Notes under the pieces: model-generated | Databases searched by the model: none | Seen by the model: the letters and a program-made list of their open reading frames with translations, nothing else | Told to the model about the DNA's origin: nothing | Translations under genes and position numbers: made by a program | Shown here: piece by piece, positions 1 to 64,000 of the stretch | Layout of the letters: each line of letters begins with the position of its first letter | Position numbering within the stretch: the first letter of the stretch is position 1 | Origin: Dehalococcoidia bacterium | Lineage (GTDB): Bacteria > Chloroflexota > Dehalococcoidia > Lucifugimonadales > G958296245 | Length of the DNA stretch: 64,000 nt | Direction of reading: 5' to 3' | NCBI GenBank assembly: GCA_963664035.2 | Contig: OY760867.2 | Location: 3,212,503-3,276,502 of the forward strand

Positions 1-3000
1 GCGGTATCGCCATGCCGTCGTAGTCCAGCACCGGGTAGTCGTACGCCGCGCCGAAGTCCCACGGGTCGTCCTGGCCCGTCGCGTCGCTGCTGTCGTTGTC
101 GGCGTTGTCGAGGTCGAGGTCCCAGTTGGCGTAGATGGTGCTGGTCGTGGCCGTCGGCGTCTTCAGCTCCGCCGTCGTCTTGCCGGTCCCCTGCCCCGAC
201 GTCGTGATGCCCGACGTCGTCGTGTCCCAGTAGCTGTAGGCGGTGATGCCGGAACCGTGCCTGCCCGTCAGGCCGCCGACGTTGCTGGTGACGGTGCTGA
301 CGCTGGTGGTCGCGCTGGCGGCGATGCCCGTCGAGTAGCTCGCCGTTATCTTGCCGCCGTCCTGCGAGCCCACGAGGCCGCCCGCGTTCAGGGTGGCGGC
401 GCCGCCGGCCGCGGTGGACCTGGCGTTCGCCGCTGAGTAGCTCGACTTTATCTCGCCGCCCTTGTGGTAGCCGACCAGCCCGCCCGCGTGCGCCTCCCCG
501 CCGCTAGTCGCCTTGACGGTCGCGCCGGCCGACCCCCGCGAGTACGAGGCGACGATGTTCGCGGTATCCTGGTAGCCCGCGAGGCCGCCGGCGTAGGACT
601 TGGCGCTCGCGTCGTTGCTGTCCTGGGTCGCCGTCACCGCCGCCCGCGCGTAGCTGGACGTTATCGAGCCGCCAACCTGCTTGCCGACCAGCCCGCCCGC
701 GTGGGGCGGCTTGTCGGTGTTGGAGGACGCGTTCGCCGTGGCCGTCACCGCGCCGGTGACGTACGTATCGACTATCCTGGCCCGGCTGTAGCCCGCCAGC
801 CCGCCAGCATAGACGCCGAGGTCGCCGACGGCGGCCGAGGCGTTGGCGAACGTGACCGAGACGCCCTCCAGCCCCAGGTTGCGCACCACCGCGCTCTGCC
901 CCAGGTCGCCGAAGAGCCCGGCGAACAGCTCGTACCTGTAGCTGCCCGACGAGCCCGTCCGCGCGCCGGAGCGGTTGATGAACAGGTTGGAGATGACGTA
1001 GTCATTGCCCTCGAAGGTCGTGTTGAACGGCGCGCTGCTGGCGTCCGCCGACGTGGAGTCGTGCGCGATGGGCCACCAGCCCTTGCCGCCGTCCCAGTAC
1101 GTGTCGCCGGAGTCCGCGCTGCCGTCGCCGTCCGTGTCGAAGTCCAGGTTCGCCGATAGCTCGTAGCCGCTGCACGTCGGGTTCCCCGTGCCCGCGCTGG
1201 CGATGCTCACCACGCTCTCCCCGCAGCCCATGTTGTCCTCGGCGTCCGGGAACGCCGTAGAGTAGGCCGTCGCGTTCGCGGAGTCGTCCACGACGCCGTT
1301 GCCGTCCAGGTCGTAGCGCATGGCGTTGAGCTGCGCCAGGTTGCTCACCTCTATGAGGCCGTCGTTGTCGGCGTCGTAGTCGCCCGTGCCCGCGACCGCC
1401 GTCGTCGTCTTCGTGTTCGCCGGGTTGGACGGCGCGGAGTCGTCCGTGCCGCCCGTCTTCGTCGCGATGACGCGCACGTAGTACCGCGTGTCCGCCGTCA
1501 GCGCGGGCGTCGGGTCGATCTTGTAGTGCGTCGTGCTCCCGCCCGATACGGTCGCCTCCGACTTGGACGCAAAGGTGCTCGACTTGCTCCACTCCACCTT
1601 GTAGCCTTCCGCGTCGTCCACCGCCGTCCAGTCCGCGCGGAGCTTCGTGCCGTCCGCCGACAGCCTGAGGCCCGTCGGCTTGGCGAGCTCGTCGTCGTCC
1701 TTGATCGTGATCGTCTGCGTGGAGGAGGCGTACACCCACGGCCCAACGGCCGCGCCGTTGAGCGCGAGGGTGACGTCGGAGGCGTCCGTCTTGTCGTTCA
1801 CCGCCGTCAGCGTGACGATGACCGCCGCGGTGGACGACGTGGCGATGGCGCTCGTGGCGGGGTTGAGGGTGTACGCCGCGTTCGAGGGCAGCGTGACCGT
1901 TATCGCCTCGTGCCAGGCCGCGCCCGGGGTCAGCGTCACGGTCGTCGAGTTGACCCGGCTCGGGCTCGTCAGCGCGCGCTCCCATATCGTGAGCGGCGAC
2001 GCCGTGAGCGTCACGACCGCGCGCTGCCTGGAGACGACGTGCGCGCCGAAGTCCAGCACGGGGTACTGCCCAGCCGTGCCGAAGTCCCACGGGTCGTCGT
2101 TGCCGGTCTGGCCGTCCACGTTCACGTCCCAGTTCGCGTATATGCCCGTCTCCGTCGTCGGCGTCTGCAACTCGGCCGTCGTCTTGCCCGTGCCGGAACC
2201 CGTGGCAGTGATGCCCGAGGTCGTCGTGTCCCAGTAGCTGTTCGTGACCGTTGCCGTGGGGCCGGAGCCGCCCACCAGTCCGCCGGTCGTGGCCGTGCCG
2301 CCCGTCGCCGTCGCGCTCACCGCGCCGGTGGAGTAGCTGGCCGTTATGGTCCCCGTGTTCGTCCCCACCAGTCCGCCCACGTCCGCGTTGCGTCCCGCGC
2401 CAGTGACGCCGCCCGACGCGTACGACGCCGTTATCGTCCCGCTGTTATCGGAGACCAAGCCGCCCGCGTAGGCGTTGTTCAAGGGCGTGCTGCCGCTGTC
2501 CGTGCCCCGGTTCGAGGTCGCGCCGCCCCTCGCGTAGCTCGCCGCGATCGTCCCGCCCGCGGCGTTCAGGCCCACCAGCCCGCCAGCGTGCCCCTCGTTC
2601 GCGGAGTGGGCCGTCGCCGTCGCGTCGGCGCGCGAGTAGCTCGCCCGGAGCGTGCCGTCGTTCTGCCCGACCAGGCCGCCCGCGTAGGCCTTCTTCAACG
2701 TGCCCGACCCCGTCCTGTTCGCCGTAACCTCGCCGAGCGACCACGACCCCGTTACCGCGCCCCGGTTGCGCCCCGCCAGCGCGCCGACGTACACCGCGTC
2801 GCCCGTCGTGCTCCCCGTCGCCGAGACGCCCGCCAGCGCGACGTTGTACACCGTCGCGCCCGGCCCGATGACGCCGAACAGCCCCGCGTAGGAGTTCCCC
2901 GACGTCGCGCTCAGGTTCACGTGCAGGTTGCTTATCGTGTACGGCCCGCCGTCGCCGGACGAGTCGGCGTCGGCGTTGCCGTCGAAGTCGCCGGTGTAGG

Positions 3001-6000
3001 CCGTCGTGCCGTCGCCTATCGGCGTCCAGCCCGCGCCGCTGTTCCAGTACGTGTCGCCGGAGTCCGGGCTGCCGTCGCCGTCCGTGTCGAAGTCCAGGTT
3101 GGCGCGAAGCTCGTAGCCGCTGCACGCCGGGTTGCCGGTGTTCGACGCTATGGTGACGACGGACTCGTTGCAGCCCATGTTGTCCTCGGCGTTGGGGAAC
3201 GCCGTGTTATACGACGCTTGGTTCGTCGCGTCGTCCACGACGCCGTCGCCGTCCAGGTCCCAGCGCATGGCGTTTAGCTGCGCGAGGTTGCTCACCTCTA
3301 TGAGGCCGTCGTTGTCGGCGTCGTAGTCGCCCGTGCCCGCGCTCGCCGTCGGCGTCGCGCTCACGACGTTCGACGGCGGCTGGTCCACGCCCGCGCCCTT
3401 CGTCGCTATGACGCGCACGTAGTAGGTAGTGCCCGCCGTCAGCCCGCTCGATATGGTGTGCGTTACCGTGCTGCCGCTCGATATGGTGGCCGAGGAGGGG
3501 CTGCTCCAGTCGGTGGCCGACGTGCTGTTCCACTCCACCGTGTACCCAGTCGCGCCGCTCACCTGCGTCCAGTCCACCTGGATCTTCGTCCCGTCCACCG
3601 ACAGCTTCACGTTCGTCGGCGCGGCGACCTCGTCGTCGTCGTTGATCGTCAGCGTCGGCGCGTCGCCGACGCTCACCCATGGGTCGTCGGTGGCCGCGGT
3701 GATGCTGACCGACTTGTTCACCGCGGTGGACGGGCAGGCCGACGCGCCGCACAGGTAGTTGTTCACCGCCGTCAGCGTGACCGTCGTGGTCGTCGCGCCC
3801 GCCGCGATCGTGCTCGTAGCCGCGCTCAGCGTGTACGAGGCGTCCGCGAGGGGCGTCACCGTCACGTCGTTGTGCCACTCCCCGCTCAGCGTCGCCGTGA
3901 CCGTCGTCACGTTCACCCGGGCCTGCGTGGTCAGCGCGCGCTCCCATATCGTCGTAGGGCTGACGGTGAGCGTCACGCTGGCCCGCTGGGGCGGGATGGT
4001 CAGGTGGTATTGCAGCACCGGGTAGTCGGACGCCGTGCCGAAGTGCCACTGGTCGTCCTTGCCGGTCGCGTCGTTATTGTCCTTGTCGGCGTTGTCGAGG
4101 TCGAACTCCCAGTTGGCGTAGATGCCCGTGAAGCCCGTCGGCGTCTTCAGCTCGCTCGTCGTCTTGCCCGTCCCCTGCCCCGTCGCGGTGATGCCCGACA
4201 CGGTGGTGTCCCAGTAGCTCACGGTCGTCGTGCCGGTGACGTACCGCCCGGTCAGCCCGCCCTTGTTCTCCGTGGGCAATGAGGTTGTGCGCGGGTTTGT
4301 GGAGGGAACGCCGACGGAGTAGCTGGCGGTTATCTTGCCGCCATCCTGCGCCCCCACCAGGCCGCCGGCGTAGAGGTTGTGACTGGTGCCGCCGCTGGCG
4401 GTGGCCGCGGCGTCGGCCTCCGAGTAGCTGGACTTGATTTCGCCGCCCTTGTGGTAGCCGATGAGGCCGCCGGCGTAGGCCGTGCCTGTTCCAAAGGTCT
4501 TCACGTCGGCGGTAGCGGAGCCGCGGGCGTAGGTTGCGACGATATCGCCGCCGTCCTGGTACGCGACCAGCCCGCCGGCGTAGCTGAAGCGCTGGAAGTC
4601 AGAGCCGTGCTGGTTGGCGGTAACGGTGACGCGGGCGTAGCTGGAGATGATGGAGCCGCCCACCTGCCGGCCTATCAACCCGCCGGCGTGGGGGTCTTTG
4701 TCATTGCCGGTGGTGCCCGTGCTCTTGGCCGTGACGCTGCCTGTCACGTAGGTCTTGAATATCTCGCCCGCACTGTAGCCGGCCAGCCCACCCGCGTACA
4801 CCTCGGGGCCGGAGGACCCGGTGATTTCGGAGTTCGTGAAGGTTATGGAGACGTCCTCCACGCCCAGGTTCCTGATTTTCGCGCTGGAACCCAGATCGCC
4901 GAAAAGCCCCGCGAACAGACCGTACCTGTAGTCCTCGGTTTGCGAGCCGGTCCGGCTGCCTGTGCGGTTGATGAACAGGTTGTAGATGACGTAGTTGTTC
5001 CCCTCGAACACGGCGTTGTAGGGGTGGCTGCTGCTGTTGTGAGTTTTGGCCGTATCGGCGATGGGCAGCCAGCCGGCGCCGCTGTTGTAGTAGGTGTCGT
5101 CCGTGCGGTCGCCCGCCGTGTTGTCGTCGAAGTCCAGGTCGCCCGATAGCTCGTAGCCTGTACATGCCGGGTTCCCCGTGTTGTTCGACGCTATCGACAC
5201 CGCCGACTCGTTGCAGCCCATGTTGTCCTCGGCGTTCGGGAAGGCCGCATCGTACTGGGTCGTGTAGTCGTACTCGCCAAGGTTCGTGTCCGTGTAGTCC
5301 CCGTCGTTGTTGTGGTCGTACTTGTCCGCGACGCCGTCGCCGTCCAGGTCGTAGCGGATGGCGTTGAGCTTGGCGAGGCTGTCCACGTCTATCAGGCCGT
5401 CGTTGTCGGCGTCGTAGTCGCCCGTGCCGGCGCTGGCCCTGGTCGTCGCGCTCGCCGTGTCGGACGGCGGCTCGTCCGCGCCGCTCTTGGTCGGCAGCAC
5501 GCGCACGTAGTACGTCGTGTCCGCGGTCAGGCCGCTCGTGATCTTGTGCGTCACCGTGCTGCCGCTCGATATCGTCGCCGTACCGGTGATGCTGCCGGCC
5601 CACGAGTCCGACGTGTTCCACTGGACCTTGTACCCCGTCGCGTCCGTCACGGCCGTCCAGTCCACCTGTATCTTCGTGCCGTCCACGGAGAGCTTGACGC
5701 CCGTCGGCTTGGTCAGCTCGTCGTCGTCGTTGATGGTGATGCTTACGTCCGTGCCCTTGGATACCCACGTCGTGCCCGCCGGGTGCGCGGCCTGCGTGAG
5801 CGCGACGACGGCGTTCGCGGCGTCCGCGAAGTTGTTGACCGCCGTCAGCGTGACCGTCGTGGTCGTCGCGCCCGCCGCGATGGCGCTCGTGGCCGCGCCC
5901 AGCGTGTACACCGCGTTCGTCGGGAAGGTAACCGTCAAGTCGTCGTGCCATGCCGGGTCCAGCGTCGCCGTGACCGTGGCGGCCGTGACGCGGGTCGAGC

Positions 6001-9000
6001 CGCCCGTGTTGGACTCCCATATCGTCGTCGGGCTGACGCTCAGCGTGACGACGGCGCGCTGGACGGACGAGGCCAGGATGCCGTACTTCAGCGTTGGGTA
6101 CTGGTTCGCCGCGCCGAAGTCCCATGCGTCCTGCAGGCCCGCCGCCGTCGTGTCCAGGTCGATGTCCCAGTCCTTATATATGTCGTTCGCGCCCGTGCCG
6201 TAGGCCGTCGGCGCCTGGAGCTGCGCCGTCGTCTTGCCCTCCGGCGAGTTGTTGTCCGAGTCGTCGGCGATGCCGGACGTGTCCGCGTCCCAGTAGGAAT
6301 CGGTGTTCGTGCCGCCCGTGTGGTGGCCCACCAGCCCGCCCGCCTCCAGCGTCCCGTCCCCCGTCGCCGTTGCCGCGCCCGTGGAGAAGGACGCCGTGAC
6401 GTTGGCGACCTGCCAACCCACCAGGCCGCCGACCCTGGCCCGTCCCGTGACGCTTGCGGTTGCGGTGGCGTCGTAGTCGCCGGAGACGTCGCCCCGCGCG
6501 TAGGACGCTCTAATCGGCCCGTTGTTGCGCCCGACCAGGCCGCCCGCGTGGACTCTGCCGTTGTTCTGGGCGACGGTGTTTCCCGACACCGCCCCGCCCG
6601 CGTAGGACGCGGTCACGCTGCCTCCGCTGGCGTGGCCGACGAGACCGCCCACGTTGGTTGCGATGCCGTTCTGCGAGCTCTTGGAATGGGCCGTCACGTC
6701 GGCCAGCGAGTAGCTGGAGACGATGCTGCCGCTTGACCGGCCGACCAGCCCGCCGACGTCGGAATTGAGGTCGCTCGCGGTCAGCGTCACCGGATCCGAG
6801 GACGATTCTCCGGCCCGCACCCGCCCCGTGGTGTAGCTGTCCTCCACCGTCACGCCGGATTCCACATATCCCGCCAGCCCGCCCACGTTCACCTCGCTGC
6901 CCGTCGAGACGTTCAGTGTCACGTCCACGTTCACCAGCGACACGTTCTCGATCGTCTGGCCGGTCCCGTTCAGGTCGGCGAACAGCCCCGCGTAGTTGCC
7001 GCTGCTGCGGTCGATGAACAGGTTGGAGATGGTGTAGGTGTTGCCGTCGAAGTCGCCCGTGTAGTCGCCGCCGCTCACTCCGCCGATGGGGTCCCAGCCC
7101 GCGCCGCCGTTCCAGTAGGTGTCGCCGGAGTCCGCGCCCGCCGGGTTTGCCGCGGAGGTCGCGCTGTTGTTCGTGTTGAAGTCCAGGTCGGCGGTCAGCT
7201 CGTAGCCGGAGCAGGTCGGGTTGCCGGTGTTGTTCGACTGTATGGTCGCGCCGGTCTCCCCGCAGCCCATGTTGTCCTCGGCGTTCGGGAAGGCGGCGTT
7301 GTAGGTGGACGTAGCGGTCTCCGGCGAGCCGTTGCCGTCCAGGTCGTAGCGGATGGCGTTCAGCTTGGCGAGGCTGTCCACGTCTATCAGGCCGTCGTTG
7401 TCGACGTCGTAGTCCACGTCGCCGGTGGTGGGCGTGACGCTCGCGGAGTCGGACGGCGCGGAGTCGTCGTAGCCCGTCTTGTTGGCCGTGACGCGGAAGT
7501 AGTAGGTCGTGCCGCTCGTAAGGCCCGTCGTTACCTTGTGGGAGTTGGTCGACGATGTGCCCGACGACGGCGTGCCCGTGAAGGTGGAGGAGGTGCTCCA
7601 CTCGATCGTGTAGCCCGTCGCTTCGCTCACCGCCGTCCAGTCCACCTGCACCTTGGTCCCGTCCACGGAGAGCCTGACGCCGGTGGGCTTGGCCAGGATG
7701 TCCTCGTCCTTTATGGTGATGGCCGGCACGCTGGAATCCTGCCGCAGGTGGCTGGACGTCGGCGAGAGGTTCAGCGTCAGGTCCGCCGCGTCCACCTTGT
7801 TGTTCACCGCCGTCAGCGTTACGCCCGCGGCCGTGGTGGTGCCGGCGGGGATGGTAAGCTCCGTCGCGCTGAGGGTGTAGGCGGCCGTCGGCGTTGGGAA
7901 GGTGTACTCCAGGTCGGTCTTCCACTCGCCGGAGAGCGTGGGCGTGATGGTGGTGGAGGTGACGGGCGACGCGCCGCAGACAGCGGTGTCGGTGCCCTTG
8001 GAGCTTTCGCAGAGGGTGGCATTGGCGACGGCCCAGGTTACGGTCGGCACGGATTGCAGCAGCACGTAGGGCAGCGTCCGCACGTGCAGCACCGGGTACT
8101 GCGTGGCCGTGCCGAAGTCCCACGGGTTGTCGTTGCCCGTGACCCCGTCCACGTTCACGTTCCAGTTGGCGTAGAGGCCGGTCGGGTAGTTCGGCAGCGA
8201 CTTCTGCGCTTCCGTCGGCGTCTGCAATTCGCTGGTGGTCTTCCCCTCCGGCGCGGCGGTGTCGGCGTCGTCCGCGATGCCCGTGGTGTCGGTGTCCCAG
8301 TACAATTCGCTGACCGTGCCGGAGTTGCTGCCCACCGAGCCGCCGATGTTGTTCGTGCCGGAGTCGTCGCCCGTTACACCCCCTATCGAGTGGCCCACAG
8401 TGATGGTGGAGCCGGGCCCGTTGTAGCCCACCAGCCCGCCGGCGTTCACCGTGCCTACCGCGCTCGCCGACACGTCGCCCGTCGAGTACACCGCCCGCAA
8501 GGTCCCGGTACTCTCGTTGCGGCCCACCAGCCCGCCGGCGTCAGCGTCGCTGGACGAATTCGTGCTGCCCGTTGCCGTCACGTCCCCCGTCGCGTAGCTC
8601 GCCTCGACGGTGCCGACATTGTTCCAGGCGACGAAACCTCCCGCGTATGCGTCGGCCGCGGCGCTCCCTGACACGGTCGCCGTCACCGTCGCCCCGGAGT
8701 AGCTCTTCCGTACCGTTCCGCCGAGGTTGTTGCCGATGAACCCGCCTGCGTAGGCCCTGGCGCCGGAGCCGCCGCCGCTGGTGGCGCTTATCGAGCCGCT
8801 CACGTACGAGTCGGTGATCAGCCCCTGGTTGTTGTTGGCCACCAGCGCTCCCGCGAAAGCGCCGTCCGCGGTCGAAACGCACGTTACGGATACGTTCGAC
8901 GTGTACAGGTTTCGCAGCTCGGCGCCAGTGCCGGAGCCGCTGTCGTACAGGGTATTGATCAAGCCGCAAAAGGTTGACACAGAGCCGCTCCGGTTGATGT

Positions 9001-11452
9001 ACAGGTTCTTTATCCCGTACTGGTTGCCTTCCAGTATGGCCTCGTAGGTATTGATAGGATTCCAGCCGGAGCCGCTGTTCCAGTAGGTGTCGCCGGAGTC
9101 CGCGCGCCCGTTGCCGTTGGTGTCGAAGTCCAGGTCGTTGGCGAGCTCGTAGCCGATGCACCCGGTGGAGGGGCAGCCCATGGCCGGAGCCGGGTTCGTG
9201 AAAGCGAGGTCGTAGTTCGTATTGCCGATAGCCCCGTTCCCGTCCTGGTCGTGGCGCAGTGCGTTCAGATGGGCCAGGCTGCTTATCTCGATCAGCCCGT
9301 CGCCGTCCGAGTCGTAGTCCTTGCCGGGGCTCTGCTGGGCCGTGGACGCGGGGCCGTCGTCCACGTTCGCGTCCGTCTTGACCGCGTACACCCGCACGTC
9401 GTAGACGGTCGTGCTCGTCAGGCCGGAGATGGTGTGGGAGCACTTGGTGGGAGTCCCCGTGCAGTTGGACGTCGCCACCGTGGTGTCCGCGCCCCACGTG
9501 TTGGACGTGGACGCCTTGTGCGCCGCCTTGTAGTTGTCCGCGCCGGTCACCGGGTCCCACGAGAGTACCAGCGACGTGAAGTCCGTCCCCTTCGCCGCGG
9601 CCAGGTTCGCCGGCGCCGCGAGCTCGTCGTCGTCCGCGATGGTCAGCGTGGGACTGGTGGACGTGGCGATGACACGCATGTCGTTGACGGTGTAACCCGT
9701 CGCGAGGTTGATCGCCTTGTCGGCGGCGTCCACCTTGTCGTTCACCGCCGTGAGCGTCACGGTCGCCGGGTTGGGGGTCGTGGTGGCCGCGGCGAAGGAG
9801 ACCGTGGTCGTGCTGAGGGTGTAGGCCGTGCCGGTCGGCAGCGTCAGCGTTATGGCCTTCCCCCACGCCGCGCTCAGGGTCGGCGTGATCGTCGCGGAGT
9901 TCACCCGGCTCCCGACCGCGCGCTCGTAGATCGTCGTCGGCGACGCCGCGAGCGTGATGGTCGCGCGCTGGTCGGATGCGGTGAGAGACCCGTACTTGAG
10001 CCCCGGGTACTGGCTGGCCGTGCCGAAGTCCCAGGGGTCGTCCGTGCCGTTGGTGAGCTGGTTGTTGTTGTCGGCGTTGTCCACGTCGATGTTCCAGTTG
10101 GCGTAGATGCCGCTGTAGCCCGTCGGCGTCTGCAGCTCGCTCGTCGTCTTGGACGTGCCCTCCACGCTGCTGGAGTCGCCGGACGCCGTCGCGTCCCAGT
10201 AAGAATCGGTGACGGTGAGGCGCCCCGTCGCCTTGGCGGCCACCAGCCCCCCGTCCGTGGTCGCCGTCGTCGCGCCGATGGAGTAGCTGTAGAAGATGCT
10301 CCCGCTCAGGTACCCGACGAGGCCGCCCGCGCGGTTGGCCGCCGCGCCGCTGGCCTCCACGGCGCCCGCGGCGTAGGAGCCCTGGACCGTCCCGCCGAGA
10401 TTGCCCACCAGGCCGCCCGCGTTGGCCGTGGACGAGCTCGAGACGGTGGTGACCACGTCGACGTCGCCCGTCGCGTAGGAGCCGCTGACCGTCCCGGCGG
10501 CGTCGCCCGCGACGCCGCCGCCATGCACGGTCGTGATCGGCCCGGCCGACTCCACGTCCGCGGTGGAGTAGCTGCCGACGACGACCCCGCCGCTCTCCAG
10601 GTACCCCACGATGCCGCCCACGCGCCCGGTGGTGACCGTTGCCGCCGTGTTCCCGGAGTAGTCTTCGACGCGCAGCTTCACCGCGCCGCCGATGACGAAG
10701 GAGTCCTCTATCGTCCCCGCGGAGGCGCCGGCGATGCCGCCCACGCGGACGTCCGAAGAGCCCGCGTGTAGAGGGTTGTGGTCGATGTACACGTCCTTCA
10801 GCGTCAGGTTATGGATCTTCCCCGCGCTTCCCAGGGCTCCGAAGAGGCCCATCCGGTAGTTGGTGTTACTGTCCAGGGTGGAGCCTTCCTGCAAAAGGTA
10901 CAGGTTGGAGATGGCGTACGGCCCGCCGTCGCCGGAGGGGTCGGAGTCGTTGTTGCCGTCGAATGTGGCGGTGAAGGGCCTTTGGGTATCCGACGGCCAG
11001 CCCTGCGTCGCGTACACGCTGCCGATGGCCCACCATCCCCTCTGGGGAAAAGATCTCGACGTCCATATGTTCTTCCAGGTGGACGCGTTCTTGTAGCTGG
11101 AGTCATCGTTGAAGTCCAGGTTGGCGCGCAGCTCGTAGCCTATGCAGCCGCTCTGGGGGCAGCCCATTCCCGCCTCGGGATTCGAGAAGGCGTTGTTGTA
11201 GAACGTGACGTCAGCGGTGTTGCCTGCGAAGCTGGCTGTCGGCGTCCCGTCGCCGTCGACGTCGAAGCCGATCGCCGCCAACTGCTCCAGCTTGGTGATC
11301 TCGATCAGCCCGTCGTCGTCGGTGTCGTAATCGGTGTTGGCGTAGACGGCGCCGCCGCTCCACAGCAGGACGGCGGCCGCCAGCGCGGCCAACGCCAACG
11401 CCGGCCCAGCCCTCAGCCTGCCGGGCCCTGTCCCGCGCCTGGCTCCAATCAT
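1..11452 (-). CDS. Giant secreted GLUG-repeat/FN3 modular surface protein, N-terminal 3,817 codons (3' end lies beyond the left window edge)
   Basis: The minus frame with codon tops = 1 mod 3 is open from ATG (rc of cat 11450-11452) to position 1. No track ORF occupies this frame. My translation starts [69 protein letters not shown]...[21 protein letters not shown]...RVGGIAGAS...RVGGIVGYLESGG. The left edge reads ...[43 protein letters not shown]...DDPWDFGAAYDYPVLDY. DYDxDxDGLIE motifs at ~11.3, 9.3, 7.4, 5.4, 3.3 and 1.36 kb give six ~2-kb modules. The gene is paralogous at DNA level to 48.9-64 kb. Confidence 0.85.
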   Translation of the reverse strand, partial: MIGARRGTGPGRLRAGPALALAALAAAVLLWSGGAVYANTDYDTDDDGLIEITKLEQLAAIGFDVDGDGTPTASFAGNTADVTFYNNAFSNPEAGMGCPQSGCIGYELRANLDFNDDSSYKNASTWKNIWTSRSFPQRGWWAIGSVYATQGWPSDTQRPFTATFDGNNDSDPSGDGGPYAISNLYLLQEGSTLDSNTNYRMGLFGALGSAGKIHNLTLKDVYIDHNPLHAGSSDVRVGGIAGASAGTIEDSFVIGGAVKLRVEDYSGNTAATVTTGRVGGIVGYLESGGVVVGSYSTADVESAGPITTVHGGGVAGDAAGTVSGSYATGDVDVVTTVSSSSTANAGGLVGNLGGTVQGSYAAGAVEASGAAANRAGGLVGYLSGSIFYSYSIGATTATTDGGLVAAKATGRLTVTDSYWDATASGDSSSVEGTSKTTSELQTPTGYSGIYANWNIDVDNADNNNQLTNGTDDPWDFGTASQYPGLKYGSLTASDQRATITLAASPTTIYERAVGSRVNSATITPTLSAAWGKAITLTLPTGTAYTLSTTTVSFAAATTTPNPATVTLTAVNDKVDAADKAINLATGYTVNDMRVIATSTSPTLTIADDDELAAPANLAAAKGTDFTSLVLSWDPVTGADNYKAAHKASTSNTWGADTTVATSNCTGTPTKCSHTISGLTSTTVYDVRVYAVKTDANVDDGPASTAQQSPGKDYDSDGDGLIEISSLAHLNALRHDQDGNGAIGNTNYDLAFTNPAPAMGCPSTGCIGYELANDLDFDTNGNGRADSGDTYWNSGSGWNPINTYEAILEGNQYGIKNLYINRSGSVSTFCGLINTLYDSGSGTGAELRNLYTSNVSVTCVSTADGAFAGALVANNNQGLITDSYVSGSISATSGGGSGARAYAGGFIGNNLGGTVRKSYSGATVTATVSGSAAADAYAGGFVAWNNVGTVEASYATGDVTATGSTNSSSDADAGGLVGRNESTGTLRAVYSTGDVSASAVGTVNAGGLVGYNGPGSTITVGHSIGGVTGDDSGTNNIGGSVGSNSGTVSELYWDTDTTGIADDADTAAPEGKTTSELQTPTEAQKSLPNYPTGLYANWNVNVDGVTGNDNPWDFGTATQYPVLHVRTLPYVLLQSVPTVTWAVANATLCESSKGTDTAVCGASPVTSTTITPTLSGEWKTDLEYTFPTPTAAYTLSATELTIPAGTTTAAGVTLTAVNNKVDAADLTLNLSPTSSHLRQDSSVPAITIKDEDILAKPTGVRLSVDGTKVQVDWTAVSEATGYTIEWSTSSTFTGTPSSGTSSTNSHKVTTGLTSGTTYYFRVTANKTGYDDSAPSDSASVTPTTGDVDYDVDNDGLIDVDSLAKLNAIRYDLDGNGSPETATSTYNAAFPNAEDNMGCGETGATIQSNNTGNPTCSGYELTADLDFNTNNSATSAANPAGADSGDTYWNGGAGWDPIGGVSGGDYTGDFDGNTYTISNLFIDRSSGNYAGLFADLNGTGQTIENVSLVNVDVTLNVSTGSEVNVGGLAGYVESGVTVEDSYTTGRVRAGESSSDPVTLTASDLNSDVGGLVGRSSGSIVSSYSLADVTAHSKSSQNGIATNVGGLVGHASGGSVTASYAGGAVSGNTVAQNNGRVHAGGLVGRNNGPIRASYARGDVSGDYDATATASVTGRARVGGLVGWQVANVTASFSTGAATATGDGTLEAGGLVGHHTGGTNTDSYWDADTSGIADDSDNNSPEGKTTAQLQAPTAYGTGANDIYKDWDIDLDTTAAGLQDAWDFGAANQYPTLKYGILASSVQRAVVTLSVSPTTIWESNTGGSTRVTAATVTATLDPAWHDDLTVTFPTNAVYTLGAATSAIAAGATTTTVTLTAVNNFADAANAVVALTQAAHPAGTTWVSKGTDVSITINDDDELTKPTGVKLSVDGTKIQVDWTAVTDATGYKVQWNTSDSWAGSITGTATISSGSTVTHKITSGLTADTTYYVRVLPTKSGADEPPSDTASATTRASAGTGDYDADNDGLIDVDSLAKLNAIRYDLDGDGVADKYDHNNDGDYTDTNLGEYDYTTQYDAAFPNAEDNMGCNESAVSIASNNTGNPACTGYELSGDLDFDDNTAGDRTDDTYYNSGAGWLPIADTAKTHNSSSHPYNAVFEGNNYVIYNLFINRTGSRTGSQTEDYRYGLFAGLFGDLGSSAKIRNLGVEDVSITFTNSEITGSSGPEVYAGGLAGYSAGEIFKTYVTGSVTAKSTGTTGNDKDPHAGGLIGRQVGGSIISSYARVTVTANQHGSDFQRFSYAGGLVAYQDGGDIVATYARGSATADVKTFGTGTAYAGGLIGYHKGGEIKSSYSEADAAATASGGTSHNLYAGGLVGAQDGGKITASYSVGVPSTNPRTTSLPTENKGGLTGRYVTGTTTVSYWDTTVSGITATGQGTGKTTSELKTPTGFTGIYANWEFDLDNADKDNNDATGKDDQWHFGTASDYPVLQYHLTIPPQRASVTLTVSPTTIWERALTTQARVNVTTVTATLSGEWHNDVTVTPLADASYTLSAATSTIAAGATTTTVTLTAVNNYLCGASACPSTAVNKSVSITAATDDPWVSVGDAPTLTINDDDEVAAPTNVKLSVDGTKIQVDWTQVSGATGYTVEWNSTSATDWSSPSSATISSGSTVTHTISSGLTAGTTYYVRVIATKGAGVDQPPSNVVSATPTASAGTGDYDADNDGLIEVSNLAQLNAMRWDLDGDGVVDDATNQASYNTAFPNAEDNMGCNESVVTIASNTGNPACSGYELRANLDFDTDGDGSPDSGDTYWNSGAGWTPIGDGTTAYTGDFDGNADADSSGDGGPYTISNLHVNLSATSGNSYAGLFGVIGPGATVYNVALAGVSATGSTTGDAVYVGALAGRNRGAVTGSWSLGEVTANRTGSGTLKKAYAGGLVGQNDGTLRASYSRADATATAHSANEGHAGGLVGLNAAGGTIAASYARGGATSNRGTDSGSTPLNNAYAGGLVSDNSGTITASYASGGVTGAGRNADVGGLVGTNTGTITASYSTGAVSATATGGTATTGGLVGGSGPTATVTNSYWDTTTSGITATGSGTGKTTAELQTPTTETGIYANWDVNVDGQTGNDDPWDFGTAGQYPVLDFGAHVVSRQRAVVTLTASPLTIWERALTSPSRVNSTTVTLTPGAAWHEAITVTLPSNAAYTLNPATSAIATSSTAAVIVTLTAVNDKTDASDVTLALNGAAVGPWVYASSTQTITIKDDDELAKPTGLRLSADGTKLRADWTAVDDAEGYKVEWSKSSTFASKSEATVSGGSTTHYKIDPTPALTADTRYYVRVIATKTGGTDDSAPSNPANTKTTTAVAGTGDYDADNDGLIEVSNLAQLNAMRYDLDGNGVVDDSANATAYSTAFPDAEDNMGCGESVVSIASAGTGNPTCSGYELSANLDFDTDGDGSADSGDTYWDGGKGWWPIAHDSTSADASSAPFNTTFEGNDYVISNLFINRSGARTGSSGSYRYELFAGLFGDLGQSAVVRNLGLEGVSVTFANASAAVGDLGVYAGGLAGYSRARIVDTYVTGAVTATANASSNTDKPPHAGGLVGKQVGGSITSSYARAAVTATQDSNDASAKSYAGGLAGYQDTANIVASYSRGSAGATVKATSGGEAHAGGLVGYHKGGEIKSSYSAANARSTAAGGAATLNAGGLVGSQDGGKITASYSTGIAASATTSVSTVTSNVGGLTGRHGSGITAYSYWDTTTSGITTSGQGTGKTTAELKTPTATTSTIYANWDLDLDNADNDSSDATGQDDPWDFGAAYDYPVLDYDGMAIP
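11339..11452 (-). other. Sec-type signal peptide of giant gene 1 (38 aa)
   Basis: MIGARRGTGPGRLRAGPALALAALAAAVLLWSGGAVYA has a basic n-region, an Ala/Leu hydrophobic core and a VYA-N cleavage-like site. The first Ca-binding motif follows directly. Confidence 0.6.
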
Positions 11453-11672
11453 GGGCCGCCGCCCCCAATCGAGACCGACCGCCAGCTTCCAAAACAACGC
11501 CAAACCCTCCCCCCAGATATGACGTTCTGATATTAAGCCGCATCAAATGATACCATACCTTAACCAGCTATACCACGCATTCATGAAATCACGATGAAAT
11601 ATCAACCTATTTCATTACTTTAACAACAATCATCCCAAGAACGATCAACCCCCACACCTTACGCCCAAGTGT
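11453..11672 (-). promoter_or_regulatory. AT-rich upstream region of giant gene 1 (putative promoter/leader)
   Basis: This is the only markedly AT-rich stretch in the first 11.7 kb (11520-11640). On the minus strand TGgTATCAT (rc of 11547-11555) resembles an extended -10 box ~95 nt upstream of the ATG. A GGGGG run sits ~10 nt upstream of the ATG. There is no convincing -35, and the TSS is unsupported. Confidence 0.25.
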
Positions 11673-11728
11673 CCACTCCCCACTATCCACTATCCACCAT
11701 CCACTATCCCCTATCCCCTAACCACCTT
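11673..11728. repeat. Eight tandem CCACTAW-type heptads (orphan array)
   Basis: ccactcc ccactat ccactat ccaccat ccactat cccctat cccctaa ccacctt, read directly from the sequence. Confidence 0.9.
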
Positions 11729-11756
11729 GCCACCCGAAGAACGCGCGTGCTATACT
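11727..11756 (+). promoter_or_regulatory. Sigma70-like promoter candidate TTGCCA-18nt-TATACT
   Basis: TTGCCA at 11727-11732, an 18-nt spacer, then TATACT at 11751-11756. It points toward the repeat region and Uma2 gene 1. This is sequence resemblance only. Confidence 0.25.
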
Positions 11757-11783
11757 CCCCCCATGCACCACCGCGCACATACT

Positions 11784-11813
11784 CGTAGGGGCGGGTTTCA
11801 AACCCGCCCTCCC
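11784..11813. repeat. GC-rich hairpin unit (family GGGAGGGC-stem-loop-CCCTACGGG), inverted orientation
   Basis: cgtaggggcgggtttcaaacccgccctccc. It has perfect 10-bp arms gggcgggttt/aaacccgccc (11789-11809). Related units lie at 12020-12052, 12067-12096 and 13818-13850. Confidence 0.85.
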
Positions 11814-11851
11814 AATCCCGACATGCGGCCATGCCGCGCCCTCGTCCGTCG

Positions 11852-11931
11852 TGTCTCATTCTGTCTCATTACTGTCTCATTCTGTCTATTTCGCGTCTCA
11901 TTTTGCCTCGTTCGTGTCTCCCGCTGTCTCA
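11852..11931 (+). repeat. Eight helically phased TGTCTCA-like boxes (4 x 21-bp tandem units); candidate transcription-factor binding array
   Basis: Box starts are 11852, 11862, 11873, 11883, 11894, 11904, 11915 and 11925 (tgtctca x3, tgtctat, cgtctca, tgcctcg, tgtctcc, tgtctca). Spacings are 10,11,10,11,10,11,10. Two inverted boxes lie at 11947-11953 and 11957-11963. Confidence 0.8.
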
Positions 11932-12002
11932 CGGCCCGTAGCTGGAATAGACAAAAAGAGACACTTCCGAGGAAAATCAGGGTGAGGGCTCCCCCACTAA
12001 CC

Positions 12003-12125
12003 GTATCTGTTCAGAGTATGGGAGGGCAGCCACAAGGGCTGCACCCTACGGGATGGAAGCCGTAGTCGTAGGGGCGTCCCTTGTGGGCGCCCTAGGTGAG
12101 GAACGCACCAACTCTGAACAGTTAC
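12003..12125. mobile_element. 123-bp MITE-like element with 15-bp terminal inverted repeats and an 8-bp target-site duplication
   Basis: TIR-L is gtatctgttcagagt (12003-12017). TIR-R is actctgaacagttac (12111-12125), whose rc gtaactgttcagagt matches 14/15. The direct repeat cactaacc abuts both ends (11995-12002 and 12126-12133). The interior is two mutually inverted GC-rich hairpin units (12020-12052, 12067-12096). No coding capacity. Confidence 0.7.
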
Positions 12126-12152
12126 CACTAACCACTGACCACTAACCACCTC
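12126..12152. repeat. CCACTAA/CCACTGA heptad array upstream of Uma2 gene 1 (insertion target of the MITE-like element)
   Basis: ccactaa ccactga ccactaa ccacctc at 12125-12152. Removing the element plus one TSD copy restores a continuous heptad run with 11994-12002. Confidence 0.8.
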
Positions 12153-12183
12153 CTGTGCTACCATACCGGCAGGAGCGAGCGCC

Positions 12184-12966
12184 ATGGCCACGACACCGAC
12201 AGTCCTGACCCCCCACAGGCCCACAGAGGCCGATGAGGTCTTCTACCCCGAAACGGACGGTATGCCATTGCCAGACGGATATGAGCAGGAGCCGCATTTC
12301 ACAGACACTGTTTCGACTCTGAGACTCCACCTGGGCGGCCCCACGACCGCCGTCAGCGGCGACACCTTCGTCTACTACGTCGAGGGCGACCCCAAGAAGT
12401 GGGTGTCCCCGGACTGCTACGTCGCCTTTGGCGTGGACGTGGAGTCCATAAGGGGGTTCAACACCTACCGCGTGTGGGAGACGGGCAAGGCACCCGACTT
12501 CGTGCTGGAGATAGGCTCTTCGTCGACGGCGTCGAACGACGTGGGTCCCAAGCGCGAGTTGTACGCGAGCCTTGGCGTCCGGGAGTACTGGCGCTTCGAT
12601 CCCACGGGCGGCGACCACTACGGCGAGCCGCTGGTTGGCGAGTACCTGGTTGGGGGCGAGTACCGCCGCTTCGACATGAGCGCCGGGCCGGGCGTCGCGC
12701 CGCGGGGCCACAGCCCGCTGCTGGGCCTGGACCTGTGCTGGACGGAGGGCCGCCTGCGCTTCTACGACCCGGCGGCTGGCCGCTGGCTGGAGAACCACAC
12801 CGAGTCCGCCGCCCGCGCCGATGTCGCCGAGTATCTCGCCGCTACCGAGCAGACCCGCGCCAATGCCGCCGAGTATCTCGCCGCCGCCGAGCAGACCCGC
12901 GCCAATGCCGCCGAAGCCCGCGTGGCCGAGATGGAAGCCGAACTGCGTCGCCTGCGCGGCGAGTAA
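12184..12966 (+). CDS. Uma2-family (DUF820) PD-(D/E)xK endonuclease, copy 1
   Basis: ATG is preceded by AGGAG 9 nt upstream. Motifs: FYPETDGMPLPDG, SPDCYVAFGV, KAPDFVLEIGSSSTASNDVGPKRELYASLGVREYWRFDP. The C-terminus is a coiled-coil tail ...AEARVAEMEAELRRLRGE. Confidence 0.85.
   Translation: MATTPTVLTPHRPTEADEVFYPETDGMPLPDGYEQEPHFTDTVSTLRLHLGGPTTAVSGDTFVYYVEGDPKKWVSPDCYVAFGVDVESIRGFNTYRVWETGKAPDFVLEIGSSSTASNDVGPKRELYASLGVREYWRFDPTGGDHYGEPLVGEYLVGGEYRRFDMSAGPGVAPRGHSPLLGLDLCWTEGRLRFYDPAAGRWLENHTESAARADVAEYLAATEQTRANAAEYLAAAEQTRANAAEARVAEMEAELRRLRGE
12826..12909 (+). repeat. In-frame 42-bp tandem duplication in the Uma2 copy-1 tail
   Basis: gccgagtatctcgccgc(t/c)(a/g)ccgagcagacccgcgccaatgcc occurs twice (12826-12867, 12868-12909). 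It encodes AEYLAATEQTRANA/AEYLAAAEQTRANA. Copy 2 carries one unit. Confidence 0.9.
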
Positions 12967-12975
12967 CTCCCCTCC

Positions 12976-12996
12976 CCACTATCCACTATCCACTGG
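12976..12996. repeat. CCACTAT heptads upstream of Uma2 gene 2
   Basis: ccactat ccactat ccactgg, ending 10 nt before the ATG at 13007. Confidence 0.8.
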
Positions 12997-13006
12997 AGCA
13001 AGAGCC

Positions 13007-13768
13007 ATGGCCACGACACCCACAGTCCTGATCCCCGACAGGCCCGCCGAGGCCGATGAGGTCTTCTACCCCGAAACGGACGGTATGCCATTGCCAGACG
13101 GACTTAAGCAGGAGCCGCATTTCACTGAGATCGTTTCGACGCTGAGACTCCACCTGGGCAGCCCTACTACCCTCGTCAGCGGCGACACCTTCGTCTACTA
13201 CGTAGAAGGCGACCCCGGGAGACGGCTATCCCCCGACTGCTACGTCGCCTTTGGGGTGGACGTGGAGGCCATGATGCGCTTGAATAGCTACCGCGTGTGG
13301 GAAGCAGACAAGGCCCCCGACTTCGTGCTGGAGATAGGCTCTCAGTCCACCGCCTCCAACGACGTAGGCCCCAAGCGCGACCTCTACGCGAGCCTGGGTG
13401 TCCGCGAGTACTGGCGCTTCGATCCGACGGGCGGCGACCACTACGGCGAGCCGCTGGTGGGGGAGTACCTGGTGGAAGGCGAATACTGCCGATTCGAGAT
13501 GAGCGTCGGGCCGGGGGTCGCGCCGCGGGGCCGCAGCCCGCTGCTGGGCCTCGACCTGTGCTGGACGGAGGGCCGCCTGCGCTTCTACGACCCCGCGGCT
13601 GCCCGCTGGCTGGAGAACCACACCGAGACCGCCGCCCGCGCCGACGCCGAGCAGACAGCCCGCGAGGCCGCCGAGTATCTCGCCGCCGCCGAGCAGACCC
13701 GCGCCGATGCCGCCGAAGCCCGCATGGCCGAGTTGGAAGCCGAGCTGCGGCGGCTGCGCGGCGAATAG
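13007..13768 (+). CDS. Uma2-family (DUF820) endonuclease, copy 2 (tandem paralog)
   Basis: An internal ATG at 13007 (GGAG 9 nt upstream) gives MATTPTVLIPDRPAEADEVFYPETDGMPLPDG..., collinear with copy 1. I counted 8 mismatches in the first 118 nt. The track's longer ORF (12821..) overlaps the end of copy 1 and is rejected. Confidence 0.85.
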   Translation: MATTPTVLIPDRPAEADEVFYPETDGMPLPDGLKQEPHFTEIVSTLRLHLGSPTTLVSGDTFVYYVEGDPGRRLSPDCYVAFGVDVEAMMRLNSYRVWEADKAPDFVLEIGSQSTASNDVGPKRDLYASLGVREYWRFDPTGGDHYGEPLVGEYLVEGEYCRFEMSVGPGVAPRGRSPLLGLDLCWTEGRLRFYDPAAARWLENHTETAARADAEQTAREAAEYLAAAEQTRADAAEARMAELEAELRRLRGE

Positions 13769-13775
13769 CGAATAG

Positions 13776-13897
13776 CCAAAATCCCCCACCTAAATGGCGG
13801 TGACGCTCTACGGCAAGGGGGAGGGCTGGTTTGAAACCAGCCCCTACGGGTGATGGCCGATAGATATGGCGCTGAACCTGGAGGTGGGGGATTTGGG
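13776..13897. mobile_element. Second small inverted-repeat-bounded element carrying one GC-rich hairpin unit
   Basis: ccaaaatcccccacct (13776-13791) pairs with aggtgggggatttggg (13882-13897), with a 13-bp perfect core and 15/16 overall. It encloses hairpin unit 13818-13850 (gggctggttt g aaaccagccc). The possible 4-bp flank repeat atag (13772-13775, 13898-13901) is weak. Confidence 0.4.
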
Positions 13898-13979
13898 ATA
13901 GCTCCCTTCGTCCCTTCGCACCCGTGACGGTGATATGCTGTAGATACCAGCGTCGCTGGCGTGACGGAGGTGAAGAAAG

Positions 13980-16355
13980 ATGACGGAACGAGACGAGCGC
14001 GGCCGGCGGATAGAGGCGCTGCAGGAGCGGCTGACCCGGCTGAGCGAGGCCAGTCTCAGGATCAACGACAGCCTCGATCTCGACGTGGTCCTGCAGAGGG
14101 TGCTGGACAGCGCCCGCGCGCTGACCGGCGCTCGCTACGGCGTGATGACCACCCTGGACGAGTCGGGGCGGATAGACAACTTCCTGTCCTCCGGCCTCAA
14201 CCAGGAGGAGGCGCAGGAGTTGTGGGCGATGCCGGGCGGCATGGACCTCTTCGACTACCTGAACTCCATCCCCGAACCGTTGCGCGTCCCCGACTTCGCC
14301 GAACACGCCAGGTCGATGGGCCTGCCCGAATTCCTGGAGCCCGCCCCGATGAGCGCCTTCCTGACCGTCCCGATCCGGCACCGGGGCGACAGGGTGGGCA
14401 ACGTCCACATAGCCAATAGGGACCCCGGCGAGGAGTTCAGCCGCGAGGACGAGGAGACGCTGGTAATGTTCGCCTCCCAGGCCGCGCTGGTCATCGCCAA
14501 CGCGCGCAGGCACCGGGAGGAGCAGCGCGCCAGGATGGCGCTGGAGACGCTGGTGGAGGCATCTCCCGTGGGCGTCGTGGTCTTCGACGCCAGGACCGGA
14601 GCGCCGCTCTCGTTCAACCAGGAGGCGAGCAGGATCGTGGGCAGCCTGATGGACCCCGACCAGCCGCCCCAGGGGCTGCTGGAGGAGATGACCATCCGGC
14701 GGGCGGACGGACGCGAGGTCTCGCTGAAGGAGTGGCCTCTGGCCGAGGCGCTGAGCGGCGGGGAGACCGTGCGGGCCGAGGAGATCGTCATGACGGTCCC
14801 CGACGGCCGGAGCGTCACCACGCTGCTCAACGCCACGCCCATCCGCTCCGAGGGCGGCGAGCTCGATCGCTTCGTCATCATCATGCAGGACATGACGCCG
14901 CTGGAGGACCTGCAGCGGCTGCGCGCCGAGTTCCTCGGTATGGTCAGCCACGAGCTGCGCACGCCCCTGACCTCCATCCGCGGCTCGGCCACCACGATGC
15001 TGGACGCCGCGCCGGACCTGGATCCGGCGGAGCTGGGCCAGTTCCTGCGGATCATAGTCGACCAGTCCGACAACATGCGCGAGCTGATCGACGACCTGCT
15101 CGACGTGGCGCGCATCGAAACGGGCGCGCTGTCGGTCAGCCCCGAGCCGGCCGAGATGGCCCGGCTGGTGGACAGGGCCAGGAACACCTTCCTGAGCGGC
15201 GGGGGCAGGGACACCCTGAGCATCAACCTCGCGCCCGACCTGCCCCTGGTGATGGCCGACAGGCGGCGCATAGCCCAGGTCATCGTCAACCTGCTCTCCA
15301 ACGCCGCGCGGCACTCGCCCGAATCGTCGACGATCAGGGTCGGCGCGGTCCGGGACGGGCTCCACGTGGCGGTCTCCGTCGCCGACGATGGCCGGGGCAT
15401 ACCGTCGGAGCACCTCCCGCGCCTGTTCCGGAAGTTCTCTGGGTCCGACGCGAGGGGGCAGGGCGACACGGGGCTGGGCCTCGCCATATGCAGGGGGATA
15501 GTGGAAGCCCACGGAGGGCGCATCTGGGCCGAGAGCCAAGGGCCGAGCCTGGGGGCGCGGTTCACCTTCACCATCCCGATAGCGGTGGAGGCCGGAGCCG
15601 AGATCGACCTGCCCTCGGAGCGCTCGCGGCGCGCACAGGGAGGAGACGCCGCCCCCATCCTCGTGCTGGACGACGACCCGATGACTCTGAGGCACGTGCG
15701 CAACGCGCTCTCCGGGGGAGGCTACGACCCCATCGTGACCGCCGATCCGGAGGAGGCGCTCCGCCTGATGGTGGAGAACCGGCCCCGCATGGTCCTGCTC
15801 GACATGGTGCTGCCAGGACACGACGGCATAGACCTGATGGGCGACATCTTCGCCATCTCCGACATTCCGGTCGTCTTCCTGTCCGCCTACGGCCAGCATG
15901 AGACGGTGACGCGCGCCTTCCAGGCGGGAGCGGCCGACTACATCGTCAAGCCGTTCACGCCGACCGAGCTCGTGGCCAGGGTGAGGGCGGCCCTGCTCAG
16001 GAGGGAAGAGCGCTTCCGGTCCGAGCCGTCGGAACCCTACGTGCTGGGCGACCTGACCATCGACTACGCCATGAGGCTGGTCTCCCTGGCCGGCCAGCCG
16101 GTGCAGCTAACGGCCAAGGAGTACGACCTGCTGCGCACGCTGTCGACCAACGCGGGGCGGGTGCTGACGCACGACCAGTTGCTGCGCAGGGTCTGGGGCA
16201 CCGGGAAGCGCGGCAACGTGCGGACGCTCCGCACCCACCTCAGGAGGCTGCGCCAGAAGCTGAACGAGGACGCCGGCAACCCCACGTACATCTTCTCCGA
16301 GCCCCGCGTAGGCTACCGCATGGCCGAGGGCGAGCCGCCCGAGCAGGATTCCTAA
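13980..16355 (+). CDS. Soluble hybrid two-component protein: GAF-PAS-HisKA-HATPase_c-REC-OmpR/PhoB-type winged-helix
   Basis: GGAGGTG lies 8 nt upstream of the ATG. The GAF-like N-terminus reads ...FLTVPIRHRGDRVGNVHIANR...EDEETLVMFASQAALVIANARRH. H-box is MVSHELRTPL (~14944-14973). N-box is NLLSNAARHS. G-boxes are DDGRGI and GLGLAICRGIVEAHGG. REC: ILVLDDDP, MVLLDMVLPGHDG, YIVKPF. The C-terminal trans_reg_C region reads LTAKEYDLLRTLSTNAGRVLTHDQLLRRVWG...RTHLRRLRQKL...PRVGYRM. I saw no hydrophobic TM segment. Confidence 0.9.
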   Translation: MTERDERGRRIEALQERLTRLSEASLRINDSLDLDVVLQRVLDSARALTGARYGVMTTLDESGRIDNFLSSGLNQEEAQELWAMPGGMDLFDYLNSIPEPLRVPDFAEHARSMGLPEFLEPAPMSAFLTVPIRHRGDRVGNVHIANRDPGEEFSREDEETLVMFASQAALVIANARRHREEQRARMALETLVEASPVGVVVFDARTGAPLSFNQEASRIVGSLMDPDQPPQGLLEEMTIRRADGREVSLKEWPLAEALSGGETVRAEEIVMTVPDGRSVTTLLNATPIRSEGGELDRFVIIMQDMTPLEDLQRLRAEFLGMVSHELRTPLTSIRGSATTMLDAAPDLDPAELGQFLRIIVDQSDNMRELIDDLLDVARIETGALSVSPEPAEMARLVDRARNTFLSGGGRDTLSINLAPDLPLVMADRRRIAQVIVNLLSNAARHSPESSTIRVGAVRDGLHVAVSVADDGRGIPSEHLPRLFRKFSGSDARGQGDTGLGLAICRGIVEAHGGRIWAESQGPSLGARFTFTIPIAVEAGAEIDLPSERSRRAQGGDAAPILVLDDDPMTLRHVRNALSGGGYDPIVTADPEEALRLMVENRPRMVLLDMVLPGHDGIDLMGDIFAISDIPVVFLSAYGQHETVTRAFQAGAADYIVKPFTPTELVARVRAALLRREERFRSEPSEPYVLGDLTIDYAMRLVSLAGQPVQLTAKEYDLLRTLSTNAGRVLTHDQLLRRVWGTGKRGNVRTLRTHLRRLRQKLNEDAGNPTYIFSEPRVGYRMAEGEPPEQDS

Positions 16356-16645
16356 GGCAGTGATGGTCGCGCCGGACGCGTTCACCGCCGCCAGCCCGCC
16401 GCGGACCACGTTGCGGCCCCTCGCCGCGCCGGAGCCGTGCGCGTAGGACGCCGTTATCGCGCCGTCGTTCTGGGACACCAGGCCGCCCGCGTGCCCCTCG
16501 TTCCTAGTGGCGCCGTCCGCCGTGGCCGTCACCGCCGCCCGCGAGTAGCTCGACACTATCGCGCCGTTCGTTCCAACCCACCAGCCCGCCCGCGATGGCG
16601 TCGTTGGCTCCCTCCACCGTGATCGTAACCGTCGCGCCGACCCGC
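16356..16645 (-). pseudogene. Frameshifted fragment of a GLUG-repeat protein gene (relic)
   Basis: The minus strand reads ...VGATVTITVEGANDAIAGGLVGWNE, then a frameshift near 16570, then NGAIVSSYSRAAVTATADGATRNEGHAGGLVSQNDGAITASYAHGSGAARGRNVVRGGLAAVNASGATITA. This is the same vocabulary as the giant genes. Similarity ends at the stop codon of the kinase gene (16355) on one side and at the ArsR promoter on the other. Confidence 0.7.
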
Positions 16646-16652
16646 AGGGGCC

Positions 16653-16690
16653 TTGACATGCAACCCTGTGGTTGCGTATTGTATGCGCGC
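16653..16690 (+). promoter_or_regulatory. Sigma70-like promoter with embedded inverted-repeat operator; likely leaderless or near-leaderless ArsR transcript
   Basis: TTGACA at 16653-16658, an 18-nt spacer, then TATTGT at 16677-16682, with the ATG at 16691. Inverted repeat tgcaacc-ctgt-ggttgcg (16659-16676) fills the spacer. No SD precedes the ATG. Confidence 0.45.
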
Positions 16691-16963
16691 ATGGACAAAG
16701 ACCTGGTCTTCAAGGCGCTCGCGGACCCAACACGGAGGTTGATGCTGGACGAGCTCTCTGAGCGCAAGGAGCAGACGCTCTACGAGCTCACGGCGCGCTT
16801 GATCATGCGGCATGAAGTCGCCATCTCCCGACAGGCCCTGGCCAAGCACATCGATCTCCTGGAACAAGCGGGGCTCGTAAGCTCGGAGAAGCGCGGCAAG
16901 TATCGGATGCTTGTCTTCAACGACGGACCCATCAGGGCTGTCATGGAGCGATGGCTCAAGTGA
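16691..16963 (+). CDS. ArsR/SmtB-family winged-helix transcriptional regulator
   Basis: MDKDLVFKALADPTRRLMLDELSERKEQTLYELTARLIMRHEVAISRQALAKHIDLLEQAGLV... has the typical ALADPTR + HTH pattern. The track start (16595) runs into the GLUG relic, so I use the internal ATG at 16691. Confidence 0.8.
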   Translation: MDKDLVFKALADPTRRLMLDELSERKEQTLYELTARLIMRHEVAISRQALAKHIDLLEQAGLVSSEKRGKYRMLVFNDGPIRAVMERWLK

Positions 16964-16989
16964 CACTATGAAAGAAGAGGAGGCCGGAT

Positions 16990-17373
16990 ATGCGCATTAC
17001 ACTCACCAGCGTCTTCGTAAGCGATCAGGACGAAGCCCTGAGGTTCTACACGGAGACCCTCGGCTTCGTGAAGAAGCATGACTTGCCCGTGGGGGAATTC
17101 AAGTGGCTTACCGTCGTCTCGCCCGATGACCCGGATGGGACCGAGCTCCTGCTCGAACCGAATGACAACCCGGTAGCGCGAGAATATCAGAAGGGGATAT
17201 TCGACCAGGGCATCCCAGCGGCGTCCTTTAGCGTCACGGACATCCGCGCAGAGTATGAGAAGCTGAAGTCGCTGGGCGTAGCCTTTACGATGGAGCCAAC
17301 GGAATTGGCCAACGTCACCATCGCGGTCTTCGACGACACCTGCGGCAACCTGGTCCAGATAATGCAGACGTAA
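16990..17373 (+). CDS. VOC (glyoxalase/bleomycin-resistance/dioxygenase) family protein
   Basis: GAGGAGG lies upstream of the ATG. MRITLTSVFVSDQDEALRFYTETLGFVKKHD...LLLEPNDNP...VFDDTCGNLVQIMQ has the typical betaalphabetabetabeta VOC fold signature. It sits 26 nt after the ArsR gene. Confidence 0.8.
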   Translation: MRITLTSVFVSDQDEALRFYTETLGFVKKHDLPVGEFKWLTVVSPDDPDGTELLLEPNDNPVAREYQKGIFDQGIPAASFSVTDIRAEYEKLKSLGVAFTMEPTELANVTIAVFDDTCGNLVQIMQT

Positions 17374-17482
17374 CGACGATCGACCAGGCTATCCCGCTCT
17401 TCAGGAGATGGACGCCGATAGATCGATCAGCCTCTGGCAACGTCTGTTCAGGACACGGTTCCCGCAACGGGCCGACTGAGCT

Positions 17483-20400
17483 TCACGCCTCCGTCCATCT
17501 GACAGAGATCCCCAACTGCTCGAACGCCTCGACGATTCTCTGATTCAGAACGTCTTGGGAGATGCCGGCGTCGCTGGTAACCTCTATGGTCACGCTCAAC
17601 TCTGCCCCGGCGTCCTGCTCTTGCAGGACCTTAAACAGGTATGGCTGAAGGTTGTTGGTCTTGGCTACGGCGAGGTCATCGACATCGAGCCTGACCCGCG
17701 TCAGGCGCTTGGGCGGGGGCGGGACCACCTGGTCGCTGATCTTGCGGACAGCCTTACCGTGCTCTTCAGCAGGGGCCTGTTTACTCTCGCTCCCGGTCTC
17801 ATCCTTTTCGCTCCCCGGCTCCTCCGGGCGCAATTCCTCGCGGATGAGCTGAAGCATTTCTCCCTTCACCAGCGAGGCTGAGCCGTCGAAGAGAGTTGCC
17901 AGGCCGTCGACGCCTTCGGGCTTCTCGACCAACGCCTGGTACTTGCTCGTAGCGACATCGCCTATAGCGACGGCCCATAAACCCTGGGAGACGCCCTCCC
18001 GGATGCAGGAGCGAAGGGTCTCCTCCCTATTGGGAAGGATCGGGAGGTAGGTCCATTGGGGAAACCTTCGGCTGGCTTCGGACAAGTCCAGGGCGTCCGT
18101 CTCATCCTTCCACAGGCTCGGAGCGATCTTGGCGTTGAAGTAGACGGCGCCCATCTTCGGAAGCACTTTCGGCGCGCCATAGTCCTGGTCCGAGAGGCGC
18201 TGCACCACTCTTCGCGCAATCTGTTCGCCCGTGGTGGCGGGCACGGGCAGAGACAGCGGCTCCATCCCCTGCTCATCCGGGTAGAACACCCACCTGTAGG
18301 CGGTCGCCACGCTCGTCTTCAGGCTGTCGCGCTTGGCTCTGCTCCGGCTTTCCAGGTCCTTCACTTCGAGGTTGCTGAGGTCGATTGACTTCCTGCCCGC
18401 CGACCCTACAACGGACTCATAGGCCAACACTTCACGGACCGCGTGCTCCGCCCGGCCCCAGAACTCCCTGTCGGGCGCTACAAGCACCAGGGCGTTCCTC
18501 CACTGGCGGAGACCGCCGCCCACCCTGTCCCATAGCTGACGCACCCGTTCCCTATCGGCGCCGGCGGTCGTCCCGCCGTTGCCGGACTCGCCAACGGCGT
18601 ACCTGGGATCCAGCACTGCGACGGCGGGGTCCGGGTTGTCGGGAATCTGGCCGTCCGCGCCCGCCCAGGGGATCACCCTGAACCCGGCAGCCGTCCCGAT
18701 TACTCCGTCAACCTCCGTGCGCAGCCGGTCCGCCACAATGGACTGCGACTGTTCGTCGGCCCTCTGCGCGATCACCCTATAGATGTTTGGACGTGTCTGG
18801 AAGCTGAGCGAATCGCCCTCCCGGTGTACGTACCAGAGCGTCTCCTCCAGCGAGCTCAGGACCTCCGTTACGTACTCGGGGCCGACGTTGGGAGCCACGG
18901 TGCCTAGGCGAAGCTCCTGCGGCGTGCCTCCTCTCCGTTCCATGCCCCCGAACGAGTGCATGAGCACCGTCGTGGCGACTCCCCGCGCGATGTGGAATCG
19001 CGCGTAGTCGCTCCCGCGATTCCGGTCCTGCATGTCGGCGTGGGCGTCTCCGCCAACGATGTCAGCCGCCACCACGCCGTCGTAGCCGCCGCCTGCGCCG
19101 GCGGCGCTGACGATCCGCGTGCGGGTCCGCTCCCGTTCCAGGTCTACGTGCGCCGACTGTATCGCATGGGCCTCGCGCCGGTTGGCCCACTGGTCGGCGA
19201 CCACTCCCGCCAGGAGCTGGAGGGTCGCCCGGGTCCTGGGAAAGTCCGGCGCGGTCGACCACTTCTTGTAGATGACGTCGATCAACTCCGGGTGGAGGGG
19301 ATACGCGGCCCTCTGCTGTTCCAGGTATTCGGGAGTCAGGGCCGCCGCGTCGTACAGCCCCGGCGTCTTCTCATAGACCTGCCTGTACGCGTCCGCGACT
19401 CGCTCCGCTGCTCCGGCGTCCACGCGCTCGAACAGCCGCCTGCGCATGAGCACGTAGATGTCCTCGTCGTTGATGGGCGTCCGCTTGGAGACCACGCGGT
19501 CGGCGCGCGGCTGCAACTCCTCCATGATGCTCAGCTCGTTGCGGAGCTGCTCAGGATCGAGGCCGCCGAACTCACGCCTGCTCTTGGGCAGTGAGATGAG
19601 CACGCAGACGCCGGGAACGTTGCTGGCAAGCTGGAGGGTCTCCTGGAGGAACTGCACCGTCTGCCGGTAGAGGTTTAGCGTGCGGCGGGAGCTGGAGTAT
19701 CTCAGCTTCACGAGGTAGCTGACGATCTCATCGAGCAGGATCAGGCATGGGGACGCCTCCTCCAGCACCTGCCTGAAGACGGCGTTGCCGGGAGCCTCGC
19801 CCCGGCCGTCCGAGTCGATGACCAGCTTGTGGAAGATCCCGACACCCACCTGGTGGGCAAGCTCTCCCCAGAGCGTGTTTACCGACGCGCCATCCTCCTT
19901 CATCGCCGGTTCGCTGCCCGCCTCCTGGCCGTCGAACACCAGCACGCGGGCGCCGGCGGGGATGCGTACTCCGCCCAGCGCCTCCGCGACGGAGGGTATT
20001 TTCGACGCCTCTTGGGGGCTGCCGATCAGGTGGTAGAGCGTCAGGAGGGCGTGGGTCTTGCCGCCGCCGAACGGCGTCTGCACCTCGGTGACAGCGGGCC
20101 CCTGCCCTCCGCTCATCCTACTGGCTATGTCCCGCACCATCTGCGTCAGGTTCTCGGTGAAGTAGGTCTGGGAGAGGAAGCGCTTGGGGTCGAGGTATTC
20201 GTCGCGCGCCGACCCCGCGAAGACGCCGCCGAGGGTGGCCGCGAAGAGCGACTCGTCGATGTGGGCCGGGTCCCGGAAGCCCTCACGAGGCGTACACGCC
20301 TCCCACCAGTACGGAATCTGCCCTTTCGTCGCGGGCATGGCCTCCCGAACCGCGGGAGCCTCTGCCTGCGTCATGCCAAGGACCTGCTTGCGTATCGCCT

Positions 20401-20836
20401 CTACCTCGTCGGCCTCCGGGAGGCCCGCCGGGCGCAAGAGCTGTGCCATGGCGTACAGGGCGTGCCCGACCTCATCGGCGAGCATGTCGCCCGTTCGCGG
20501 GTGCGCCCACGTGTTGCGGGTCTCCCCCACCTGCAGGAGCCACGATTGCGTCTGCTTGAAGTTGTGGTAAGTATCCTCGAAGGCGCGGTCGAAGTTCTTG
20601 GTGACGACGCGCACGAGGTGGCCCGCGTCGAGAAGGTCCGCCCTGTCCGCGCCAGGGTTTCTGTCCAGCTCGCGATTTAGGCCCCGCCTCTGCGGGGTGG
20701 TCATGGCGTCGAGGACGCCGCGCTCCCACCAATGGCCCTTGAATGACGCGGTGAGCCGCTCCTTCACGAGCCTGCGCATGGCGTCGGTGTACAGCTTGAG
20801 GCCGCGCCCCAGGGCCGCGTGGTTGGTCTCGGTCAT
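17483..20836 (-). CDS. HEPN (Swt1-like) - DUF499 P-loop ATPase fusion, 1,117 aa
   Basis: AAGGGA lies 6 nt upstream of the ATG. The helical N-terminal ~150 aa carry the Rx4H motif RNTWAH (20501-20518). The DUF499 signatures are LFAATLGGV, TYFTENL and QTPFGGGKTHALLTLYHL (Walker A, 20051-20074), plus the Walker B-like CLILLDEIVSYL. Confidence 0.8.
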   Translation of the reverse strand: MTETNHAALGRGLKLYTDAMRRLVKERLTASFKGHWWERGVLDAMTTPQRRGLNRELDRNPGADRADLLDAGHLVRVVTKNFDRAFEDTYHNFKQTQSWLLQVGETRNTWAHPRTGDMLADEVGHALYAMAQLLRPAGLPEADEVEAIRKQVLGMTQAEAPAVREAMPATKGQIPYWWEACTPREGFRDPAHIDESLFAATLGGVFAGSARDEYLDPKRFLSQTYFTENLTQMVRDIASRMSGGQGPAVTEVQTPFGGGKTHALLTLYHLIGSPQEASKIPSVAEALGGVRIPAGARVLVFDGQEAGSEPAMKEDGASVNTLWGELAHQVGVGIFHKLVIDSDGRGEAPGNAVFRQVLEEASPCLILLDEIVSYLVKLRYSSSRRTLNLYRQTVQFLQETLQLASNVPGVCVLISLPKSRREFGGLDPEQLRNELSIMEELQPRADRVVSKRTPINDEDIYVLMRRRLFERVDAGAAERVADAYRQVYEKTPGLYDAAALTPEYLEQQRAAYPLHPELIDVIYKKWSTAPDFPRTRATLQLLAGVVADQWANRREAHAIQSAHVDLERERTRTRIVSAAGAGGGYDGVVAADIVGGDAHADMQDRNRGSDYARFHIARGVATTVLMHSFGGMERRGGTPQELRLGTVAPNVGPEYVTEVLSSLEETLWYVHREGDSLSFQTRPNIYRVIAQRADEQSQSIVADRLRTEVDGVIGTAAGFRVIPWAGADGQIPDNPDPAVAVLDPRYAVGESGNGGTTAGADRERVRQLWDRVGGGLRQWRNALVLVAPDREFWGRAEHAVREVLAYESVVGSAGRKSIDLSNLEVKDLESRSRAKRDSLKTSVATAYRWVFYPDEQGMEPLSLPVPATTGEQIARRVVQRLSDQDYGAPKVLPKMGAVYFNAKIAPSLWKDETDALDLSEASRRFPQWTYLPILPNREETLRSCIREGVSQGLWAVAIGDVATSKYQALVEKPEGVDGLATLFDGSASLVKGEMLQLIREELRPEEPGSEKDETGSESKQAPAEEHGKAVRKISDQVVPPPPKRLTRVRLDVDDLAVAKTNNLQPYLFKVLQEQDAGAELSVTIEVTSDAGISQDVLNQRIVEAFEQLGISVRWTEA

Positions 20837-20856
20837 TGCATCCCTTACTTAGGATA

Positions 20857-21477
20857 TTATGCTATCCGCCACAGCCTGTGCAAGAAATCGCGTACGTGGC
20901 TGAAGGCGCTATCGTCGAGATCCCAATAGCCCCTCTTGGCTGCTACCCCTACCGAGAGATGAGGAGCGGGCTTGGTGGTGAGATAGGCTCGAGCGCGCGC
21001 CTTATCCGAGCGCTCGACGGAATGAGGCAATGCTTCCACGCACCCGAAGAACGTGTTGACGCAGCCATCGATAGGGCTTCCCTCGAAAGTCTCGCACAGA
21101 AGGGTTTCGAGCATACCCGCCCGCCCGCGTCCGGGCAGGATCAATGCCGACACCGCCGGGCTGGACTCGACGCGCTCTCCGGGATTGCTTGGCATGGGTA
21201 GTCCCGCATTCCTGAGCGACGAACGAACACTCTCGAACGCCGACGCGCCGTTTCTCTCCGCGTCCCGAACGATGCCCAGGCTCCTAACAGTGTCACGAAA
21301 CCCCGGCACGTTCACGAGGGCGGCAAGGTAGCCGCGCAGCTCATCCACTCCGCCGAAGTTGTGTATCTGAATACCTGGAAGCGAGAGGTGTTCCGAGAAC
21401 GCCTCGAAGAAGTTGCGCTGGTCGTTTCCTTCTACGAGAAGCTGGATTTCGCTCTCGATGCGTGTCGCCAGCCCCAT
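20857..21477 (-). CDS. Small Toprim-like partner protein, copy 2 (DUF3226/DUF4276/RloB-like class; assignment tentative)
   Basis: MGLATRIESEIQLLVEGNDQRNFFEAF...LGIVRDAERNG... has a conserved acidic E (LLVEG) and a D-A-E pair, as in Toprim-type partners of ABC ATPases. The start is taken at ATG 21477, one nt after the ATPase stop. An alternative start lies at 21498. The track's start at 21522 overlaps the upstream gene by 44 nt. Confidence 0.6.
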   Translation of the reverse strand: MGLATRIESEIQLLVEGNDQRNFFEAFSEHLSLPGIQIHNFGGVDELRGYLAALVNVPGFRDTVRSLGIVRDAERNGASAFESVRSSLRNAGLPMPSNPGERVESSPAVSALILPGRGRAGMLETLLCETFEGSPIDGCVNTFFGCVEALPHSVERSDKARARAYLTTKPAPHLSVGVAAKRGYWDLDDSAFSHVRDFLHRLWRIA

Positions 21478-21478
21478 T

Positions 21479-22537
21479 CTAGCGGACCTCCAACCCATGG
21501 AGCATGGCAGCGCCGATGACATCGGGATAATACGTCACGCAACGGACCGCCGAGTCTGTGGCTTCGAGCCTGTGAAGTCGGAAGGAGTCGGACTCCAATA
21601 ATCCTTGAGCCGCGCCGATGCACTCCAGGCTGTGAGTGGTCGCGAACACCTGGGCGTTGAACTGTCTCGCCGCCGTATCGATGACCTGCCATACCTTTGG
21701 CAGCAAGGTATGGTGGAGCCCATTTTCTATCTCGTCCACCAGTACCAGGCCACCTGGAACGGAAGATATGGCCAGTACGAGCCTGGCGATTCGGGTCATG
21801 CCTTCTCCCATGACGGACAGCGGTATCAACTCCGATAGGCCGACGTCGCCCCAGATCATTGGCTCGCCGCTTGCCGAACTGTCCTCTATGCTCTGCAAGT
21901 TGGGCTCGACTACTCTCAGGGCTTCTAGCAGGAGGTCGCCGCGTTTTTGCTTTCGCAGTGTCCCCAAGCGTACAGCGTCTTCCCGGGCGTTGCCTATTCG
22001 AGATGACAGGATGACCGAATTGAATGGGACCTTGACGTCCGGCTGTGAAATCTCGACACCCTGTCCCTTTGGTCGTATGAAGCCCTCAGCATGAACGCCG
22101 GCCGGCCCGTCGTACCGGAACGTGAGAGCGCGTTCACCGGGAAGGTTTACCATCAAGCCCCCATCGAGTGAAATCTCTGTGGTCTGCGGGCGTTCCGATC
22201 GGATATCCAAGGCCAATTCGCCAAGAGAGGCGTGCAGGCCGGAAATCTCTATCGGACTGTCCAAGTCCAGACCCGAGAAGAACTCCTTCCACTGTGTCTG
22301 ACTTACTGCCGGCGTCATACCTACTGCGGAAAGCCCTATGGACGGCTCGAGCCCTCGCATGATATTGACATTCATCGCGAGTTCTGGATTCCCTGCCCCG
22401 GAAAGTAGGAAGAGCGCCTCCAGCAGGCTGGTCTTCCCAGAGTTGTTCAGTCCGGCGATCAGGTTGACGCGGCTCAACTGATCAATCTCGAGCATCCTGA
22501 GGATGCGGAAATTTCGTATTTGCACTCGCTCAATCAT
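21479..22537 (-). CDS. ABC-type (AAA_21/AAA_15, OLD-N-terminal-like) ATPase, copy 2
   Basis: AAGGAG lies 8 nt upstream. MIERVQIRNFRILRMLEIDQLSRVNLIAGLNNSGKTSLLEAL holds Walker A (22428-22457). Other motifs are MGEGMTRIARL, GGLVLVDEIENGLHH (Walker B) and VFATTHS. Confidence 0.8.
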   Translation of the reverse strand: MIERVQIRNFRILRMLEIDQLSRVNLIAGLNNSGKTSLLEALFLLSGAGNPELAMNVNIMRGLEPSIGLSAVGMTPAVSQTQWKEFFSGLDLDSPIEISGLHASLGELALDIRSERPQTTEISLDGGLMVNLPGERALTFRYDGPAGVHAEGFIRPKGQGVEISQPDVKVPFNSVILSSRIGNAREDAVRLGTLRKQKRGDLLLEALRVVEPNLQSIEDSSASGEPMIWGDVGLSELIPLSVMGEGMTRIARLVLAISSVPGGLVLVDEIENGLHHTLLPKVWQVIDTAARQFNAQVFATTHSLECIGAAQGLLESDSFRLHRLEATDSAVRCVTYYPDVIGAAMLHGLEVR

Positions 22538-22574
22538 CGCCCCACTCCTTCCGGCACAACAAATTATACTTGAT

Positions 22575-25418
22575 TCACCTCTCGCCCTCGAAACCCGGGA
22601 GCATCGGCGGGCCTGCCGCGGGCTGTTCGGGCGGTGGGGCGGCCATGACGCCGCTGCCGAGGAGGCCGAGGATGATGCGGCGGTCCTCGTCGCCGTCGGG
22701 GAGGCACTCCGCGACGGCCTGGCCCAGCGTCCGCAGCGCCGACCAGCGCGTCTCGCCTACCTCGCCGCGGTAGAGCGCCAGCCTGTCGGTCATGTTCTGG
22801 CCCCACAGCCAGGCGGCGCGCTGGAGCCGGTCGATGAGGGGCGCGGGCCGGGCCGGAGAGCCGTAGCCCAGGTCCTCGTCGTCCGCCGCCCGCCGGCGTA
22901 TGGTGCGGAGCTTCACGACCTTCTTGCTCTTCTCACGCGCCTCGGACGCGATGGACTGCGGGCGCGTCATATCGTCGTAGGCCGCGCCGGTCGCCAGGCA
23001 GAGGGCGATGGCCTCGCCCGCGTCCAGCGGCGCCCGCGAGTAGCTCCATACCCACGTTACGTACTGGCGGGTGATCGGGTCCACCATGCCCAGGTCCGCT
23101 CCCTGCAAGACCTGCTCCAGCGCCACAGCCGTCGACTCCCGCCGCACGATGTCCAGGAAGTCGCGCACCGAGACCTCGCTCCCGTCGGGGCGCAGCACGC
23201 GAGCGTGGCGTCCGAAGACCGAGAGCGCGGGGCCGATGGCGCTGATGAAGAAGTCCGCCCCCCGGATGCCCTTGCTCCAGAAATAGAGCAGCCGCTCCCG
23301 GATGACCGGGCGCATGTCGTCCATGACATCGCTGAGGAAGGCATCGCGTGCTTCGCCTTCCCGCTTCCTGCACGCCATCCAGACGGAGGTGGCAAGCCGG
23401 GCCTGACCCAGGCCGGCGACCTTGTTCTGCAACTCGGTATCTATGGGCCAAGAGGCATTGGGGACCAACCCTGCTCCTAGCAGCCCCTCAATGAGGGTTG
23501 ACCAAGCGTCCGGGTCGGTATGGGCGAACACGACGCCCGTAAGCCCTCCGATCTCGAGAGACTGCGACATGGACTGGAAGGCTTGGGCCATACCATCAAC
23601 GTAATGCTGCCTTGCCGCTTCCTTGCGGTTCTTACCCCTTTTGTCCCTGCTGGCGTAGACATTCATTACTATCTGTTCCCTCTTAGGGGTTAAGGGCAGT
23701 CCTAGCAGGTCGGGATACAGGAACCCAATTGAGCGTTTCAGCCAGACGTAGAAGAAGTCAGATAGATCGGCGTAGTTGATGGCATCGTAGTAAGGCGGGT
23801 CTGTAAGGACTGCTCTACAAGTCGTACGGGAATGCGCGGCTCCAACTTGCCGAACCTCACCACGCCATTCGCCTACTATTGCCGCATTCAGCGCCCGGAC
23901 TAATCCAGATAGTAGACTTGTCCAACTACCACCAGCGGCACCGATGGGATTGACCTCGGAGTAATCCCAAACCATCGGTAGCGCTTGCCGGGCCAATGCG
24001 TTGTGAGAACTCTCCACTTCATTGCCCCATCGGGATACGGTAGCATTGTAGTCCGCCAGCTTGTCCACCCCCATCCCCAAGTATGTAGCCACCGCTTTGG
24101 CGTACTCAGTGTCCAAACCCTCTCTGAGCATCTGCATATGGGACTCACCCACTAGGCGAGCGAAGGTCGTCAGGGCTAGCAATTGACGTGAGCTGAAAAT
24201 CTCCGCAAAAGTCTCAATCCCGTAACCTCTGCCAGCTACCGTCTCCGGCCCCTTGGACATTGGTTCATCGGGCAGTAGGGAAGGGTCTCCATTGTGGCTT
24301 GCCAATCTCTCAGCGATACGCGCCACAGTCCTGTGGAACGTCTCTTGGTCATCGTCTGAGTCTTCCCGGTAAAATTTACCGGACCCCTTGCTTTCCAAGA
24401 CCACCGCCGTCATAGTCGCGCCCATCTTTCCTTGAGTGGATAGCCGCCGAACATCCGCGCCCTTCACCACCTGCTCACACAGCAGGCATCTGGTGTCACC
24501 GCGCGATGTAGTGGCCTGCGCGGGGTTGCCGGTCACATCAGCCCCCTCCACGACCTCGAAGTCCACGCGGTTGTTGTCCTGGTCTATGTTCGGCTTCAGC
24601 GCCACTCGCTTCTTTGGTTTCCGCGCCAGCCAGTACTGGCGGATGAGTGGCATCTCGGCGTCGCAGTTTGGGCACGGGATGGTGCGGCTCCACAGGTACG
24701 CGACCGGCACGCTGCCGTCGGGGTCTGGGGGGTAGAACTCGGCCAGCTCCTCCCGCGCCCGCTCCAGCATCCAGTTGCCCCAGTAGCGCACGTCCGTCGC
24801 CAGGGGGTTGCGGCGGTATGCCTCGGCAAGGTTGCCGTCGGCAAAGCTGGACTGGGAGTCGTCGGCGTCCGCCTCCAGGATGTATCCGGGCGCGGGCCTG
24901 CTGTCGGGCTGTCCGTACCGCTGGGGATACTCAACGGTGCCCTTGAGGATGAGGACGGCGACGGGGTTGAGGTCGCTTGCCTCGACCTCGCAGCCGAGGC
25001 GCAGGCCCTCCAGGGGGATGGCGCCGCCGCCCGCGAAGGGGTCGAGCAGCTTTGGCGGCCTGCCGCCGTTGTCGTCGAGGATTCGGCGCCGCGCCCGCTC
25101 CAGCAACTCTGTCCCGGTGAGGCCGCTGCCGCCGTCGTCCTTCGTACGCACGACCCTTTCGGGGTGGCGCACGGCGTCCCAGCTTGCGAGGTCGGCGACC
25201 TCCTTCAGCAGCTCCTCGCGCTCGGCCTCCGTCTCAGGGTCGTCCACCAGCGAGGCGTATATGAAGGCGCGACAGGCCGCCAGCGGCCGCCGCGCCCACC
25301 AGATGTGCAGCGTCGAGATATGCCCATGCCGCACGTTCTTCTCCCGTCGCGAGTGCGCCGACACCTCCTCCAACGGGAAGGCGACTTCGATGAGCCGCTT
25401 CCGGCGCTGGGAAGTCAT
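22575..25418 (-). CDS. DUF1156-family DNA methyltransferase with Zn-ribbon (DPPY catalytic motif), 947 aa
   Basis: The internal ATG at 25418 (ATGA overlap with the upstream stop) gives MTSQRRKRLIEVAFPLEEVSAHSRREKNVRHGHISTLHIWWARRPLAACRA, the DUF1156 signature. The SAM motif LLDPFAGGGAIPLEG is at ~25011-25050. The Zn-ribbon is CPNC (24660-24680) plus CLLC (24470-24499). The catalytic motif is TDPPYY (23790-23801). Confidence 0.85.
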   Translation of the reverse strand: MTSQRRKRLIEVAFPLEEVSAHSRREKNVRHGHISTLHIWWARRPLAACRAFIYASLVDDPETEAEREELLKEVADLASWDAVRHPERVVRTKDDGGSGLTGTELLERARRRILDDNGGRPPKLLDPFAGGGAIPLEGLRLGCEVEASDLNPVAVLILKGTVEYPQRYGQPDSRPAPGYILEADADDSQSSFADGNLAEAYRRNPLATDVRYWGNWMLERAREELAEFYPPDPDGSVPVAYLWSRTIPCPNCDAEMPLIRQYWLARKPKKRVALKPNIDQDNNRVDFEVVEGADVTGNPAQATTSRGDTRCLLCEQVVKGADVRRLSTQGKMGATMTAVVLESKGSGKFYREDSDDDQETFHRTVARIAERLASHNGDPSLLPDEPMSKGPETVAGRGYGIETFAEIFSSRQLLALTTFARLVGESHMQMLREGLDTEYAKAVATYLGMGVDKLADYNATVSRWGNEVESSHNALARQALPMVWDYSEVNPIGAAGGSWTSLLSGLVRALNAAIVGEWRGEVRQVGAAHSRTTCRAVLTDPPYYDAINYADLSDFFYVWLKRSIGFLYPDLLGLPLTPKREQIVMNVYASRDKRGKNRKEAARQHYVDGMAQAFQSMSQSLEIGGLTGVVFAHTDPDAWSTLIEGLLGAGLVPNASWPIDTELQNKVAGLGQARLATSVWMACRKREGEARDAFLSDVMDDMRPVIRERLLYFWSKGIRGADFFISAIGPALSVFGRHARVLRPDGSEVSVRDFLDIVRRESTAVALEQVLQGADLGMVDPITRQYVTWVWSYSRAPLDAGEAIALCLATGAAYDDMTRPQSIASEAREKSKKVVKLRTIRRRAADDEDLGYGSPARPAPLIDRLQRAAWLWGQNMTDRLALYRGEVGETRWSALRTLGQAVAECLPDGDEDRRIILGLLGSGVMAAPPPEQPAAGPPMLPGFEGER

Positions 25419-26047
25419 GCCGTTTCTTCGGGCTGGAAGAAAAGCCGCCTCAGCCACGAAACGAGAACGTCGGCTTGAGGCAGATTCGGATCGAGGAAGC
25501 GGGCCGTAATGGCAGTACCGTAGGGCAAGCCAGGCTCCGACTGCCATGCGAGCCAGGTGTGAATGACCGCCTTGGGCCTGTCATTGTCTTTGAAACGCTG
25601 CTCTGGGACCGAATCTACGCTGGCGGCCGCGTGGTCGAGGAGCGCGTCCCGTTGCGGAACCATGAAACGGAGAAAGTCCTCCAGGATTCCTGGGGTCTTG
25701 TTATCCGGCATTATCCAGACGCCTACCCTTGGTAGATCCGATTGGCGCTCCAATACCGTTTCATCAGTATCTGGCGCTTCCGGCACATTCTTGTATCCGA
25801 TCTGCATGAGCCGTTCACGAATGGACTGCCAGCGGGCGTCCAAGTTGGTATCCGCGTCGATTACCACGCCAACAACGTCTCCCTCCTCGGCGAACCGGAG
25901 TCTGGTGGGAATGCTCTCTAGCAAGCCGGGGGCGCCGCCATGAGTGGCGACCTCGTCCAGAAGCGGAAGGTCTCTATTGCCGCAGATATGCTTCAGGACG
26001 TGTTCGTCGTCTTTGTCCTCCACCAGCAATATCCTCAGGTTGGCCAA
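25415..26047 (-). CDS. Small Toprim-like partner protein, copy 1 (DUF3226/DUF4276/RloB-like class; assignment tentative)
   Basis: A TTG start lies 2 nt after the ATPase stop. (M)ANLRILLVEDKDDEHVLKHI...VVGVVIDADTNLD... has the same E ... D-x-D layout as copy 2, but the rest of the sequence is diverged. Confidence 0.6.
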   Translation of the reverse strand: MANLRILLVEDKDDEHVLKHICGNRDLPLLDEVATHGGAPGLLESIPTRLRFAEEGDVVGVVIDADTNLDARWQSIRERLMQIGYKNVPEAPDTDETVLERQSDLPRVGVWIMPDNKTPGILEDFLRFMVPQRDALLDHAAASVDSVPEQRFKDNDRPKAVIHTWLAWQSEPGLPYGTAITARFLDPNLPQADVLVSWLRRLFFQPEETA

Positions 26048-26049
26048 GG

Positions 26050-27180
26050 TCAGCGCACCTCTATGCGGTGGCGCGTTGCGATGGCTAGCTCATCTTCGTC
26101 TGCCACAACTGGGATAATGTCGTCGCCTCTGCGGGTAAGGCGTAGAAGCGCCCCCTCTTCAGGGGACTCGGCCGCGGCCTCCTGGAAGGACTTCACTACA
26201 TCCTGGCTGTGGGTCGCGGCGAAGACCTGGACGTCAAGCTCCTGGGCCAGCCGGAATATCATGCGCCAGACGTCCAACTGCACGGAGTGGTGCAGGCCGT
26301 TCTCGAACTCGTCGATCAACAGGACCCCGCCGCGAGCGTTGACGATGGACAGGGTTATGGCGAACAGGCGGTTTATGCCGTCTCCAAACGAGCGCAGAGG
26401 AACGGGTCGCCCAAAGCTCTCGGAGCGCACTATCGCCGTTCTCATCCTGGAAGACCCATCGCCGGCGATCATCGTGACGGCGGAGAGTCTCGGATCGACG
26501 ATTCGCAGCGCTTCGACCACGTCTTTTTCGTTGTCCGTTAGCGCGACTTCCGCCCAGAGACGTTCCAGCGCGTTCGTCTCCTCCCCGGCGTAGGGACTGA
26601 CGTGTATGCAGGGCATCCGCACCCTGTCGGACGACCTGGGGCGAGGCATCCGGTTCGAGCGCGCATAGCGGAGAAATCGCTCCAAGCGATATAGCTGCCT
26701 TCCATCTTCCGTCTCGACTACCAGCGCGGCTAAGTATCCAGGTTCCCAGCCGGGCGAGTCTTCGCGCATGACCAGCCTTATGCGTCCCTCAGAGTCCTCC
26801 TCCTCGGCGAACCAATCCAGCCGCATCATTAGCTTCGTAGGGCCAGTTCCGCCGTTCGTCGAGATGACGATTGGGGCGAAGTCATCCGAGAGCCTGGGAA
26901 ATCCGTTGAACATGGCGGAAATCTGGAACAGGCTCTCGGGGTCTGAGGAGCGCTCCTCTTCATCCGCCTCCCCGAGGTGCTCTTCGCGGGATCTGAGGAT
27001 ATCGTGTATGAGATCAGGGGCGGCGTTGTGCGTGTATATGCGCAGCGCTTCGAGAATCGAAGACTTCCCGGTGTTGTTCTTTCCCGTGATCAGGGTGACG
27101 CGGCCCAGCCTCGGGATCGAGAGGTCCTTGATCCCGCGATAGCCCTGGATCGAAAGGTCAGGAAACTGCAAATCGCTCAT
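26050..27180 (-). CDS. ABC-type (AAA_21/AAA_15, OLD-N-terminal-like) ATPase, copy 1
   Basis: The internal ATG at 27180 (ATGA overlap with the helicase stop) gives MSDLQFPDLSIQGYRGIKDLSIPRLGRVTLITGKNNTGKSSILEAL, with Walker A at 27061-27090. Other motifs are FGDGINRLFAI, GGVLLIDEFENGLHH and VFAATHSQD. The track's 66-codon N-terminal extension is Arg/Gly-rich junk overlapping the helicase. Confidence 0.8.
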   Translation of the reverse strand: MSDLQFPDLSIQGYRGIKDLSIPRLGRVTLITGKNNTGKSSILEALRIYTHNAAPDLIHDILRSREEHLGEADEEERSSDPESLFQISAMFNGFPRLSDDFAPIVISTNGGTGPTKLMMRLDWFAEEEDSEGRIRLVMREDSPGWEPGYLAALVVETEDGRQLYRLERFLRYARSNRMPRPRSSDRVRMPCIHVSPYAGEETNALERLWAEVALTDNEKDVVEALRIVDPRLSAVTMIAGDGSSRMRTAIVRSESFGRPVPLRSFGDGINRLFAITLSIVNARGGVLLIDEFENGLHHSVQLDVWRMIFRLAQELDVQVFAATHSQDVVKSFQEAAAESPEEGALLRLTRRGDDIIPVVADEDELAIATRHRIEVR

Positions 27181-30100
27181 TCCTCCCGCTCCTTTCCATT
27201 GGCCGGACGGCTCGCGGCCCTCAACTCCTCCGAATCGACGTGATACTCCACCACGCGCTCCGTGGCCTTGACCCCCTTCCCCACCGGGTCCTGGATTATC
27301 CAGAGCTCCGGCTCGGCGAGGGCGTGGTCCACCTCGTAGATGAAGAACTCGCCGCGCATCCGGTGGGCCAACTGCCACTCGGTATAGTATAGGGTAACGC
27401 CGCCGGTCGCGGCGTGTCCCTTCACCTCGATGTAGCGGACGGCGCCGTCCGGCCCGTCGCTCCGTATGTCGCAGCCCACGCCGGTCTTCGACACGTCCCT
27501 GGGGTCGCGGCCCTGCGCGGCCTCGTAGTCCATGGCGACCTTCATGGCGGCCATCTCGACGGTCGTGTTGTCGCCGCCTCGCCCCTCCTCGCGCACCCTG
27601 GGCACTGGGCCTGGGACCACGGCGGCCACGCCGACGACCCTGGGCGTGCGTATGGACGTGACCCTTCTGCGCTGAAGCTCCTCGCGCCGCCGTCTCAGGT
27701 CGGCCGTCAGAGTCTCGATCTGCTCGTTGGTGGTGCGGATGGCGATCCGCATGTCCCTACCCCCGGCCTCCTCCTCGTGCTGGCGTTCGAGCCGGCCCTG
27801 GAGCTCCGAGAGGTTGTCGTTGGCCGACTGCTGGAGGGCGCGCTCGACTATGCCCGCCTGCCGCTCCTGCTCGGCGGTGACCTCGGCCAGGTACTCCTCC
27901 GAATAGAGGCGGCTCGCGGCGGCGACCGCGCCGTCTCCCTCGGCCAGGCCCTTCAGGGAGTCTGGGGCGGCGGGGGCCACGTCGGAGGGGGGCAGGTCGA
28001 GGAGCACACCGGGCGTAACCGGCTCGAACTCGGCGCCGCGCTGCCTGAGCGCGAGCAGCCGCCCGTGTACCTCTTCCCCGACGCCGTTGACGACCGCGAC
28101 CTCCAGGAGCCACACGAGATAGGGGCCGCGCGCCTCCTTGTCCACGAAGACGGTCCCCCTGGCGAGCCGGGGCCGCCCCAGGTCGAGGAGGCGGCCCATG
28201 ACCGCATCGAAGAGCGGGTGGTTGGGCGCGACGAATTCGGCGGGCGGGTCGCGCCGGAGACGATCCTTGCTGAAGGTGATCAGCCGGCCAGCGGCCCCGA
28301 GCTCTCCCGCGTTGCCGGCCTGCGCTCCCCGGCGGATGTCGGCGGGAACGAAGTCGAGCCGCCAGTCGCTATCGGCGCCGGGCGTAATGCGGCCGTCGAG
28401 GTACCGTAGGCCGTCGACGAAGAACCGTTCCACGAACTCGGGCGTCAGCCGCCGCTCCTTCGAGTCGCGCTCGTCGCCGAGTATGGAGGCCATGTCGACG
28501 TGGGACGTCGCGAGGGCTTCGCCCAGGGCGTCACGCGCGGCGGCAACCGACGCGGAGCCGTCCACGAACTCGAGGTCGCCGAGGATGTCGTCCATGGAGC
28601 GGCGGTTCAGAATCGCCTCGCGGATCAGCGCGTCCAGGCGGACCTGCCCGGCGTCGAGGACGCTCGACACGACGTCGTACACCTGGTCGTGGCCGAGCTG
28701 CTCGCGCATCCGCTCCAGCTTCTCCATCAGGCGAACGAGCACGGAGCCTTCCCGCGTGGTGTTGGCCACGAGATTCACGACCTCGACCTCGTACTCCTGG
28801 CCGTAGCGGTGTATCCGTCCCATCCTCTGCTCCAGCCGATTCGGGTTCCACGGCAGGTCCCAGTTGATCATCACCTTGCAGAACTGGAGGTTGATGCCCT
28901 CGCCGGCGGCTTCCGTGGCGACCATGAACTGGGCCGGGCCGCGAAACTCCTTCTCGGCCCCTATGCGGTCGGCAAGCTTCATCCCGCCGTGGATGTTGCA
29001 GACGCTGTAGCCCCACTCCCTCAGTTGTCTGGTCAGGTAGGTCAGCGTGTCGCGGTGCTCGGTGAAGACCAGTATCTTCTCGTTGCGGTCGGCGACGGTC
29101 TGGCTCTCGATGACGCGGCGGAACTCGCCCAGCTTGCGCTCCGGCCCCCCGCGCCGCGTCGCATCGGCCAACGCTATCAGGTCGTCGAGCCTGGCTATCT
29201 CGGCGCGCAGGTCTTCGGGTGTCCGCGCGGTGGACGCGCCGGACAGGGCCTCTTCCTCTTCGGCCGTCAGCTCGTCGAGGTCGTCCTCTTCCGGGTCGTA
29301 TTCGATGCTCATCGCTCGCTGCTTGGAGCGACCCGACCGGCCGGCTTGTTCAAGCTCCTCGGTCAGGCGGTCGCGCCGCCGCTCCAGGCTGCGCGTAACG
29401 GCGTAGAGCGAGGATGCGAGGCGGCGCTGGAGGACGATGAGCGCGAGCGTGACGTTCCGGTTCCCGGCCTCCTCAGCCTGGGCGAGGCCCTCGGACACGT
29501 AGCTTGTCACGGCGTCGTACAGCCTCTGTTCGCGCGGCTCAAGCTCGTACGCCATCGTGTCCACGTGGCGGGGCAGGAAGAGCGGCCTGCCGTCGAAGTG
29601 CTTCATCGACTCCTTCATCCGGCGCAGGAAGTAGGGCGAGCCGTCCTTGTCGAGGACGCTCTTGGCCCCCTCCTCGGACGCGAACACCTTCTCGTCGAGA
29701 AGCGAAAGAAGCAGCCGGAAGTTCTCAGGGTCTCCCTTGTGGGGCGTCGCCGTCATCAACAGCAGGTGCTTGGCGCTGGCGGCCAGCCGCTCGGCCAGCA
29801 CGTAACGCTTGGTCTTGTCTATCTTCCGCCCGTAGCGATAGGCCGAGAGTTTGTGGGCCTCGTCGAAGATGATGAGGTCCCACCGCGACTGCTCGACTCC
29901 TGGGAGGATGTGGTCCTGGATAGCCAGGTCGACGGAGGCAACCACGAGGTCGTTCTCGACCCACGCGTTCTGCCCGAAGCTGCCGGAGATGAGGTCGCCC
30001 GTGACGAGCACGAACGGCTCTCTGAAGCGCTCCCACATCTCCCGTCGCCACTGGTCGGTCAAAGCCTTGGGACATAGCACCAGGACCCGGGAGACCTCCC

Positions 30101-30554
30101 CGCGCTGCATCAGCTCGCGCATGAGGAGGCCCGCCATGATGGTCTTGCCCGCGCCGGGGTCGTCCGCCAGTAGGAAGCGGATGCGGGGCAGCGGCAGGAT
30201 GTGGCCGTAGACGGCATCGAGCTGGTGGGGCAACGGATCGACCTGCGACACGGACACGGCGAACTGTGGGTCGAAGGCGTGGGCCATGTGTGTCCGCAGC
30301 GCTTCCACGGCCAGTCGGAACAGGCGAGGCTCGGCGTCGAAGGTGTGCGTTCCCCCGGCGACCTCGGTGACCTGGGCGCTTACCTGGTCGGCCGGGATCG
30401 TCCGGTCATAGTACTGGGAGTCGACAACACCAACCGCCTCGATCCGAACGGCTGAGCCGTGCTCGCCCACACGAATGACGCGCACGGGTCCGGGCCAGAA
30501 CGGACCCTCGATGACGGTATCGGGCTGAAGAGAGGATGCAGACGGAGAAGCCAT
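27177..30554 (-). CDS. SNF2-family helicase fused to C-terminal DUF3883 (PD-(D/E)xK-like) nuclease domain, 1,125 aa
   Basis: Motif I is LLADDPGAGKT (~30138-30167) and motif II is DLIIFDEAHKL (~29846-29872). Motif III is LLMTATPHKG. Motifs V/VI are EGINLQFCKVMINWDLPWNPNRLEQRMGRIHRYGQ. The C-terminus reads AMKVAMDYEAAQGRDPRDVSKTGVGCDIRSDGPDGAVRYIEVKGHA...FFIYEV (~27250-27560). Confidence 0.85.
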   Translation of the reverse strand: MASPSASSLQPDTVIEGPFWPGPVRVIRVGEHGSAVRIEAVGVVDSQYYDRTIPADQVSAQVTEVAGGTHTFDAEPRLFRLAVEALRTHMAHAFDPQFAVSVSQVDPLPHQLDAVYGHILPLPRIRFLLADDPGAGKTIMAGLLMRELMQRGEVSRVLVLCPKALTDQWRREMWERFREPFVLVTGDLISGSFGQNAWVENDLVVASVDLAIQDHILPGVEQSRWDLIIFDEAHKLSAYRYGRKIDKTKRYVLAERLAASAKHLLLMTATPHKGDPENFRLLLSLLDEKVFASEEGAKSVLDKDGSPYFLRRMKESMKHFDGRPLFLPRHVDTMAYELEPREQRLYDAVTSYVSEGLAQAEEAGNRNVTLALIVLQRRLASSLYAVTRSLERRRDRLTEELEQAGRSGRSKQRAMSIEYDPEEDDLDELTAEEEEALSGASTARTPEDLRAEIARLDDLIALADATRRGGPERKLGEFRRVIESQTVADRNEKILVFTEHRDTLTYLTRQLREWGYSVCNIHGGMKLADRIGAEKEFRGPAQFMVATEAAGEGINLQFCKVMINWDLPWNPNRLEQRMGRIHRYGQEYEVEVVNLVANTTREGSVLVRLMEKLERMREQLGHDQVYDVVSSVLDAGQVRLDALIREAILNRRSMDDILGDLEFVDGSASVAAARDALGEALATSHVDMASILGDERDSKERRLTPEFVERFFVDGLRYLDGRITPGADSDWRLDFVPADIRRGAQAGNAGELGAAGRLITFSKDRLRRDPPAEFVAPNHPLFDAVMGRLLDLGRPRLARGTVFVDKEARGPYLVWLLEVAVVNGVGEEVHGRLLALRQRGAEFEPVTPGVLLDLPPSDVAPAAPDSLKGLAEGDGAVAAASRLYSEEYLAEVTAEQERQAGIVERALQQSANDNLSELQGRLERQHEEEAGGRDMRIAIRTTNEQIETLTADLRRRREELQRRRVTSIRTPRVVGVAAVVPGPVPRVREEGRGGDNTTVEMAAMKVAMDYEAAQGRDPRDVSKTGVGCDIRSDGPDGAVRYIEVKGHAATGGVTLYYTEWQLAHRMRGEFFIYEVDHALAEPELWIIQDPVGKGVKATERVVEYHVDSEELRAASRPANGKEREE

Positions 30555-30748
30555 GTCAGAAGTGAGGCTTGGGAGTTGGCCCTCAGTGTATCATGACACC
30601 CCACATCCGACTCTACACCTCCAGCGTGAAGCGCAACGAGGTTCTTGATTCGCCATGCCTGGTGGGCCAAGGCGTACCGATTTGCGAACTTTTCGGCGGG
30701 AGGTCTCAATACCCTTGATATAAGGATGGGGCAGTTCTCACGCCCGGC

Positions 30749-33700
30749 CTACTGGTCCTGGTCTTCGCCGCGCCTTCGGCGTCTGGCCGCAAGGAAGAGG
30801 ACCGCGGATGCCAATACGCCTATGGCGACGGCCACGGCTAGGAGCGCCGGCCACGCCAGCGGCGCCGGGGCGTCCCGGTCCACCGGCGCTCCCGGTGCGG
30901 CGGTCGGCTCCACGGCCGGCCCGGCGGTGGGAGTCGGCTCGGGCGTAGGCGTAGGCGTGACCGCAAGCGCCAACTCCGGCTCCGGCGTGGCCGTAGCTGT
31001 CGGCTCGGGCATGGGCGTGGGAGTAGGCTCCGGCGTGGCCGTAGCTGTCGGCTCAGGTGTGGGCGTGGGAGTAGGCTCCGGCGTGGGCGTAGCTGTCGGC
31101 TCAGGTGTGGGCGTGGGAGTAGGCTCCGGCGTGGGCACGGCTGTCGGCTCAGGTGTGGGCGTGGGAGTAGGCTCCGGCGTGGGCGCGGGTGTCGGCGCGG
31201 GAGTAGGCTCAGGCGTGGGCGCGGGTGTCGGCTCAGGCGTAGGCTCGGGCGTCGGCGCGGGTGTCGGCTCAGGCGTGGGCTCAGGCGTAGGCCCAGGCGT
31301 GGGCGCGGGCGTCGGCTCAGGCGTCGGCTCGGGTGTGGGCGCGGGCGTCGGCTCAGGCGTGGGTTCCGGTGTGGGCGCGGGCGTCGGCTCCGGCGTGGGC
31401 TCGGGCGTGGGCTCAGGCGTGGGCTCGGGCGTCGGCTCAGGCGTGGGCTCGGGCGTCGGCTCAGGCGTCGGCTCAGGCGTCGGCTCGGGCGTCGGTGTTG
31501 GTGTCGGCGTTGGCGTCGGCGTTGGCGTTGGCGTCGGCTCAGGCGTGGGTATGCGACCAAGCCCAGGCCTTGGTCTGGGATCGGGCTCTTCTATCACAGG
31601 AGGAGGCGCGGCGATGACCTCGCCCACCGTGACCGTCCCGATGGATATGCCGTGGTAGCCGGGGTCATGGCTGTGGGCGGTGTGCTCGACGGTGACCCCA
31701 TTGCGCGAGCCGATGTGTTCGCTGCCTGCGGTGATTCTGACGGTCTTCGCCTCGTTCCAGTCGTCGGGGGTGAAGAAGACGAGCGAGGGACTCGCCGTCA
31801 CGTCGCGGTCGCCGGTGACGTCTACCTTCACCACCACGTCGCTGGTGGGCCGCTCGTTGACGAGGACGATGGTGTAGGTGACGAACCTGCCTCCCTGCAC
31901 CTCGTCTATCTGCTCGGTGGATAGCTCCACGCCCCGGGTATTGACCACGGCGAACCCGGAAGGGTTGCCGTCGGCGGGGGACTTCACCACTGAGTTGACG
32001 GCCCGGACCTGGAACCCGTAGGAGTTCAGCGTGTCCAGGCCGTTGACGACGGCCTCGCGGGCATCGGCCCCGCCGGACACCGTCTTCCACGACGTGGGGG
32101 CTGTGCCGGCGCCATAGGATCGCTGCCGGTATTCCCATCCGGTGATGGTGGAGTCAGCGGGGCTGGGGTCGTCCCACGTGAGCCTGGAGGTCCCCAGATC
32201 CGTTCCGTTGCCGGCGGCAAAGTTTCGCGGTGGGGCCGGAGGCGTGACGGCGATGTTTTCGGTGGTCAGCTGGTTGATGGTGGCCGGGCCCGCTCCCGCC
32301 GTGTTCACCGCCCGAAGCTGGAAGCTGTAGGTCTGGCCTCGGTCCAGGTTGGTCACGGTGTATTCGGTCCTGGGCACGAGGGTGACGTTGGCCGGGGCCG
32401 CGCCGTCCGCGCCCGCCGCCGCCGAGGTGGTCTGCTCCACCATTGCGGAGATGTCCTTCCACCCCGTGTTGGTGGGCGGCGTCACCGTCGCCTCGTCCGT
32501 CGGCGGGTACGTCACGGTCTGCACAATGGGCCGCACTTCCACGGTGCAGACCTGGCTGGCTGGCGGCTGCCCGACGGGCGCGCACGTCGCGGTGTAGGAC
32601 GTGGTGGTTGCGCTGCTGCCCTGTATGTCCGCCCATCTGCCGAAGCTGCCCGTTCCCGTCTTCTGGCGGTACTGGTACTTCCGGATGGTGGCGTCCTGCG
32701 GGTCGTCCCAGGTGAGCGTCGTCCGATTATTGCCGGCGTTGAAAGCCGTGAACGTCCACGATGCATGGGCTTCCAGCGGGAACTCGACGTTCTTGATCCG
32801 CTTCACGGGGGCGACCTGGAAGAGGTACTCCTTGTCCGCGGCCAGTCCGCTGACCTTGTAGGACCTGATGGCGCCGTCGATATAGCCGCAGCAGCCGCCC
32901 AGGTACACCGTCGTGTCGGCTTGAGGCTGGGCGGAGAGCCTCACACTCACGTTCTGCGCCGTGTTCCAGTTGCCGGCGGTGAAGGTGAGCGTGGAGCGGC
33001 TGAAGACCACGCCGTCCATCGATAGCCTGACTCTTACGGTGGCGGCGGGCCTGGAGGCCAGCTTGACGCCGACGGTCTGGTTCGTGTTCCAGTTGCCGGT
33101 GGTGAAGGTGAGCGTGGACGAGCTGAAGTCCGGGCTGGTCGCGATGTCCGTCCATCCGCCCTCGACGGTCCCCGCTACGAAGTTCGACGTCGTGCCGCTG
33201 GGGGGCGTTGCCGTGGCCACGTCCGAGGCCGGGTGTACCACCGGGCGCACCTCCACCAGGCAGACCCGCCCGGTGGAGCATGAAACGTCCCAGGACGTGG
33301 TCGCTTCGTCGCTGGAGGGTATGTTCGTCCAGCTGTTGAAGCTGCCCGTTCCCGTCTTCTTCCGGTACTGGTACTTCACGACGTGGTTGTTGTTGGGATT
33401 GGCCCAGGTGAGCGTCGTCTTGTTGTTGCTGGCTGTGTAGGCGGTGAAGCTCCACGGCCCCACGGTCGTCACGATCATGCCGCTCTGCGACACGCCGCGT
33501 ATCTCGAAGGCGTACTCCGTGCCGTCGGCCAGGCCCGTCGCCCCGTAGGAGGTGGTGGACGACCCGCTGTTGGTTATATCCGTCCAGGCGCCGAAGCTGC
33601 CCGCTCCCGTCTTCTGGCGGTACTGGTACTTGTCGATAAAGCTGTTGTTCGGGTTGGCCCAGTACAGGGTGACCCGCCCGTTGGAGCCGATGTTGCCGAT

Positions 33701-36700
33701 GCTCCAGCTGTCCACCGCCGCAAGCGGCTTCTCCACGTTCGGCTTCACCGCCCGCACCTGGAAGGCGTAGGCCGTGCCGTCGGTGAGGCCGGTGACGGTG
33801 TAGGACCTCTGGGTCTTGGCCGCGCACGGCGAGGAGCAGGGTATGTTCGTCCAGGCGCCGAAGTCGCCCGTTCCCGCCTTCTGCCGGTACTGCCACCTGG
33901 TGACGGCCGGGTCGTTGGGGTTCACCCAGTACAGGGTCGCCTGGCCGCTGGCGGTGACGACGGCAAGGTCGTCCGGCTCGCCGGTGTCGGGGAGAACCCT
34001 GACCCGGTACCGCCACTTGACGATGTCGCTGTCGCTTGGGTTGGGCCACGACAGGGTGGTCTCCCCCGCGCCGCCCACGTTGGCGATGCTCTCGCTGAGC
34101 ACTGCCGGGCGCTCCTTCGAGGTGTTTTGCCGGGTCACGGCGCGTACCTGGAAGGTGTAGGTCGTGCCGTTAGTGAGGTCGGAGACCTCGTAGGAGGCGA
34201 GGGTGCGCACCGAGCACGGCGAGGAGCAGGGTATGTCCGTCCAGTCGCCGTAGTTGCCGAACTGCCCGCCGGAGGGCTTGGCCTTGGACCGGTACTGCCA
34301 CTTGGTGATGGCAGGGTCGTTGGGGTTCACCCAGTACAGGGTCGCCTGCCCGTCGGCGGCCACCGCCGCGAGGCTGCCCTCCATGATGCGGTACTGGTAA
34401 TTCCGGATGGAGTTGTCCTGGGGGTCGGTCCAGGTCAGGGTGGCCTGGCTGGCCCCCGTCTGCGTGACATTGCCAACGAAGTTCACCGGCTTGTCCGGCA
34501 GCAGCGTCACATCCTCCGCGTTGGACGCCGGGCCGTCGCCCGCCCGGTTGACGGCGCGCACCTGGAAGCGCATCACCTCGCCGTACACGCTCTCCACGAC
34601 GTGGAACGTGGACGAGTGGGTGCTGGTCGCCGTCTTCCAGAACGCCGCGCCCAGCAGCGTCGTCCATTCCCCTTCGTCGGTATCCGCGTCGCCGGTGGCG
34701 GCGCGGTACTCCCATCTGCTTACGGACGGGTCGGCCGGGTCGAGGGCGGCCCAGCTCAGCGTTACGTCGAAGCCCTGGTCCGACGCGTCGTAGGATACGG
34801 TCGTTATCCTGGAGAGGGTGGTCGCCGCCGGAGTCAGCGTTACGCTGGCGACGCTGGAGGCCACGCCGCCGCCGCCGAGGTTGACCGCCCGCACCTGGAA
34901 CCGGTATCCGGCCCCGGTGGCGCTGAAGGGCAGATCGTAGCTTCTCGTGTCCTTGTCGCTTCCTGGGATGTCCGTCCAGGCAGCGGCGTTCAGGTCAACG
35001 CCTGCCAGGGCGACCCGGTACTGCCACCTGACGATGGTGGGGTCCGACGGCAGCGTCCAGCTCAGCGTTATCCGGAAGTCGTTGGTGGCCTGCCTGTACG
35101 ACTTGGCGGCGGCGAGGCTCTGGGGCTCTCCGGGCTTGGCCGGGAGCTTGACCTGGTTGGAATCGTCCGACGCGGGGCTGTCGCCCGCGGGGTTTTTGGC
35201 GCGAACCTGGAAGGCGTAGGTCGTCGCGCTGGTCAGGCCGGTCACGGTGAACGTCCTGGTGCTCGCGTCGCTGGGGGACATGTCCGTCCACGGGCCGTAG
35301 CCGCCGAACTGCCCGCCCTTGGGCTTGGACTTGTAGCGGTACTGCCAGGCGGTTATGGACGGGTATCCGGGGTCGTTCCAGGACAGGGCGGCCTGCCGGA
35401 AGCCCTTTACCGCCGCCAGGCCCGTGGGCTTGAGGGGCTTCGTCGCGGCGGAGGCCACCGCCGAGCCGGGCCCGGCCACGTCGTTGGTGTTCACGGTGCG
35501 GACGCGGAAGTAGTAGACCGTGCCCGCGTCGAGGCCGGGGATGGTCAGCCTGTTGGTCGCCGAATTGCTCCCCGGGACATTGGCCCAGGCGCCCCAGGCG
35601 GCGGCGCCTTCCTTCTGGCGGTACTGCCACTTCCGGATGGCGGTGTCGGTGGTCGTAGCCCAAGAGAGGGAGACCGTCGTGCCCGCGGCGCTGGCCGACA
35701 GGTCCGTGGGCTGGGACGGCGCCGGCTGCGGCGTGGCGGACGCCTCGCCCGACGCGGCGCCCGTGCCGATGGAGTTGACCGCGCGTACCTTGAACGAGTA
35801 CTGCGTGGCGTTGGTCAAGCCGGCCACGGTGTAGGACATGGTGTCCGCGCCGGAATCGGTCACGCCGGTCCAGGAGCCGTAGTTGCCGCTCACCCCCTCC
35901 TTCTGCTGGTACTCGTACTCGGTGATGGAGGAGTCGTTGGGGTCGTCCCAGACCAGCACCACCTGCGCGTTGCCCGGCTCCGCCGCCAGGTTGGCGGGGG
36001 GCGCCGGGTACATGGTGGAGGCCTTCTCGTCCGACGGCGCGCCGATGCCGACGGCGTTCACCGCGCGAAGCTGGAACTTGTACGTGATGCCGTTCACGAG
36101 GTTTGTGACGGTGTGCGAAGTGGAGGTCGCGCTGGTGCTAACCGTCGTCCACGCCTCGAGGCCCGTGGCCGCCGCGGTGTTGTTCGACGAGACGTAGCCC
36201 CGCACCCGGTAGGTGTAGCGCGTCCCGCTGGTCAAATTCGCCGTTACGATGTGCGTCCTGGTGGCCGCGTTGCTGGACGAGATGTCCGTCCACGTGCTGC
36301 CGTCGGTGCTGTACTGCCACTTGGCGACGCTGCCGTTCTCGGGCCCCGTCCACTCCAGCGCGACCTCGGTGCTTGCGCCCCGGCCCACGACGAAGTCCGG
36401 GAAGTTCCCGGTGCGCATCCTGGCCTGCCACTTGGTGATGGTGGAGTTGTCCGCGCCGGCCCACGACAAGACCGTCTGCCGGTTTCCACCCGCCACGGTG
36501 AAGCCTACGGGCTTGGCCGGGAATAGAGCGAAGCTCACGGCGTCGGAGGCGGGGCTGATGCCGTTGGGCTTGGCGTTGTTGATGGCGCGTATCCGGGCCT
36601 TGTAGCTCGCGCCGTTGGAGAGGTCCAGCGTCACCTCGGTGGTGGCGTGGTCGCTGCCGGAGACGTGCCGCCAGCCGCCGGCCGCGGTGGGCGTTGCGCT

Positions 36701-39700
36701 CACCGGGCCCCTGGCGGTCCCGGCGACGAGATTGCCGCCGGAGTCCACGGCGCGCACCCGGTAGGCGTAGGCCGTGCCGTTGGTGAGGCTGCTCACGGTG
36801 GCCTGGCGGGCCGACGCGCCACCGGAGACGTCCGTCCAGCTCGCGCTCGTGGACGTGCTGTACTGCCACTTGGAGATGCCGGCGTTGCCCGCGTGCGTCC
36901 ACTTCAACGTCGCCTGGGCGTTGCCCGGTATGGCCTCCGTGCCGTCGTTGGCCACGCGCCACACCAGGTACTGGTAGCCCCAGCCGGTCGTACTGACGTC
37001 GGTGGTGGCCGTCCAAGAGAGGGTCGCCTGGCCGTCGCCGCCCGTCCCGCCCAGGCCCGCGGGCTTGGTCGGGCGGGCCAGCGGTATGACCGAGACCTCG
37101 GCGGAGACGGGGCTGTGGCCCAGCCCGTTGGCGGAGCGCACCTGGTAGGTGTACGTCTTGTTGTTGTCCAGGCCCGTGAGGGTCCTGGTGTGCCAGCGGT
37201 CGCTGCTGGACGTGCTCTCCTCGTTCACCGTTACCCAGTCGCCGTAGCCGCTCTCGGTGTCGCTCTTGGGCTTCACCCGGTACTGCCAGGAGTGGAAGTA
37301 GGGGCTCGAGTACGAGTTCATGGTGTTGTACCAGCGCAGCACGGCCTGGCCGTCGCCGCTGGTGACGGTGAAGCCGCTGGGCTTGAGAGGCTTGGTGGCG
37401 ACGGGGAAGGCCCAGTCCGTGTCGGAGGCCGCGCCCGGGCCGCTGCCATTCACCGCCCGCACCTGGAAGTGGTACTTCGTGTTCCACGTCAGCGGCGGCG
37501 TGTCGAAGCTCGTGGTGTTGCCGGCGCTGCCGGGCACGTCGGCCCACGCCGCCGACGTGATGGCGCTTGCGCCGCCGCTCGTGTAGCGGTACTGCCAGTG
37601 GGTGATAGTGGAGCCGCTGGGCGCGGTCCAGCTCAACGCGGCGAACCCAAGCCTGCCGCTCGCGGCGAATCCCGTCGGCTTGCCGGGCAGGGCGCGGGGG
37701 ATGGCCGCCGCCTCGTCCGACTCGTCGCCGTCGCCGGAGGCGTTCACGGCGCGGACCTTGAACCTGTAGGTCGTGTCGTTCGTCAGCCCGATCAACTCGA
37801 CGGACGTGGTGGCCGCGCCGCTGTTGGATATGGCCGTCCAGTTGCCCCAGGTGTTGGCGCCCTCCTTCTGCCGGTACTTCCAGCCGGTGATCGTGGAGTT
37901 GTTCGGGTCCGTCCAGCTCAGCGTCACCTTCGAGACCTTGGGCGTCGCCGTCAGGCCCGCGGGCTTGGCCGGCGTGGGCAGCGCGGGCTTGGCCTCGGCG
38001 GACTCGTTGGAGGCCGGGCCGGCGCCGGCGGCGTTGACGGCGCGCACCTTGAACCTGTACGTCGTGCCGTGGGTCAGGCCGGTCACGGTGTATGCCAGGT
38101 TGTTGCCGGACGCAGTGGGCGTCATGTCCGTCCATGCGCCGTAGCTGCCGTAGCTGCCGCCGTCGGGCTTGGACTTGTACTGGTACTGCCACGCGGTGAT
38201 GCTGTCGTTATCGGGGTCAGTCCAGGACAGGTCGACCTGGCCCTCGGTGTACAGGATGGACGTCTTGTCGGTCTTGGCGGCGGCGGTCGGGCGCGACGGC
38301 TTCGCCGGCAGCGTGGGAGCCGACACCTCGTCGGACACCGAGCCGTTGCCGGAGGTGTTCACGCCCCGCACCTGGAAGGTGTACGTAGCGCCGTTGTCCA
38401 GGCCCGTAACCGCGTAGGTCGTCGTGGAGTTGCCGGGGCTTGGCCCGGACGTCCAACTGCCGTAGTTGCCCGTTCCCTTCTTCCGCCGGTACTGCCAGCT
38501 ATCGACGTGGGTGGAGCCGCCCTTGGTCCAGACCAGCGTGACCTGGGCGTCGCCGCCGGTGGCGCTGAGCGAGGGGGCTTCCGGAGCGCCGGCCACGGGC
38601 CGGGCCGAGGCCTCGTCGGACGCCGGGCCTGGGCCGTTGATGTTGACGGCGCGAATCTTGAAGGTGTGGGTGACGTTGTTGCTCAGGTTGCTCACGGCGT
38701 AGGACGCGGTGGACGCGCCGCTGTTAGGCACGTCGGTCCACTTGCCGTACCCGCCGGTCGTCTTGTACTGGTACTGCCACTTCTCGATGCTGGCGTTGTT
38801 GGGGTTGGTCCAGGACAGGGCGACCTGGCGGTTGTTGGGCAACGCCGAAAGGCCCGTGGGCTTGGAGGGAACGGGGATGGGAGTGGCCGACGCCTCGGCA
38901 GAGGCCGCGCCGTCGCCGGCGGAGTTCACCGCGCGAATCCTGAATGTGTGGGACGTGTTGTTGGTCAGCCCCGTTACGGTGTAGGACTTGGTGGACGCCG
39001 TGCCGTTGGGCACCGCCGTCCACGAACCGTAGCCGCCGCCGGTCTTGTACTGGTACTCCCAGCCTGTGATGGTGGAGTTGCCGGGGGCGTGCCACGTGAG
39101 ATCGACCGACTGGTGCTTGCCCGCGGCGGTGAGGCCCGTGGGCTGGGCGGGCACAGGCACGGGCGTGGCCGTCCGCTCGTCGGACGGCGCGCCGATGCCG
39201 TAGGAGTTCGATGCCCGGATTCGGAAGGTGTACTCCGTGTTGTTGGTCAAGCTGCCGACTGTGTGAACGGTGGCGGCGGCCGAGGTGGACATCTGCGTCC
39301 ACGAGCCGTAGCTGCCCGCGCCGGACTTCTGCTGGTACTCCCACTTGTCGATGGTGGAATCGCCGGGGTCGGTCCACTTCAGCTCGACCGACTGGTGCTT
39401 GGCCACGGCGGTAAAGCCGGCGGGCTTGGCCGGCGCGCTCTTCGGCGTCGCCGTCGCCTCGTCCGACGCCGCCCCCTCGCCCGACGCGTTCACCGCCCGC
39501 ACCTTGAACTTGTACTCCGTGTCGTTCGCCAGTCCGGTTACGGTGACGGACGTCGCGTGAGACCCTATGGCGGAGCTGAGGTCGACGGTCTTGGAGCCGC
39601 CTGGAGGCGCTGCCGCCAGCTTGACGGACACCCCCTGCGCCGTGTTCCAATTCTGCGTCGTGAAGGTGAGCGTGGAGGGCGCGAAACGAACGTTGACGCC

Positions 39701-42700
39701 CCTGTCGAAGGTTATCGTCACGTCGGAAGATGGGGCGGCGGGCAGCTTGACTACAACAATCTGCACAGTGGGGTAGTTCTGGGTGGTGAAGGTAACCGCG
39801 GACGGGTTGGAAACCAGGGGGACCTCCACGTCGGTCCAGGTGTACGGCGGTGGGCTCAAGTCGAAGGGCGAGGTCGTTGCCGTGTACTGCCACTTGGTTA
39901 TGGACGAGTCGCCCGGATCGTTCCACGCCAGGTCGACCGACTGGTGCTTCGGCGTCGCCGCCAACCCCGACGGCTTCGACGGCTTGGCGATGGGCGTGGC
40001 TTTCACGCCTACGGACTCCGCCCCGTTCCCGTAGCTGTTCACGCCGCGTACCTTGAAGGTGTACTCCGTGTCATTGGTCAAGCCGGTCACGGTATAGGTG
40101 ATAGCGCCCACCGTCCCGGTAACGGTGGCCGACGCCCAGGTGGACCCGCCGTCCTTGCTGTACTGGTATGAGGTGGCCGCGATGCTGCCGCCGTAGGTCC
40201 ACCTGAGGGTGACCTGGGCGTCGCCAGGCGCGGCGGACTTCAGGTCCGGGGCGGTGGGCACGGGCCGCGGGGTGGCCTTCTTTTCGTCGGACGGCGCGCC
40301 GTCGCCGGTGGAGCTCACGGCGCGAACCTGGAAGGTGTGCTCCGTGTCGTTCGTCAGCCCGGTCTTGGTGTAGGCCGTGGTCGCCGCGCCGCTGCTAGGA
40401 ATGCTGAACCAACCGGTGTAGCCGAAGACGGTCTTGTAGCGGTACTCCCAGCGGATGATCGTGCTGTCGCCGGGGTCGTCCCACGCCAGTATGACGCTGG
40501 CGTTCTTGGGCGTAGCCGTGAACCCCGCCGGCTTCGCCGGCTTCACTACTGTCGGCGTCGCCGTCGCCTCGTCCGACTCGGCGCTCGCCCCATACGCGTT
40601 CGACGCCCGTATCTGGAAGGTGTACGCCGTATCGTTCGTCAGCCCCGTCACCGTGTAAGACGTGGCCGTATCCGACATGGACATCTGCGTCCAGGAGCCG
40701 TAGCCCGCCGTGCTCTTCTTCCGGTACTCCCACTTATTGATGGTGGCGTCATTCGGATTCGTCCAGGCCAGGTCGACGGATGCGGCCTTCGCCGTCGCCG
40801 TCAAACCCGTCGGCTTCGCCGGCGAGCTCTTCGGCGTCGCCGACTTTTCATCGGACTCCGCGCCGTCCCCGGAGGCGTTCACCGCCCGGATCTTGAAGGT
40901 GTGGGACGTGTCGTTCGTCAGCCCCGTCACCGTGTGGGACGTGGTGGACGCCGTGCTGTTGGGCACGTCCGTCCACGAGCCGTAAGCGCCGTCGGTCTTG
41001 TACTGGTACTCCCAGCCGGTGATGGTGGAGTTGTTGGAATCCGTCCACGCCAGGTCGACCGACCGGTGCTTCGGCGTCGCCGTAAACCCCGCCGGCTTCG
41101 ACGGCCTGGCGAGGGGCGTGGCTTTCACGCCTGCGGACTCCGCCCCGTTCCCGTAGCTGTTCACGCCGCGGATCCTGAAGGTGTACTCCGTGCCATTGGT
41201 CAGGCCGGTCACGGTAAAAGTGATAGCGCCCACCGTCCCGGAAACGGTGGCCGTCGTCCAGGTGGACCCGCCGTCCTTGCTGTACTGGTATGAGGTGGCC
41301 GCGATGCTGCTGCTGTAGAGCCACCTGAGGGTGACCTGGGCGTGGCCCGGCGTGGCGGACTTCAGGTCCGGGGCCGTGGGCGTGGGGCGCGGCGTGGCCG
41401 AAGCCTCGGAGGACGACGCGCCGTCGCCGGACGGGTTGACGGCGCGCACCTGGAAGGTGTACTCCGTGCCGTTGGTCAGCCCGGTCTTGGTGTAGGAGAT
41501 GGTGTTGGCGCCGCTGCCGGCAATGTCGTACCACGTGGTGTAGCCGCCCGTGGTCTTGTACCTGAACTGCCACTTGGTGATGGTGCCGTCGTTGGCGTTG
41601 TCCCAGTCCAGGAGCGCGCCGGCGCTCTGCGCCGTCGCGGTGAGGCCGGTGGGCGCGGCCGGCGGGGGCACGGGCGTGGCCGACACCTCCGCCGACGCCG
41701 TTCCGTTGCCATAGGAGTTCACGGCGCGAATCCTGAGCTGGTGCGCCGTGTTGTTGGTCAGCCCCATCACCCTGTGGGACACGGTGTCCTTGTCGCTGTC
41801 CGTGATGGCCGTCCACGCCGCGCCCCAGGCGCCGCCCGTCTTCCATTGGTACTCGTAGCCGGTGACCGTCGTGTCCGTCGTCTTCGTCCAGGTCAGGTCC
41901 ACCGCCTTGTCCCTCGCCGTCGCCGCGAGGCCCGTGGGCGCCGCCGGGACCGGCTTGGGCGTCGCCGACGCCTCGTCCGACGCCACGCCGTCGCCGGAGG
42001 CGTTGACGGCGCGCACCTGGAAGGTGTAGGCCGTGTTGTTGGTCAGCCCGGTCCTGGTGAACGTGGTGGTAGCCGCGCCGCTGCTTGGAATGGCAGTCCA
42101 TGAGCCGTAGCTGCCCGTGTCCTTTTGCCGGTACTCCCAGCGGGTTATCGTGCCGTTCCCCGGGTCCGTCCACGCCAATACCGCGCCCTGGTGCTTGGGC
42201 GTGGCGGTGAACCCCGCCGGCTTGGCCGGCTTGGTCGATGCGGCGGCGGCGTCCGACGCCAGGCTGTTGCCGACGGAGTAAGCAGCCCGCACCTTGAATC
42301 GATACGTCTTGCCGTAGGACAGCCCCGTAGCCGTGTACGACGACGTGCTGGCGTTGCTGCTTGGCACGTCGCTCCAAGTCGCGCCGTCGTCCTTGCTGTA
42401 CTGCCACCCCGTTATCGTCGAGTCGCTGGCGGCGGTCCAGGACAGGTCGACGGAGGTGTCGGTGGACGTGTTTATGGCCGCCGTCAGGCCGAGGGGCTTG
42501 TACATGGGCGTCGCCGTCACCGACGCGGCATCGCCGTAGCCCGTGGAGTTCGCCGCCCGCAGGCCGAAGGTGTAGGCCGTGCGGTCGGTCAGCCCGGTAA
42601 CGGTGTGGGACGTGTAGGTCGCGCTCGTGCTGATCCGCGCCCACGCCTTCAGGCCCGCCACCGCCACGGTGTTGTTCGCCGCGATGAAGCCCCGCACCCG

Positions 42701-45700
42701 GTAGGTCACGCGCGCGCCGTTGGTCAGCGTCGCCGTCACCGTGTAAGAGGTCTGCGTCCCCACCGCGCAGGGCGACGCGCAGGGGATGTCCGTCCAGTTG
42801 GAGCCGTCGGCGCTGTACTGGTACTTGGTGATGCTGCCGTTGTTGGGGTTGGTCCACTCCAGCCTGGTCTGCTGGCTCGCGCCCGTCCCCACCACGAAGT
42901 CCGCGCCGGTCCCCGCGCGGCTCCGCAGCTCGTAGGAGCTGATGGTGGAGTTGGACGGGTCGTCCCACGCCAGGGCCGCCTGCCCGTTCACCGCCGCCGC
43001 GGCCAGGCCCGTGGGCGCGGCCGGCACGCCGGCCGTGGCCCTCAGCGCGTTGGACTCGGCCCCGTCGCCGAGGCTGTTCACCCCGCGCACCCGGAAGGTG
43101 TACGTCGTGCCGCTGGCCAGGCTCGTCACGGTGTATGAGCGGGTGGTCGAGGCGCTGCCGGGTATGCTCTGCCAGCCCGCGCTCGTGGACGTGCTGTAAT
43201 CCCAGCTTGTGGCCGCGGCGCTGCCGGAGTAGGTCCACGTGAGGACGACCGAGGCGCTGCCGGACGGCGTGGCCGACGCCAGCGTGGGCGCGGTCGGCAC
43301 GGCCAGCGGCGTGGCCGACACCCCCGCCGACGCCGTCCCGTCCCCCGAGGCGTTCACCGCCCGCACCTGGAAGGTGTAGGCCGTGTTGTTGGTCAGCCCG
43401 GTCCTGGTGAAGGACGTGGTGGACGCTACGCTCCCCGGGATGTTCGTCCAGGCCCCGTAGCCGCCCGCGCTCTTGTACCGGTACTGCCACCTGGTGATGG
43501 CGGCGGTGGTGGAGGCGTTGCTCGTGTCCGTCCACGCCAGTATGACGCTGCCGTTCTTGGGCGTAGCCGTCACCGTGGGCGCGGACGGCCTGGCCAGTGG
43601 CGTAGCCTGGACCGCGCCCGGGGCGCCGTTGCCCGCAGGACTCACCGCCCGCACCTGGAAATCGTAGGCGGAGCCGTTCGTCAAGCTCCCCACCGTGTGC
43701 GTCCTCGTATCCTTCGTCGTCGCCCGCACCTCGACGTCGTTGTTCACGTTGGGGATCACGCCGCTGTTGACGTAGAGGCTGGTCGTGCTGGGGCAGCCGC
43801 TGTTGGAAGCGGTATTGCAGATCTCCGTCCAGGCGCCCCACGTCTGGGTCCCGGCGCGCCGGCTCCGCCACTCGTACCTGGTGATGAGGGAGTCGTTGAG
43901 GTTGGTCCAGGTGAGCAGCAGATAGGGGGCGCCGGTGCCCGCCCGGTAGCTGCCCTTCAGCGCCAGCTTCGTCCCGGTCACTTCCGTCCAGCCCAGCGTT
44001 CCGGTGGTCGGCCAGCCGGCGGTGGTCAGCTTGTGCCGCGTTTCCCACGAAGTGATCGACGAGTCCGCCGGCGACAGCGTCCACGAAAGCGTCGCCGTTC
44101 CATGCCCCACCGTCGCGGTAACCGCCGGCGCAGCCGGCCCCGGCGGCGGCGGGTTCGGCGTCGCTTTCGCCTCGTCCGACCCCGCCCCGTTCCCCGCCGC
44201 GTTGACCGCCCGCACCTGGAACGTGTACTCCGTACCGTTCGTCAGCCCCGTCGCCGTGTGCGAAGTGGCGGACGCGCTCGTGCTTACAGTCTCCCACGCC
44301 TGCAGGTTCGTCACCGTCGGCGCAGTGCCGGAGGACACCGCCGCCCGCACCTGGATCGTATGCGTTCCGCTCGGCAGCGCCGACAAACCGCCGGTGGAGA
44401 AGGTATGCGAAGTAACCGACGGACAGCCCGGATTCGCCGCGGTCCAGCAGATGCCCGTCCACGTGATCCCGTCCGCGCTGTACTCCCACTTGGTGACGTT
44501 GGACGTGCCGGACGCGGTCCACGACAGGGTAAACGTCTGTCCTCCGCCGTCGCTGACCACGAAGTCCGCGTTGCTCCCGGTCCACTGCCGGAGCTGCCAC
44601 CCGGAGACGTAGTCGTCATCCGGATTCGAATAGGTCCACGCCAGGTCTACGGACCCGTCCTTCGCCGTCGCCGTGAGTCCCGCAGGCTTCGATGGGACCG
44701 CCAGCGCCGTCGGCGTCACCGTCGCGTCGAGGCCATTCCCGGTCGAGTTAACCGCCCTCAGGCTGAACTTGTACGTCGTCCCGCTCGCCAGCCCCGCAGC
44801 CGTGTGCGAAGTGGCCGCCGCGCTCGTGCTGATCTCCTCCCACACCTTCAGCCCCGTCACCGCCACCGTGTTGTTGTTCGAGATGTATCCCCTCACCTGG
44901 TAGGTGTACTGCTGCCCGAAGGTCAGGGACTGGTTGATGGTGTGGGACATCGGGGTCCCCTGCGGGCAGGTCGACCCGCCGCCGCACGAGATGTCATACC
45001 ACCACCAACCATTCAGGCTGTACTGGTACTTGGCGATGCTGGAGTCGTTGAGGGCGGTCCACTCCAGCGTCAGCTTCTTGCTCGCGTACGCGCCCATCAC
45101 GATGTCCGCCGCGCTCCCCGACCGCGTCCGCATCTGGTACGACGTAATCGTCGAGTCGGCCGGGTCGGTCCACGATAGGAACGCCTGGGTCCCGGCGGAC
45201 TTGGCCGCCAGCCCGGCGGGCTTGGACGGGACCGCCACCGGCGTCCCCTTGATCGACGACGACGCCCCCTTCCCGTCCGAATTCACGGCCCGCACCTGCA
45301 CCTCGTGCTCCTGCGCGTTGATCAACCCCCCCACGTCCACGCTCGTCGCCGACGCGCTTATCGCCACCCAGGGCTGCCATTGAGTCGTCCCTCCCAGCGC
45401 CCTGTAGCGGTACTCGTAGCCCGTGATCGCGTTCACGTGCCCCGTCGGGGCCGTCCAGCTCACCCGCAGCGTCGCGTTGCCCGCCGCCGCGGACAGGTCC
45501 GCCGGCGCGTCCGGGACTCCCGTCGGCGTGACCGTAACCTCGTCCGAGACCGGACCGGGCTCGTCGTAGGTGTTCACGGCGCGCAGGCGGAAGGTGTGCG
45601 GCGTGTTCCCGGCAAGGCCCGTGACCGTGTACGCGGAGGAGTCGCCGCCCAGGCGCGTGGACGTCCACGCGCCCCAGCCGCCGTCGGTCTTGTACTGGTA

Positions 45701-48700
45701 CTCGTACGCCTTCCGGCCGCCGTGGGCCTTGTCGGACGGCCCGGAAGGGGGAGTCCAGCGCAGCCTTGCCGTGTTGGTCCCGGCGGAGGCCGCCAGGCCC
45801 GTGGGCTTGCCGGGCCGCCACGAGGTGTTGCTGCGGGCGGAGTCCGAAGGCGCGCTCTTGCCCGCGCTGTTCACGGCGCGGACGTGGAAGGTGTAGAAGG
45901 CGTTGCGAGTCAGGTGATGCACGTCGTGCTCGACGGTGCTCGTGCCGCTGTTGGGGATGGCGATCCAGGGCGTGGGAACGGTCATGTCGGCCTGGGGCTG
46001 GGCGTTCAGCCGGACGCTGACCGTCTGCGCCGTCCGCCAGTTCGCCGTGGTGAAGAACACCGCGTGCGGGCTGAAGGTCACGCCATACTGGGCAAAGGAT
46101 ATCTGCGTGGGGACCAGGGGCTTGGTGGCTGGCCGGACGCTGATCGTCTGCGCCGTGCTCCAGTTGGCGGTGGTGAAGGTCAGGCTGGACGCGCTGACGT
46201 TCACGTCCGGGCGGAGGTCGAGTGTCTTGGGCACGTTGTACTTGCCGTTGGTCTTCGGCGGCTCGGCGGTCAGCTTGACGTTGACCGTCTGCGCCGTGTT
46301 CCAGTTGCCGGTGGTGAAGGTGAGGCTGGACGGGGAGAACGTCATACCGCTCCGGGAGAGGGACACCGTCACCGTGGCCGTGGGGCGTTGGGTCAGCTTG
46401 ACCTGGACCTGCTGGGCCACGTTCCAGGGCTTGGGGTTGGCGTAGTTGTGGAATCTCACCTCGCCCGGGGTCGCCACCGGGCCGCTCACGGAGGCGATGC
46501 CGGACCACGCGCCGACGGAGGCATGACGGTACTCCCAGCCGGTGATGGAGGAGTCGTTGGGGTTGTCCCAGGTCAGCCTGATGCGGCCCTTCTGGTGACA
46601 TTCGCCCAGGACCAGGTTGCATGACGGCGGCTCGACGAAGCCGCTCCCCAGGCCCGCGGCCTGGAGGCCCGTGGGCTTGGCGGGAATGCCGACGGGGGTG
46701 GCCGTCGCGCTATCGGAGGCGGCTGAGTTCCCCTTGTAGTTCACCGCCCGCACCTGGAACGTGTAGGCCGTGCCGTTGGTCAGCCCCGTCGCCGTGTAGC
46801 GCCTGGTGGAGGCGCCGCTGCTCGGCACGTCCGTCCAGGTCGTACCGTTGTCCTTGCTGTACTGCCACTTGTAGATGGACGCGTCGCTCGGGTTGTCCCA
46901 CAACAGGTAGGCCGACCGGTTCCGGGCCGCGGCCGTCAGGCCCGTGGGCTTGGACGGGGCCGCGCTGGGCAGCGTGACGCTCGCGCCGGAGGACGGCTTG
47001 CCGTTCAGGATATCGGCGCCCGTACCCTTCCGGGCGCGGATGCGGAACTCGTTGGCGGCGCCCTCGGCGAGGCCGGCGGTCACGTCGTGGGTGATGGTGG
47101 TCGAAGCGCTGTTCGGCATGGCCGTCCAGGCCAGGGGCCATCTCATCCCGGTGGAGCCCTTGGGCCCGGAGGTGTCCGTCAGCACGTCGGCCAGCAGGTA
47201 CTCCTCGTTGGCCTTCAGCGCCCGCACCTGCACCTGGTAGTCGGTGCTGGTGGCCAGGCCCGTGATGATCTTGCTGGCGCCCGTCCCCGCGTCGGCCCAG
47301 TCGCTGAACTCTCCCGCGCCGGTCTGGGTGCGGTAGCGGTAGCCCGTCGCCCCGCTGACGGCCACCCAGTTGACGGTGACGCTGCCGCTGGCGTTGGTGG
47401 TCACGTAGGCCGTGCCGTCCAGGATCTTGGTCGTCGTGGCCGTTGGCGCAAGGTACTGCACCTGGACGTAGTAGGTCGTGCCGCTGACCAGGGTGGAGTC
47501 CTGGATGCGATAACTCGTCCTGTCCTTGCAGGCGGTGTCCGTACTCTGCCGGCAGACGTTGGCCCAGCTTCCCCAGGCGCCGCCGTCGCTCTTGATGCGG
47601 TACTGCCAGGCGGTTATGTTCGAGGTGCTGGCGGGAGCCTGCCAGCGCACTTCCTCAAGCTCCTGGGTGTTGGGCGTCCGCACCTGGTACTGGTAGCTCG
47701 TGATGTTACTGTTGCCCGGGTCCGTCCAGCCTAGGACTACCTTGCCGGTTTCAGGGGAGGCGGCGAAGTCCGTTGGCGCGGCCAGGGCGGGCCCGCCGGC
47801 GTCTTCGACGCCGGCGGCGCGGCTCTCCCCGGCGTTGTTCACCGCCCGGACACTGAATGTGTGCCCGCCGTAGTTTGTCAGGCCCGTGAAGGTGTGGCTG
47901 TAATCCGCCTGATTCTGAACGATCGCCACGTCCGTCCAGGGGCCGGCCCGGGAGCGGTTTTTGGTCACCCAGCGCACCTGGTGCTTGGTCACCGGGTCGC
48001 CCGGCGGGTCGGCCGGCTTGGTCCACGACAGCGTCGCTTGCCCGTCGTCGGTGGTCACTCGGAAGTTGGTGGGCTTGCCGGGGACGCCTACCTTATCCAG
48101 GGCCACGGTGTAGGTGGTGGACTCTGAGTTGGTGCTGTCCTTGACCTTGAAATTGAAGCTGGTCTCGTTGGAGAAGCTGCTCCCGGGCCGGTATTGCAGA
48201 CGCTTCAGCTTCCAGTTGCCCGTGGTGGCCGTGGTCACTTCCATCCCCGCGGTGACGAGCGTTGTCCTGTTGCAGGTACTCCTGGTGGGCCTAGTCTTGC
48301 AGAATGAAGTTACGGTATTTCGCTCATGGACGTACAGCGCCCCGGTGGCGGGCAGCGACTCGATGATGATCGACTGGTACGTGTTGCCGTCGGCGTCGAC
48401 GTACGTGAAGTCCTTGAAGGGGATGTAAACGTAGGTCGGCGCGGAAACGTCGTAGGACACGTCCACGCTGGTGGGCGGCGTATTGCCGTCCACGGCCCGC
48501 GCCACCACCTCCGGCGCGGCGATGCCGCTGTAGTTGGCGTCCGTGCTGGTCGCCGTGTGAACCAGCGTGGTGGACTCCGTGTCGACGTCGTTCAGGTCCG
48601 GCGTTACGGAGAGCGTGACCGTCTGCGCCGTGGTCCCGTTGCTGGACGTGAAGGTCAGCGTGGCCTGGTCCCCGGTCGTGTTGGGGTCGGTATCGAAGGT

Positions 48701-51700
48701 GGGGCGGCCCTGGTGGGTACCGGCCTTGCGGGTGATGGTCACGGTGACGTCGTTCGTGGGATTCGTGCCCAGCCGGACGGTGTAGGCCCCCGTCGTGGTC
48801 CCGGTGAGCGGCTCGTTCACGTCCACCGCCGTACTGCTCACCACCACCCAGCCCTTGAAGCCGGCGGTGGCGTCGGCCGAGGGCTGGCTGTAGTCCGCGC
48901 CCGACTTGGTGGCCTGCACCATCAGCGTGTAGGTGGTGCCTGGGACGAAGCGGTTGCCGCTCTCCGGTACCAGGTGCGTCGCCACGTCCCCCGCCGTTAC
49001 GTGGCGGGCGTCGTCATAAACCTCTGAGCCGGACTTCCAGTAGAGCCGGTAGCCCGTGGCGTCGGTCACCTTGGTCCAGTTGACGCGGATGCCGCCGCCC
49101 TCCTGGGAGGCGGTGACGCCGGTGACCTGCGCCAGCTCGTCGTCGTCCACGATGTTCAGGACGGGGGCGGTAGCAGTGGTGTTGCTGACCCACGTGGACG
49201 TCGCCGTCGTGCCGCCCGTCTTCGCCGGGTGGGTGGCCAGGGTCATCGCCTTGCTGTAGTTCGAGGCGTCGGTGTAGTTGTTCACCGCCGCCAGCGTCTG
49301 CGTCCCGCTCGTGCTTCCCGCCGCGATGGTGACGTCGCCGACGGTGTACGCGCTGGCGTCTTGCGGCACGGCGACCACCAGGTCCCGGTTCCACTCGGTG
49401 GTGGCGGTGACGGTGACGGTGGTCTGGGTCGCGCCGCCCACGCGCTCGTAGATGGTGGTCGGACTCAGCGTCAGCGATACGACGGGCCGCTGGTCGGCCG
49501 CGGTCAGCGCGCCGTACTTCAGCGCCGGGTACTGGTTCGCCGTGCCGAAGTCCCACGGGTCGTCCTGGCCGGTGGCGTGGTTGTTGTCGTTGTCCGCGTT
49601 GTCCAGGTCCAGGTTCCAGTCCTTGTAGATGTCGGTGCTCTGGGTCCCGTACGCCGTGGGCGCCTGGAGCTGGCTCGTCGTCTTGGCCGTGCCCTCGCCC
49701 CTGTCCGACCGCCCGTCGGTCTCGGAGTCGTAGTAGGACGCGGTGGTGGAGCCCGTTTGCTTGTAGCCCACCAGCCCGCCGGTCTCGTAGTTAGAGTTGG
49801 TGGAGTGGGTGACCGCCCCGGTGGCGAAGCTGTACTCGATGTTCCCGCGCTGGAATCCCACCAGGCCGCCCTCGTAGGCTTTGGCGCCGCCGGGAGCGGT
49901 GGCCGAGACGGAGCCACGGGCGTAGCTGACGCGGATGGTGGCATTCGGGCTTAGCTGGCCCGCCAGCCCGCCGGCCTGGGCATGCTTTCCGCTGCCGCCG
50001 GGAGCGGTGGCCGAGACGGAGCCGGCGGCGTAGCTGGCGTCCACGCGGGTTGCGGCGGCGTTAAGCACGTGCTCGCCCACGGCCCCGAAGAGCCCTCCGG
50101 CGAAGGTGTTGGTGCCGCTTTGCGTCCCCTGCGCAACGGCCGTGACGTCCGCCCACGAGTAGCTGGAGATCGTCACGCCGTCTTCGAGCGTCCCCGCCAG
50201 CCCGCCCACGAAGAGGTGCTTGTCGGCGGCGGTCATGGTGGACGTGGCGGAGACCGAGCCCGTCGTGTAGGAGTCCTCGACGGTGACGCTGCTGCCGAAA
50301 ATCCTGCCGGAAATCCTGCCCGCCAGCCCGCCCGCGTAGACGTGCCCGCCGCTGGACGTGGTGAGCTTGACGTCCACGTTCGTGACGCCCACGTTCGTGA
50401 TAGGCCCATCCTGGATGTGGCCGAAGAGGCCGGCGTAGCTGCCCGACGTGCTGTTGATGAACAGGTTTTCGATTTCGTAGCCGTTGCCGTCGAACCGGGC
50501 GGCGTAGAAGACCGTGCTAGTCCCGCCGATGGGGACCCAGCCCACCCCGCCGTTCCAGTAGGTGTCGCCCAAGTCCGCGCCGCCGCTGCCGTTGGTGTCG
50601 AAGTCGAGGTTGTTGGAGAGCTCGTAGCCCTCGCAGACCTGGTTGGCGGGCAGCGTCTCGTCCTCGTTGCAGCCCATGCCGGCCTCGGCGGTGGGGAAAG
50701 CGGACTCGTAGTTGGCCCCGTCGCCGGAAGCCACCGAGCCGTCGCCGTCCAGGTCCCAGCGGATGGCGTTGAGCTGCGCCAGCGTGGTTATCTCTATCAG
50801 CCCGTCGTCGTCCGCGTCGTAGTCCTTGCCCGGGCTGGCGGTCGCCGACGCCCACGGCCCGTCGTCGTAGCCCGTCTTGGTGGCCGCGAGGCGGAAGGTG
50901 TAGACGCCGTTGGAGGTGAGGGGGCTGATGGTGTGCGGCGAAGTGACGCTGGCGACCTCCGTCCACGTCGTATCCGCCGACTCCTTGTACTCCAGCTTGT
51001 TGCCCGTGGCCCCGGGCTGCCGCGTCCACGTGAGGGTGACCGAGGTGTAGTTGGCCCCTCCCGTAAGGGTGAACGCCGGCGCGATCAGCCCGAAGTCGTC
51101 GTCCTCGATGGTCAGCGACGCGCCGGAGGGCATGGCGACCCAGTTCTGGTCCGTCGTCGGCGTCAGCGTGACCGAGGCGTCCGTTGCGCCGGTCGTGTTG
51201 TTTACCGCCTCGACGATCAGCGTTCCCGTCGTCGCCCCCGCCGCGATGACCAGGTCCGTCGTGTACGTGTTGCCGGACTTCAGCCTGTATGTGGCGGCGG
51301 TCTCGTTGACTTCCAGCGTCACCGGCACCTCCTGGGCGGGGCTGATGGTGGCCGTCAGCGTCGACGTGGCAACCGGACTCGCGCCGCAGGCGTTCGTGTC
51401 CGTCCCCTTGGTCGTCTCGCAGATGCTGGCCGGCGACACCGCCACCGTCACCGACGCCCGCTGGTCCGCCGCCGTCAGCCCGTAGTCGAGAACGGGGTAC
51501 TGGCTGGACGTGCCGAAGTCCCACGGGTCGTCGGCTGCTGCCGTCCCGCCCACGTCGATGTTCCAGGCGGCGTAGATGCCTGTGCCGTAGGCCGTGGGCG
51601 TCTGAAGTTGGGTGGTGGTCGTGCCGGCGCCCGCCCCGGTGGCCGTGATGCCCGACGTCGTCGTGTCCCAGTACGAGTTGGCGACCGTCGCCCCGGCGTG

Positions 51701-54700
51701 TTCGTGCGCCGCCAGGCCGCCCTTGCGCTCCGTCGGGCTGCTCCCGCCCGACGTCGAGGGCTCGCCAGTGGCGAAGGACGCCGTGACCGTGCCGGCCTTC
51801 AGCTCGCCCAGCAGCCCGCCCGCGTTCAGCGTCGCTGTGTTCGCCGTGGCCGCGGTCTTCGCCTCCGGGTGGGCGTGGGAGTAGCTGGCCCTCACGCTGC
51901 CCGCGTCCTGGTAGCCGATCAGCCCGCCCGCGTTCGCCTCCGCGCCGGTGGCGGACCGGCTGTCGGCGACGACCGTTCCCGTGGTGAAGCTGGCCGTCAC
52001 CGACCCGCCTGTGTCCTGGTAGCCGACCAGCCCGCCGGCGTAGGCGTCCAGGCTGGCCGTGGCGCTGAGCTGCTCCGCCGTGACGTCGGCCCGGGCGTAG
52101 CTGCTGGTGATGCTCCCCGTGTTGTGCGCGACGATGCCGCCGGCGTAGGCGTCCTTCTCCGTCGTGTTGCTCGATATGTCGCTCTGCGTAGCCTTCACCG
52201 CGCCGACCACGGAGCTTCCGGTGATGGAGCCGCCGGCGTTCTTGCCAGCCAGGCCGCCGGCGTACACGTCCGTCCCGGTCGTCGCGCCGGAGTTGGTGGC
52301 GACGGTGACGGAGACGCCCCTGAGCTTGAGGTCCTTGACCACTCCGCCGCTGCCTATCTCCGCGAACAGCCCCGCCTGACCCACCGTGGTGGCGCCGCTG
52401 CGGTTTATGAACAGGTTGGAGACGGTGTACGTCCCGCCGTTGCCGTCGAACTCGCCCGTGAAGGCCCGGGTGGTGGTCGTCCCCGCCGTCGCGCCGATGG
52501 GCAGCCACCCCTGGCCGCCGTTCCAGTAGGTGTCGCCGGAGTTCGGCCCGCCGCTGTTGTTGGTGTCGAAGTCCAGGTTGGCCGTGATCTCGTAGCCCTT
52601 GCACGTCGGGTTGCCGGTGTTCTGGGAGGAGATGGTCGCCACGCTCTCCCCGCAGCCCATGTTGTCCTCCGGGCTGCCGAAGGCGCCGGCGTAGTTGGAG
52701 GTGTAGTCGTACTCGCCCGCGTCGGTGTAGTCGCCGTCGTCGTTGGAGTCGTACTTGTCCCCCACGCCGTCGCCGTCCAGGTCCCAGCGTATGGCGTTCA
52801 GCTTCGCCAGCGTGTCCACGTCTATCAGCCCGTCGTTGTCCGCGTCGTAGTCCACGTCGCCCGTGGTCGGCGTCGCGCTCGCCGAGTCCGAGGGCCCCGA
52901 GTCGTCGTAGCCCGTCTTGGTGGCGATGACCCGGAAGTAGTACGTCGTCCCGCTCGTCAGCCCCGTCTTGATCTTCAGCGTGTCGGTGCTGCCGCCCGTT
53001 ACCGTCGTCTCCGTGACGGTGGCGAATGTGGTGGATGTGCTGCGCTGGACGATGTATCCCGTCGCCCCCGTCACCGTGTTCCAGTCCACCTGCGCCTTCG
53101 CGCCGTCGACGGAGAGCTTGACGCCCGTGGGCTTGGCCAGCGTGTCCTCGTCCTTGATGGTGAGGGACGCCCCGGTGATGCTCACCCAGTTCTGCGCCGT
53201 CGCGCCGCCCACGGTGACGGCGTTGTCCGACGCGTCCGCCGTGTCGTTCACCGCCGTGATGGTGACGCTCCCGGTCGTGCTCCCGGCGGCGATGGTGATG
53301 GAGGCCGCGCTCAGCGTGTAGGCGCTGTCCGTGTCCAGCGTGACGGTGACGGGCAGGACCTCCGCAGCGCCCAGCGTGGCGGTGATGGTGGTGGAGGTGC
53401 GGTCGTCGCTGCCGCAGGCGTAGGTCACGCCCTGGACGGTCCCGTAGCCCTTGGCGGACTCGCAGATGTTGGCGTGGGTCGCGCTCAGCGTCAGCGCGGC
53501 CCGCTGGCTCGCCGCCGTCATCCCGTAGTCGATGGCCGGGTACTGGCTGGCCGTGCCGAAGTCCCACGGGTCGTCCGCGGCGGCCGTCCCGCCCACGTCG
53601 ATGTTCCAGAGGCCGTAGATGCCGGCGGTTATGCCGTAGGACGTGGGCGTCTGCAGCTCGCTCGTCGTCTTGCCCGCGCCCGCGCCCGTCGCCGTGACGC
53701 CCGTCGTCGTCGTGTCCCAGTAGCTGTTGGTCACCGTGCCGTTGTTCCGGCCAGCCAGCCCGCCGACGTAGGTGGTCGGGCTGCTCCCGCCCGAGGTCGC
53801 GGGCGCGCCGGTGGAGTAGGACGCCGCGATGCTGGCCCCCGACTGCAGCTGGCCCGCCAGCCCGCCCGCCGTCAGCGTGGCCGTCGCCGCCGACGCCGCG
53901 GCCTTCGCCTCCGCGCTGGCGTGGGAGTAGCTGGCCTTGACGCTGCCGGAGTCCTGGTAGCCCACCAGCCCGCCCGCGTAGGACTTCGCGCCGGTGGACG
54001 ACCTGCTGTCGGCCGCCACCGTCCCGAAGGAGTAGCTGGCCGCGATGGACCCGCCCGTGCCCTGGCGTCCCGCGAGGCCGCCGGCGTGGGCCTCCTTGCT
54101 GGCCGTGGCGCTGAGCTGCTCCGCCGTCACCGTGGCCCGGGCGTAGCTGCTGACGATGCCGCCCGTGTTCTCGCCCACGAGCCCGCCGGCGAAGGCGTCC
54201 TCCTCCGTCACGCTGGGGCTGGTGTTCGTGTTGTCGCTCTGGGTCGCCTTGACCGCGCCTTCGACGTAGCTGCCCGTTATCGACCCGGCGCTCTTGCCCG
54301 CGATGCCGCCGGCGTACACGTCCGCCGCGCTCGTCGCCGTCGCGTTGGTGGCGACGGTGACGGAGACGCCCTCCAGTCTGAGGTTCCTGACCGCCGCGCC
54401 GCTGCCAAGCTCCGCGAACAGCCCGGCGCGCCCTACCGTGGTGGAGCCGCTGCGGTTCACGTACAGGTTCGAGATGGTGGACGTCCCGCCGTCGAACTCG
54501 CCGGTGTACGCGCTGGCCGTCAAACTCCCCGCCGTCGCGCCGATGGGCAGCCACCCCTGGCCGCCGTTCCAGTAGGTGTCGTCGCTGCGGGTGCCCTTGG
54601 TGGCGCCAGTGTCGAAGTCGAGGTTGGCCGTGAGCTCGTAGCCCTTGCACGTCGGGTTGCCGGTGTTCTGGGACGAGATGGTGACGGCGCTCTCGCCGCA

Positions 54701-57700
54701 GCCCATGTTGTCCTCCGGGCTGCCGAAGGCGGCGGCGTAGCTGGTCGAGTCGGAGGCGTTGTCCACCACGCCGTCGCCGTCCAGGTCGTAGCGTATGGCG
54801 TTCAGCTTCGCCAGCGAGTCCACGTCTATCAGGCCGTCGTTGTCCGCGTCGTAGTCCACGTCGCCTGTGGTGGGCGTGATGCTCGCCGGGTCCGACGGCA
54901 CGGAGTTGTCATAGCCCGTCTTGGTGGCGATGACCCGGAAGTAGTACGTCGTCCCCGACATCAGCCCCGTCGTGACCTTCAGCGTGGTGTTGCCGCCGCC
55001 CGATACCGCCGTCTCCGTGACGACGGCGAAGGTGGTGGACATGCTCCGCTGCACGGTGTACCCCGTAGCCCCCATCACCGTGTCCCAGTCCACCTGCACG
55101 TTCACGCCGTCGACGGAGAGCTTGACGCCCGTGGGATTGGCCAGCGTGTCTTCGTCGACGATGGTGATGGACAGGGCCGCGCCGGGGATGCTCACCCACG
55201 GGTCGCCGGTGTCGGCGGCGAGGGTGAACGACGGGTCGGTGGCTACCTGCGTCTTGTTGTTCACCGCCGTCAGCGTCGCCGTCGTCGTTGTCGCGCCCTT
55301 GGCGATGGTCATCGTCGTCGTGCTAAGCGTGTACGCCGAGTTCGTCGGCAGGGTGACGATTACGTCGGCGTGCCAAGCGTTGGCCAGGGTGGCGGTGATG
55401 GTGGCCGAGGTCTGCGGGCTCGCGCCGCAGGCGTTGGCGTCGGTGCCCTTGGCGGACTCGCAGATGGTGGTCCGGTTGGCGGACATGGTGATGGTGGCCC
55501 GCTGCGGCGGGATCGTCAGGTGGTATTGCAGCACCGGGTAGTCGGACGCCGTCCCGAAGTGCCACGGGTCGTCGTTGCCCGTCACGCCGTCCAGGTTCAG
55601 GTCCCAGTTGGCGTAGATGGCGTTGCCCGTGCCGTAGGCCGTGGGCGTCTGGAGCTCGCTGGTCGTCTTGCCCGTGCCCTGGCCGGTGGCGGTGATGCCG
55701 GACACGTCGGTGTCCCAGTAGCTGTCGGTGGTCGTGCCGGAGACGTGATTCCCGGTCAGGCCGCCGACGCTGTTGGTAGGTTGGTAAATAGTGCCGGTGC
55801 CTGTGGTGGTGGCCGTGGGCGTTCCGACGGAGTAGCTGGCGGTTATCTTGCCGCCGTCCTGCGTCCCCACGAGGCCGCCGGCGTTGAGCTTGGTGAAAAG
55901 GTTGTATTGAACTCCAGTGGCGTAGGCGGTCGCCGTCGCGTCCGCCTCGGAGTAGCTGGACTTGATTTCGCCGTCCTTGTGGTAGCCGATGAGGCCGCCG
56001 GCGTGCCCTTCCCCATTGTTTTGAGAACTGACGATGGCGGTTGCGGAGCCGCGGGCATAGGTGGCGACGATGTCGCCGCCGTCCTGGTAGGCGACGAGGC
56101 CGCCGGCGTAGGACTTGGAGTTGGCGTCGTTGGCGGCGAAGTTGGCGGTGGTGGTGACGCGGGCGTAGCTAGACGTTATGGAGCCGCCGACCTGCCGCCC
56201 AATCAAGCCGCCGGCGTGGGGGTGCTTGTCCGTGCCGCTGACCGGTTCGACGGTGGCGTTGACGGTTCCTGTTACGTATGTCTTGAATATCTCGCCCGCG
56301 CTGTACCCCGCCAGACCTCCGGCATAGACTTCGGGGGCGCTGGGGATGCTGGTGAGGTAGTTCTTGAACGTTACGGAGACGTCCTCCACGCCCAGGTTCC
56401 TGATCTTCGCGCCGCTGCCCACGTCTCCGAACAGCCCGGCGAAGAGTGTATATATGTGAGGGTCCGTATTGGTGCCGCTGCCGGTCCGCGTCCCGCGGCG
56501 GTTGATGAACAGGTTGGAGATGACGTAGTTGTTGCCCTCGAAGACGGCGTTGAAGGGGTCGCTGCTGCCGTCGGGCGAGGTGGAATCGTGGGCGATGGGC
56601 TGCCAGCCCGCCCCGCCGTCCCAGTAGGTGTCGCCCGTTATGTCGGTGCGCCTGTCGTTGTTGGTGTCGAAGTCCAGGCTGTTGGAAAGCTCGTAGCCCG
56701 TGCAGGCGGGGTTGCCCGTGCCCGCCATTATGGAGGCGACGGACTCGTTGCAGCCCATGTTGTCCTCGGCGTTCGGGAACGCCGTGTCGTAAGAGGACTG
56801 GTTCGACGAGTCATCGGCCACCCCGTCGCCGTCCAGATCCCACCGAATGGCGTTGAGCTGGGCGAGGGTGGTAATTTCGATCAGCCCGTCGTTGTCCGCG
56901 TCGTAGTCGCCGTCGCCCGCGCTGGTCTTGGTCGTCGCGCTCACCACGTCGGACGGCTGCTCGTCCACGCCGCCGCCCTTGGTGGACAGCACCCGCACGT
57001 AGTAGGTGGTGTCGGCCGTCAGCGCGGGCGTAGGGCTGATGGTATAGGTTACGGTGCTGCCGCTCGATATGGTAGTCGTTCCCGTCGGGCTTGCCCACGA
57101 GTCCGCCGTGTGCCACTCCACCCTATAGCCCGTCGCGTCCGTAACCTGCGTCCAGTCCACCTGTATCTTCGTGCCGTCCACCGAGAGCTTGACGTTGGTG
57201 GGCTTGGCGAGCTCGTCGTCGTCCTTGATGGTGAGCGTCAGGGTGGACGGGGTAATCGCGATCCACCCGGTATCGAACGATACGCTGGGCGCTAGGTCTA
57301 TGGCGTTGTCGGCCGGTTGCGTCGTTCCGCACGCGCCCGTGCCGCAGTCGGTGTTGTTCACCGCCGTAATCGAGGTTGTGGCCACGGTTGTGCCGGCGGG
57401 GAAGGCGAGCGTGGTCGTGCCCAGGGTGTATGCGCTGCTGGGGGCCAGCGTGGCGACGGCATCGGAGTTCCATGCCTTGTTCAGCGTCAGGGTGAGCACG
57501 GTGGAGTTGGCGCGGCTCGGCGTGATGAGGGCGCGCTCCCAGATCGTCGTCGTGCTGAGCGACAGCGTAGTGGTGGCGCGCTGGTCGGCCGGGTCCAGCG
57601 TGCCGTACTTGAGCGCCGGGTACTGGCTGGCCGAGCCGAAGTGCCAGGGGTCGTCGCCGCCCGTTACGCTGTCCAGATCCAGGTTCCAGTTCGCGTAGAT

Positions 57701-60700
57701 GCTGTTGCCCGTGCCGTAGGCCGTAGGCGTCTGTAGCTCGCTGGTGGTCATAGGCGTGCCCGTCGCGCTGGTGGAGACACCGGAAGTCTGCGTGTCCCAG
57801 TACGAATAGGTGGTGCTGCCGCCGCCCGTGCGGAATCCCACCAGCCCGCCCGTGCTCAGCGTGCCGTCCCCGCTCGCCGTCACCGCGCCGGTGGCGAATG
57901 ACGCCGTGATGTTGTTACCGGACTGCCTACCCACCAGGCCGCCTGCGTAGGACCATCCAGTGATGCCGGTCGTGACCGCCGCGTCGTAACTGGCGAAGAC
58001 GTCGCCCCTGGCGTAGGACGCGCTCACGCTTGCACCGGAGGACAGGTATCCCACCAGCCCGCCCGCGTAGGCATTGCTGCTGTTTTGGGCGCTGGTGTTA
58101 GCGACAACGTCCCCGCCAGCGTAGGATGCGCTCACGCTTCCATGAGAGTGCCCAATCAGGCCGCCCGCGTAGATGCCGATGCCGGTCTGTGTGCCCGTCG
58201 AGTAACCCGTCACGTCGGCCAGGGAGTAGCTGGAAGTGATGCTACCGAAAGACCGGCCCACCAAGCCGCCCACGTAAGTCTGGCCGCTATAGGTGAAGGT
58301 GACGGGGTTCGTGGCCGACTCGCCGGCCCGCACCCTGCCGGTAGTGTAGCTGTCTTCGATGGTGCTCGGGCCGATGTAACCCGCAAGCCCGCCCACGAAA
58401 ACGCTGTCGCTGCTGATCGTCGTGCTGACCGTGATGTCCACGTTCACCAACCCGACGTCCTCTACGGTATGGTTGCCATTGCTGTCGAATCTCCCGAACA
58501 GGCCCCAGTGTCTGCCGCCCACCGTGCTGTTGATGAACAGGTTGCTTATGGTGTAAGGCCCGCCGTCGCCGCTCGCGTCCGTGTCCGCGTTGCCGTCGAA
58601 GTCGCCGGTGTAGGGATTCGCATTCGTCCTAGTCGTAGTCGCGCCGATCGGGTTCCAGCCCGCGCCGCCGTTCCAGTACGTATCGCCGATGTCCGCGCCC
58701 GACGGGTTGGCCGTCGACGTCGCGCTGCCGTCGGTGTTGAAGTCCAGGTTGGCGCGCAGTTCGTAGCCCACGCAGCCGGTGTTGGGGCAGCCCAGGTTCG
58801 CCACGCCCCCGGAGAAGGCGGCGGTGTAGGTGGAGGTGCCGTGCTCGGGCGAGCCGTTCCCGTCCAGGTCGTAGCGAACGGCGTTAAGCTGCGCCAGCGT
58901 GGTTATCTCCAGCATCCCGTCGCCGTCGGCGTCGTAGTCCTTGCCCGGGCTTACGTTGCTGGTAGTGGTGAAGGCGCTGTCGTCTATGCCGCTGTTGGCC
59001 GCGCCCACCGCGGACACACGGACGTCGTACAGCTTGGTGGGGTCGAGGCCGGTAATGGTGTGGCTGCACTTGGTGTTGTTCTCCAGCGTGCAGGACGACG
59101 CCTGTACGGTAGCCGCCAGGGTCCAGGCGCTCGCCGTGGACTCCTTGTACTCCAGCTTGTAGGCGGCCGCGCCCGTGCTGGTGGCCCAGGTCACCACCAG
59201 GGACGTCCGGTTCGGGTTGCCCGTGTCCTTGGCCGCCGCGATGCTAGACGGCGCGGCCAGTTCGTCGTCGTCCTTGATGGTGATGGTGGTGGTCGCGCCA
59301 ATGATGACCCACGTGGTGTTCGTGTGGTCGTTGCCGCGTGCGAGGGTTGCGACGAAGTCGTTGGCGTCCAGGTAGTTGTTCACCGCCGTCAGCGACGTGG
59401 TGGCGGTGGTGGCCCCGGCCGATATGGTGAGCGTGTTCGCGCCCAGCGTGTACGCGGCGTTCGTCGGCAGCGTCACCACCACGTCCTCGTTCCACGTCCC
59501 GTTCAGCGTCGCCGTCAACTCGGCCGAATTCACCCTGCTCGGGCTGCTAAGCGCGCGCTCCCAGATAGTGGACGGGCTGACGCTCAGCGTAGTAGTGGCG
59601 CGCTGGTCGGCCGGGTCCAGCGTGCCGTACTTCAGCACAGGGTACTGGCTGGCCGAGCCGAAGTCCCACGGGTCGTCGTTCGTGTTGTCGCTGTCCAGGT
59701 CCAGGTTCCAGTTCGCGTAGATGCCGCTGTAGCCCGTAGGCGACTGTGACTGCGCCGTCGTCTTGCCCGTACCCTGGCCCGTGGCGGTGATGCCGGAGGT
59801 GTCCGTGTCCCAATAGGAGTTGGCGGCAGTGCCGCTATTATTGCCCACCAGGCCGCCCGCCGCGAGCGTTCCGTCTCCCGTCGCCGTGGGCGCGCCGGTG
59901 GAGAAGGACGCGGTAACGCTGCCGGTCCCGGTTTGGTAACCCACCAGGCCACCCGCGTAGGCTTTGCCGGTCATGCCGGTTGTGACAGTGTCGTCATGGT
60001 CGGCGGAGACTTCCCCCCTCGCGTAGGACGCGCTCACGCTTCCAAGAAGGTATCCCACCAGGCCGCCCGCGTAGGACTCGCTGCTGTTCTGGGCCTCGGT
60101 GTTGGCGGAGACGGCCCCGCCCGCGTAGGACGCGCTCACGCTTCCACTACTGCCGACGTATCCAACCAGGCCGCCCGCAAAGGTCCCAATGTTGGTATTG
60201 CTGCTGCCCTTGGAGTGGCCCGTGACGTCGGCCAGCGAGTAGCTCGCGGTGACATCGCCTTCGATCCTGCCCACCAGCCCGCCTACCCGGGAGTAACTGT
60301 AGTCACCCGTGAAAGTGACGGGGCTCGTAGCCGACTCTCCGGCCCTGACCCGGCCGGTGGTGTAGCTGTCCTCGATGTTCACGCCCCCACTGCCCATGAG
60401 TCCCGCCAGCCCTCCCACGTCGACTTCGCTGACGCCCGACGGGGTCAAGGTAACGTCCACGTTGACGAGGGCGACGTTCTCCACCAGCGCGCCGCTGCCG
60501 CCGTTGAGGTAGGCGAAGAGGCCGGCGTACTTGCCCGAGGTGCGGGCGATGAAGAGGTTGGAGATGGTGTAGGTGTTGCCGTTGAAGTCGCCCGTATATG
60601 CGGTGACCGTGTACGGGCTGGCGCTTGCCATGCCGATGGGCAGCCAGCCCGTGCCGGAGTTCCAGTAGGTGTCGCCGGAGTCCGCGCCCGTGGGGTTGGC

Positions 60701-63700
60701 GCTGCTCTTCGCGCTGCTGTTGGTGTTGAAGTCCAGGTTCGCCGCTAGCTCGTAGCCCGTGCAGGCCGGGTTGCCGGGGCCCGCCGTTATGGTGGCGGCG
60801 GACTCGTTGCAGCCCATGTTGTCCTCGGCGTTCGGGAACGCCGCCGCGTAGCTCGTCGCGTTCGCCGCGTCGTCCACGACGCCGTTCCCGTCCAGGTCCC
60901 ACCGCATCGCGTTAAGCTGCGCCAGGTTGCTGACCTCGATCAGCCCGTCGTTGTCCGCGTCGTAGTCCCCCGTCCCCGCGCTGGCCTTGGTCGTGGCGCT
61001 CACTGCGTCCGACGGCGGCTCGTCCGCCCCGCTCTTCGTCGGCAGCACCCGCACGTAGTACGTCGTGTTCGCGCTCAGCGCGGGCGTCGGGTCGATGACG
61101 TAGTTCACCGTGCTCCCGCTCGACACGGTAGCCTCCGACGGACTTGCCCACGAGTCCGACGTGTTCCACTGCACCTTGTACCCAGTCGCCCCCGTCACCT
61201 GCGTCCAGTCCGCCCGTATCTTCGTGCCGTCCACCGACAGCCTGAGGCCCGTCGGCTTCGTCAGCTCGTCGTCGTCGTTGATCGTTATGCTTACGTCCGT
61301 GCCCTTCGAGACCCACGTCGTGTCCGTGGGATGGGTCGCCTGCGTCAGCGTCACGACGGCGTTCGCGGCGTCCACGAAGTTGTTCACCGCCGTCAGCGTG
61401 ACCGTCGTAGTCGTCGCCCCCGCCGCGATGGTGCTCGTAGCCGCGCTCAGCGTGTACGCCGCGTTCGTCGGGAAGGTCACCTCCACGTCCTCGTTCCATG
61501 CCTTGTCCAGCGTCGCCGTGACCGTCGCGCTGTTCACTCTGCTAGGGCTGCTCAGCGCCCGCTCCCAGATCGTCGCCGGGCTCACGCTCAGCGTCAGCCC
61601 GGCGCGCTGGTCCGCCGCCGTCAGGCTCTCGTACTTCAGCGTCGGGTACTGGTTCGCCGTCCCGAAGTCCCACGCGTCCTGCAGGCCCGCCGTCGTCGTG
61701 TCCAGGTCAATGTCCCAGTCCTTATATATGTCGTCCGCGCCCGTGCCGTAGGCCGTCGGCGTCTGGAGCTCGGAGGTCGTCTTGCCCGTGCCGGAGCCCG
61801 TGGCCGTGATGCCCGATGCCTGCGTGTCCCAGTAGGAGTCCGACGTCGCGCCGCCCGTGCGGTGGCCCGCCAGCCCGCCCGCCGCCAGCGTGCCGTCTCC
61901 CGTCGCCGTTGCCCGTCCCGTGGAGAACGACGCCGTGACGTTCGCGCCCTGCCAACCCACCAAGCCGCCGACCCTCGCCCGTCCTGTGACGTTTGTGGTT
62001 GCGGTGGCGTCGTAGTCGCCGGAGACCGCGCCCCGCGCGTAGGACGCGCTAATTGCCCCGTTGGTGTGTCCGACCAGGCCGCCAGCGTGGACCCTCCCGT
62101 TGTTCTGCGCCACGGTGTTTCCCGACACCGCCCCGCCCGCGAACGACGCGCTCACGCCCCCACTGCCGACGCGGCCGGCCAAGCCGCCAACGTTCGTCAC
62201 GACTCCGGTCTGCGCGCTCGTCGAATAGCCCGTCACGTCGGCCAGCGAGTAGCTGGAAACGATGCTGCCTTTCGACCAGCCCACCAGGCCGCCGACGTAG
62301 GAATTGAGGCTGCTCGCGGTGAGCGTCACCGGCTCGGTGGCCGACTCGCCGGCCCGAACCCTACCCGTGGTGTAGCTGTCCTTGATGGACACGGTCGTGT
62401 TGAAGACGTGCCCCGCCAGGCCGCCCACGTGAACGGCGCTGCCCGTCGTGACGTTCAGCGTCACGTCCACGTTCACCAGCGAGACGTTCTCGATGGTCTG
62501 GTTTGTGCCGTTCAGATGCGCGAACAGCCCCGCGTAGTTGCCGCTCGTCCGGTCGATGTACAGGTTTGAGATGGTGAAGGTCTGGCCGTCGAAGTCGCCG
62601 GTGTAGGCGCTGCCGCTCACGCCGCCGATGGGCTCCCATCCCGCGCCGGAGTTCCAGTAGGCGTCGTCGCTGCGGGTGCCCTTCGTCCCCGTGTCGAAGT
62701 CCAGGTCCTTGGTCAGCTCGTAGCCTCTGCAGGCGGGGTTGCCGGTGTCGTTGGAGGAGATGGACGCCGCCGTCTCGCCGCAGCCCATGTTGTCTTCGGC
62801 GTTGGGGAATGCCAGGTCGTAGCTGGCCTGGTTGCTGGGATCGTCCGCCTGGCCGTCGCCGTCCAGGTCCCAGCGAATGGCGTTGAGCTTGGCGAGGGTG
62901 TCGACGCCTATCAGCCCGTTGTTGTCGTTGTCGTAGTCCACCTTGTTGGAGGCGGGCGTCGCGCTCACCGAGTCCGACGGCGTGGAGTCGTCGTAGCCCG
63001 TCGCCGTGGCGATTACGCGGAAGTAGTAGGTCGTGCCCGACGTCAGCCCCGATGTGACCCTCAGCGTGGTGTTGCCGCCGCCCGTTACCGGCGTCTCCGT
63101 GACGGTGGCGAAGGTGCTGGACGCGCTCCGCTGCACCTTGTACCCCGTCGCGTCCGTAACCGCCGTCCAGTCCAACTGGACGTTCGCGCCGTCCACCGAG
63201 ATTTTGACGCCGGTGGGCTTGGCGACGATGTCCTCGTCCGTGATGGTCAGGGACGCCCCGGTGATGTTCACCCAGTTCCGGCCCGTCGCCGGCGTCAGCG
63301 TCACCGTATTGTTCGCCGCGTCCGTCTTGTTGTTCACCGCTCCCACCGTCAGCGTTCCGCTCGTGGAGCTGGCGGCTATGGTTATCGTCGACTTCGCCGT
63401 GCTGCCCGACTTCAGGGTGTAGACGGCGGCGTTGGTGCTGAACGTGAGGGTTACCGGGACTTCCTGCGCCGGGCTGATGGTGGCCGTCATCGTGGAGGAG
63501 GTTAAGGGAGACGCGCCGCAGGCGCTCGCGTTCGTTCCGGCCGAGCTTTCGCAGATGCTGGCCGGCGAGAACGCCACGGTCACCGCCGCCCGCTGGTCCG
63601 CCGCCGTCAACCCGTAGTCCAGGACGGGGTATTGGGTGGCGGTTCCGAAGTCCCAGGGGTCGTCGTTGGCGCTTGTGCCGCCAACGTTCACGTCCCAGCT

Positions 63701-64000
63701 GGCGTAGATGCCCGTCTCCGTAGTCGGCGTCTTCAATGCGCTGGTGGTCTTGCCCTCCGGCGCGTTCGAGTCCGTGTCGTCGGCGATGCCGGAGGTCGTG
63801 GCGTCCCAGTAGCTGTAGTTGACCGTGCCGGACTGGGTCGCCGTGAAGCCGCCGGACGCGGTGGTCGCGCCGGTCCCGGTCCCCGATCCCGTGTGGCTTC
63901 CCGTGGAGAAGGACGCGCTGATGGTCGCGCCGCTCGCGTTCGTCGCCGCGAACCCGCCCCGCGCGACCTTGTTGCCCTTGACCGTGCCCGCGCCGTGGGA
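30749..64000 (-). CDS. Giant cell-surface protein (GLUG modules + cadherin/Ig-like segment + ~53 FN3 + PT stalk + C-terminal TM anchor); at least 11,083 codons, 5' end beyond the right window edge
   Basis: The track ORF 30749..63736 starts at an internal TTG. The same frame translates without a stop to 64000 as ...[36 protein letters not shown]...[28 protein letters not shown](L)[10 protein letters not shown], which is the normal module sequence. The stop TAG is at 30749-30751. The amino-acid composition is coherent and non-degenerate across 33 kb. Confidence 0.9.
30785..30853 (-). other. C-terminal transmembrane anchor followed by RRRRR stop-transfer tail
   Basis: [34 protein letters not shown]-stop. 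I see no LPXTG, PEP or GG motif directly before it. Confidence 0.7.
30860..31606 (-). repeat. Pro/Thr/Glu-rich low-complexity stalk (PTPEPTPEP...), with 48-bp tandem DNA units at ~31021-31165
   Basis: The protein runs [30 protein letters not shown]...([12 protein letters not shown])n...[16 protein letters not shown]... On the plus strand, gagtaggctccggcgtggccgtagctgtcggctcaggtgtgggcgtgg is repeated 3 times with point changes. Confidence 0.9.
31950..48095 (-). repeat. Array of ~53 fibronectin type III domains (manual count of F-strand Y-x-F-x-V-R-A-V-N-type motifs)
   Basis: The recurrent unit is P(A/S)KP(T/A)G(L/F)TAxxxxxxVxLxWxDPxxxxIxxWxY(R/Q)[37 protein letters not shown](Q/K)(V/I)RAVNxxGxGxxSxExxATP. 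A C-terminal Ig-like domain at 31610-31945 carries ...[20 protein letters not shown]... Confidence 0.85.
48095..48870 (-). other. Unique central segment: Ig-like domain ([18 protein letters not shown]) plus cadherin-like domain ([14 protein letters not shown]...[22 protein letters not shown])
   Basis: The translation runs [40 protein letters not shown]...[15 protein letters not shown]...[21 protein letters not shown]...[31 protein letters not shown]...[10 protein letters not shown]. It occurs only once in the window. 48110-48420 looks less GC-rich by eye. Confidence 0.6.
48870..64000 (-). repeat. At least seven ~2-kb tandem GLUG modules, each with the same six parts
   Basis: Each module runs in order: a Ca-binding DxDxDG pair, a Cys pair, a GLUG beta-helix-like repeat region, an SYWDT motif, an Ig-like DDD(E/F)L domain and an FN3 domain. 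DYD(A/N)D(N/G/D)(D/N)GLI(E/D/G) motifs lie at ~62.92, 60.95, 58.92, 56.89, 54.84, 52.83 and 50.81 kb. Each module has 6-10 (A/V)GGL(V/A/I)G repeats, followed by [31 protein letters not shown]...[17 protein letters not shown]. Confidence 0.85.

Follow-up and report, generated by a model that had tools for sequence, protein, structure and literature searches.

Which protein reads the array of eight TGTCTCA-type boxes that lies between a giant gene on the minus strand (ATG at 11452) and a Uma2 gene (ATG at 12184), and what might that protein control? The initial annotation of this locus proposed an operator for the giant gene, bound by the OmpR/PhoB-type C-terminus of a kinase-regulator fusion encoded at 13980–16355. 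To judge from sequence comparison, the array is most likely bound by a small terminase-like HTH protein encoded elsewhere, and not by the neighbouring kinase-regulator.

The phased array and the module around it

Direct reading, together with a scoring scheme in which boxes with up to two mismatches were chained at steps of 10 or 11 bp, bore out the eight direct boxes in 10/11-bp alternation and the two inverted boxes that follow them (Table 1). The successive start-to-start spacings are 10, 11, 10, 11, 10, 11 and 10, a register that holds strictly from the first box to the last, degenerate boxes included, free of insertions and deletions. The longest chain in 300 first-order Markov windows had four boxes. 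The window, that is the whole 64-kb stretch of DNA that was analysed, holds four exact TGTCTCA heptamers, all of them within the array; this total is close to the shuffle mean of 4.6, and it is the clustering that is unusual. The 17-mer TGTCTCATTCTGTCTCA occurs three times at up to three mismatches (0.05 expected). Tandem Repeats Finder returned periods of 10, 21 and 42 over 11849–11931 and gave the 10-mer TGTCTCATTC as the true repeat unit, in place of the 21-bp unit proposed before. The distances first reported hold as well, since the array lies 400–479 bp from the giant-gene ATG and 253–332 bp from the Uma2 ATG.

As judged by alignment, the phased boxes form part of a small promoter-plus-binding-site module that occurs at unrelated places in related Chloroflexota genomes. 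The module extends over approximately 260–400 bp, and positions 11722–11985 of the window are homologous to intergenic modules of other Dehalococcoidia-type genomes, the common parts being a promoter (GAAC-N5-GTGCTATACT), direct boxes, a linker (CCGTAGCTGAA) and inverted boxes. The order of TGTCTCA boxes, linker and TGAGACA boxes 10 bp apart is the same in the window and in loci L094, L022, L095, L104 and L115. The alignment of these six sequences contains the invariant elements GAAC..GTGCTAT..T, CTGTC, TAGCTG and GAGACA-N3-GAGACA, and in its promoter part GAAC-N5-GTGCTATAMT is invariant. The linker of the window aligns with CCGTAGCTGAA in L104 and L115, with CCCTAGCTGAG in L095 and with CCAAAGCTGAA in L094, and its two inverted boxes are the counterparts of three perfect TGAGACA boxes in other members of the module family. 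Positions 11852–11965 are 75% identical to L094 over 116 bp; the direct boxes of L094 (3392–3470) have diverged by substitutions with the register kept, and L094 has the whole order of parts, including an inverted repeat CTGTTCAGA...TCTGAACAGTTACC. Box count and scoring both give one copy of the module in the window.

The predicted promoter of the window copy fits the module design, (T)TGAC/TCGACA ... GAAC-N5-GTGCTATAMT. It points away from the giant gene, and transcription would be expected to start at about 11763 and to read into the array, which begins approximately 90 bp downstream of the complete promoter. No more than a weak promoter-like match (9/12) overlaps the second inverted-box region. 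Since the Uma2 gene has, as read from the sequence, a promoter-like site of its own near its ATG, its control by the upstream module promoter is uncertain. The REP-like hairpin that separates promoter and array is an insertion in the alignment and is missing at this place in the compact copies L022, L104 and L115; hairpins of this type also stand beside the modules of L022 and L104. Two REP-like hairpins and the inverted repeat drive the folding of a 428-nt region (z = -4.2). The left arm of the inverted repeat is present in L094 as CTGTTCAGACT and holds a CTGTTCA box, i.e. a box of the TGAACAG type in inverted orientation. The ISISTLRR-type HTH genes L118 and L119 also have TGAACAG as their box word. 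From the heptamer repeats on either side, the module seems to be embedded in a heptamer tract, and such tracts recur at other intergenic sites.

Table 1. Features of the module and its flanks, with positions counted from the first nucleotide of the window
Feature	Position	Strand	Sequence or basis
Heptamer tandem repeat, left flank	11672..11725	+	TCCACTA, 7.7 copies; Tandem Repeats Finder
Promoter-like site with extended -10 GTGCTATACT	11727..11756	+	TTGCCA-18-TATACT; consensus scan, 10/12 with TG
REP-like G+C-rich hairpin, between promoter and array	11786..11811	.	GTAGGGGCGGGTTTCAAACCCGCCC; sequence and fold
Eight direct TGTCTCA-type boxes	11852..11931	+	unit TGTCTCATTC; direct reading, scoring, homology to L094
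Box 1	11852	+	TGTCTCA
Box 2	11862	+	TGTCTCA
Box 3	11873	+	TGTCTCA
Box 4	11883	+	TGTCTAT, 2 mismatches
Box 5	11894	+	CGTCTCA, 1 mismatch
Box 6	11904	+	TGCCTCG, 2 mismatches
Box 7	11915	+	TGTCTCC, 1 mismatch
Box 8	11925	+	TGTCTCA
Conserved linker between direct and inverted boxes	11936..11946	+	CCGTAGCTGGA; six-way alignment
Two inverted boxes	11947..11963	-	ATAGACA (11947-11953), 2 mismatches to TGAGACA; AGAGACA (11957-11963), 1 mismatch
Left arm of inverted repeat	12007..12017	+	CTGTTCAGAGT; read from sequence
Right arm, closing a strongly folding stretch with two REP-like hairpins	12111..12121	+	ACTCTGAACAG(TTACC); sequence
Heptamer tandem repeat, right flank	12124..12149	+	ACCACTA, 3.7 copies; Tandem Repeats Finder

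Copies of the module are numerous in some genomes, with at least four modules in CBDEFX01 and at least five arrays in OZ251500.1, where the HTH gene is likewise multi-copy. Their neighbours vary from copy to copy and include pentapeptide-repeat and RidA genes and a thiamine-enzyme-like ORF. The initial annotation had named a generic dispersed repeat unrelated to promoters as a finding that would speak against it, and half of that description applies: the element is dispersed, yet it carries its own promoter. Among the four CBDEFX01 copies 28 of 28 box positions are invariant, compared with 70 of 119 others, and we discounted this as a sign of selection on the boxes; the scan had required three perfect boxes, which fixes 21 of the 28 positions, and the perfect conservation is therefore largely ascertainment. 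Pfam searches of 104 flanking ORFs (one batch) from the 116 three-box loci of all phyla revealed no shared neighbour family, the exceptions being three sigma-54 activators and four luciferase-like genes, and this world-wide set is heterogeneous. We also rejected the idea that TGTCTCA is special in itself, because in viral contigs three-box arrays of control heptamers (17 and 66) are about as common as those of TGTCTCA (58). A literature search for TGTCTCA direct repeats returned nothing relevant.

HTH genes, their box words and the favoured explanation

Box arrays of this design lie at the front of small HTH genes, where they take up the DNA between promoter and start codon; the products of these genes (approximately 130–170 residues) resemble phage small terminase subunits. 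The genes for P0001 and P0002 (L036 and L117) are preceded by 8–9 TGTCTCA boxes at 10/11 bp and then by a TGAGACA box placed at the ATG or overlapping it. In L014, L079, L036, L117 and L122 the HTH start codon is overlapped by inverted boxes; the HTH protein of L014 is 30% identical, and L079 comes from a Gemmataceae genome. Orphan modules have their promoter design in common with three HTH genes (L122, L272 and L273), with one match per locus. The HTH proteins match PHROG small-terminase families (phrog_2538, E = 1.5e-10 to 2e-5), and these moderate scores are the sole source of the suggested likeness to small terminases: with Pfam, HTH_Tnp_1_2 remained below threshold, searches of NCBIfam and of PDB sequences returned no match, and a poor AlphaFold (AF2) model (pLDDT 74, pTM 0.35) had no Foldseek match at E <= 0.001. 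The family comprises 622 clusters (50% identity) at E <= 1e-10. In several genomes its members are encoded at syntenic chromosomal positions, and the partner gene encodes a 125-residue protein with no assigned function.

The recognition helix of these proteins is hypervariable at three positions, and in 13 HTH genes, at loci picked by protein similarity and not by boxes, the box word changes together with it. Helix ISRATLAR goes with TGTCTCA, ISLATLRR with CCGCTCA (L123, which is syntenic with L117 at approximately 81–89% protein identity, depending on the measure), ISISTLRR with TGAACAG, ISISTLTR with TGAGCAG, ISIATLKR with TGAGCC, ISISTLKR and ISITTLKR with TGGACC, and INRTTLHR with GTTGCA. 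This co-variation argues for base-specific reading of the boxes. In five HTH loci the boxes stand at fixed positions, approximately -127, -116 and -106 (direct), -93 (inverted) and -50 and -40 (direct), of which not all six are present in each locus.

We favour, with a confidence somewhat short of even, the explanation that the array is an orphan copy of an operator, that an oligomeric HTH protein with its gene elsewhere wraps it, and that it gates its own promoter towards Uma2. In this scheme, which takes the module to be typical of Dehalococcoidia-type Chloroflexota, a strong sigma-70-type promoter (11727–11756) would lead into TGTCTCA boxes set at intervals of one DNA turn, after which come a short conserved linker and the inverted boxes, and each small terminase-like HTH protein would have its private box word. 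Neither an HTH gene of this family within the 64-kb window nor an HTH ORF or remnant downstream of the array was detected, and the window copy would thus be an orphan, recognised in trans by a member of the family whose recognition helix reads S-R-A-T-L-(Y/A)-R and whose gene would lie outside the window on the 3.5-Mb contig. Each box may take up one protomer, so that the oligomer would cover or wrap approximately 85 bp immediately beyond the transcription start and block or tune transcription towards Uma2.

The lack of an HTH ORF or remnant also fits a decaying, functionless remnant of the 5' region of an HTH gene, or of a module that has moved, left behind with the two Uma2 genes in the DNA that separates giant gene and kinase-regulator gene. 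Four of the eight direct boxes have mismatches and neither inverted box is perfect, as one would expect if the copy is decaying; set against the orthologous locus described below, the segment is inserted DNA, and REP-like hairpins have invaded the module. We nevertheless regard loss of function as unlikely, although it is to be taken seriously, because the module promoter is intact and near consensus, the spacing of the boxes has been kept through the degenerate ones, and orphan copies elsewhere keep the order of parts.

The family resemblance raises the further prospect that the array is a pac-like site for a ring resembling the terminase small subunit, serving to mark chromosomal DNA for packaging by a phage, a satellite or a gene-transfer-agent-like element and not to regulate transcription. 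We consider this quite improbable, even though small terminase families are the best-scoring PHROG relatives of the associated proteins, and 8–9 boxes would suit a ring of 8–11 subunits. A Clostridiaceae prophage does carry an array approximately 310 bp upstream of terS-terL. The layout of repeats over promoter and gene start is that of SPP1 pac (PMC4737164), and repeats lie at the start of the small terminase-like gene in L036, L117, L014 and L079; the window array precedes no such gene. Against packaging, no large terminase, portal, capsid or other virion genes were found among the called genes at six Chloroflexota HTH loci or in the window, the partner gene encodes the uncharacterised 125-residue protein, and the HTH genes are chromosomal and syntenic in several genomes. 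None of the 58 arrays in viral contigs has an SRATLYR-type HTH nearby.

The giant gene, the kinase-regulator and the remaining alternatives

The neighbour at 13980–16355 is indeed a kinase-regulator fusion with a C-terminal wHTH, its architecture being GAF-PAS-HisKA-HATPase-REC-Trans_reg_C with a complete Trans_reg_C domain. An orthologous kinase-regulator (72% identity) is encoded in L275, 497 bp from a divergent gene for a giant protein of 11,279 residues. The kinase-regulator is a conserved core gene with more than 100 orthologues, and giant gene and kinase-regulator are the conserved partnership. The intergenic DNA of the window and of L275 cannot be aligned, and no TGTCTCA or TGAGACA box with up to one mismatch is present in the 497-bp region of L275, the one orthologous locus compared. 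Since the divergent pair stands so close together there and lacks the boxes, the module and the two Uma2 genes look like a later insertion between giant gene and kinase-regulator; by the same token the kinase-regulator, if it controls the giant gene, does not need the array.

It is therefore very unlikely that the boxes are an extended Pho-box-like operator through which the wHTH of the fusion regulates the giant gene, Uma2 or both. OmpR/PhoB regulators recognise direct repeats with a spacing of about one helical turn, the fusion has the requisite domain, its divergent pairing with a giant gene is conserved in L275, and a three-box TGTCTCA array in the cyanobacterial locus L076 directly adjoins the end of an OmpR-type gene. 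However, this is one OmpR-linked locus in 116, which by our estimate is about what chance would give, and tblastn with the fusion protein of the window found no OmpR-type regulator beside the homologous modules (8-kb pieces). The two inserted Uma2 genes moreover stand between array and regulator, the module promoter faces away from the giant gene, and a better candidate site for the wHTH regulator, as far as sequence can indicate, is a 7-4-7 repeat at 11583–11600, of the pattern AT(G/T)TCAT-N4-AT(G/T)TCAT, that has a counterpart in L275. This repeat, and not the TGTCTCA array, would be the better target for a study of giant-gene control. What survives of the regulatory reading in the initial annotation is a set of helically phased, predicted protein-binding boxes in a regulatory region, consistent with all the findings and with close analogues elsewhere; their assignment to the OmpR/PhoB domain of the neighbouring fusion and to giant gene 1 is not supported.

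A minisatellite generated by slippage (a variable-number repeat of 10/21 bp with no binding function) is highly improbable. Its first three units are nearly identical, and large collections contain many three-box arrays of arbitrary heptamers, but the units alternate between 10 and 11 bp and are not one repeated unit. Inverted copies, linker and promoter accompany the array in several genomes, and L094 has diverged in the manner of substitution within a fixed register. Action of the element as RNA, by a direct/inverted box hairpin in a 5' leader, or as a small protein from the leaderless ORF 11763–12065 is hardly credible. The array lies downstream of a promoter and is probably transcribed, UGUCUCA and UGAGACA are complementary, and the ORF reads the array as VSFCLxx heptads, the 21-bp period corresponding to seven codons. 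We rejected the hairpin because the array folds no better than shuffled sequence (z = -1.6, with 17 of 200 shuffles as good); there is no Rfam match to the array, and over 11000–14200 a search at E <= 1 gave only a chance lncRNA match. The coding reading was rejected because the boxes of L094 are read in a different frame and its ORF stops early, with no coding conservation, and third-codon positions in the array look, by eye, G+C-poor for a G+C-rich genome. Iterons of a replication origin or plasmid-type centromere are the least probable of all (the initial annotation had offered an iteron-like role as an alternative), for although the phased repeats lie beside an A+T-rich stretch (GC 0.44 at 11500–11699) and near a heptamer tract that we take, by eye and against the textbook consensus, to resemble a DnaA box, no rep, dnaA or par genes were found beside the array, such tracts recur at other intergenic sites, and related chromosomes carry several dispersed copies of the module.

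By itself the array adds another phased operator to a class of sites that is already known, and the local picture is corrected to a conserved pair of giant gene and kinase-regulator into which array and two Uma2 genes appear to have been later inserted. The HTH family, in several genes of which box word and three recognition-helix positions vary in step on a fixed box architecture, is a natural data set for a recognition code, with which the way HTH proteins bind as rings or filaments can be put to a direct test. On a wider view, which we hold to be a rather long shot, Chloroflexota would possess a large undescribed chromosomal family related to small terminases with private box words, and the orphan modules would be its targets in trans, either as a new DNA-wrapping regulon or, more radically, as dispersed pac-like marks. 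If such marks existed, chromosomal DNA could be directed into packaging or transfer with no adjacent phage.

Comparison with known systems

With Pho boxes the array has in common 7-bp direct repeats with a period of approximately 11 bp on one DNA face, within the 6–7-bp repeats at 10–11-bp period that characterise OmpR/PhoB sites, and a wHTH regulator gene 2 kb away. It differs in having eight units plus inverted copies where two to four direct units are usual. It also lies downstream of a complete -35/-10 promoter, at least 400 bp from the giant-gene ATG, and neither replaces a -35 element nor coincides with, or immediately precedes, one that is weak or missing. The site is not conserved with regulator and target at the one orthologous locus, L275, and the TGTCTCA word is tied to another HTH family. 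The type II centromere parC of plasmid R1 has 11-bp iterons arranged round a promoter in two groups of five, to which ParR, a ribbon-helix-helix protein with ParM as its partner, binds cooperatively and with autoregulation. Many phased 10–11-bp direct repeats flanking or overlapping a promoter are common to both, but there are no partition genes at the array, and the copies of the module are chromosomal and dispersed.

The Cox and Apl proteins of phages P2 and 186 offer a further likeness in architecture. The sites of recombination-directionality factors (RDFs) consist of direct repeats spaced by one helix turn (PMC7498355), and the Cox boxes of P2 occur in at least six copies, 10–11 bp apart and in mixed orientation, the DNA being wound round a Cox filament that represses the promoter (PMC3936717). 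The array likewise has several phased direct repeats at intervals of one turn, in variable orientation, and as at the P2 Cox and 186 Apl sites at least six short boxes at 10–11 bp cover at least 70 bp. In those systems one protomer binds per turn and repression is combined with autoregulation. However, the protein families differ, as the array-linked HTH resembles small terminases and not the winged helices of Xis/Cox, and the modules of the window type are dispersed chromosomal elements with their own promoter. No integrase, att site or phage genes were found beside the array, nor integrase or phage genes among the called genes of the HTH loci.

The pac region of SPP1 contains sets of direct repeats that extend over promoters and into the first part of the small terminase gene, and the small terminase (G1P) forms a ring in which HTH motifs are spaced about one DNA turn apart and around which approximately 100 bp of DNA are proposed to wrap (PMC4737164). 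The Chloroflexota HTH genes, which match small-terminase PHROGs, resemble SPP1 and SF6 pac in that repeats lie over the promoter or promoters and over the start of the gene for the recognising HTH protein. They differ in that their loci have no large terminase or virion genes and in that the window copy has no HTH gene. They differ also in how the boxes appear to be read, for whereas the isolated DNA-binding domain of SF6 has little sequence specificity for its repeats, box word and recognition helix co-vary in the Chloroflexota family.

The phased array and its surroundings

All eight TGTCTCA-like boxes of the initial annotation were recovered on the + strand, with starts at 11852, 11862, 11873, 11883, 11894, 11904, 11915 and 11925, and the strict 10/11-bp alternation claimed for them holds (spacings of 10, 11, 10, 11, 10, 11 and 10), as do the two inverted boxes, ATAGACA at 11947–11953 and AGAGACA at 11957–11963. 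Four of the eight direct boxes are exact TGTCTCA and the others read TGTCTAT, CGTCTCA, TGCCTCG and TGTCTCC; the 64-kb window has no exact TGTCTCA outside the array. The array exceeds chance expectation, the two-box 17-mer occurring three times with up to three mismatches versus 0.05 expected, and the phased chain reaching eight boxes versus a maximum of four among 300 simulated windows. Tandem Repeats Finder returned periods of 10, 21 and 42, and the true repeat unit is the 10-mer TGTCTCATTC.

The 731-bp intergenic region between giant gene 1, whose product start looks like a signal peptide, and Uma2 is composite (see table), and its part order places the array ~90 bp downstream of a promoter pointing away from giant gene 1. 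G+C-rich REP-like hairpins (GTAGGGGCG...CGCCCCTAC type) are inserted within the module (promoter, direct boxes, linker and inverted boxes), and the type also occurs beside modules of other Dehalococcoidia-type genomes (L022, L104). Heptamer repeats (TCCACTA, ACCACTA, CCACTAT) lie on both module flanks and again between the Uma2 ORFs; they resemble cyanobacterial short tandemly repeated heptamers, and such heptamers adjoin the TGTCTCA array of a Tepidisphaeraceae locus (L097). Domain matches are partial in both Uma2 ORFs, whose 146-bp overlap contains a tandem repeat with a 42-bp unit (2.5 copies, 93% matches). Beyond the kinase-regulator fusion come ArsR-type and glyoxalase genes and a defence-like island encoding a DUF499 ATPase with an N-terminal Swt1-like HEPN domain, DUF3226, a DUF1156 protein, two AAA_21/AAA_15 (AbiEii/OLD-like) ATPases and a SNF2/ResIII helicase with a NOV_C domain. 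Both giant genes have modules repeated about every 2 kb and marked by CGTCGTAGTC (DYD on the coding strand). The 264 bp upstream of giant gene 2 that fall within the window contain no TGTCTCA-type box.

Features of the window and of the compared loci
Feature	Locus	Position	Remarks
CGTCGTAGTC marks in giant genes	window	1360, 3307, 5398, 7393 and 50803–60946	
Giant gene 1	window	ATG 11452	minus strand; runs off window
A+T-rich stretch	window		first part of 731-bp region, adjoining giant gene 1
ATGAAAT-CACG-ATGAAAT	window	11583–11600	~130–150 bp upstream of giant gene 1 ATG
TCCACTA heptamer tract	window	11672–11725	left of module
Promoter-like site TTGCCA-18-TATACT	window	11727–11756	+ strand; extended -10
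REP-like hairpin	window	11786–11811	between promoter and array
Inverted repeat CTGTTCAGAGT / ACTCTGAACAG	window	12007–12017 / 12111–12121	two further REP-like hairpins inside
REP-like hairpin, third stem	window	near 12030–12055	
REP-like hairpin	window	12067–12097	
ACCACTA heptamer tract	window	12124–12149	right of inverted repeat, before Uma2 start
Uma2 ORFs, overlapping	window	12184–12966 and 12821–13768	right of array
42-bp tandem repeat	window	12812–12914	
Heptamer repeats	window	12976–12994	
GAF-PAS-HisKA-HATPase-REC-Trans_reg_C fusion	window	13980–16355	after Uma2 ORFs
Defence-like island	window	17483–30554	minus strand; further right of glyoxalase gene
Giant gene 2	window	30749–63736	10,995 aa
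24/36-bp tandem array	window	30977–31549	near 3' end of giant gene 2
ATGACAT-TGTG-ATGACAT	L275	5694–5711	
~125-aa gene	L117	6427–6798	
~125-aa gene	L118	5410–5793	
~125-aa gene	L120	5411–5797	
~125-aa gene	L121	3519–3905	
~125-aa gene	L123	4943–5314	
Palindrome before -35	L117	~4750–4770	
Palindrome before -35	L118/L119	~4783–4800	
Palindrome before -35	L120	~4784–4801	
Palindrome before -35	L265–L268		

Homologous modules and the neighbouring regulator

True homologues of the window element are present in several Dehalococcoidia-type genomes among the matches listed. The L094 copy, 75% identical to window 11852–11965 over 116 bp, keeps the complete part order: a promoter (gaacgcacgtGCTATCCT, compared with gaacgcgcgtGCTATACT in the window) is followed by a hairpin, ~8 degenerate direct boxes, aagctgaa, three perfect TGAGACA and CTGTTCAGACT ... 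AGTCTGAACAGTTACC. Four compact versions occur in a single genome (L022, L095, L104, L115), and a six-way alignment of these with L094 and the window has invariant columns in the promoter (GAAC and GTGCTAT..T), the last direct box (CTGTC), the linker (TAGCTG) and GAGACA-N3-GAGACA. The neighbours vary: L094 has pentapeptide-repeat and RidA genes, L095 a thiamine-enzyme-like ORF and the window Uma2. The window array therefore belongs to a promoter-plus-box module that is dispersed and not tied to giant genes. The initial annotation had named an absence of wHTH binding, together with a dispersed repeat unrelated to promoters, as the finding that would count against it; the element is indeed dispersed among unrelated flanks, but it carries a promoter.

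The binder first put forward was the winged-helix domain (wHTH) of the kinase-regulator fusion, acting on the giant gene. This fusion gene belongs to the conserved core and is represented by >100 clusters at 65–75% identity. In the one orthologous locus compared (L275, from a relative, 72% identity) the regulator and an 11,279-aa giant gene form a direct divergent pair, and the 497 bp between them (5504–6000) contain no TGTCTCA/TGAGACA box with one mismatch allowed. A giant Glug/fn3 gene is divergent from a GAF-PAS-kinase-REC-wHTH gene in the window as well, across a 2.5-kb gap (11453–13979). The pairing therefore looks ancestral, and the additional 2 kb in the window, comprising the heptamer tracts, the module and both Uma2 genes, appears to have been inserted into it. 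The boxless L275 interval and the occurrence of modules beside unrelated genes elsewhere make the neighbouring wHTH a very improbable ligand of the array. Besides the array, the sole exact 10/11-bp-period repeat in both intergenic regions has a 7-4-7 layout; on the giant-gene strand it reads AT(T/G)TCAT-N4-AT(T/G)TCAT, close to the Pho box, and from these two loci it is a better candidate wHTH site than the array.

Helix-turn-helix proteins linked to the boxes

With one genome taken per species, a scan for triplets of exact boxes 10–11 bp apart gave at least 116 stretches from many phyla, many with TGAGACA copies nearby. The set is mixed, and no single family was common to the flanking ORFs of the array loci listed; among these matches, an OmpR-type gene ends at the array in one cyanobacterial locus and a sigma-54 activator gene occurs in a sub-group of 11. 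These 11 loci (L005, L028, L078, L107, L111, L116 and others), from many phyla, have a REC-PAS-sigma54-AAA-HTH_8 gene beside the TGTCTCA run, in several cases with the gene end 10–60 bp from it. In some, such as L028, the run ends in the palindrome TGTCTCA-N2-TGAGACA (TGT-N10-ACA), resembling the NifA upstream activator sequence. The activator HTH has an (I/V)SRAT(L/F)YR helix, as do the TGTCTCA-linked Chloroflexota proteins. Three-box arrays on viral contigs numbered 58 for TGTCTCA, against 17 and 66 for two control heptamers matched in composition. Phased heptamer arrays are thus a general feature, and the word TGTCTCA is not special in itself.

In OZ251500.1 (L036, L117) a promoter is followed by a window-type array of 8–9 boxes, TGTCTCA or CGTCTCA with 10/11-bp spacing, and then by a 145-aa helix-turn-helix (HTH) gene, multi-copy in OZ251500.1, with a TGAGACA box a few bases inside the ORF. 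Inverted boxes also cover the start codons of HTH genes elsewhere: three overlap that of L014, whose gene is 30% identical, three that of a related Gemmataceae gene (L079), and a single one that of L122. The proteins match PHROG small-terminase families (phrog_2538, E = 1.5e-10 to 2e-5) and score below threshold against Pfam HTH_Tnp_1_2; NCBIfam, PDB sequences and Foldseek gave nothing further, and the AlphaFold model (pLDDT 74, pTM 0.35) is uninformative. The family comprises 622 clusters (E ≤ 1e-10), and no member was found in the 64-kb window. A conserved ~125-aa gene usually follows the HTH gene; its product has the motifs LERYLVCQLAQV ... DRW ... PD ... C.CPAR and no Pfam, PHROG or NCBIfam match. 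The palindrome TGTCACA-N3-4-TGTGACA, or ATGTCGCAACTGCGACA, directly upstream of the HTH-gene -35 (TTGCGC) suggests a second, dimeric regulator on this promoter.

When loci were picked by protein similarity and not by boxes, all had repeated words between promoter and start codon, and the word changed along with the recognition helix: ISRATLAR with TGTCTCA (L036, L117), ISLATLRR with CCGCTCA (L123, syntenic with L117, protein identity ~81–89% by measure used), ISISTLRR with TGAACAG (L118, L119), ISISTLTR with TGAGCAG (L121, L268), ISIATLKR with TGAGCC (L265), ISISTLKR and ISITTLKR with TGGACC (L267, L120) and INRTTLHR with GTTGCA (L269, L270). Five loci share one position set with different words (~-127, -116 and -106 direct, -93 inverted, -50 and -40 direct; some loci lack one or more of the six). 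Among 124 family representatives the recognition helix is hypervariable at three positions. This co-variation, the strongest support in our analysis, albeit indirect, suggests that the HTH proteins read the boxes. The promoter design GAAC-N5-GTGCTATAMT is common to three HTH genes and the orphan modules (copies with no attached HTH gene), and the window's inverted repeat CTGTTCA/TGAACAG uses the box word of the ISISTLRR paralogue. The element thus leads to a protein family, so far uncharacterised, whose recognition code can be read.

Proposed function and comparison with known systems

The element is most likely a phased protein-binding site of a known type; the kind of element initially annotated stands, and its binder and target were most likely others than those proposed. 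We tentatively favour a functional operator module to which a protein binds in trans. By analogy, the cognate HTH protein would occupy one box per DNA turn as an oligomer, covering or wrapping ~85 bp just downstream of the module promoter. Occupancy at the protein's own gene would be autoregulatory; at orphan modules the oligomer would gate transcription into the downstream gene, here Uma2. That the array, half of whose direct boxes are inexact, is instead a decaying remnant without function seems unlikely. A pac-like mark is less likely still; the proteins resemble small terminases, and the HTH genes occupy syntenic chromosomal positions with no phage genes among their called neighbours. As RNA the array folds no better than shuffles (z = -1.6) and the region has no Rfam match, while the strong folding of the leader as a whole (z = -4.2) comes from the REP-like hairpins and inverted repeat; ORF 11763–12065, in which the array translates as VSFCLxx heptads, is not coding since the homologous L094 region uses another frame with an early stop; and the array bears no sign of an origin or centromere.

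Comparable arrangements are known from phages. In SPP1 pac, direct repeats extend across the promoters and the beginning of the gene for the small terminase, whose ring has HTH motifs about one DNA turn apart, with ~100 bp of DNA proposed to wrap (PMC4737164). Recombination directionality factors generally have sites spaced by one DNA turn (PMC7498355), and P2 Cox binds at least six boxes 10–11 bp apart in mixed orientation, the DNA being wound on a filament with promoter repression and autoregulation (PMC3936717).

Follow-up and report, generated by a model that had tools for sequence, protein, structure and literature searches.

A probable sensor/nuclease backup in a Dehalococcoidia Hma defence operon: two separately captured, diverged ABC ATPase–DUF3226 modules

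Introduction

ABC-ATPase/Toprim modules embedded in Hma (helicase-methylase-ATPase) systems, together with the idea that they act as a guard or backup, are already published (Payne 2024, bioRxiv 10.1101/2024.01.29.577857; NAR 2026 gkag035), and both bioRxiv 10.1101/2024.01.29.577857 and PMC12839542 discuss the guard idea for ABC-ATPase modules embedded in Hma/BREX. Hma systems, alias type-1 BREX-related (BR), are defined as three-gene systems, among which a variant with a HEPN-fused HmaC is common (PMC12839542). For the Toprim nucleases, the reference is the Burkholderia OLD protein with its catalytic residues E400, D455/D457, E508 and K562 (PMC6755086). Here we analyze a window of 64,000 nucleotides from a Dehalococcoidia bacterium (contig OY760867.2), in which an initial annotation had recognized two diverged ABC ATPase/Toprim-like gene pairs flanking a methyltransferase.

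Results

Two ATPase–DUF3226 pairs fill both internal junctions of an Hma operon

Positions 30554 to 17483 on the reverse strand form a single operon of seven co-directional genes (Table 1). Its first, fourth and last genes match the PADLOC models HmaA (E 3.5e-205), HmaB (E 2.9e-143) and HmaC (E 2.7e-123), with Pfam domains SNF2-rel_dom, Helicase_C and NOV_C in HmaA, DUF1156 in HmaB, and HEPN_Swt1 and DUF499 in HmaC. The locus is an Hma phage-defence operon, which identifies the restriction–modification-like system in which the pairs had been placed; the coordinates initially given for all four pair genes were also correct. Pair 1 occupies the HmaA/HmaB junction and pair 2 the HmaB/HmaC junction.

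Table 1. Features of the Hma operon, listed in gene order (positions within the window).
Feature	Position	Strand	Description
HmaA	27177..30554	-	Helicase of the SNF2 type with a NOV_C domain (DUF3883-like) at its C-terminus; opens the operon
ABC ATPase-1	26050..27180	-	376 aa counted from ATG; predicted sensor, pair 1
DUF3226-1	25415..26047	-	210 aa, starting at TTG; predicted Toprim nuclease of the OLD type, pair 1
HmaB	22575..25418	-	DUF1156 N6-adenine DNA methyltransferase, 947 aa
HmaB/ATPase-2 spacer	22538..22574	-	37 nt, AT-rich; TATAAT and GGAAGGAG ribosome-binding site, read from sequence
ABC ATPase-2	21479..22537	-	352 aa; predicted sensor, pair 2
DUF3226-2	20857..21477	-	206 aa; predicted OLD-like Toprim nuclease, pair 2; divergent subfamily
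HmaC	17483..20836	-	DUF499 ATPase that carries a Swt1-like HEPN domain at its N-terminus; closes the operon

The proposal that the pairs are translationally coupled to the methyltransferase holds only in part: at pair 1, ATGA overlaps join the HmaA stop to the ATPase-1 start and the DUF3226-1 stop to the HmaB ATG, and pair 2 is set off by spacers of 37 nt (HmaB/ATPase-2) and 20 nt (DUF3226-2/HmaC), each with its own ribosome-binding site. Within the pairs, ATPase and partner genes are separated by 2 nt (pair 1) and 1 nt (pair 2). The 37-nt spacer is possibly a remnant of an insertion junction or an internal promoter. GC content at third codon positions is 0.68–0.76 in the pair genes, 0.80–0.89 in the Hma genes and 0.92–0.93 in the flanking host genes.

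Both ATPases are predicted to be competent

ATPase-1 carries the Pfam domains AAA_15 and AAA_21 and matches the PADLOC models PDC-M38A (E 3.7e-88) and AbiLi (E 2.4e-58) over its full length; ATPase-2 carries AAA_21 and AAA_15 and matches AbiLi (E 1.8e-51) and PDC-M38A (E 5.2e-50). The Walker A (GKNNTGKSS in ATPase-1, GLNNSGKTS in ATPase-2), Walker B (GGVLLIDEFENGLHH and GGLVLVDEIENGLHH, respectively) and H-loop motifs (VFAATHS and VFATTHS), as well as the C-terminal IEVR and LEVR, are present in the two proteins, as are the partner motifs LLVED…DAD (DUF3226-1) and LLVEG…DAE (DUF3226-2); every motif quoted in the initial annotation was thus found. Since all ABC motifs are intact, including the signature-like motif in ATPase-1, both ATPases are predicted to be competent.

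DUF3226 proteins resemble the nuclease region of class 2 OLD

Both small partner proteins belong to Pfam DUF3226 (E 4e-63 for DUF3226-1 and 1e-22 for DUF3226-2); the PADLOC model PDC-M38B is matched well by the first (E 5.4e-51) and weakly by the second (E 4.7e-5). In Foldseek searches with AF2 models of medium confidence (pLDDT 75.9 and 77.6, with the helical half at about 50–65), the best matches of DUF3226-1 were 6NJW, 6NJV and 6NJX, the C-terminal region of Xcc OLD (E 4.9e-4 to 9.1e-4, probability 1.00, TM 0.45–0.50), with 6NK8 at rank 7 (E 0.031). The best four for DUF3226-2 were 6NJX, 6NJV, 6NJW and 6NK8 (E 5.7e-5 to 3.4e-4, probability 1.00), and TM values to the class 2 OLD C-terminal regions ranged from 0.41 to 0.53 for the two models together. 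No significant sequence match to the OLD structures was found for the window proteins, and neither DUF3226 protein matches DUF4435 (AriB) in Pfam or PADLOC.

We sampled conservation in 100 DUF3226 representatives of 50%-identity clusters. Pfam OLD-like_TOPRIM is matched by 21 of the 100 and DUF4435 by five, and a single member touches RloB (E 0.035). In DUF3226-1 numbering, E10, E123 and K159 are conserved in 100% of the sample, D64 in 99% and G38 in 86%, and position 66 holds D, N or E. Both window proteins retain all conserved positions, G38 included: DUF3226-1 has E10, D13, D64-A-D66, E123 and K159, and DUF3226-2 has E16, D19, D72-A-E74, E124 and K159. By their position relative to predicted strands, the conserved E, D-A-D/E, E and K correspond to the Burkholderia OLD residues listed above; because pLDDT is medium (76–78) and TM only about 0.5, E123 and K159 are assigned to E508 and K562 by sequence position and not by superposition. 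This pattern supports a match to the two-metal site of OLD. Together with the Foldseek results, it also supports the designation of the partners as Toprim-like, and with it the annotation of each pair as an ABC-type ATPase (AAA_15/AAA_21) plus a Toprim-like protein. The models support the view that DUF3226 represents the Toprim-plus-helical nuclease region of class 2 OLD as a separate protein, and it is a predicted nuclease. Our comparisons thereby establish the architecture, fold and conserved catalytic residues of the modules.

The pairs belong to separate, widespread lineages

ATPase-1 and ATPase-2 share 33% identity in a C-terminal stretch of 156 aa (E 3e-21) and 39% in an N-terminal one of 64 aa; the ~150 aa in the middle show no detectable similarity. 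The DUF3226 proteins are 24% identical (E 6e-9). The resemblance between the pairs is genuine but distant. The pairs had been described as strongly diverged and not a recent copy, which is correct, since no nucleotide-level repeat between them was found.

Relatives elsewhere are far closer, at 60–84% identity to each pair versus 24–33% between the pairs. The nearest relative of ATPase-1 (84% identical) comes from a Dehalococcoidia MAG, where its pair stands alone, ATPase-2 is 81% identical to an ATPase that likewise sits in an HmaB/HmaC slot (locus L098), and the closest relatives of the partners are 73–77% identical. With the best 120 relatives of each partner at 60–77% identity, both lineages are strongly conserved across phyla. 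The DUF3226 family comprises 6072 clusters at 50% identity, and almost all of its best 150 representatives measure about 200–230 aa.

A gene of the ATPase-1 type lies directly upstream in 78 of 80 genome loci with DUF3226-1-type (D1-type) genes, the other two being cut or degraded, and the modal gap between ATPase and partner is a stop codon plus 1 nt. Likewise, all D2-type loci that span the upstream region contain an ATPase-2-type gene. Both lineages are found separately and stand-alone, and where they co-occur in other genomes they lie at different loci. Hma genes were present in only four of the 47 D1-type loci for which 4 kb or more was available on either side, so that more than 90% of well-flanked pair 1 relatives reside outside any Hma system. 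The Hma-embedded D1-type pairs are scattered, the nearest relatives of each being not Hma-embedded; the HmaA/HmaB slot has repeatedly taken up unrelated pair-1 lineages. Each pair therefore belongs to its own widespread, co-evolving ATPase–DUF3226 lineage that mostly stands alone.

The Hma relatives examined (75–90% identity) differ in their cargo. L101 carries pair 1 only, with its ATPase split into two ORFs, and L098 carries pair 2 on a short contig on which the pair 1 region is not visible. L099, the closest Hma relative found (HmaA 85%, HmaB 79%, HmaC 75%), lacks both pairs and has HTH-M78/DUF4411 cargo instead. Other cargo in the Hma junctions comprises a PHP-ABC ATPase with an AlbA_2-like gene and an opposite-strand ORF. 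Such other cargo in the slots of close relatives, together with the non-Hma majority of pair 1 relatives, speaks against the suggestion that the pairs are specific to the methyltransferase. The modules are autonomous and were captured separately; the lower third-position GC of the pair genes and the absence of a DNA repeat between the pairs also favour separate capture.

Discussion

We consider it probable that the locus is an Hma operon with two autonomous ATPase–DUF3226 modules, captured separately at both junctions and serving as a sensor/nuclease backup. If the pairs work like PARIS, OLD and HEC-type modules, the ABC ATPase would be sensor and regulator, its variable middle insert setting trigger specificity; upon sensing a phage cue, it would release or activate its cognate two-metal Toprim nuclease, which could then cut nucleic acid, DNA or tRNA. 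This would lead to abortive infection or provide Hma with a second defence line, and two diverged pairs could respond to two different triggers. We infer this sensor/effector regulation, the substrate and the link to Hma inhibition by analogy, and the pairs may on the same grounds function as guards. Against this explanation, the ATGA overlaps with HmaA and HmaB are also expected of an integral subunit, and the structural comparison comes from models of medium confidence.

Alternatively, the pairs may be selfish addiction-like (toxin/antitoxin-type) or inactive passengers of a permissive slot with no defence role in the host. Hma junctions do accept very different cargo, the ATPase in L101 is split, and HEC-01, a tested ATPase plus TOPRIM module and the nearest tested analogue of the window pairs, protected against none of the phages tried (bioRxiv 10.1101/2024.01.29.577857), which also counts against a backup role. 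However, the catalytic and ATPase motifs are all intact in both pairs, both lineages are strongly conserved across phyla, unrelated pair-1 lineages entered the HmaA/HmaB slot repeatedly, and seven of nine tested Hma-embedded candidates showed defence (bioRxiv 10.1101/2024.01.29.577857), making passengers an unlikely explanation.

Rather unlikely, too, are integral restriction effectors, that is, nucleases of Hma acting on unmethylated DNA, as MAD3/MAD4 appear to do in MADS. The tight arrangement of seven co-directional genes with ATGA overlaps or short spacers would fit, as would the weak N-terminal matches of both window ATPases to the MAD3 model; MADS defence requires mad4 as well as mad3, which encodes an ATPase of broadly this class, and deletion of the methylase-side mad5 is possible only together with that of mad2 or mad3 (bioRxiv 10.1101/2023.03.30.534895). 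Yet the MAD3 score is 38 bits against a curated cut-off of 420 and mad4 has no match, Hma has candidate effector domains of its own (NOV_C in HmaA, HEPN in HmaC), and the predominance of pair 1 relatives outside Hma, the absence of both pairs from L099 and the three-gene definition of the system argue against integral subunits. An ancient tandem duplication within the operon, with divergence in place, would account for the architecture, motifs, DUF3226 partner and AbiLi-like ATPase common to both pairs but is already contradicted by the data, since pairs elsewhere, including other phyla, are much closer (ATPases up to 84% and 81%, partners 73–77%) than the neighbours are to each other (24–33%), the lineages are separate and stand-alone, and L101 has one pair alone; of the two origins initially proposed, old duplication or independent captures, the captures are favoured.

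Among known systems, the two captured modules compare most directly with PDC-M38, a bioinformatic candidate in PADLOC with the same gene order and a DUF3226 partner. Pair 1 belongs to this family and matches its A and B models over their full length, whereas pair 2 fits the A models but the B models poorly; because the B-model match reaches only E 4.7e-5, pair 2 represents a sister subfamily poorly covered by these models. No mention of DUF3226 or PDC-M38 was found in the literature searched.

AbiL of Lactococcus is a two-gene abortive-infection system of the AbiLi ATPase and the RloB-like AbiLii. Both window ATPases match AbiLi (nearly) end to end, but their partner is DUF3226, which does not match AbiLii. 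PARIS has the same two-gene split into a sensor ABC ATPase (AriA) and a Toprim effector (AriB, DUF4435) and provides the mechanistic template, in which a phage anti-restriction protein leads to release and activation of the nuclease. AriA models match the window ATPases partially (E 1e-20 to 1e-27), and AriB resembles the DUF3226 models weakly in Foldseek (E 0.07–0.16, TM 0.25–0.29). Class 2 OLD (Burkholderia/Xanthomonas; 6NK8, 6NJW) offers the best structural match in its C-terminal Toprim-plus-helical region, with equivalents of E, DxD, E and K conserved; it differs in fusing ATPase and Toprim in one polypeptide and in its UvrD-like helicase neighbour, which the window lacks. The initial label of PARIS/OLD-like guard modules cannot be read as membership, which we rejected in the absence of an AriB/DUF4435 match and with ATPase and nuclease split between two proteins.

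ABC-type ATPase modules within methylation-based restriction operons also occur as PrrC in EcoprrI and MAD3/MAD4 in MADS. PrrC, the classic guard that an anti-restriction peptide sets free, differs from the window pairs in being one protein that contains an anticodon-nuclease domain, and MADS consists of eight different genes, with the window proteins far below the MAD3 cut-off. BREX/BR OLD-ABC/TOPRIM auxiliary modules (PMC12839542) share the embedded ABC ATPase plus nuclease and the rationale of a 'backup or guard against anti-restriction'. HEC-01 to HEC-04 are likewise ABC ATPase and nuclease modules nested between hma genes (bioRxiv 10.1101/2024.01.29.577857), and HEC-01, like the window pairs, combines an ATPase with a separate TOPRIM protein. 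However, HEC-01A models match the window ATPases weakly (E 1e-12 to 1e-16) and the HEC B-component models of PADLOC do not match the DUF3226 proteins, so the window pairs belong to a different family. Two such pairs inside one host system were not described in the literature searched. As the general arrangement is already on record, the locus is not a new kind of system; it adds a further example of ATPase/Toprim-like modules embedded in Hma, with pair 2 drawn from a divergent DUF3226 lineage.

Two ABC-ATPase modules embedded in an Hma operon

Two autonomous modules, each consisting of an ABC ATPase and its cognate OLD-like Toprim protein, occupy two junctions of the Hma (helicase-methylase-ATPase) operon, and the catalytic motifs are intact in both. 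The surrounding genes comprise the three co-oriented core genes by which Hma is recognized, encoding an SNF2-type helicase, a DUF1156 N6-methyltransferase and a DUF499 ATPase, in the order A-B-C. Hma has since been renamed a type-1 BREX-related (BR) system, and its variant with a HEPN-fused DUF499 protein is recorded in 1370 taxa (PMC12839542).

Genes and other features of the Hma locus, with the junction between each gene and the one that follows it in the operon
Feature	Position	Strand	Annotation	Junction to following gene
Giant ORF	30749-63736	minus	10,995 aa, uninterrupted, TTG start
HmaA	27177-30554	minus	SNF2 helicase + NOV_C; PADLOC HmaA 3.5e-205; Pfam SNF2/Helicase_C/NOV_C	ATGA overlap
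ABC ATPase-1 (pair 1)	26050-27180	minus		2 nt
DUF3226-1 (pair 1)	25415-26047	minus		ATGA overlap
HmaB	22575-25418	minus	DUF1156 N6-methyltransferase; PADLOC HmaB 2.9e-143; Pfam DUF1156	37 nt, AT-rich, contains TATAAT
HmaB/ATPase-2 spacer	22538-22574
ABC ATPase-2 (pair 2)	21479-22537	minus		1 nt
DUF3226-2 (pair 2)	20857-21477	minus		20 nt
HmaC	17483-20836	minus	Swt1-like HEPN + DUF499 ATPase; PADLOC HmaC 2.7e-123; Pfam DUF499+HEPN_Swt1

Longer upstream starts (GTG 27378, ATG 25547 and ATG 21522) were dropped because homologues align from the shorter ones. The spacer between HmaB and ATPase-2 stands out against the 67% GC genome, with its TATAAT followed by GGAAGGAG; it could be a promoter within the operon or mark the place where pair 2 inserted. 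A generic promoter scan did not call this spacer, and a promoter/terminator scan returned no more sites than were obtained in shuffled sequence.

The GC content at third codon positions (GC3) is 0.92-0.93 in the flanking host genes, 0.80-0.89 in the hma genes and 0.68-0.76 in the four pair genes. This stepwise gradient points to an island that was acquired and received its inserts later, and the steps fit nested, separate acquisitions. No tRNA gene was found in the whole window, and the part from about 14 to 34 kb contained neither flanking repeats nor an obvious integrase as a trace of insertion of the pairs or the island. The giant ORF directly upstream of the operon contains many repeated modules. 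Near its C-terminus, a long P/T/E-rich repeat (30882-31495, 12/24-nt period) precedes a hydrophobic anchor-like segment, and the product resembles a giant surface protein.

The ATPases and their DUF3226 partners

Both ATPases show the ABC layout: Walker A lies in the N-terminal part, whereas the signature-like motif, Walker B (DE) and the H-loop lie in the C-terminal part, and each of them is intact. The motifs that the initial annotation had quoted for the two pairs were all found at the coordinates it gave. The PADLOC models PDC-M38A and AbiLi match both proteins over most or all of their length, and the AriA, GajA, PtuA, Old and HEC-01A models match them only partially. Their sequence neighbours in the PDB are OLD, RecF, Rad50 and ABC transporters, all with marginal E-values. 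Between ATPase-1 and ATPase-2, identity amounts to 33% over 156 C-terminal residues (E 3e-21) and to 39% over 64 N-terminal ones, with undetectable similarity across the middle ~150 residues. The partner proteins, DUF3226-1 (D1) and DUF3226-2 (D2), share 24% identity (E 6e-9), and no repeat was found between the pairs at the nucleotide level.

Pfam DUF3226 matches both small proteins (D1, 4e-63; D2, 1e-22). A sequence search of all PDB chains with DUF3226-1 and a 40-sequence profile gave no meaningful match, NCBIfam and PHROGs yielded no model for either protein, and no paper in the literature searched mentions DUF3226 or PDC-M38. AlphaFold2 models, built on a 40-sequence alignment spanning both subfamilies (D1: pLDDT 75.9, pTM 0.71; D2: pLDDT 77.6, pTM 0.77), have a beta-alpha-beta-alpha-beta-alpha-beta core at the N-terminus and a helical half after it. 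When each model was compared separately with the PDB by Foldseek, the C-terminal region of class 2 OLD proteins (Toprim plus helical) ranked first, led for both D1 and D2 by the Xanthomonas structures 6NJW, 6NJV and 6NJX (probability 1.00, TM 0.41-0.50); the top matches of the two models together span E 5.7e-5 to 9e-4 and TM 0.41-0.53. The Burkholderia structure 6NK8 ranked fourth for D2 (TM 0.51-0.53) and seventh for D1 (E 0.031, TM 0.46), and matches to retron Eco2 and AriB were much weaker (AriB, E 0.07-0.16). Across 100 diverse DUF3226 members, Pfam OLD-like_TOPRIM is matched by 21 (best E 6e-6), DUF4435 by five and RloB by one. The OLD link of the family is seen only through the fold and weak family-level Pfam matches.

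Conservation was assessed in 100 DUF3226 members, one per 50%-identity cluster, with D1 numbering. E10, E123 and K159 are invariant (100%), D64 is conserved in 99% and G38 in 86%, and position 66 is occupied by D, N or E; all of these positions are kept in both D1 and D2. The Toprim superfamily is defined by a four-stranded parallel sheet with alternating helices, an invariant glutamate after strand 1, a conserved glycine after strand 2 and a DxD motif after strand 3, and the predicted secondary structure and the conserved residues of DUF3226 agree with this pattern. In the Burkholderia OLD protein, the metal-A residues are the Toprim glutamate E400 and the DxD motif D455/D457, the metal-B glutamate that starts the helical domain is E508, and the catalytic lysine is K562 (PMC6755086). 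Judged by position relative to the predicted strands rather than by superposition, DUF3226 residues E10, D64/66, E123 and K159 probably correspond to E400, D455/D457, E508 and K562, respectively. The earlier suggestion that the small proteins are Toprim-like, together with the fold and domain test proposed for it, is therefore borne out by Foldseek, Pfam and the conserved residues. Almost all of the 150 best representatives of the family are ~200-230 aa long. A 443-aa member in the representative library (P0361), twice the normal length and with two matched stretches, possibly represents two DUF3226 domains fused in tandem.

Independent origins of the two pairs

The D1 and D2 subfamilies are each large and well conserved, with top matches at 60-77% identity, and are 21-27% identical to one another. 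At 78 of 80 D1-type loci from species-representative genomes, an ATPase-1-type gene lies directly upstream of the D1-type gene, usually at a distance of the stop codon plus 1 nt; the two exceptions are a locus cut at a contig end (L018) and one with a partial D1 only (L067). The D2-type genes at 15 metagenome loci are preceded by an ATPase-2-type gene wherever the upstream region is included. This constant partnering indicates that the two lineages co-evolve as separate cognate pairs. A D2-type pair occurred within 10 kb of the D1-type gene at none of the 80 genome loci, and both lineages can be present at different places in one genome, as on a 5.93-Mb contig (P0111 and P0208) and on OZ242361.1 (L011 and P0201).

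Hma genes were present at only 4 of the 47 D1-type loci flanked by 4 kb or more on each side; the neighbours at L001 and L002 are ordinary, unrelated genes. The Hma-embedded D1-type pairs (L042, L051, L054, L055, L072 and pair 1 of the window) form no common cluster, and the nearest relative of each lies outside Hma (for pair 1 of the window, L003, at 79%), which implies repeated capture into the same HmaA/HmaB slot. No second locus with both pairs was found among the 80 genome loci, the 15 metagenome loci and four close Hma relatives, one of which (L098) is too short to tell. The closest relatives of the window proteins come from Dehalococcoidia/Chloroflexota metagenome-assembled genomes. Viral contigs contained two distant relatives of D1 (35-36% identity) and none of D2, a scarcity indicating that the modules are not typically phage-borne.

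The initial annotation had allowed for either an old duplication or two independent captures. In-situ duplication is rejected in view of the separate lineages, the relatives with one pair and the GC3 steps, and two independent captures of pair 1 and pair 2 are strongly favoured.

Variable cargo at the Hma junctions

The two Hma junctions behave as cargo hotspots. In L101, an Hma relative with pair 1, the order is HmaA (90% identity to the window protein), ATPase-1 (82-85%), D1 (68%), HmaB (79%), an unrelated opposite-strand ORF and HmaC (86%). The short contig L098 carries HmaB (87%), ATPase-2 (81%), D2 (77%) and HmaC (83%), and L099 has HmaA (85%), an HTH/Peptidase_M78 gene with a DUF4411 gene, HmaB (79%) and HmaC (75%). 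At the more distant Hma locus L051, pair 1 fills the first slot; the second contains genes for a PHP-ABC ATPase and an AlbA_2-like protein.

The junction ORF in L101 (5766-6887) encodes 373 aa and has no Pfam match; the inserted genes in L099 and L100 (8289-9954) belong to HTH_3/Peptidase_M78 and DUF4411; and those in L051 (13556-17485) encode an 897-aa PHP-plus-ABC-ATPase protein and a 406-aa AlbA_2-like protein. L101 is the closest pair-1-bearing Hma relative and a contig of 2.6x coverage. Its ATPase is split into two ORFs (859-1985; 212 and 140 aa), whose halves are 82-85% identical to ATPase-1; the split reflects decay by frameshift or, alternatively, a fault in the assembly. At L090 and L091 (5959-13274), a D2-type pair immediately precedes HmaB, and an HmaC-like gene lies upstream on the opposite strand; D2-type pairs are thus not restricted to the HmaB/HmaC slot. 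Four close HmaB homologues (P0243, P0247, P0267 and P0314; 70-78% identical) are ~240 aa longer and have an N-terminal PF08719 domain (NADAR / DUF1768) fused to the DUF1156 methyltransferase.

Proposed mode of action

By analogy with PARIS, OLD and the Hma-embedded candidate (HEC) modules, the ATPase of each pair would serve as sensor and regulator, with its non-conserved middle region setting trigger specificity, and the DUF3226 protein would be a two-metal nuclease that the ATPase restrains or recruits. On the same analogies, an activated module would cleave nucleic acid, causing abortive infection or serving as a second restriction line, and two diverged pairs would cover a wider range of triggers.

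Alternatively, the pairs could be passengers, selfish or inert, of a slot that tolerates insertions, a reading for which the evidence speaks both ways: the variety of cargo in the Hma slots and the negative result for HEC-01, an ATPase + TOPRIM module (Payne et al., bioRxiv 10.1101/2024.01.29.577857), agree with it, whereas it fits poorly with motifs that remain intact, with the strong conservation and with recurrent capture. It is unlikely that the pairs are integral restriction effectors of Hma, as suggested for MAD3/MAD4 in MADS, where mad5 is deletable only together with mad2 or mad3 (bioRxiv 10.1101/2023.03.30.534895), since stand-alone pairs predominate and close Hma relatives lack them.

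The sensor-nuclease model also has a more specific form, in which the pairs are dedicated guards rather than interchangeable passengers: pair 1 would physically monitor the HmaA-HmaB interface and pair 2 the HmaB-HmaC interface, each activating its nuclease once the part it watches is disabled by a phage inhibitor. This form draws on the repeated capture of unrelated pair-1 lineages into the HmaA/HmaB slot and on the translational coupling of the pairs to Hma genes, and we consider it improbable. If true, Hma with two paralogous guards would constitute a layered immune operon with two sensors, and the OLD-type nucleases would gain in DUF3226 a new, stand-alone branch whose trigger is defined.

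For the uncharacterised Pfam family DUF3226 as a whole (~6000 50%-identity clusters), the predicted role is that of a nuclease half detached from an OLD-like enzyme and always accompanied by its own ABC ATPase. The locus offers a natural test bed, with two diverged paralogous modules in one Hma operon and close relatives that carry one, the other or neither. This set of variants suits the questions of whether embedded ABC-ATPase/Toprim modules guard their host system and whether the variable ATPase inserts set trigger specificity.

Comparison with known systems

The initial annotation had proposed possible PARIS/OLD-like guard modules, and membership of either family is not borne out; nor do the pairs belong to Gabija, AbiL or MADS. 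OLD proteins are single polypeptides in which an N-terminal ABC ATPase is fused to a C-terminal Toprim domain, whereas the window and nearly all related loci have separate ORFs; class 2 OLD genes have a UvrD-like neighbour, whereas the window pairs are followed by HmaB and HmaC, and a UvrD-like gene is absent from the operon. PARIS, in which the ABC ATPase AriA is paired with the DUF4435 Toprim protein AriB, is triggered by the anti-restriction protein Ocr, and its effector cleaves tRNA. AriA models cover the window ATPases in part only (best E 7.5e-27, over ~110 C-terminal aa), and neither D1 nor D2 matches AriB/DUF4435, even at E up to 10. Gabija combines a GajA ATPase-Toprim fusion with the UvrD-like helicase GajB; here, GajA matches are weak and partial (E ~1e-15) and a GajB-like gene is absent. 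In AbiL, the AbiLi ATPase has an RloB-like partner, AbiLii; the AbiLi model matches both ATPases (2.4e-58 and 1.8e-51), but the AbiLii and RloB models match neither partner. MADS, for which MAD6-8 are mandatory and the MAD3 ATPase and MAD4 accessory, is represented only by weak N-terminal MAD3 matches of the ATPases (1e-11 in PADLOC; 38 bits in NCBIfam, where the cut-off is 420), with no other MAD component.

The closest counterpart is the PADLOC candidate system PDC-M38. Pair 1 matches both of its models (A, 3.7e-88; B, 5.4e-51), whereas pair 2 matches A at 5.2e-50 and B at a borderline 4.7e-5 (21 bits), although its small protein clearly belongs to Pfam DUF3226 (1e-22). Judged by these sequence matches, pair 1 is PDC-M38, and pair 2 is a sister subfamily barely detected by PDC-M38B models.

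Modules of an ABC ATPase with a TOPRIM, NERD or PIN protein have been described nested between hma genes, with a PrrC/PARIS-style backup rationale (bioRxiv 10.1101/2024.01.29.577857), and OLD-ABC/nuclease modules occur in at least 1242 BREX/BR taxa (PMC12839542). The locus is accordingly a new instance of a published concept rather than a new principle, and our interpretation applies a known, here unproven, idea to it. Three aspects are mildly new: the recognition of DUF3226, a family unmentioned in the literature searched, as a putative detached OLD-type nuclease by fold and motif; a second DUF3226/ATPase lineage; and a locus whose two Hma slots are occupied at once by the two lineages, one in each. 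Set beside these published modules, the locus is of value as an example and as an experimental entry point.

What the first reader, a model, noticed from the sequence alone, without database searches (positions are those of the whole stretch)
30749..64000. Uninterrupted ORF of more than 33 kb (at least 11,083 codons), still open at the window edge
The frame is open over 33,252 nt and the sequence is domain-structured throughout. The track start at 63736 is an internal TTG: upstream codons continue the module (...[37 protein letters not shown]). With its 3,817+-codon paralog 19 kb away, over 70% of this window encodes two surface proteins. Such proteins are rare and are usually adhesins or cell-cell contact fibres.
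Basis: seen in the sequence. Interest (0 to 1): 0.7.

Follow-up and report, generated by a model that had tools for sequence, protein, structure and literature searches.

The report
Giant membrane-anchored surface fibre gene
The 33-kb open frame is real and encodes most of a cell-surface protein of more than 11,000 residues. It comes from an uncultured Dehalococcoidia bacterium whose closest relatives appear to be sponge symbionts. It looks like a long stalk of FN3 domains carrying at least eight probable binding heads, so it is an unusually large member of a common but unstudied protein family, not a new kind of system.

Summary
Observation confirmed. On the minus strand, 30749-64000 is stop-free for 11,083 codons and runs off the window edge. 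GC3 is 0.92 throughout, so it is coding along its whole length.

It is not an assembly artefact. Internal repeats are only 64-77% identical at DNA level, not 85-92%. No exact repeat of 60 nt or more exists in the window. Three public Dehalococcoidia MAGs carry collinear orthologues that are 84-91% identical in protein over giant aa ~3000-6300.

**Architecture, from the window edge to the C-terminus:**
- At least eight ~660-aa supermodules. Each has EF-hand/dockerin-like loops, a GLUG right-handed beta-helix like the N-terminal domain of IgA1 protease, a beta-sandwich and an FN3 domain.
- A rod of about 56 FN3 domains, some nested inside others.
- A ~245-aa Pro/Thr/Glu spacer.
- One transmembrane helix followed by RRRRR.

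The paralogue (1-11452) starts with a signal peptide followed directly by a head.

Most likely function: a Sec-exported, tail-anchored, multivalent adhesion fibre. The stalk is conserved and the distal heads are mosaic. The head family is large (16,614 cluster representatives) and occurs in several phyla; many source MAGs look sponge- or coral-associated.

It is a new member of a known kind, of moderate interest.

The parts
30749..64000 (-). Giant ORF: 11,083 sense codons plus the stop codon at 30749-30751. The N-terminus lies beyond the window edge.
   Evidence: GC3 0.92 throughout; orthologues in L002, L006 and L011.
62939..64000 (-). Partial supermodule 0 (aa 1-354): last beta-helix rungs, YWD/GKTTS cap, beta-sandwich and FN3. 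Its head begins outside the window.
   Evidence: It is 83.5% aa identical to L002 residues from 1633, and L002 is still open upstream.
48854..62938 (-). Seven complete supermodules of 657-684 aa (aa 355-5049). Boundaries are at window 60968, 58940, 56909, 54857, 52853 and 50825. Each has a DYDxDxDG...DLDGxG Ca-loop pair, a Cys-Cys loop, a GLUG beta-helix, an SYWDT...GKTTSELQ...QYPxL cap, a Calx-beta-like beta-sandwich and an FN3 domain.
   Evidence: Pfam Glug and fn3 pass their thresholds. AF2 gave pLDDT 85.5 and pTM 0.80. The PDB profile hit is IgA1 protease. Foldseek hits are 3n6z and 6xjb, and NCX1 CBD plus FN3.
48083..48853 (-). Non-repeated region (aa 5050-5306) between the heads and the rod. 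It looks like an Ig-like beta-sandwich, but no family is assigned.
   Evidence: Only sub-threshold Pfam and NCBIfam hits: Ig_SibA 0.012, Big_9 0.016, tandem-95 0.005.
31949..48082 (-). FN3 rod (aa 5307-10684): 48 full FN3 matches plus about 8 split FN3 domains. The split ones carry another FN3, or '[12 protein letters not shown]' units, inserted in the C-C' loop.
   Evidence: Pfam fn3 E 1.8e-278; own FN3 HMM.
44705..45229 (-). Example of a nested FN3 (aa 6258-6432): N-half, then a complete FN3, then the C-half.
   Evidence: Profile positions 1-39, 5-91 and 43-85 match in consecutive hits. No structure was predicted for it.
31601..31948 (-). Last folded domain (aa 10685-10800). It looks like a beta-sandwich with an [13 protein letters not shown] motif.
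   Evidence: no family hit.
30866..31600 (-). Pro/Thr/Glu-rich spacer (aa 10801-11045). In the 245 residues counted, P is 105, T is 63 and E is 33.
   Evidence: tandem array of period 12/24/36.
30785..30859 (-). The only transmembrane-like helix (aa 11048-11072, [25 protein letters not shown]).
   Evidence: Kyte-Doolittle mean 2.77; the next best segment in the protein scores 1.43. No LPXTG or other sorting-signal model hits.
30752..30784 (-). Short basic cytoplasmic tail, [11 protein letters not shown].
1..11452 (-). Paralogue, at least 3,817 codons, running off the left edge. It has a signal peptide (MIGARRGTGPGRLRAGPALALAALAAAVLLWSGGAVYA) followed by six supermodules. An alternative TTG start with a GGAGG upstream lies at about 11497.
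   Evidence: Pfam Glug and fn3.

Best explanation
The ORF encodes all but the N-terminal part of one giant cell-surface protein, at least 11,083 aa and probably 11,400 to more than 12,700 aa. The organism is an uncultured Dehalococcoidia (Chloroflexota) related to public MAGs that are probably sponge-associated.

**Proposed mechanism**
1. Sec export through an N-terminal signal peptide. This is inferred from the paralogue and from orthologue L006.
2. The protein stays attached through its single C-terminal transmembrane helix, with the RRRRR tail in the cytoplasm (positive-inside rule).
3. A ~245-residue Pro/Thr/Glu spacer crosses the envelope.
4. A rod of about 56 FN3 domains projects outward.
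5. The distal 5,000 or more residues display at least eight 'heads'. Each head has a Ca2+-loop pair and a GLUG right-handed beta-helix like the N-terminal domain of streptococcal IgA1 protease. Heads are separated by a beta-sandwich plus FN3 spacer.

The heads are the probable ligand-binding units. The whole protein would then be a multivalent adhesion or contact fibre that ties the cell to host matrix or host cells, or to other microbes. Fully extended, it would reach a few hundred nm. This estimate uses textbook domain sizes: about 3.5 nm per FN3 and 0.48 nm per beta-helix rung.

The stalk and the proximal heads are conserved between genomes, while the distal heads are exchanged as cassettes. 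This is consistent with diversification of binding specificity at the tip.

**Shown:** the ORF, its domain content, its topology signals, its orthologues and the mosaic pattern. **Inferred:** export, extension, binding and the ecological setting.
For: **A real gene**
- Stop-free for 11,083 codons with GC3 0.92 throughout.
- No near-identical repeats.
- Collinear orthologues in L002, L006 and L011 at 84-91% aa and 83-94% nt identity over giant aa ~3000-6300.

**Extracellular and anchored**
- One TM segment only, at the C-terminus, followed by RRRRR.
- 25 closely spaced Cys pairs.
- Signal peptide followed directly by a head in the paralogue and in L006, L028, L035, L038, L043, L052, L054, L061, L062 and L076.
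- No sortase, PEP-CTERM or similar signal model hit.

**Domains**
- Pfam fn3 E 1.8e-278 and Glug E 3.8e-32.
- 55 full and about 8 split FN3 domains.
- AF2 module pLDDT 85.5, head pLDDT 81 and pTM 0.85.
- The head matches 3n6z (E 2e-5, TMt 0.58) and IgA1-protease N-terminal domains with probability 1.0. The sequence profile hits 6xjb, 6xja and 7jgj at E 3e-9.
- Enzymatic beta-helices (lyases, hydrolases, tailspikes) match only at E > 0.2 and probability < 0.15.

**Tip diversification**
- Proximal heads have 1:1 orthologues at 81-93% identity.
- Distal modules are 40-63% identical or missing in one genome, and up to 98% identical in another.

**Ecology**
- The best relatives are MAGs of Dehalococcoidia, Ca. 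Poriferisodalis, Latescibacterota, Acidobacteriota and Gammaproteobacteria.
- FN3 genes are reported as enriched and laterally transferred in sponge symbionts, especially in Chloroflexota and Actinobacteriota (PMC8163846).
- Giant bacterial proteins are generally linked to adhesion (bioRxiv 10.1101/2023.11.21.568195).
Against: - No ligand or binding activity is known for any GLUG beta-helix. In IgA1 protease the homologous domain is part of an enzyme, not an adhesin.
- The giant's own N-terminus is outside the window, so its signal peptide is inferred.
- The sponge habitat is inferred from the names and origins of related MAGs, not from the window. The source contig was not found in any collection.
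- The non-orthologous relatives whose C-termini are visible end without a TM anchor, so the anchoring may be lineage-specific.
- There are no expression data.
- The Ca2+-loop assignment rests on motif only (Pfam EF-hand_1 E 0.28, no Dockerin hit).
Confidence: 0.6

Rival explanations
1. It is a structural envelope or matrix component (an S-layer-like spacer, sheath or biofilm scaffold). It would keep cells at a distance or build an extracellular mesh, with no specific ligand recognition by the heads.
For: The topology and the long rigid FN3 rod fit a spacer as well as an adhesin. The stalk and proximal heads are highly conserved. No binding domain of known specificity was found.
Against: The distal heads turn over as cassettes between close relatives, which is typical of interaction surfaces rather than scaffolds. 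The heads are arrayed at the end farthest from the membrane anchor.
Confidence: 0.15
2. It is an enzyme-bearing or enzyme-recruiting scaffold. Either the beta-helices are glycan-cleaving enzymes, or the dockerin-like loops dock cohesin-bearing partners in a cellulosome-like way to degrade host or dissolved polymers.
For: Right-handed beta-helices are common in polysaccharide lyases and hydrolases. Weak Foldseek matches to such enzymes exist (ranks 8-48). The DxDxDG loop pairs resemble dockerins, and homologue P0075 ends in a clearer dockerin-like repeat.
Against: The enzyme matches have E > 0.2 and probability < 0.15, against probability 1.0 for the non-catalytic IgA1-protease domain. There is no Pfam lyase, hydrolase, peptidase, Dockerin or cohesin hit. 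No cohesin gene is in the window.
Confidence: 0.08
3. It is a host-mimicry or immune-evasion coat. The FN3 and Calx-beta-like domains would imitate sponge matrix or aggregation-factor proteins so that the symbiont is not phagocytosed, rather than serving attachment.
For: FN3 and other eukaryote-like domains are enriched in sponge symbionts (PMC8163846). Foldseek finds Calx-beta (NCX1 CBD)-like plus FN3 tandems in each module. Sponge aggregation factors are known to contain Calx-beta domains; this comes from general knowledge and PMC5400394 was listed but not read.
Against: Pfam Calx-beta does not hit. The FN3 domains are of an ordinary bacterial type. There is no evidence on host interaction at all.
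Confidence: 0.1
4. It is an assembly artefact or a decaying pseudogene that happens to stay open because stop codons are rare in GC-rich DNA.
For: The genome is 67% GC. Out-of-frame ORFs of up to 2,446 codons occur in the same region.
Against: P of about 1e-108 for chance openness. GC3 is phased over the whole length. There are no long near-identical repeats. Intact orthologues exist in three independently assembled MAGs.
Confidence: 0.02

Closest known systems
N-terminal GLUG beta-helix domain of Streptococcus pneumoniae / Gemella IgA1 proteases (PDB 6xja, 6xjb, 7jgj, 7uvk) and Bacteroides ovatus BACOVA_03286 (PDB 3n6z)
   Same: Same Pfam motif (Glug) and the same right-handed beta-helix fold. 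The sequence profile gives E 3e-9 and Foldseek gives probability 1.0 with TMt 0.58 to 3n6z.
   Different: No M26 peptidase domain anywhere in the giant. Here the helix is preceded by a Ca-loop pair and is repeated at least 8 times in tandem on a stalk.
Ebh/Embp giant surface proteins of staphylococci (about 10,000 aa); comparison from general knowledge, not tested here
   Same: Similar size, an N-terminal signal peptide, hundreds of nm of repeated domains, and a C-terminal transmembrane anchor with a basic cytoplasmic tail rather than an LPXTG motif.
   Different: Unrelated repeat types (FIVAR/GA helical bundles versus GLUG beta-helix plus FN3), and a different phylum and envelope.
Giant 'extender plus distal ligand-binding' RTX adhesins (MpIBP, LapA, SiiE); from general knowledge
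   Same: Same design logic: a long rod of Ig-like domains holds binding modules far from the cell, and Ca2+-binding motifs are present.
   Different: Those are T1SS substrates with C-terminal RTX repeats and are retained by the N-terminus in an outer membrane. Here the C-terminus is a TM anchor, no RTX or T1SS signal is present, and the polarity is reversed.
Giant proteins of Omnitrophota and other phyla (West-Roberts et al., bioRxiv 10.1101/2023.11.21.568195), and the FN3-rich genes enriched in sponge symbionts (Robbins et al. 2021, PMC8163846)
   Same: Size above 10,000 aa, repetitive adhesion-type domains, dockerin-like motifs, and FN3 enrichment in Chloroflexota sponge symbionts with lateral transfer.
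   Different: Neither paper describes the GLUG-head supermodule array. Only two papers in the searchable library mention the GLUG motif at all.

Membership tests
Pfam Glug (PF07581) beta-helix proteins | GLUG motif repeats scoring above the Pfam gathering threshold | tested here: met
   108.9 bits against a cutoff of 20.5 for aa 1-5000. A single module scores 33.4 bits. The paralogue scores 97.1 bits.
Pfam Glug (PF07581) beta-helix proteins | Right-handed beta-helix fold like 3n6z or the IgA1-protease N-terminal domain | tested here: met
   AF2 head model with pTM 0.85. Foldseek hits 3n6z at E 2e-5, and 6xjb, 7jgj and 7uvk at probability 1.0.
IgA1 protease / ZmpA-type M26 metalloproteases | Peptidase_M26 catalytic domain | tested here: not met
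   No M26 family among the Pfam hits over the whole giant or the paralogue.
FN3 (PF00041) tandem arrays | Multiple FN3 domains above threshold | tested here: met
   900 bits with 29 independent stretches in aa 5001-10000. The window-derived HMM finds 55 full and 16 half matches.
Sortase-anchored LPXTG surface proteins | LPXTG (or variant) motif before the C-terminal hydrophobic segment and basic tail | tested here: not met
   The C-terminus reads ...[16 protein letters not shown]...[14 protein letters not shown], which has a TM segment and a basic tail but no LPXTG. NCBIfam gives no hit on the last 217 aa.
T1SS RTX giant adhesins | C-terminal RTX nonapeptide repeats and secretion signal, with T1SS genes nearby | tested here: not met
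   No HemolysinCabind or RTX hit at or below 1e-3. The C-terminus is a TM anchor. The neighbours are defence genes.
Type V autotransporter / two-partner secretion adhesins | C-terminal beta-barrel or N-terminal TPS domain | tested here: not met
   No such Pfam families. The paralogue's N-terminus is a signal peptide followed directly by a head. The giant's own N-terminus could not be seen.
Dockerin (cellulosomal type I) | Dockerin_1 profile match to the duplicated Ca-binding loop-helix | tested here: not met
   There is only a motif-level resemblance (DxDxDGxIE ... DLDGxG). No Dockerin hit at E <= 1, and EF-hand_1 scores E 0.28.
Calx-beta domain | Calx-beta profile match or CBD-like fold | tested here: inconclusive
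   Foldseek top hits are NCX1/CALX CBD12 (E 6e-6), but the alignments also span the adjoining FN3. There is no Pfam Calx-beta hit.

The most novel reading that the evidence does not exclude
The GLUG-head cassette array may be a laterally shared symbiosis determinant of sponge (and coral) microbiomes. In this reading each head recognises a different host-matrix or partner-cell ligand. The conserved stalk with an exchangeable distal head set would work as a host- or niche-specificity code, traded between phyla (Chloroflexota, Actinomycetota, Acidobacteriota, Latescibacterota, Gammaproteobacteria).
Probability: 0.2. Interest if true: 0.7.

Novelty: new member of a known kind. Interest (0 to 1): 0.4.

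Why it matters
At more than 11,000 residues this is among the largest bacterial proteins, and it is intact and conserved in at least four related genomes. It gives a clear anatomical model for a very common but unstudied family. That family has 16,614 cluster representatives, many of them multi-thousand-residue proteins.

The related MAGs come from several phyla and appear to be sponge- or coral-associated. If that holds, these proteins are candidates for how uncultured symbionts hold on to, or are recognised by, an early-branching animal host. The conserved stalk with a mosaic tip suggests concrete experiments, namely testing individual heads for binding. As a kind of object, a giant repetitive surface adhesin, it is not new.

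Tried and rejected
**Locating the source contig, to reach the true start**
- A 60-nt exact search with the window end found nothing in genome contigs or metagenome contigs.
- Exact look-ups of five neighbouring proteins found nothing.
- P0006 could not be looked up.
- The start therefore remains unknown. The orthologues bracket it: L006 starts with a signal peptide and a head, whereas L002 has at least 1,632 further residues and is still open.

**Annotation attempts that gave nothing**
- Cluster names for NCBI-held homologues: none carry a name.
- Pfam and NCBIfam at E <= 1 on the non-FN3 pieces (aa 5050-5306, the FTTxNW inserts, the last domain, the C-terminus): only sub-threshold noise.
- Promoter and terminator scan at the 3' end: nothing.
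- Searches for MAG accessions and for 'Poriferisodalis' in the literature: no papers.

**Method note**
- Foldseek with the whole module was dominated by the two beta-sandwiches, so the head was modelled and searched separately.

**Readings rejected**
- A protease (no M26 domain).
- A glycanase beta-helix (weak matches only).
- LPXTG, RTX or autotransporter anchoring.
- Chance ORF, artefact, or real antisense genes.
- Concerted evolution of the repeats (heads are 45-73% identical to each other but up to 93% identical to their orthologues).
Full report
**1. The observation**

The window is 67% G+C. On the minus strand, positions 30749-64000 hold 11,083 sense codons with no stop, and the frame is still open at the window edge. 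From base composition, a stop is expected every ~45 codons, so the chance probability is about 1e-108.

G+C at third codon positions is 0.87-0.97 in every 1000-codon bin and 0.81 in the Pro/Thr-rich last 83 codons. This matches the neighbouring genes. The long ORFs that overlap it in other frames (for example + 49982-57295) have their G+C peak at codon position 1, so they are shadows.

The paralogue exists: minus strand, ATG at 11452, at least 3,817 codons, 44-55% identical.

One claim fails. Within the window the long repeats are 64-77% identical at DNA level, the heads are 45-73% identical in protein, and no exact repeat reaches 60 nt. The only simple array is the in-frame Pro/Thr linker at 30977-31549. 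Mis-assembly by repeat collapse is therefore unlikely.

**2. Anatomy**

Residue numbers below count from the window edge.

*Supermodules.* Residues 1-5049 are one partial and seven complete supermodules of 657-684 aa. Each supermodule contains, in order:
- DYDxDxDGLIE...DLDGxG, a pair of EF-hand/dockerin-like loops. This is a motif-level assignment only, since Pfam is not significant.
- A loop closed by two invariant cysteines.
- A beta-helix whose rungs carry the GGLxG 'GLUG' motif. Pfam Glug scores 108.9 bits against a cutoff of 20.5.
- A conserved cap, SYWDTxTSG...[11 protein letters not shown]...PWDFG...QYPxL.
- A beta-sandwich.
- An FN3 domain.

*Structure models.* AlphaFold2 on an alignment of modules gave pLDDT 85.5 and pTM 0.80. 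The head alone gave pLDDT 81 and pTM 0.85.

A profile of the module hits the S. pneumoniae IgA1 protease structures at residues 176-316 with E 3e-9. Foldseek with the head finds BACOVA_03286 (3n6z, E 2e-5, TMt 0.58) and the N-terminal domains of IgA1 proteases with probability 1.0. Lyases, hydrolases, tailspikes and autotransporters appear only at E > 0.05 and probability < 0.15.

The whole-module search matched Calx-beta (NCX1 CBD)-like plus FN3 tandems, which corresponds to the two C-terminal sandwiches. No peptidase domain is present.

*Rod and C-terminus.*
- Residues 5050-5306 are a unique, unassigned Ig-like stretch.
- Residues 5307-10684 are an FN3 rod. Pfam fn3 scores E 1.8e-278.
- An HMM built from the protein itself finds 55 full FN3 matches (48 in the rod) plus 9 N-halves and 7 C-halves.
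- In several places the halves flank a complete FN3 (for example aa 6258-6432), so a domain is inserted in the C-C' loop of another. At the same loop, three sites carry two or three '[12 protein letters not shown]' units each.
- A last beta-sandwich-like domain follows, then a 245-residue Pro/Thr/Glu spacer.
- The protein ends with its only hydrophobic helix (aa 11048-11072, hydropathy 2.77 against 1.43 or less elsewhere) and then [11 protein letters not shown].
- There is no LPXTG, and no sorting-signal model matches.
- All 50 cysteines occur as 25 pairs spaced 1-17 residues apart, as expected for an oxidising, extracellular location.

**3. Relatives**

The source contig is not in the searchable collections.

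The module has more than 3,150 homologues in the 90%-cluster database. The head alone matches 16,614 representatives of 50%-identity clusters at E <= 1e-3, and 1,760 at E <= 1e-30. Many of these are 2,000-7,400 aa long with up to 24 matched stretches.

In species-representative genomes, 578 confirmed relatives were found. The best 80 are all MAGs. Most are Dehalococcoidia. Others are:
- Ca. Poriferisodalis, Ca. Poriferisocius and other Acidimicrobiia;
- Latescibacterota;
- Acidobacteriota (Versatilivoraceae, Vicinamibacterales);
- Gammaproteobacteria (Azotimanducaceae, Oxydemutator).

Taxon names such as Poriferisodalis and isolate labels suggest sponge and coral metagenomes. From my own knowledge, SB0661 MAGs come from a sponge and Plut MAGs from the coral Porites. 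Sanger sponge genome notes report MAGs of exactly these phyla (PMC12398682). The habitat of each individual MAG could not be checked.

The head alone is the widely shared unit. The full supermodule is mostly found in Chloroflexota, but also occurs at 52% identity in an Acidimicrobiales MAG (L029).

In 22-kb loci from related MAGs the ORF often spans the whole locus (L002, L009, L011, L012, L025). Many relatives begin with a signal peptide followed at once by a head, as the paralogue does.

**4. Orthologues and evolution**

Three Dehalococcoidia MAGs carry the orthologue: OY760908.2 (L002), CAXXLI010000002.1 (L006) and OY762956.1 (L011).
- From giant aa ~3000 to the end of each locus (up to aa 6314), identity is 84-91% in protein and 83-94% in DNA for most windows, and the alignment is strictly collinear. 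One window near aa 5200-5500 drops to 76-80%.
- The distal 3,000 residues are a mosaic. The module at aa ~1500-2250 has no close counterpart in any of the three (40-60%).
- Residues 2501-2750 are 98% identical to L011 but 44% identical to L002.
- Residues 1201-1400 are 95% identical in DNA to L002 but 68-73% identical to the others.
- The four proximal heads (at aa 2365, 3049, 3717 and 4393) have 1:1 orthologues at 81-93% identity, while heads within the protein are only 45-73% alike.

So the repeats are old and individually conserved, not homogenised. Whole modules are gained, lost or swapped at the end farthest from the membrane.

L006 starts with a signal peptide and a head. L002 has at least 1,632 residues upstream of the segment that matches the window edge at 83.5% and is still open. 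The giant is therefore probably 11,400 to more than 12,700 aa long.

**5. Mechanism**

The best-supported reading is a Sec-exported, C-terminally tail-anchored fibre. It would consist of a membrane helix and basic tail, an extended Pro/Thr spacer through the envelope, a long FN3 rod, and a distal array of at least eight beta-helical heads that act as binding units.

The topology signals and domain content are shown. Export, extension (a few hundred nm from standard domain dimensions) and binding are inferred. The mosaic tip on a conserved stalk is the pattern expected of an interaction surface.

The literature supports the general frame. FN3-containing genes are enriched and laterally transferred among sponge symbionts, particularly Chloroflexota and Actinobacteriota (PMC8163846). 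Giant bacterial proteins are generally associated with adhesion (bioRxiv 10.1101/2023.11.21.568195).

The rivals cannot be excluded without experiments. These are a passive envelope or matrix scaffold, an enzyme or enzyme-docking scaffold, and a host-mimicry coat. An artefact or pseudogene is close to excluded.

**6. Comparison and novelty**

The head belongs to the Pfam Glug beta-helix family by both sequence and fold, and the rod is ordinary FN3. The protein fails the defining features of IgA1 proteases (no M26 domain), LPXTG proteins, RTX/T1SS adhesins and autotransporters.

In design it resembles Ebh/Embp (a giant protein with a C-terminal TM anchor) and MpIBP-type 'extender plus distal binder' adhesins. 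Both comparisons come from general knowledge and use unrelated domains.

Because relatives are abundant in public data and close orthologues exist in public MAGs, I rate it a new, very large member of a known kind. The supermodule array itself appears undescribed, since only two searchable papers even mention the GLUG motif. Interest is 0.4.

**7. Surroundings**

Between the two giant genes lie an Hma defence system interrupted by two AbiL/PDC-M38-like gene pairs, two tandem Uma2 genes, a fused sensor kinase-response regulator, and an ArsR-glyoxalase pair.

Noticed in passing
window 17483-30554 (minus strand): A complete Hma defence system: HmaA helicase 27177-30554 (E 3.5e-205), HmaB DUF1156 methylase 22575-25547 (E 3.5e-143), and HmaC DUF499 ATPase with an N-terminal HEPN domain 17483-20836 (E 2.7e-123). 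Two AbiL/PDC-M38-like ATPase-plus-partner pairs are inserted between its genes: 26050-27378 with 25415-26047, and 21479-22537 with 20857-21522 (the latter is DUF3226).
   Followed up: partly
window 12184-13768 (+): Two tandem Uma2-family (putative restriction endonuclease) genes that are 87% identical in DNA.
   Followed up: partly
window 13980-16355 (+): A single polypeptide combining GAF, PAS, HisKA, HATPase, receiver and an OmpR-type DNA-binding domain, which is a fully fused two-component system. An ArsR-type regulator (16595-16963) and a glyoxalase-family gene (16990-17373) follow it.
   Followed up: no
giant aa 5406-5678, 6258-6432, 6436-6616, 6993-7166, 8977-9160, 9161-9331 (e.g. window 44705-45229): FN3 domains split into N- and C-halves by a complete FN3 inserted in the C-C' loop (nested FN3). 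This rests on profile coordinates only; no structure was predicted for it.
   Followed up: partly
giant aa ~5880-6000, 8060-8130, 10290-10360 (window ~46000-46360, ~39610-39820, ~32920-33130): Short '[18 protein letters not shown]' units, two or three in a row, inserted at the same FN3 loop. No Pfam or NCBIfam family matches them.
   Followed up: partly
giant aa 1-3000 (window ~55000-64000) versus L002, L006 and L011: Mosaic similarity to the orthologues. Patches of 94-95% DNA identity (aa 1201-1400 with L002, aa 2401-2800 with L011) sit next to segments of about 70%, which suggests recent exchange of module cassettes between lineages.
   Followed up: partly
L029 (Acidimicrobiales MAG OY763490.2), L052 (Latescibacterota) and other loci: The full supermodule occurs at 52% identity in an actinobacterial MAG. 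The head alone occurs at 38-44% identity in Acidobacteriota, Latescibacterota and Gammaproteobacteria MAGs. This cross-phylum sharing is compatible with lateral transfer.
   Followed up: no
window 11452-11620 (minus strand): An unusually A+T-rich stretch lies just upstream of the paralogue and is a likely promoter region. A GGAGG motif sits 8 nt before an in-frame TTG at about 11497, so the paralogue's start may be 15 codons upstream of the ATG at 11452.
   Followed up: no
L001 (ENA ERZ21830300 contig, 48 kb): A metagenome contig with a row of same-strand genes of 595, 1,434, 1,059 and at least 5,133 residues from the same family. This suggests that some giant genes are annotated as several shorter ones, or really are split.
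   Followed up: no

Follow-up and report, generated by a model that had tools for sequence, protein, structure and literature searches.

The window, that is the whole stretch of DNA analysed here, comprises 64,000 nucleotides from a Dehalococcoidia bacterium (assembly GCA_963664035.2, contig OY760867.2, positions 3,212,503 to 3,276,502, forward strand). It carries a giant open reading frame (ORF) on the minus strand that runs unbroken over 33 kb and reaches the window edge still open, giving a surface protein of at least 10,995 amino acids (summarised as more than 11,000 residues). The N-terminal part of approximately 5,000 amino acids consists of GLUG-repeat modules, and from residue 5200 or so on the protein is an array of FN3 domains. 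This array is followed by a domain of approximately 110 amino acids, a Pro/Thr/Glu linker of 240 amino acids, a transmembrane helix and RRRRR, and the nested FN3 region described below lies close to this membrane anchor. Pfam matches in the segments scanned were confined to families of the fn3 type and to the GLUG motif, with no RTX repeats among them. Searches of Pfam, NCBIfam and PDB sequences gave nothing significant for the 110-residue domain or for the C-terminal anchor. Inspection of the C-terminal sequence by eye revealed no LPXTG motif, and NCBIfam matched no sorting signal in the last 133 amino acids. The window and its relatives come from uncultured Dehalococcoidia.

An FN3 profile HMM of 95 positions, built on 26 intact repeats taken from the giant protein itself, was used for assigning domains and parts of domains. 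The domain string past residue 5200 reads FNFFCFNCFFNFCNFCNFCFFNFCFFFFFFFFFNCFFFFFFFFNFCNFCFFFFFNFNFFFCFCF and holds 11 N-halves and 11 C-halves in perfect bracketing. Along the profile, the N-halves stop at positions 35-51 and the C-halves begin at 38-56, with the break always at about 36-56, so that the breakpoints are complementary in all 11 split hosts; by HMM coordinates the segments of each host are singly incomplete and jointly complete. Nine of the hosts are single-level, and six of these enclose a single guest (N-F-C), including the module used as one-level reference in Table 1. When the domain string was shuffled 200,000 times, 8.4% of the shuffles were balanced and none was balanced with spans as tight as those observed, and the bracketing therefore exceeds chance. 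Furthermore, each multi-guest loop ends in a Pro/Thr linker of 20-26 amino acids just ahead of the tryptophan of the host strand C', which is what loop closure would require.

Table 1. Features of the giant ORF and of its nested FN3 region, with nucleotide positions in the window.
Feature	Residues (aa)	Nucleotides	Strand	Description
Giant ORF		30749..63736	-	10,995 aa; no upstream stop up to nt 64000
One-level reference module	9073-9245	36002..36520	-	FN3 in C-C' loop of FN3
N1	9745-9788	34373..34504	-	host 1 strands A-B-C; HMM 10-38
Fa	9789-9870	34127..34372	-	complete guest FN3; HMM 6-85, 69 bits
N2	9871-9921	33974..34126	-	linker and host 2 strands A-B-C; HMM 10-36
Fa', Fb', Fc'	9922-10167	33236..33973	-	three complete guest FN3; HMM 72-77 bits each
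Fa'	9922-10000
Fb'	10001-10084
Fc'	10085-10167
C2a	10168-10206	33119..33235	-	26-aa Pro/Thr-rich return linker and host 2 strand C' (GGWTDIA)
LTFT x2	10207-10289	32870..33118	-	two units of ~40 aa, 'LTFTxGNWNTxQ', ending CCGYIDGA
C2b	10290-10312	32801..32869	-	host 2 strands E-F (IRSYKVSGL...YLFQVAPVK); HMM 55-77
Fc	10313-10405	32522..32800	-	complete guest FN3 of host 1; Fc' paralog
C1	10406-10501	32234..32521	-	host 1 C-terminal piece; HMM 56-86

A sequence-only reading had parsed positions 32230-34510 as a three-level FN3 nest, and all peptides quoted there lie in frame in the giant ORF. The region itself (32234-34504, minus strand, residues 9745-10501) has the order N1, Fa, N2, Fa' Fb' Fc', C2a-LTFTx2-C2b, Fc, C1. 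N1 and N2 match the N-terminal part of the FN3 profile only, and C2b and C1 the C-terminal part only; the five intervening domains (Fa, Fa', Fb', Fc' and Fc) match it essentially over the full length. Fa, with its CSSPC cysteine pair, directly follows N1 without a spacer, and Fa', Fb' and Fc' sit in the C-C' loop of host 2. C1 is made up of a Pro/Thr return linker of 20 amino acids, strand C' (GWKDIS), a 25-residue Ala/Gly-rich remnant of the C'-E loop and strands E-F-G. C2a is a paralog of the corresponding segment of C1; host 2 is a recombination chimera, its C' strand being derived from C1. The loop out of host 1 between C and C' covers residues 9789-10424, approximately 636 residues, and the figure of about 760 given earlier for this loop measures the entire span. 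The two LTFT units, placed inside host 2 in the sequence-only reading, stand between C' (GGWTDIA) and E (IRSYKVSGL) and therefore in the C'-E loop, unlike the three guests in the C-C' loop. Pfam, NCBIfam and PDB-sequence searches gave no significant match for these units.

We then spliced the host pieces together and compared them with the Pfam fn3 family (PF00041, 84 positions, gathering score 25 bits). Spliced host 1 scored 41.2 bits in one stretch over profile positions 8-77, and spliced host 2 scored 28.2 bits in one stretch over positions 15-70, both above the gathering score. Neither N1 nor N2 alone gave a match; the lone C-pieces scored 28.7 bits (C1, positions 47-77) and 13.5 bits (C2).

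An intact counterpart of host 2 is found in P0007, a distant ortholog. Spliced host 2 aligns with its uninterrupted FN3 domain 'Fb' in a single HSP across both splice points (40% identity, E 5e-21). Sequence alone does not fix which N-half belongs to which C-half, and in the best Pfam alignment N1 is continued by the C-terminal part of Fa, as might be expected if N1 paired with C2 and N2 with C1, or if host halves were swapped with halves of neighbouring guests. Such crossed pairing is very improbable, as N2 finds its best match in the N part of the same Fb that also carries the FQVAPV motif of C2b, and N1 and C1 are both present in P0007, where the N2/C2 counterpart is unsplit. Additionally, the guests have C-C' loops of normal length and are confidently folded alone.

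Comparison with other genomes, which had been suggested along with the parse, bore it out. Four independent assemblies (L001, L003, L004 and L005) share architecture and junctions with the window protein, and N1, C1a and C1b are kept in all eight related genomes compared. Across these eight, N1 and C1 are conserved as well as or better than intact domains, C1b being almost invariant even where the overall identity is about 40%. L007 (41% identity) carries both hosts and a third one inside, one level deeper. The extreme repetitiveness of the gene and the frameshifts in related contigs would fit repeats mis-joined in metagenome assembly; we consider such an artefact hardly credible, given that the same junctions recur, at 74-82% identity, in four or more other assemblies and that the ORF in the window is uninterrupted. 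With complementary halves, spliced hosts recognised by Pfam, an intact ortholog domain and a conserved arrangement, FN3-in-FN3 nesting two hosts deep is solid and conserved at the level of sequence. Prevalence can be given only roughly, since the profile search (1.84 billion representatives) orders its matches by how much FN3 they contain in total.

A different question is whether the halves pair. It is possible, though rather doubtful, that they are scars of recombination, half-domains left behind by unequal crossing-over that stay unpaired and connect ordinary FN3 beads as linkers, either flexible or donating a strand. The chimeric origin of host 2 would agree with this, as would L006, where recombination between Fc' and Fc has removed C2a, the LTFT units and C2b and has orphaned N2, so that an orphan half can evidently persist. 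Taken alone, N1 and C2b have a high dN/dS (0.89 and 1.20), values that come from just 44 and 23 codons. Scars would, however, hardly be expected to break always at the same site of the fold (after strand C), with halves always complementary and bracketed, or to be conserved like N1 and C1. Nor is the pooled dN/dS of the split pieces above that of intact FN3 domains (0.36 versus 0.43), with 0.20 for C1. Strict selection for balanced halves was also considered and was rejected, because L006 breaks the balance; L002 has several unmatched C-halves, at least partly through weak detection of N-halves.

Structure prediction was carried out with AlphaFold2. The one-level reference module reached a pLDDT of 92.5 and a pTM of 0.88, with the host halves at 79-95, and DSSP assigned seven host strands in the model, the strand number of an FN3 beta-sandwich with its sheets A-B-E and C-C'-F-G. 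PDB chains of single FN3 domains align over all 173-174 columns of this model with a target-normalised TM of 0.61-0.66. The model thereby gives a highly confident prediction that one-level FN3-in-FN3 folds with host and guest nested together, which again speaks against scars.

For the 760-residue region the mean pLDDT was 60.7 and the pTM 0.33, from an alignment that was shallow and imperfect over the host pieces. The sequence-only reading had named prediction of the region as one chain as the test of pairing between the outermost segments. All guests came out confidently (Fa 73-91; Fa', Fb' and Fc' mostly 70-91), and the pLDDT was low for N1 (33-51), N2 (28-51), C2a/LTFT/C2b (26-49) and the start of C1 (31-48), strands E-G of C1 reaching 77-88. 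Low confidence in all four host pieces next to confident intact domains is also what scars would give. The weakness of the model is probably due in part to the alignment (A2, 30 rows), which covers N1, N2 and C1 thinly. Adding the two other LTFT-bearing hosts left C2 still uncovered, and when single FN3 fragments were added, MAFFT placed all of them on guest Fa. Foldseek with the 760-residue model returned matches to tandem FN3 domains only and was silent on the pairing of host halves.

Guests resolved with confidence and hosts not could also mean that host and guests are never all folded together and that the nest is a folding or mechanical switch. The termini of an FN3 domain lie at opposite poles, and placing an Ig-like guest whose ends are far apart into the loop of a host is the classic way to make the folding of the two mutually exclusive (PMC5133956). 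Engineered constructs of this kind (barnase-ubiquitin, GL5/I27) resemble the nest in having such a guest in a host loop, and a folding tug-of-war is seen in GL5/I27 (PMC5133956). They are artificial, however, and built to be incompatible, whereas in the natural one-level module both partners are predicted to be folded at once. With long Pro/Thr return linkers present in the multi-guest loops as well, we regard a switch as improbable.

The reading that we prefer is that FN3 domains are inserted recursively in this region and that the host halves re-associate, and this is probably correct. Physical pairing in the two outer hosts, 1 and 2, is likewise probable. The three-level nest as first read thus stands as a parse of sequence and homology, and its one-level version is predicted to fold; three physical levels are something we infer, because the prediction for the 760-residue region was neither positive nor negative and L006 keeps N2 without C2.

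In sequence, host 1 consists of N1 (strands A-C) and C1 (C'-G), with Fa, host 2, Fc and the return linker of 20 amino acids in its C-C' loop. Host 2 consists of N2, C2a (C') and C2b (E-F), with three guests and the 26-residue return linker in C-C' and the two LTFT units in C'-E. The arrangement may have arisen by in-frame, out-of-register recombination among FN3-coding repeats, duplicating Fa together with the N-half of Fb on the one hand, and strands E-G of Fb together with Fc and C' of C1 on the other, and the same route may have remodelled it again and again. On folding, the two halves of each host would rejoin as one beta-sandwich. The main chain would then run from the preceding FN3 domain through host 1 to the following FN3 domain, the linker and the membrane, and the eight enclosed modules would form a side branch near the membrane-proximal end. 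Such a branch would add domains without a longer stalk and would be sheltered from tension until the host unfolds. As a tentative extension, FN3-in-FN3 might be a heritable and amplifiable 'branching module', in which recursive insertion at one permissive loop, up to three hosts deep in relatives, makes giant surface proteins tree-like and not beads-on-a-string, with hosts acting as load-bearing clamps or mechanical fuses that free sub-trees on unfolding.

Nested domains as such are already known. RrgA, a pilus adhesin on the surface of Gram-positive bacteria, is nested to three levels, and its discontinuous Ig-like hosts are completed by sequence-distant N- and C-terminal segments. Hosts and guest have different folds in RrgA (a vWA-like D3 inside Ig-like hosts), and the protein is stabilised by isopeptide bonds and anchored through LPXTG; adhesins of its type have isopeptide-bonded CnaB/IgG-rev domains. 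In the giant protein hosts and guests are all FN3 and not CnaA/B, the insertion is always in the same loop, the unit has been amplified many times, and neither LPXTG (by eye) nor an NCBIfam sorting signal was seen. The insert domain of the insulin receptor is reportedly located in the C-C' loop of FnIII-2, as McKern et al. are said to have described in 2006. In this receptor family FnIII-2 accommodates an insert of more than 100 residues following strand C, its two parts nevertheless making up a single sandwich (PMC2577065). That insert differs from the guests here in being largely disordered and furin-cleaved (leaving the halves on separate chains), eukaryotic, single-level and not FN3 (PMC2577065). 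The split Ig-like domains of the RTX adhesins MpIBP and FrhA are also discontinuous beta-sandwiches in giant stalk-like adhesins; they project the inserted domain sideways from the axis, and they are missed by homology tools and recognised by AlphaFold2 (PMC10865825). In these adhesins a ligand-binding domain (PA14, or sugar- or peptide-binding) is the guest, the split comes after a single strand, and the proteins belong to Gram-negative T1SS/RTX systems (PMC10865825). Adhesins of the RTX type are marked by a nonapeptide beta-roll and a C-terminal T1SS signal. The giant protein has FN3 guests, splits after strand C, is recursive, lacks RTX repeats in the segments scanned with Pfam and ends in a Pro/Thr linker and a transmembrane helix. 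No description of FN3-in-FN3 turned up when we searched the literature for FN3 domains that are nested, discontinuous or inserted, and the homotypic recursive form was not found there either.

Arrays of FN3 and Ig-like domains are usually taken to be linear rods, and in the output of annotation pipelines split hosts such as these show up as incomplete domains or not at all. Should the nests fold in the way described here, counting domains would be a poor guide to the contour length, valency and mechanics of these proteins. The FN3 C-C' loop would then be a naturally validated site for hundreds of residues of folded cargo, which would be of interest for the engineering of monobodies and FN3 scaffolds. 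The family would also offer a natural series (intact; one, two and three hosts deep; one broken nest) on how repeat recombination creates topologies, and could reveal how host-guest strain, that is mutually exclusive folding, is avoided. If real, a branching module would be nature's equivalent of the domain-insertion elastomers made by engineering, and fibrillar adhesins would be seen to use a new architectural principle. The engineered insertion constructs (PMC5133956) provide a frame for mechanical hierarchy and host-guest strain in FN3 nests.

Matches of the relatives co-occur with proteins from metagenome-assembled genomes (MAGs) of sponge symbionts. FN3-rich 'eukaryote-like' surface proteins of sponge symbionts are thought to mediate interaction with the host.

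The region under study lies within one minus-strand open reading frame of 10,995 aa, in which all peptides quoted in the sequence-only reading were found in frame. No stop codon occurs between the 5' end of this frame and the window edge, and the protein is therefore longer than 10,995 aa. Residues 1 to about 5,000 (window about 48700-63736) form about seven modules of about 680 aa, each with one FN3, GLUG-motif repeats (AGGLVG..., Pfam PF07581) and a beta-rich segment without family assignment. Only PF07581 and fn3 were recognised in these modules, which also carry a ...WDLDGDG motif resembling a calcium site. From about residue 5200 onward the protein is an FN3 array, followed at the C-terminus by a domain of about 110 aa without family assignment, a 240-aa Pro/Thr/Glu-rich linker, a single hydrophobic helix and RRRRR. 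This suggests a surface protein with a C-terminal membrane anchor. By eye no LPXTG was seen in the C-terminal sequence and NCBIfam gave no sorting-signal match; the C-terminus may be a plain tail anchor fitting a wall-less or S-layer envelope.

Features of the giant protein and its neighbourhood (N1/N2 and C1/C2, N-terminal and closing halves of hosts 1/2; Fa, Fa', Fb', Fc', Fc, complete guest FN3; LTFT, units of about 40 aa).
Feature	Window (nt)	Residues (aa)	Strand
Giant ORF	30749..63736		-
N1		9745-9788	-
Fa		9789-9870	-
N2		9871-9921	-
Fa'		9922-10000	-
Fb'		10001-10084	-
Fc'		10085-10167	-
C2a		10168-10206	-
LTFT x2, C'-E loop of host 2	32870-33118	10207-10289	-
C2b		10290-10312	-
Fc		10313-10405	-
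C1		10406-10501	-
Ala/Gly-rich stretch, C'-E loop of host 1	32330-32450	~10430-10456	
LTFTxxNWxTxQxV units, C'-E loop of FN3 host	45974-46492	5749-5921	
LTFTxxNWxTxQxV units, C'-E loop of FN3 host	39569-39823	7972-8056	
One-level module (FN3 within C-C' loop of FN3)	36002-36520	9073-9245	-
Guest FN3s with cysteine pair after strand C'	34127-34372, 33737-33973	9789-9870, 9922-10000 (Fa, Fa'); other guests at 6219-6291, 6398-6476, 6606-6672, 6951-7027	
C-terminal domain (~110 aa)	31607-31951		
(P/T/E)n linker, hydrophobic helix, basic tail	30752-31606		
Defence-island-like cluster	17483-30554		-
SNF2/ResIII helicase with NOV_C domain	27177-30554		-
AAA_15/AAA_21 ATPases	26050-27378, 21479-22537		-
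DUF1156 protein	22575-25547		-
DUF499 + HEPN_Swt1 protein	17483-20836		-
Hybrid sensor (791 aa)	13980-16355		+

An FN3 HMM of 95 positions was made from 26 uninterrupted repeats of the same protein and then scanned against the protein. N1 and N2 cover only HMM positions 10-38 and 10-36 (strands A-C), and C2b and C1 only 55-77 and 56-86 (strands E-G), with the C' strands GGWTDIA (host 2) and GWKDIS (host 1) lying slightly upstream of the respective matches. The five domains enclosed between the host pieces match essentially over the full length. When spliced, host 1 gives a single continuous Pfam fn3 match of 41.2 bits (profile 8-77/84) and host 2 one of 28.2 bits (15-70/84), the gathering score being 25 bits; unspliced N1 and N2 have no Pfam fn3 match. 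The halves are complementary, bracketed and spliceable into one fn3 match, and the observation is therefore confirmed and not a matter of chance.

The interpretation proposed earlier is supported in part: the three-level parse is solid in sequence and evolution, and the three-dimensional nest is no more than probable. The loop of host 1 had been put at about 760 residues and is shorter, about 636 (aa 9789-10424, between strands C and C'). Host 2 does carry three guest FN3 in its C-C' loop, which with a 26-aa Pro/Thr linker comes to about 272 residues, and the LTFT units, also ascribed to host 2, lie in its C'-E loop instead.

Nine further split FN3s occur in the protein, all single-level: six hosts hold one FN3 guest, one holds two, and two hold LTFT units only. 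The N-half of a split FN3 always ends at profile positions 35-51, and the C-half starts at 38-56. The domain string past aa 5200, FNFFCFNCFFNFCNFCNFCFFNFCFFFFFFFFFNCFFFFFFFFNFCNFCFFFFFNFNFFFCFCF, has perfectly balanced brackets. Balance was seen in 8.4% of 200,000 shuffles of this string, and never with spans as short as those observed.

The LTFT units gave no match in Pfam, NCBIfam or PDB-sequence searches. Weak relatives were seen in Streptosporangium, Gammaproteobacteria and Planctomycetota loci (L008-L016), and a related motif occurs within the C-terminal domain of about 110 aa. A cysteine pair past strand C' is usual in guest FN3s, unlike the linear-array FN3s, and Fc and Fc' have a pair ahead of strand F; these pairs may be guest-specific disulfides.

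Protein searches returned fragments P0001, P0002, P0004 and P0020 at 58-78% identity and a distant C-terminal ortholog, P0007, with a best-segment identity of 35%. Weaker matches came from MAGs named Synechococcus SB0675, Ca. Poriferisocius, AqS3 and Tectomicrobia, which going by their names would be sponge symbionts. In a scan of species-representative genomes, five MAG chromosomes of Dehalococcoidia proved to carry the locus: L003 (OY761144, 82% identity), L004, L005, L006 (OY762444.1, 74%) and L007 (OY762063.1, 41%). The window architecture recurs with identical junctions in L003, L004, L005 and L001, the contig of P0001. An assembly artefact is therefore ruled out.

In P0007 the order is N1, Fa, Fb, Fc, C1a, an extra FN3, C1b, where C1a and C1b are the C' and E-G segments of C1. 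Host 1 is thus split there too, and the counterpart of host 2, Fb, is an intact FN3 ending ...YVFQVAPVIQ. A piece-by-piece score matrix gave Fb as the best match of both N2 and C2b, and the C1a segment as that of C2a. A single BLASTP HSP (40% identity, E 5e-21) matches spliced host 2 to Fb across both splice points and runs on into the downstream linker; this alignment is the best evidence that N2 and C2 are a single interrupted FN3. The additional FN3 of P0007 (aa 593-670, starting 'DGSATASSSVTLTW') is complete and stands where host 1 of the window has a 25-aa Ala/Gly-rich stretch, as if a whole domain had been lost or gained at a second permissive loop.

The window architecture could have arisen by two out-of-register, in-frame unequal crossovers in an ancestor resembling P0007 (N1 Fa Fb Fc C1). 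In the first, the C-C' loop of Fb would have been fused with the start of Fa, so that Fa and the N-half of Fb were duplicated; in the second, fusion of the C'-E loop of C1 with the E strand of Fb would have duplicated E-G of Fb, Fc and C' of C1. The LTFT units are positioned at this second proposed junction. As a result of the two crossovers host 2 would be a chimera, with strands A-C and E-G from Fb and C' from C1.

Two loci suggest that the gene is still recombining. L007 (3316-5184) has the order N1, Fa, N2, N3, F, a unit of C', LTFT x2 and E-G, C2 (QVAPV), Fc, C1; it nests hosts to a depth of three and, in the same loop of the same host, carries other cargo than the window does. L006 (about 4560-6120) has N1, Fa, N2, Fa', Fb', Fc, C1 without C2a, LTFT or C2b, and its single Fc is a mosaic that starts Fc'-like and ends Fc-like. 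The simplest reading is that homologous recombination between Fc' and Fc deleted C2 and left N2 an orphan. A 1-nt frameshift is found just past C1 in L006.

The split pieces are not decaying remnants. Pooled dN/dS against L001 was 0.36 for split pieces (252 codons) and 0.43 for intact FN3s (560 codons); C1 had the lowest value, 0.20, values for very short pieces being noisy. N1 and the C' and E-G segments of C1 are conserved in eight genomes, the E-G segment being almost invariant even in L007 and the related locus L002, which are only about 40% identical overall. N2, together with the VLPDTGEP junction, is conserved in the six close genomes. An NNFCC stretch was noted elsewhere in L002.

From the best 150 matches of a profile search against 1.84 billion sequences, 147 representative proteins were recovered. 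At least one FN3-in-FN3 module was present in 13 of these 147 (35 modules altogether), and hosts two or more deep in only 3.

The structure of the one-level module was predicted from an alignment of 19 natural modules, which came from this protein and from six others. AlphaFold2 gave a mean pLDDT of 92.5 and a pTM of 0.88, with host segments at 79-95, and DSSP assigned seven host strands in addition to the guest strands. In Foldseek against the PDB, tandem FN3 arrays fit poorly overall (TMq 0.22-0.32, rmsd 20-37 A), and two single-FN3 chains, 1x5z (115 aa) and 4n68 (99 aa), align over 173-174 columns, i.e. the whole model, with target-normalised TM of 0.66 and 0.61. These results give indirect support for a single FN3 formed by the two host segments. 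The whole 760-aa region, predicted from a 30-row alignment with only three recycles, gave a mean pLDDT of 60.7 and a pTM of 0.33. Guest cores reached 70-92 and C1 strands E-G 77-88; N1 (33-51), N2 (28-51), C2a/LTFT/C2b (26-49) and the first part of C1 (31-48) were low, the alignment being poor in depth and register across these host pieces. Foldseek with this model was uninformative. The whole-region prediction that the sequence-only reading had proposed as its check did not bear out pairing of the outermost segments, and neither does it refute the nest.

The main rival, which we regard as rather unlikely, takes the halves for scars of recombination that never re-associate. In its favour speak the weak AlphaFold2 result for the whole region, the unpaired N2 in L006 and the chimeric make-up of host 2. 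We lean instead towards hosts 1 and 2 each closing into an FN3 sandwich, with the axial chain running through host 1 only. A side branch near the membrane-proximal end would then consist of Fa, Fc and, between them, host 2 with its Fa', Fb', Fc' and LTFT units, adding displayed domains without added stalk length, and guests would stay mechanically shielded until the host unfolds. The shielding idea reportedly stems from the engineered domain-insertion elastomers of Peng and Li (2009).

Concerning geometry, proteins with mutually exclusive folding, e.g. GL5/I27 (PMC5133956), are designed by putting an Ig-like guest, whose termini lie at opposite poles, into a tight loop of the host. Guests of the short one-level modules span 78-88 residues between host strands, as against about 93-95 per linear-array unit. 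Each multi-guest loop has a Pro/Thr-rich linker of 20-26 residues right before the host C' tryptophan, presumably what a three-bead chain needs for return to its start point.

Nested domains are well established, and domain insertion per se is not new. The insert of insulin-receptor FnIII-2 is located in the C-C' loop. Known cases include RrgA, with D3 within D2 and D2/D3 within D1 (PMC5333627), RTX adhesins, whose ligand-binding domains are projected by split Ig-like domains (PMC10865825), and the insert domain of insulin-receptor FnIII-2 (PMC2577065). The giant protein belongs to neither the RrgA nor the RTX family, and in the scanned segments Pfam gave neither RTX repeats nor domains of the isopeptide type. 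It differs from all three systems in that host and guest are of the same fold, insertion always falls in the same loop and is recursive, and the unit is amplified as a module. Full-text literature searches, of incomplete coverage and weak as evidence, returned no description of FN3-in-FN3. Recursive homotypic nesting, with a natural series of 0-3-deep variants, would be surprising and testable for specialists in adhesins or FN3 engineering.

Directly downstream of the giant gene lies a defence-island-like cluster, and the equivalent position of contig L001 carries type I R-M and MmeI-like genes. Furthermore, a hybrid sensor in the window combines GAF, PAS, HisKA, HATPase, receiver and Trans_reg_C domains in one polypeptide.
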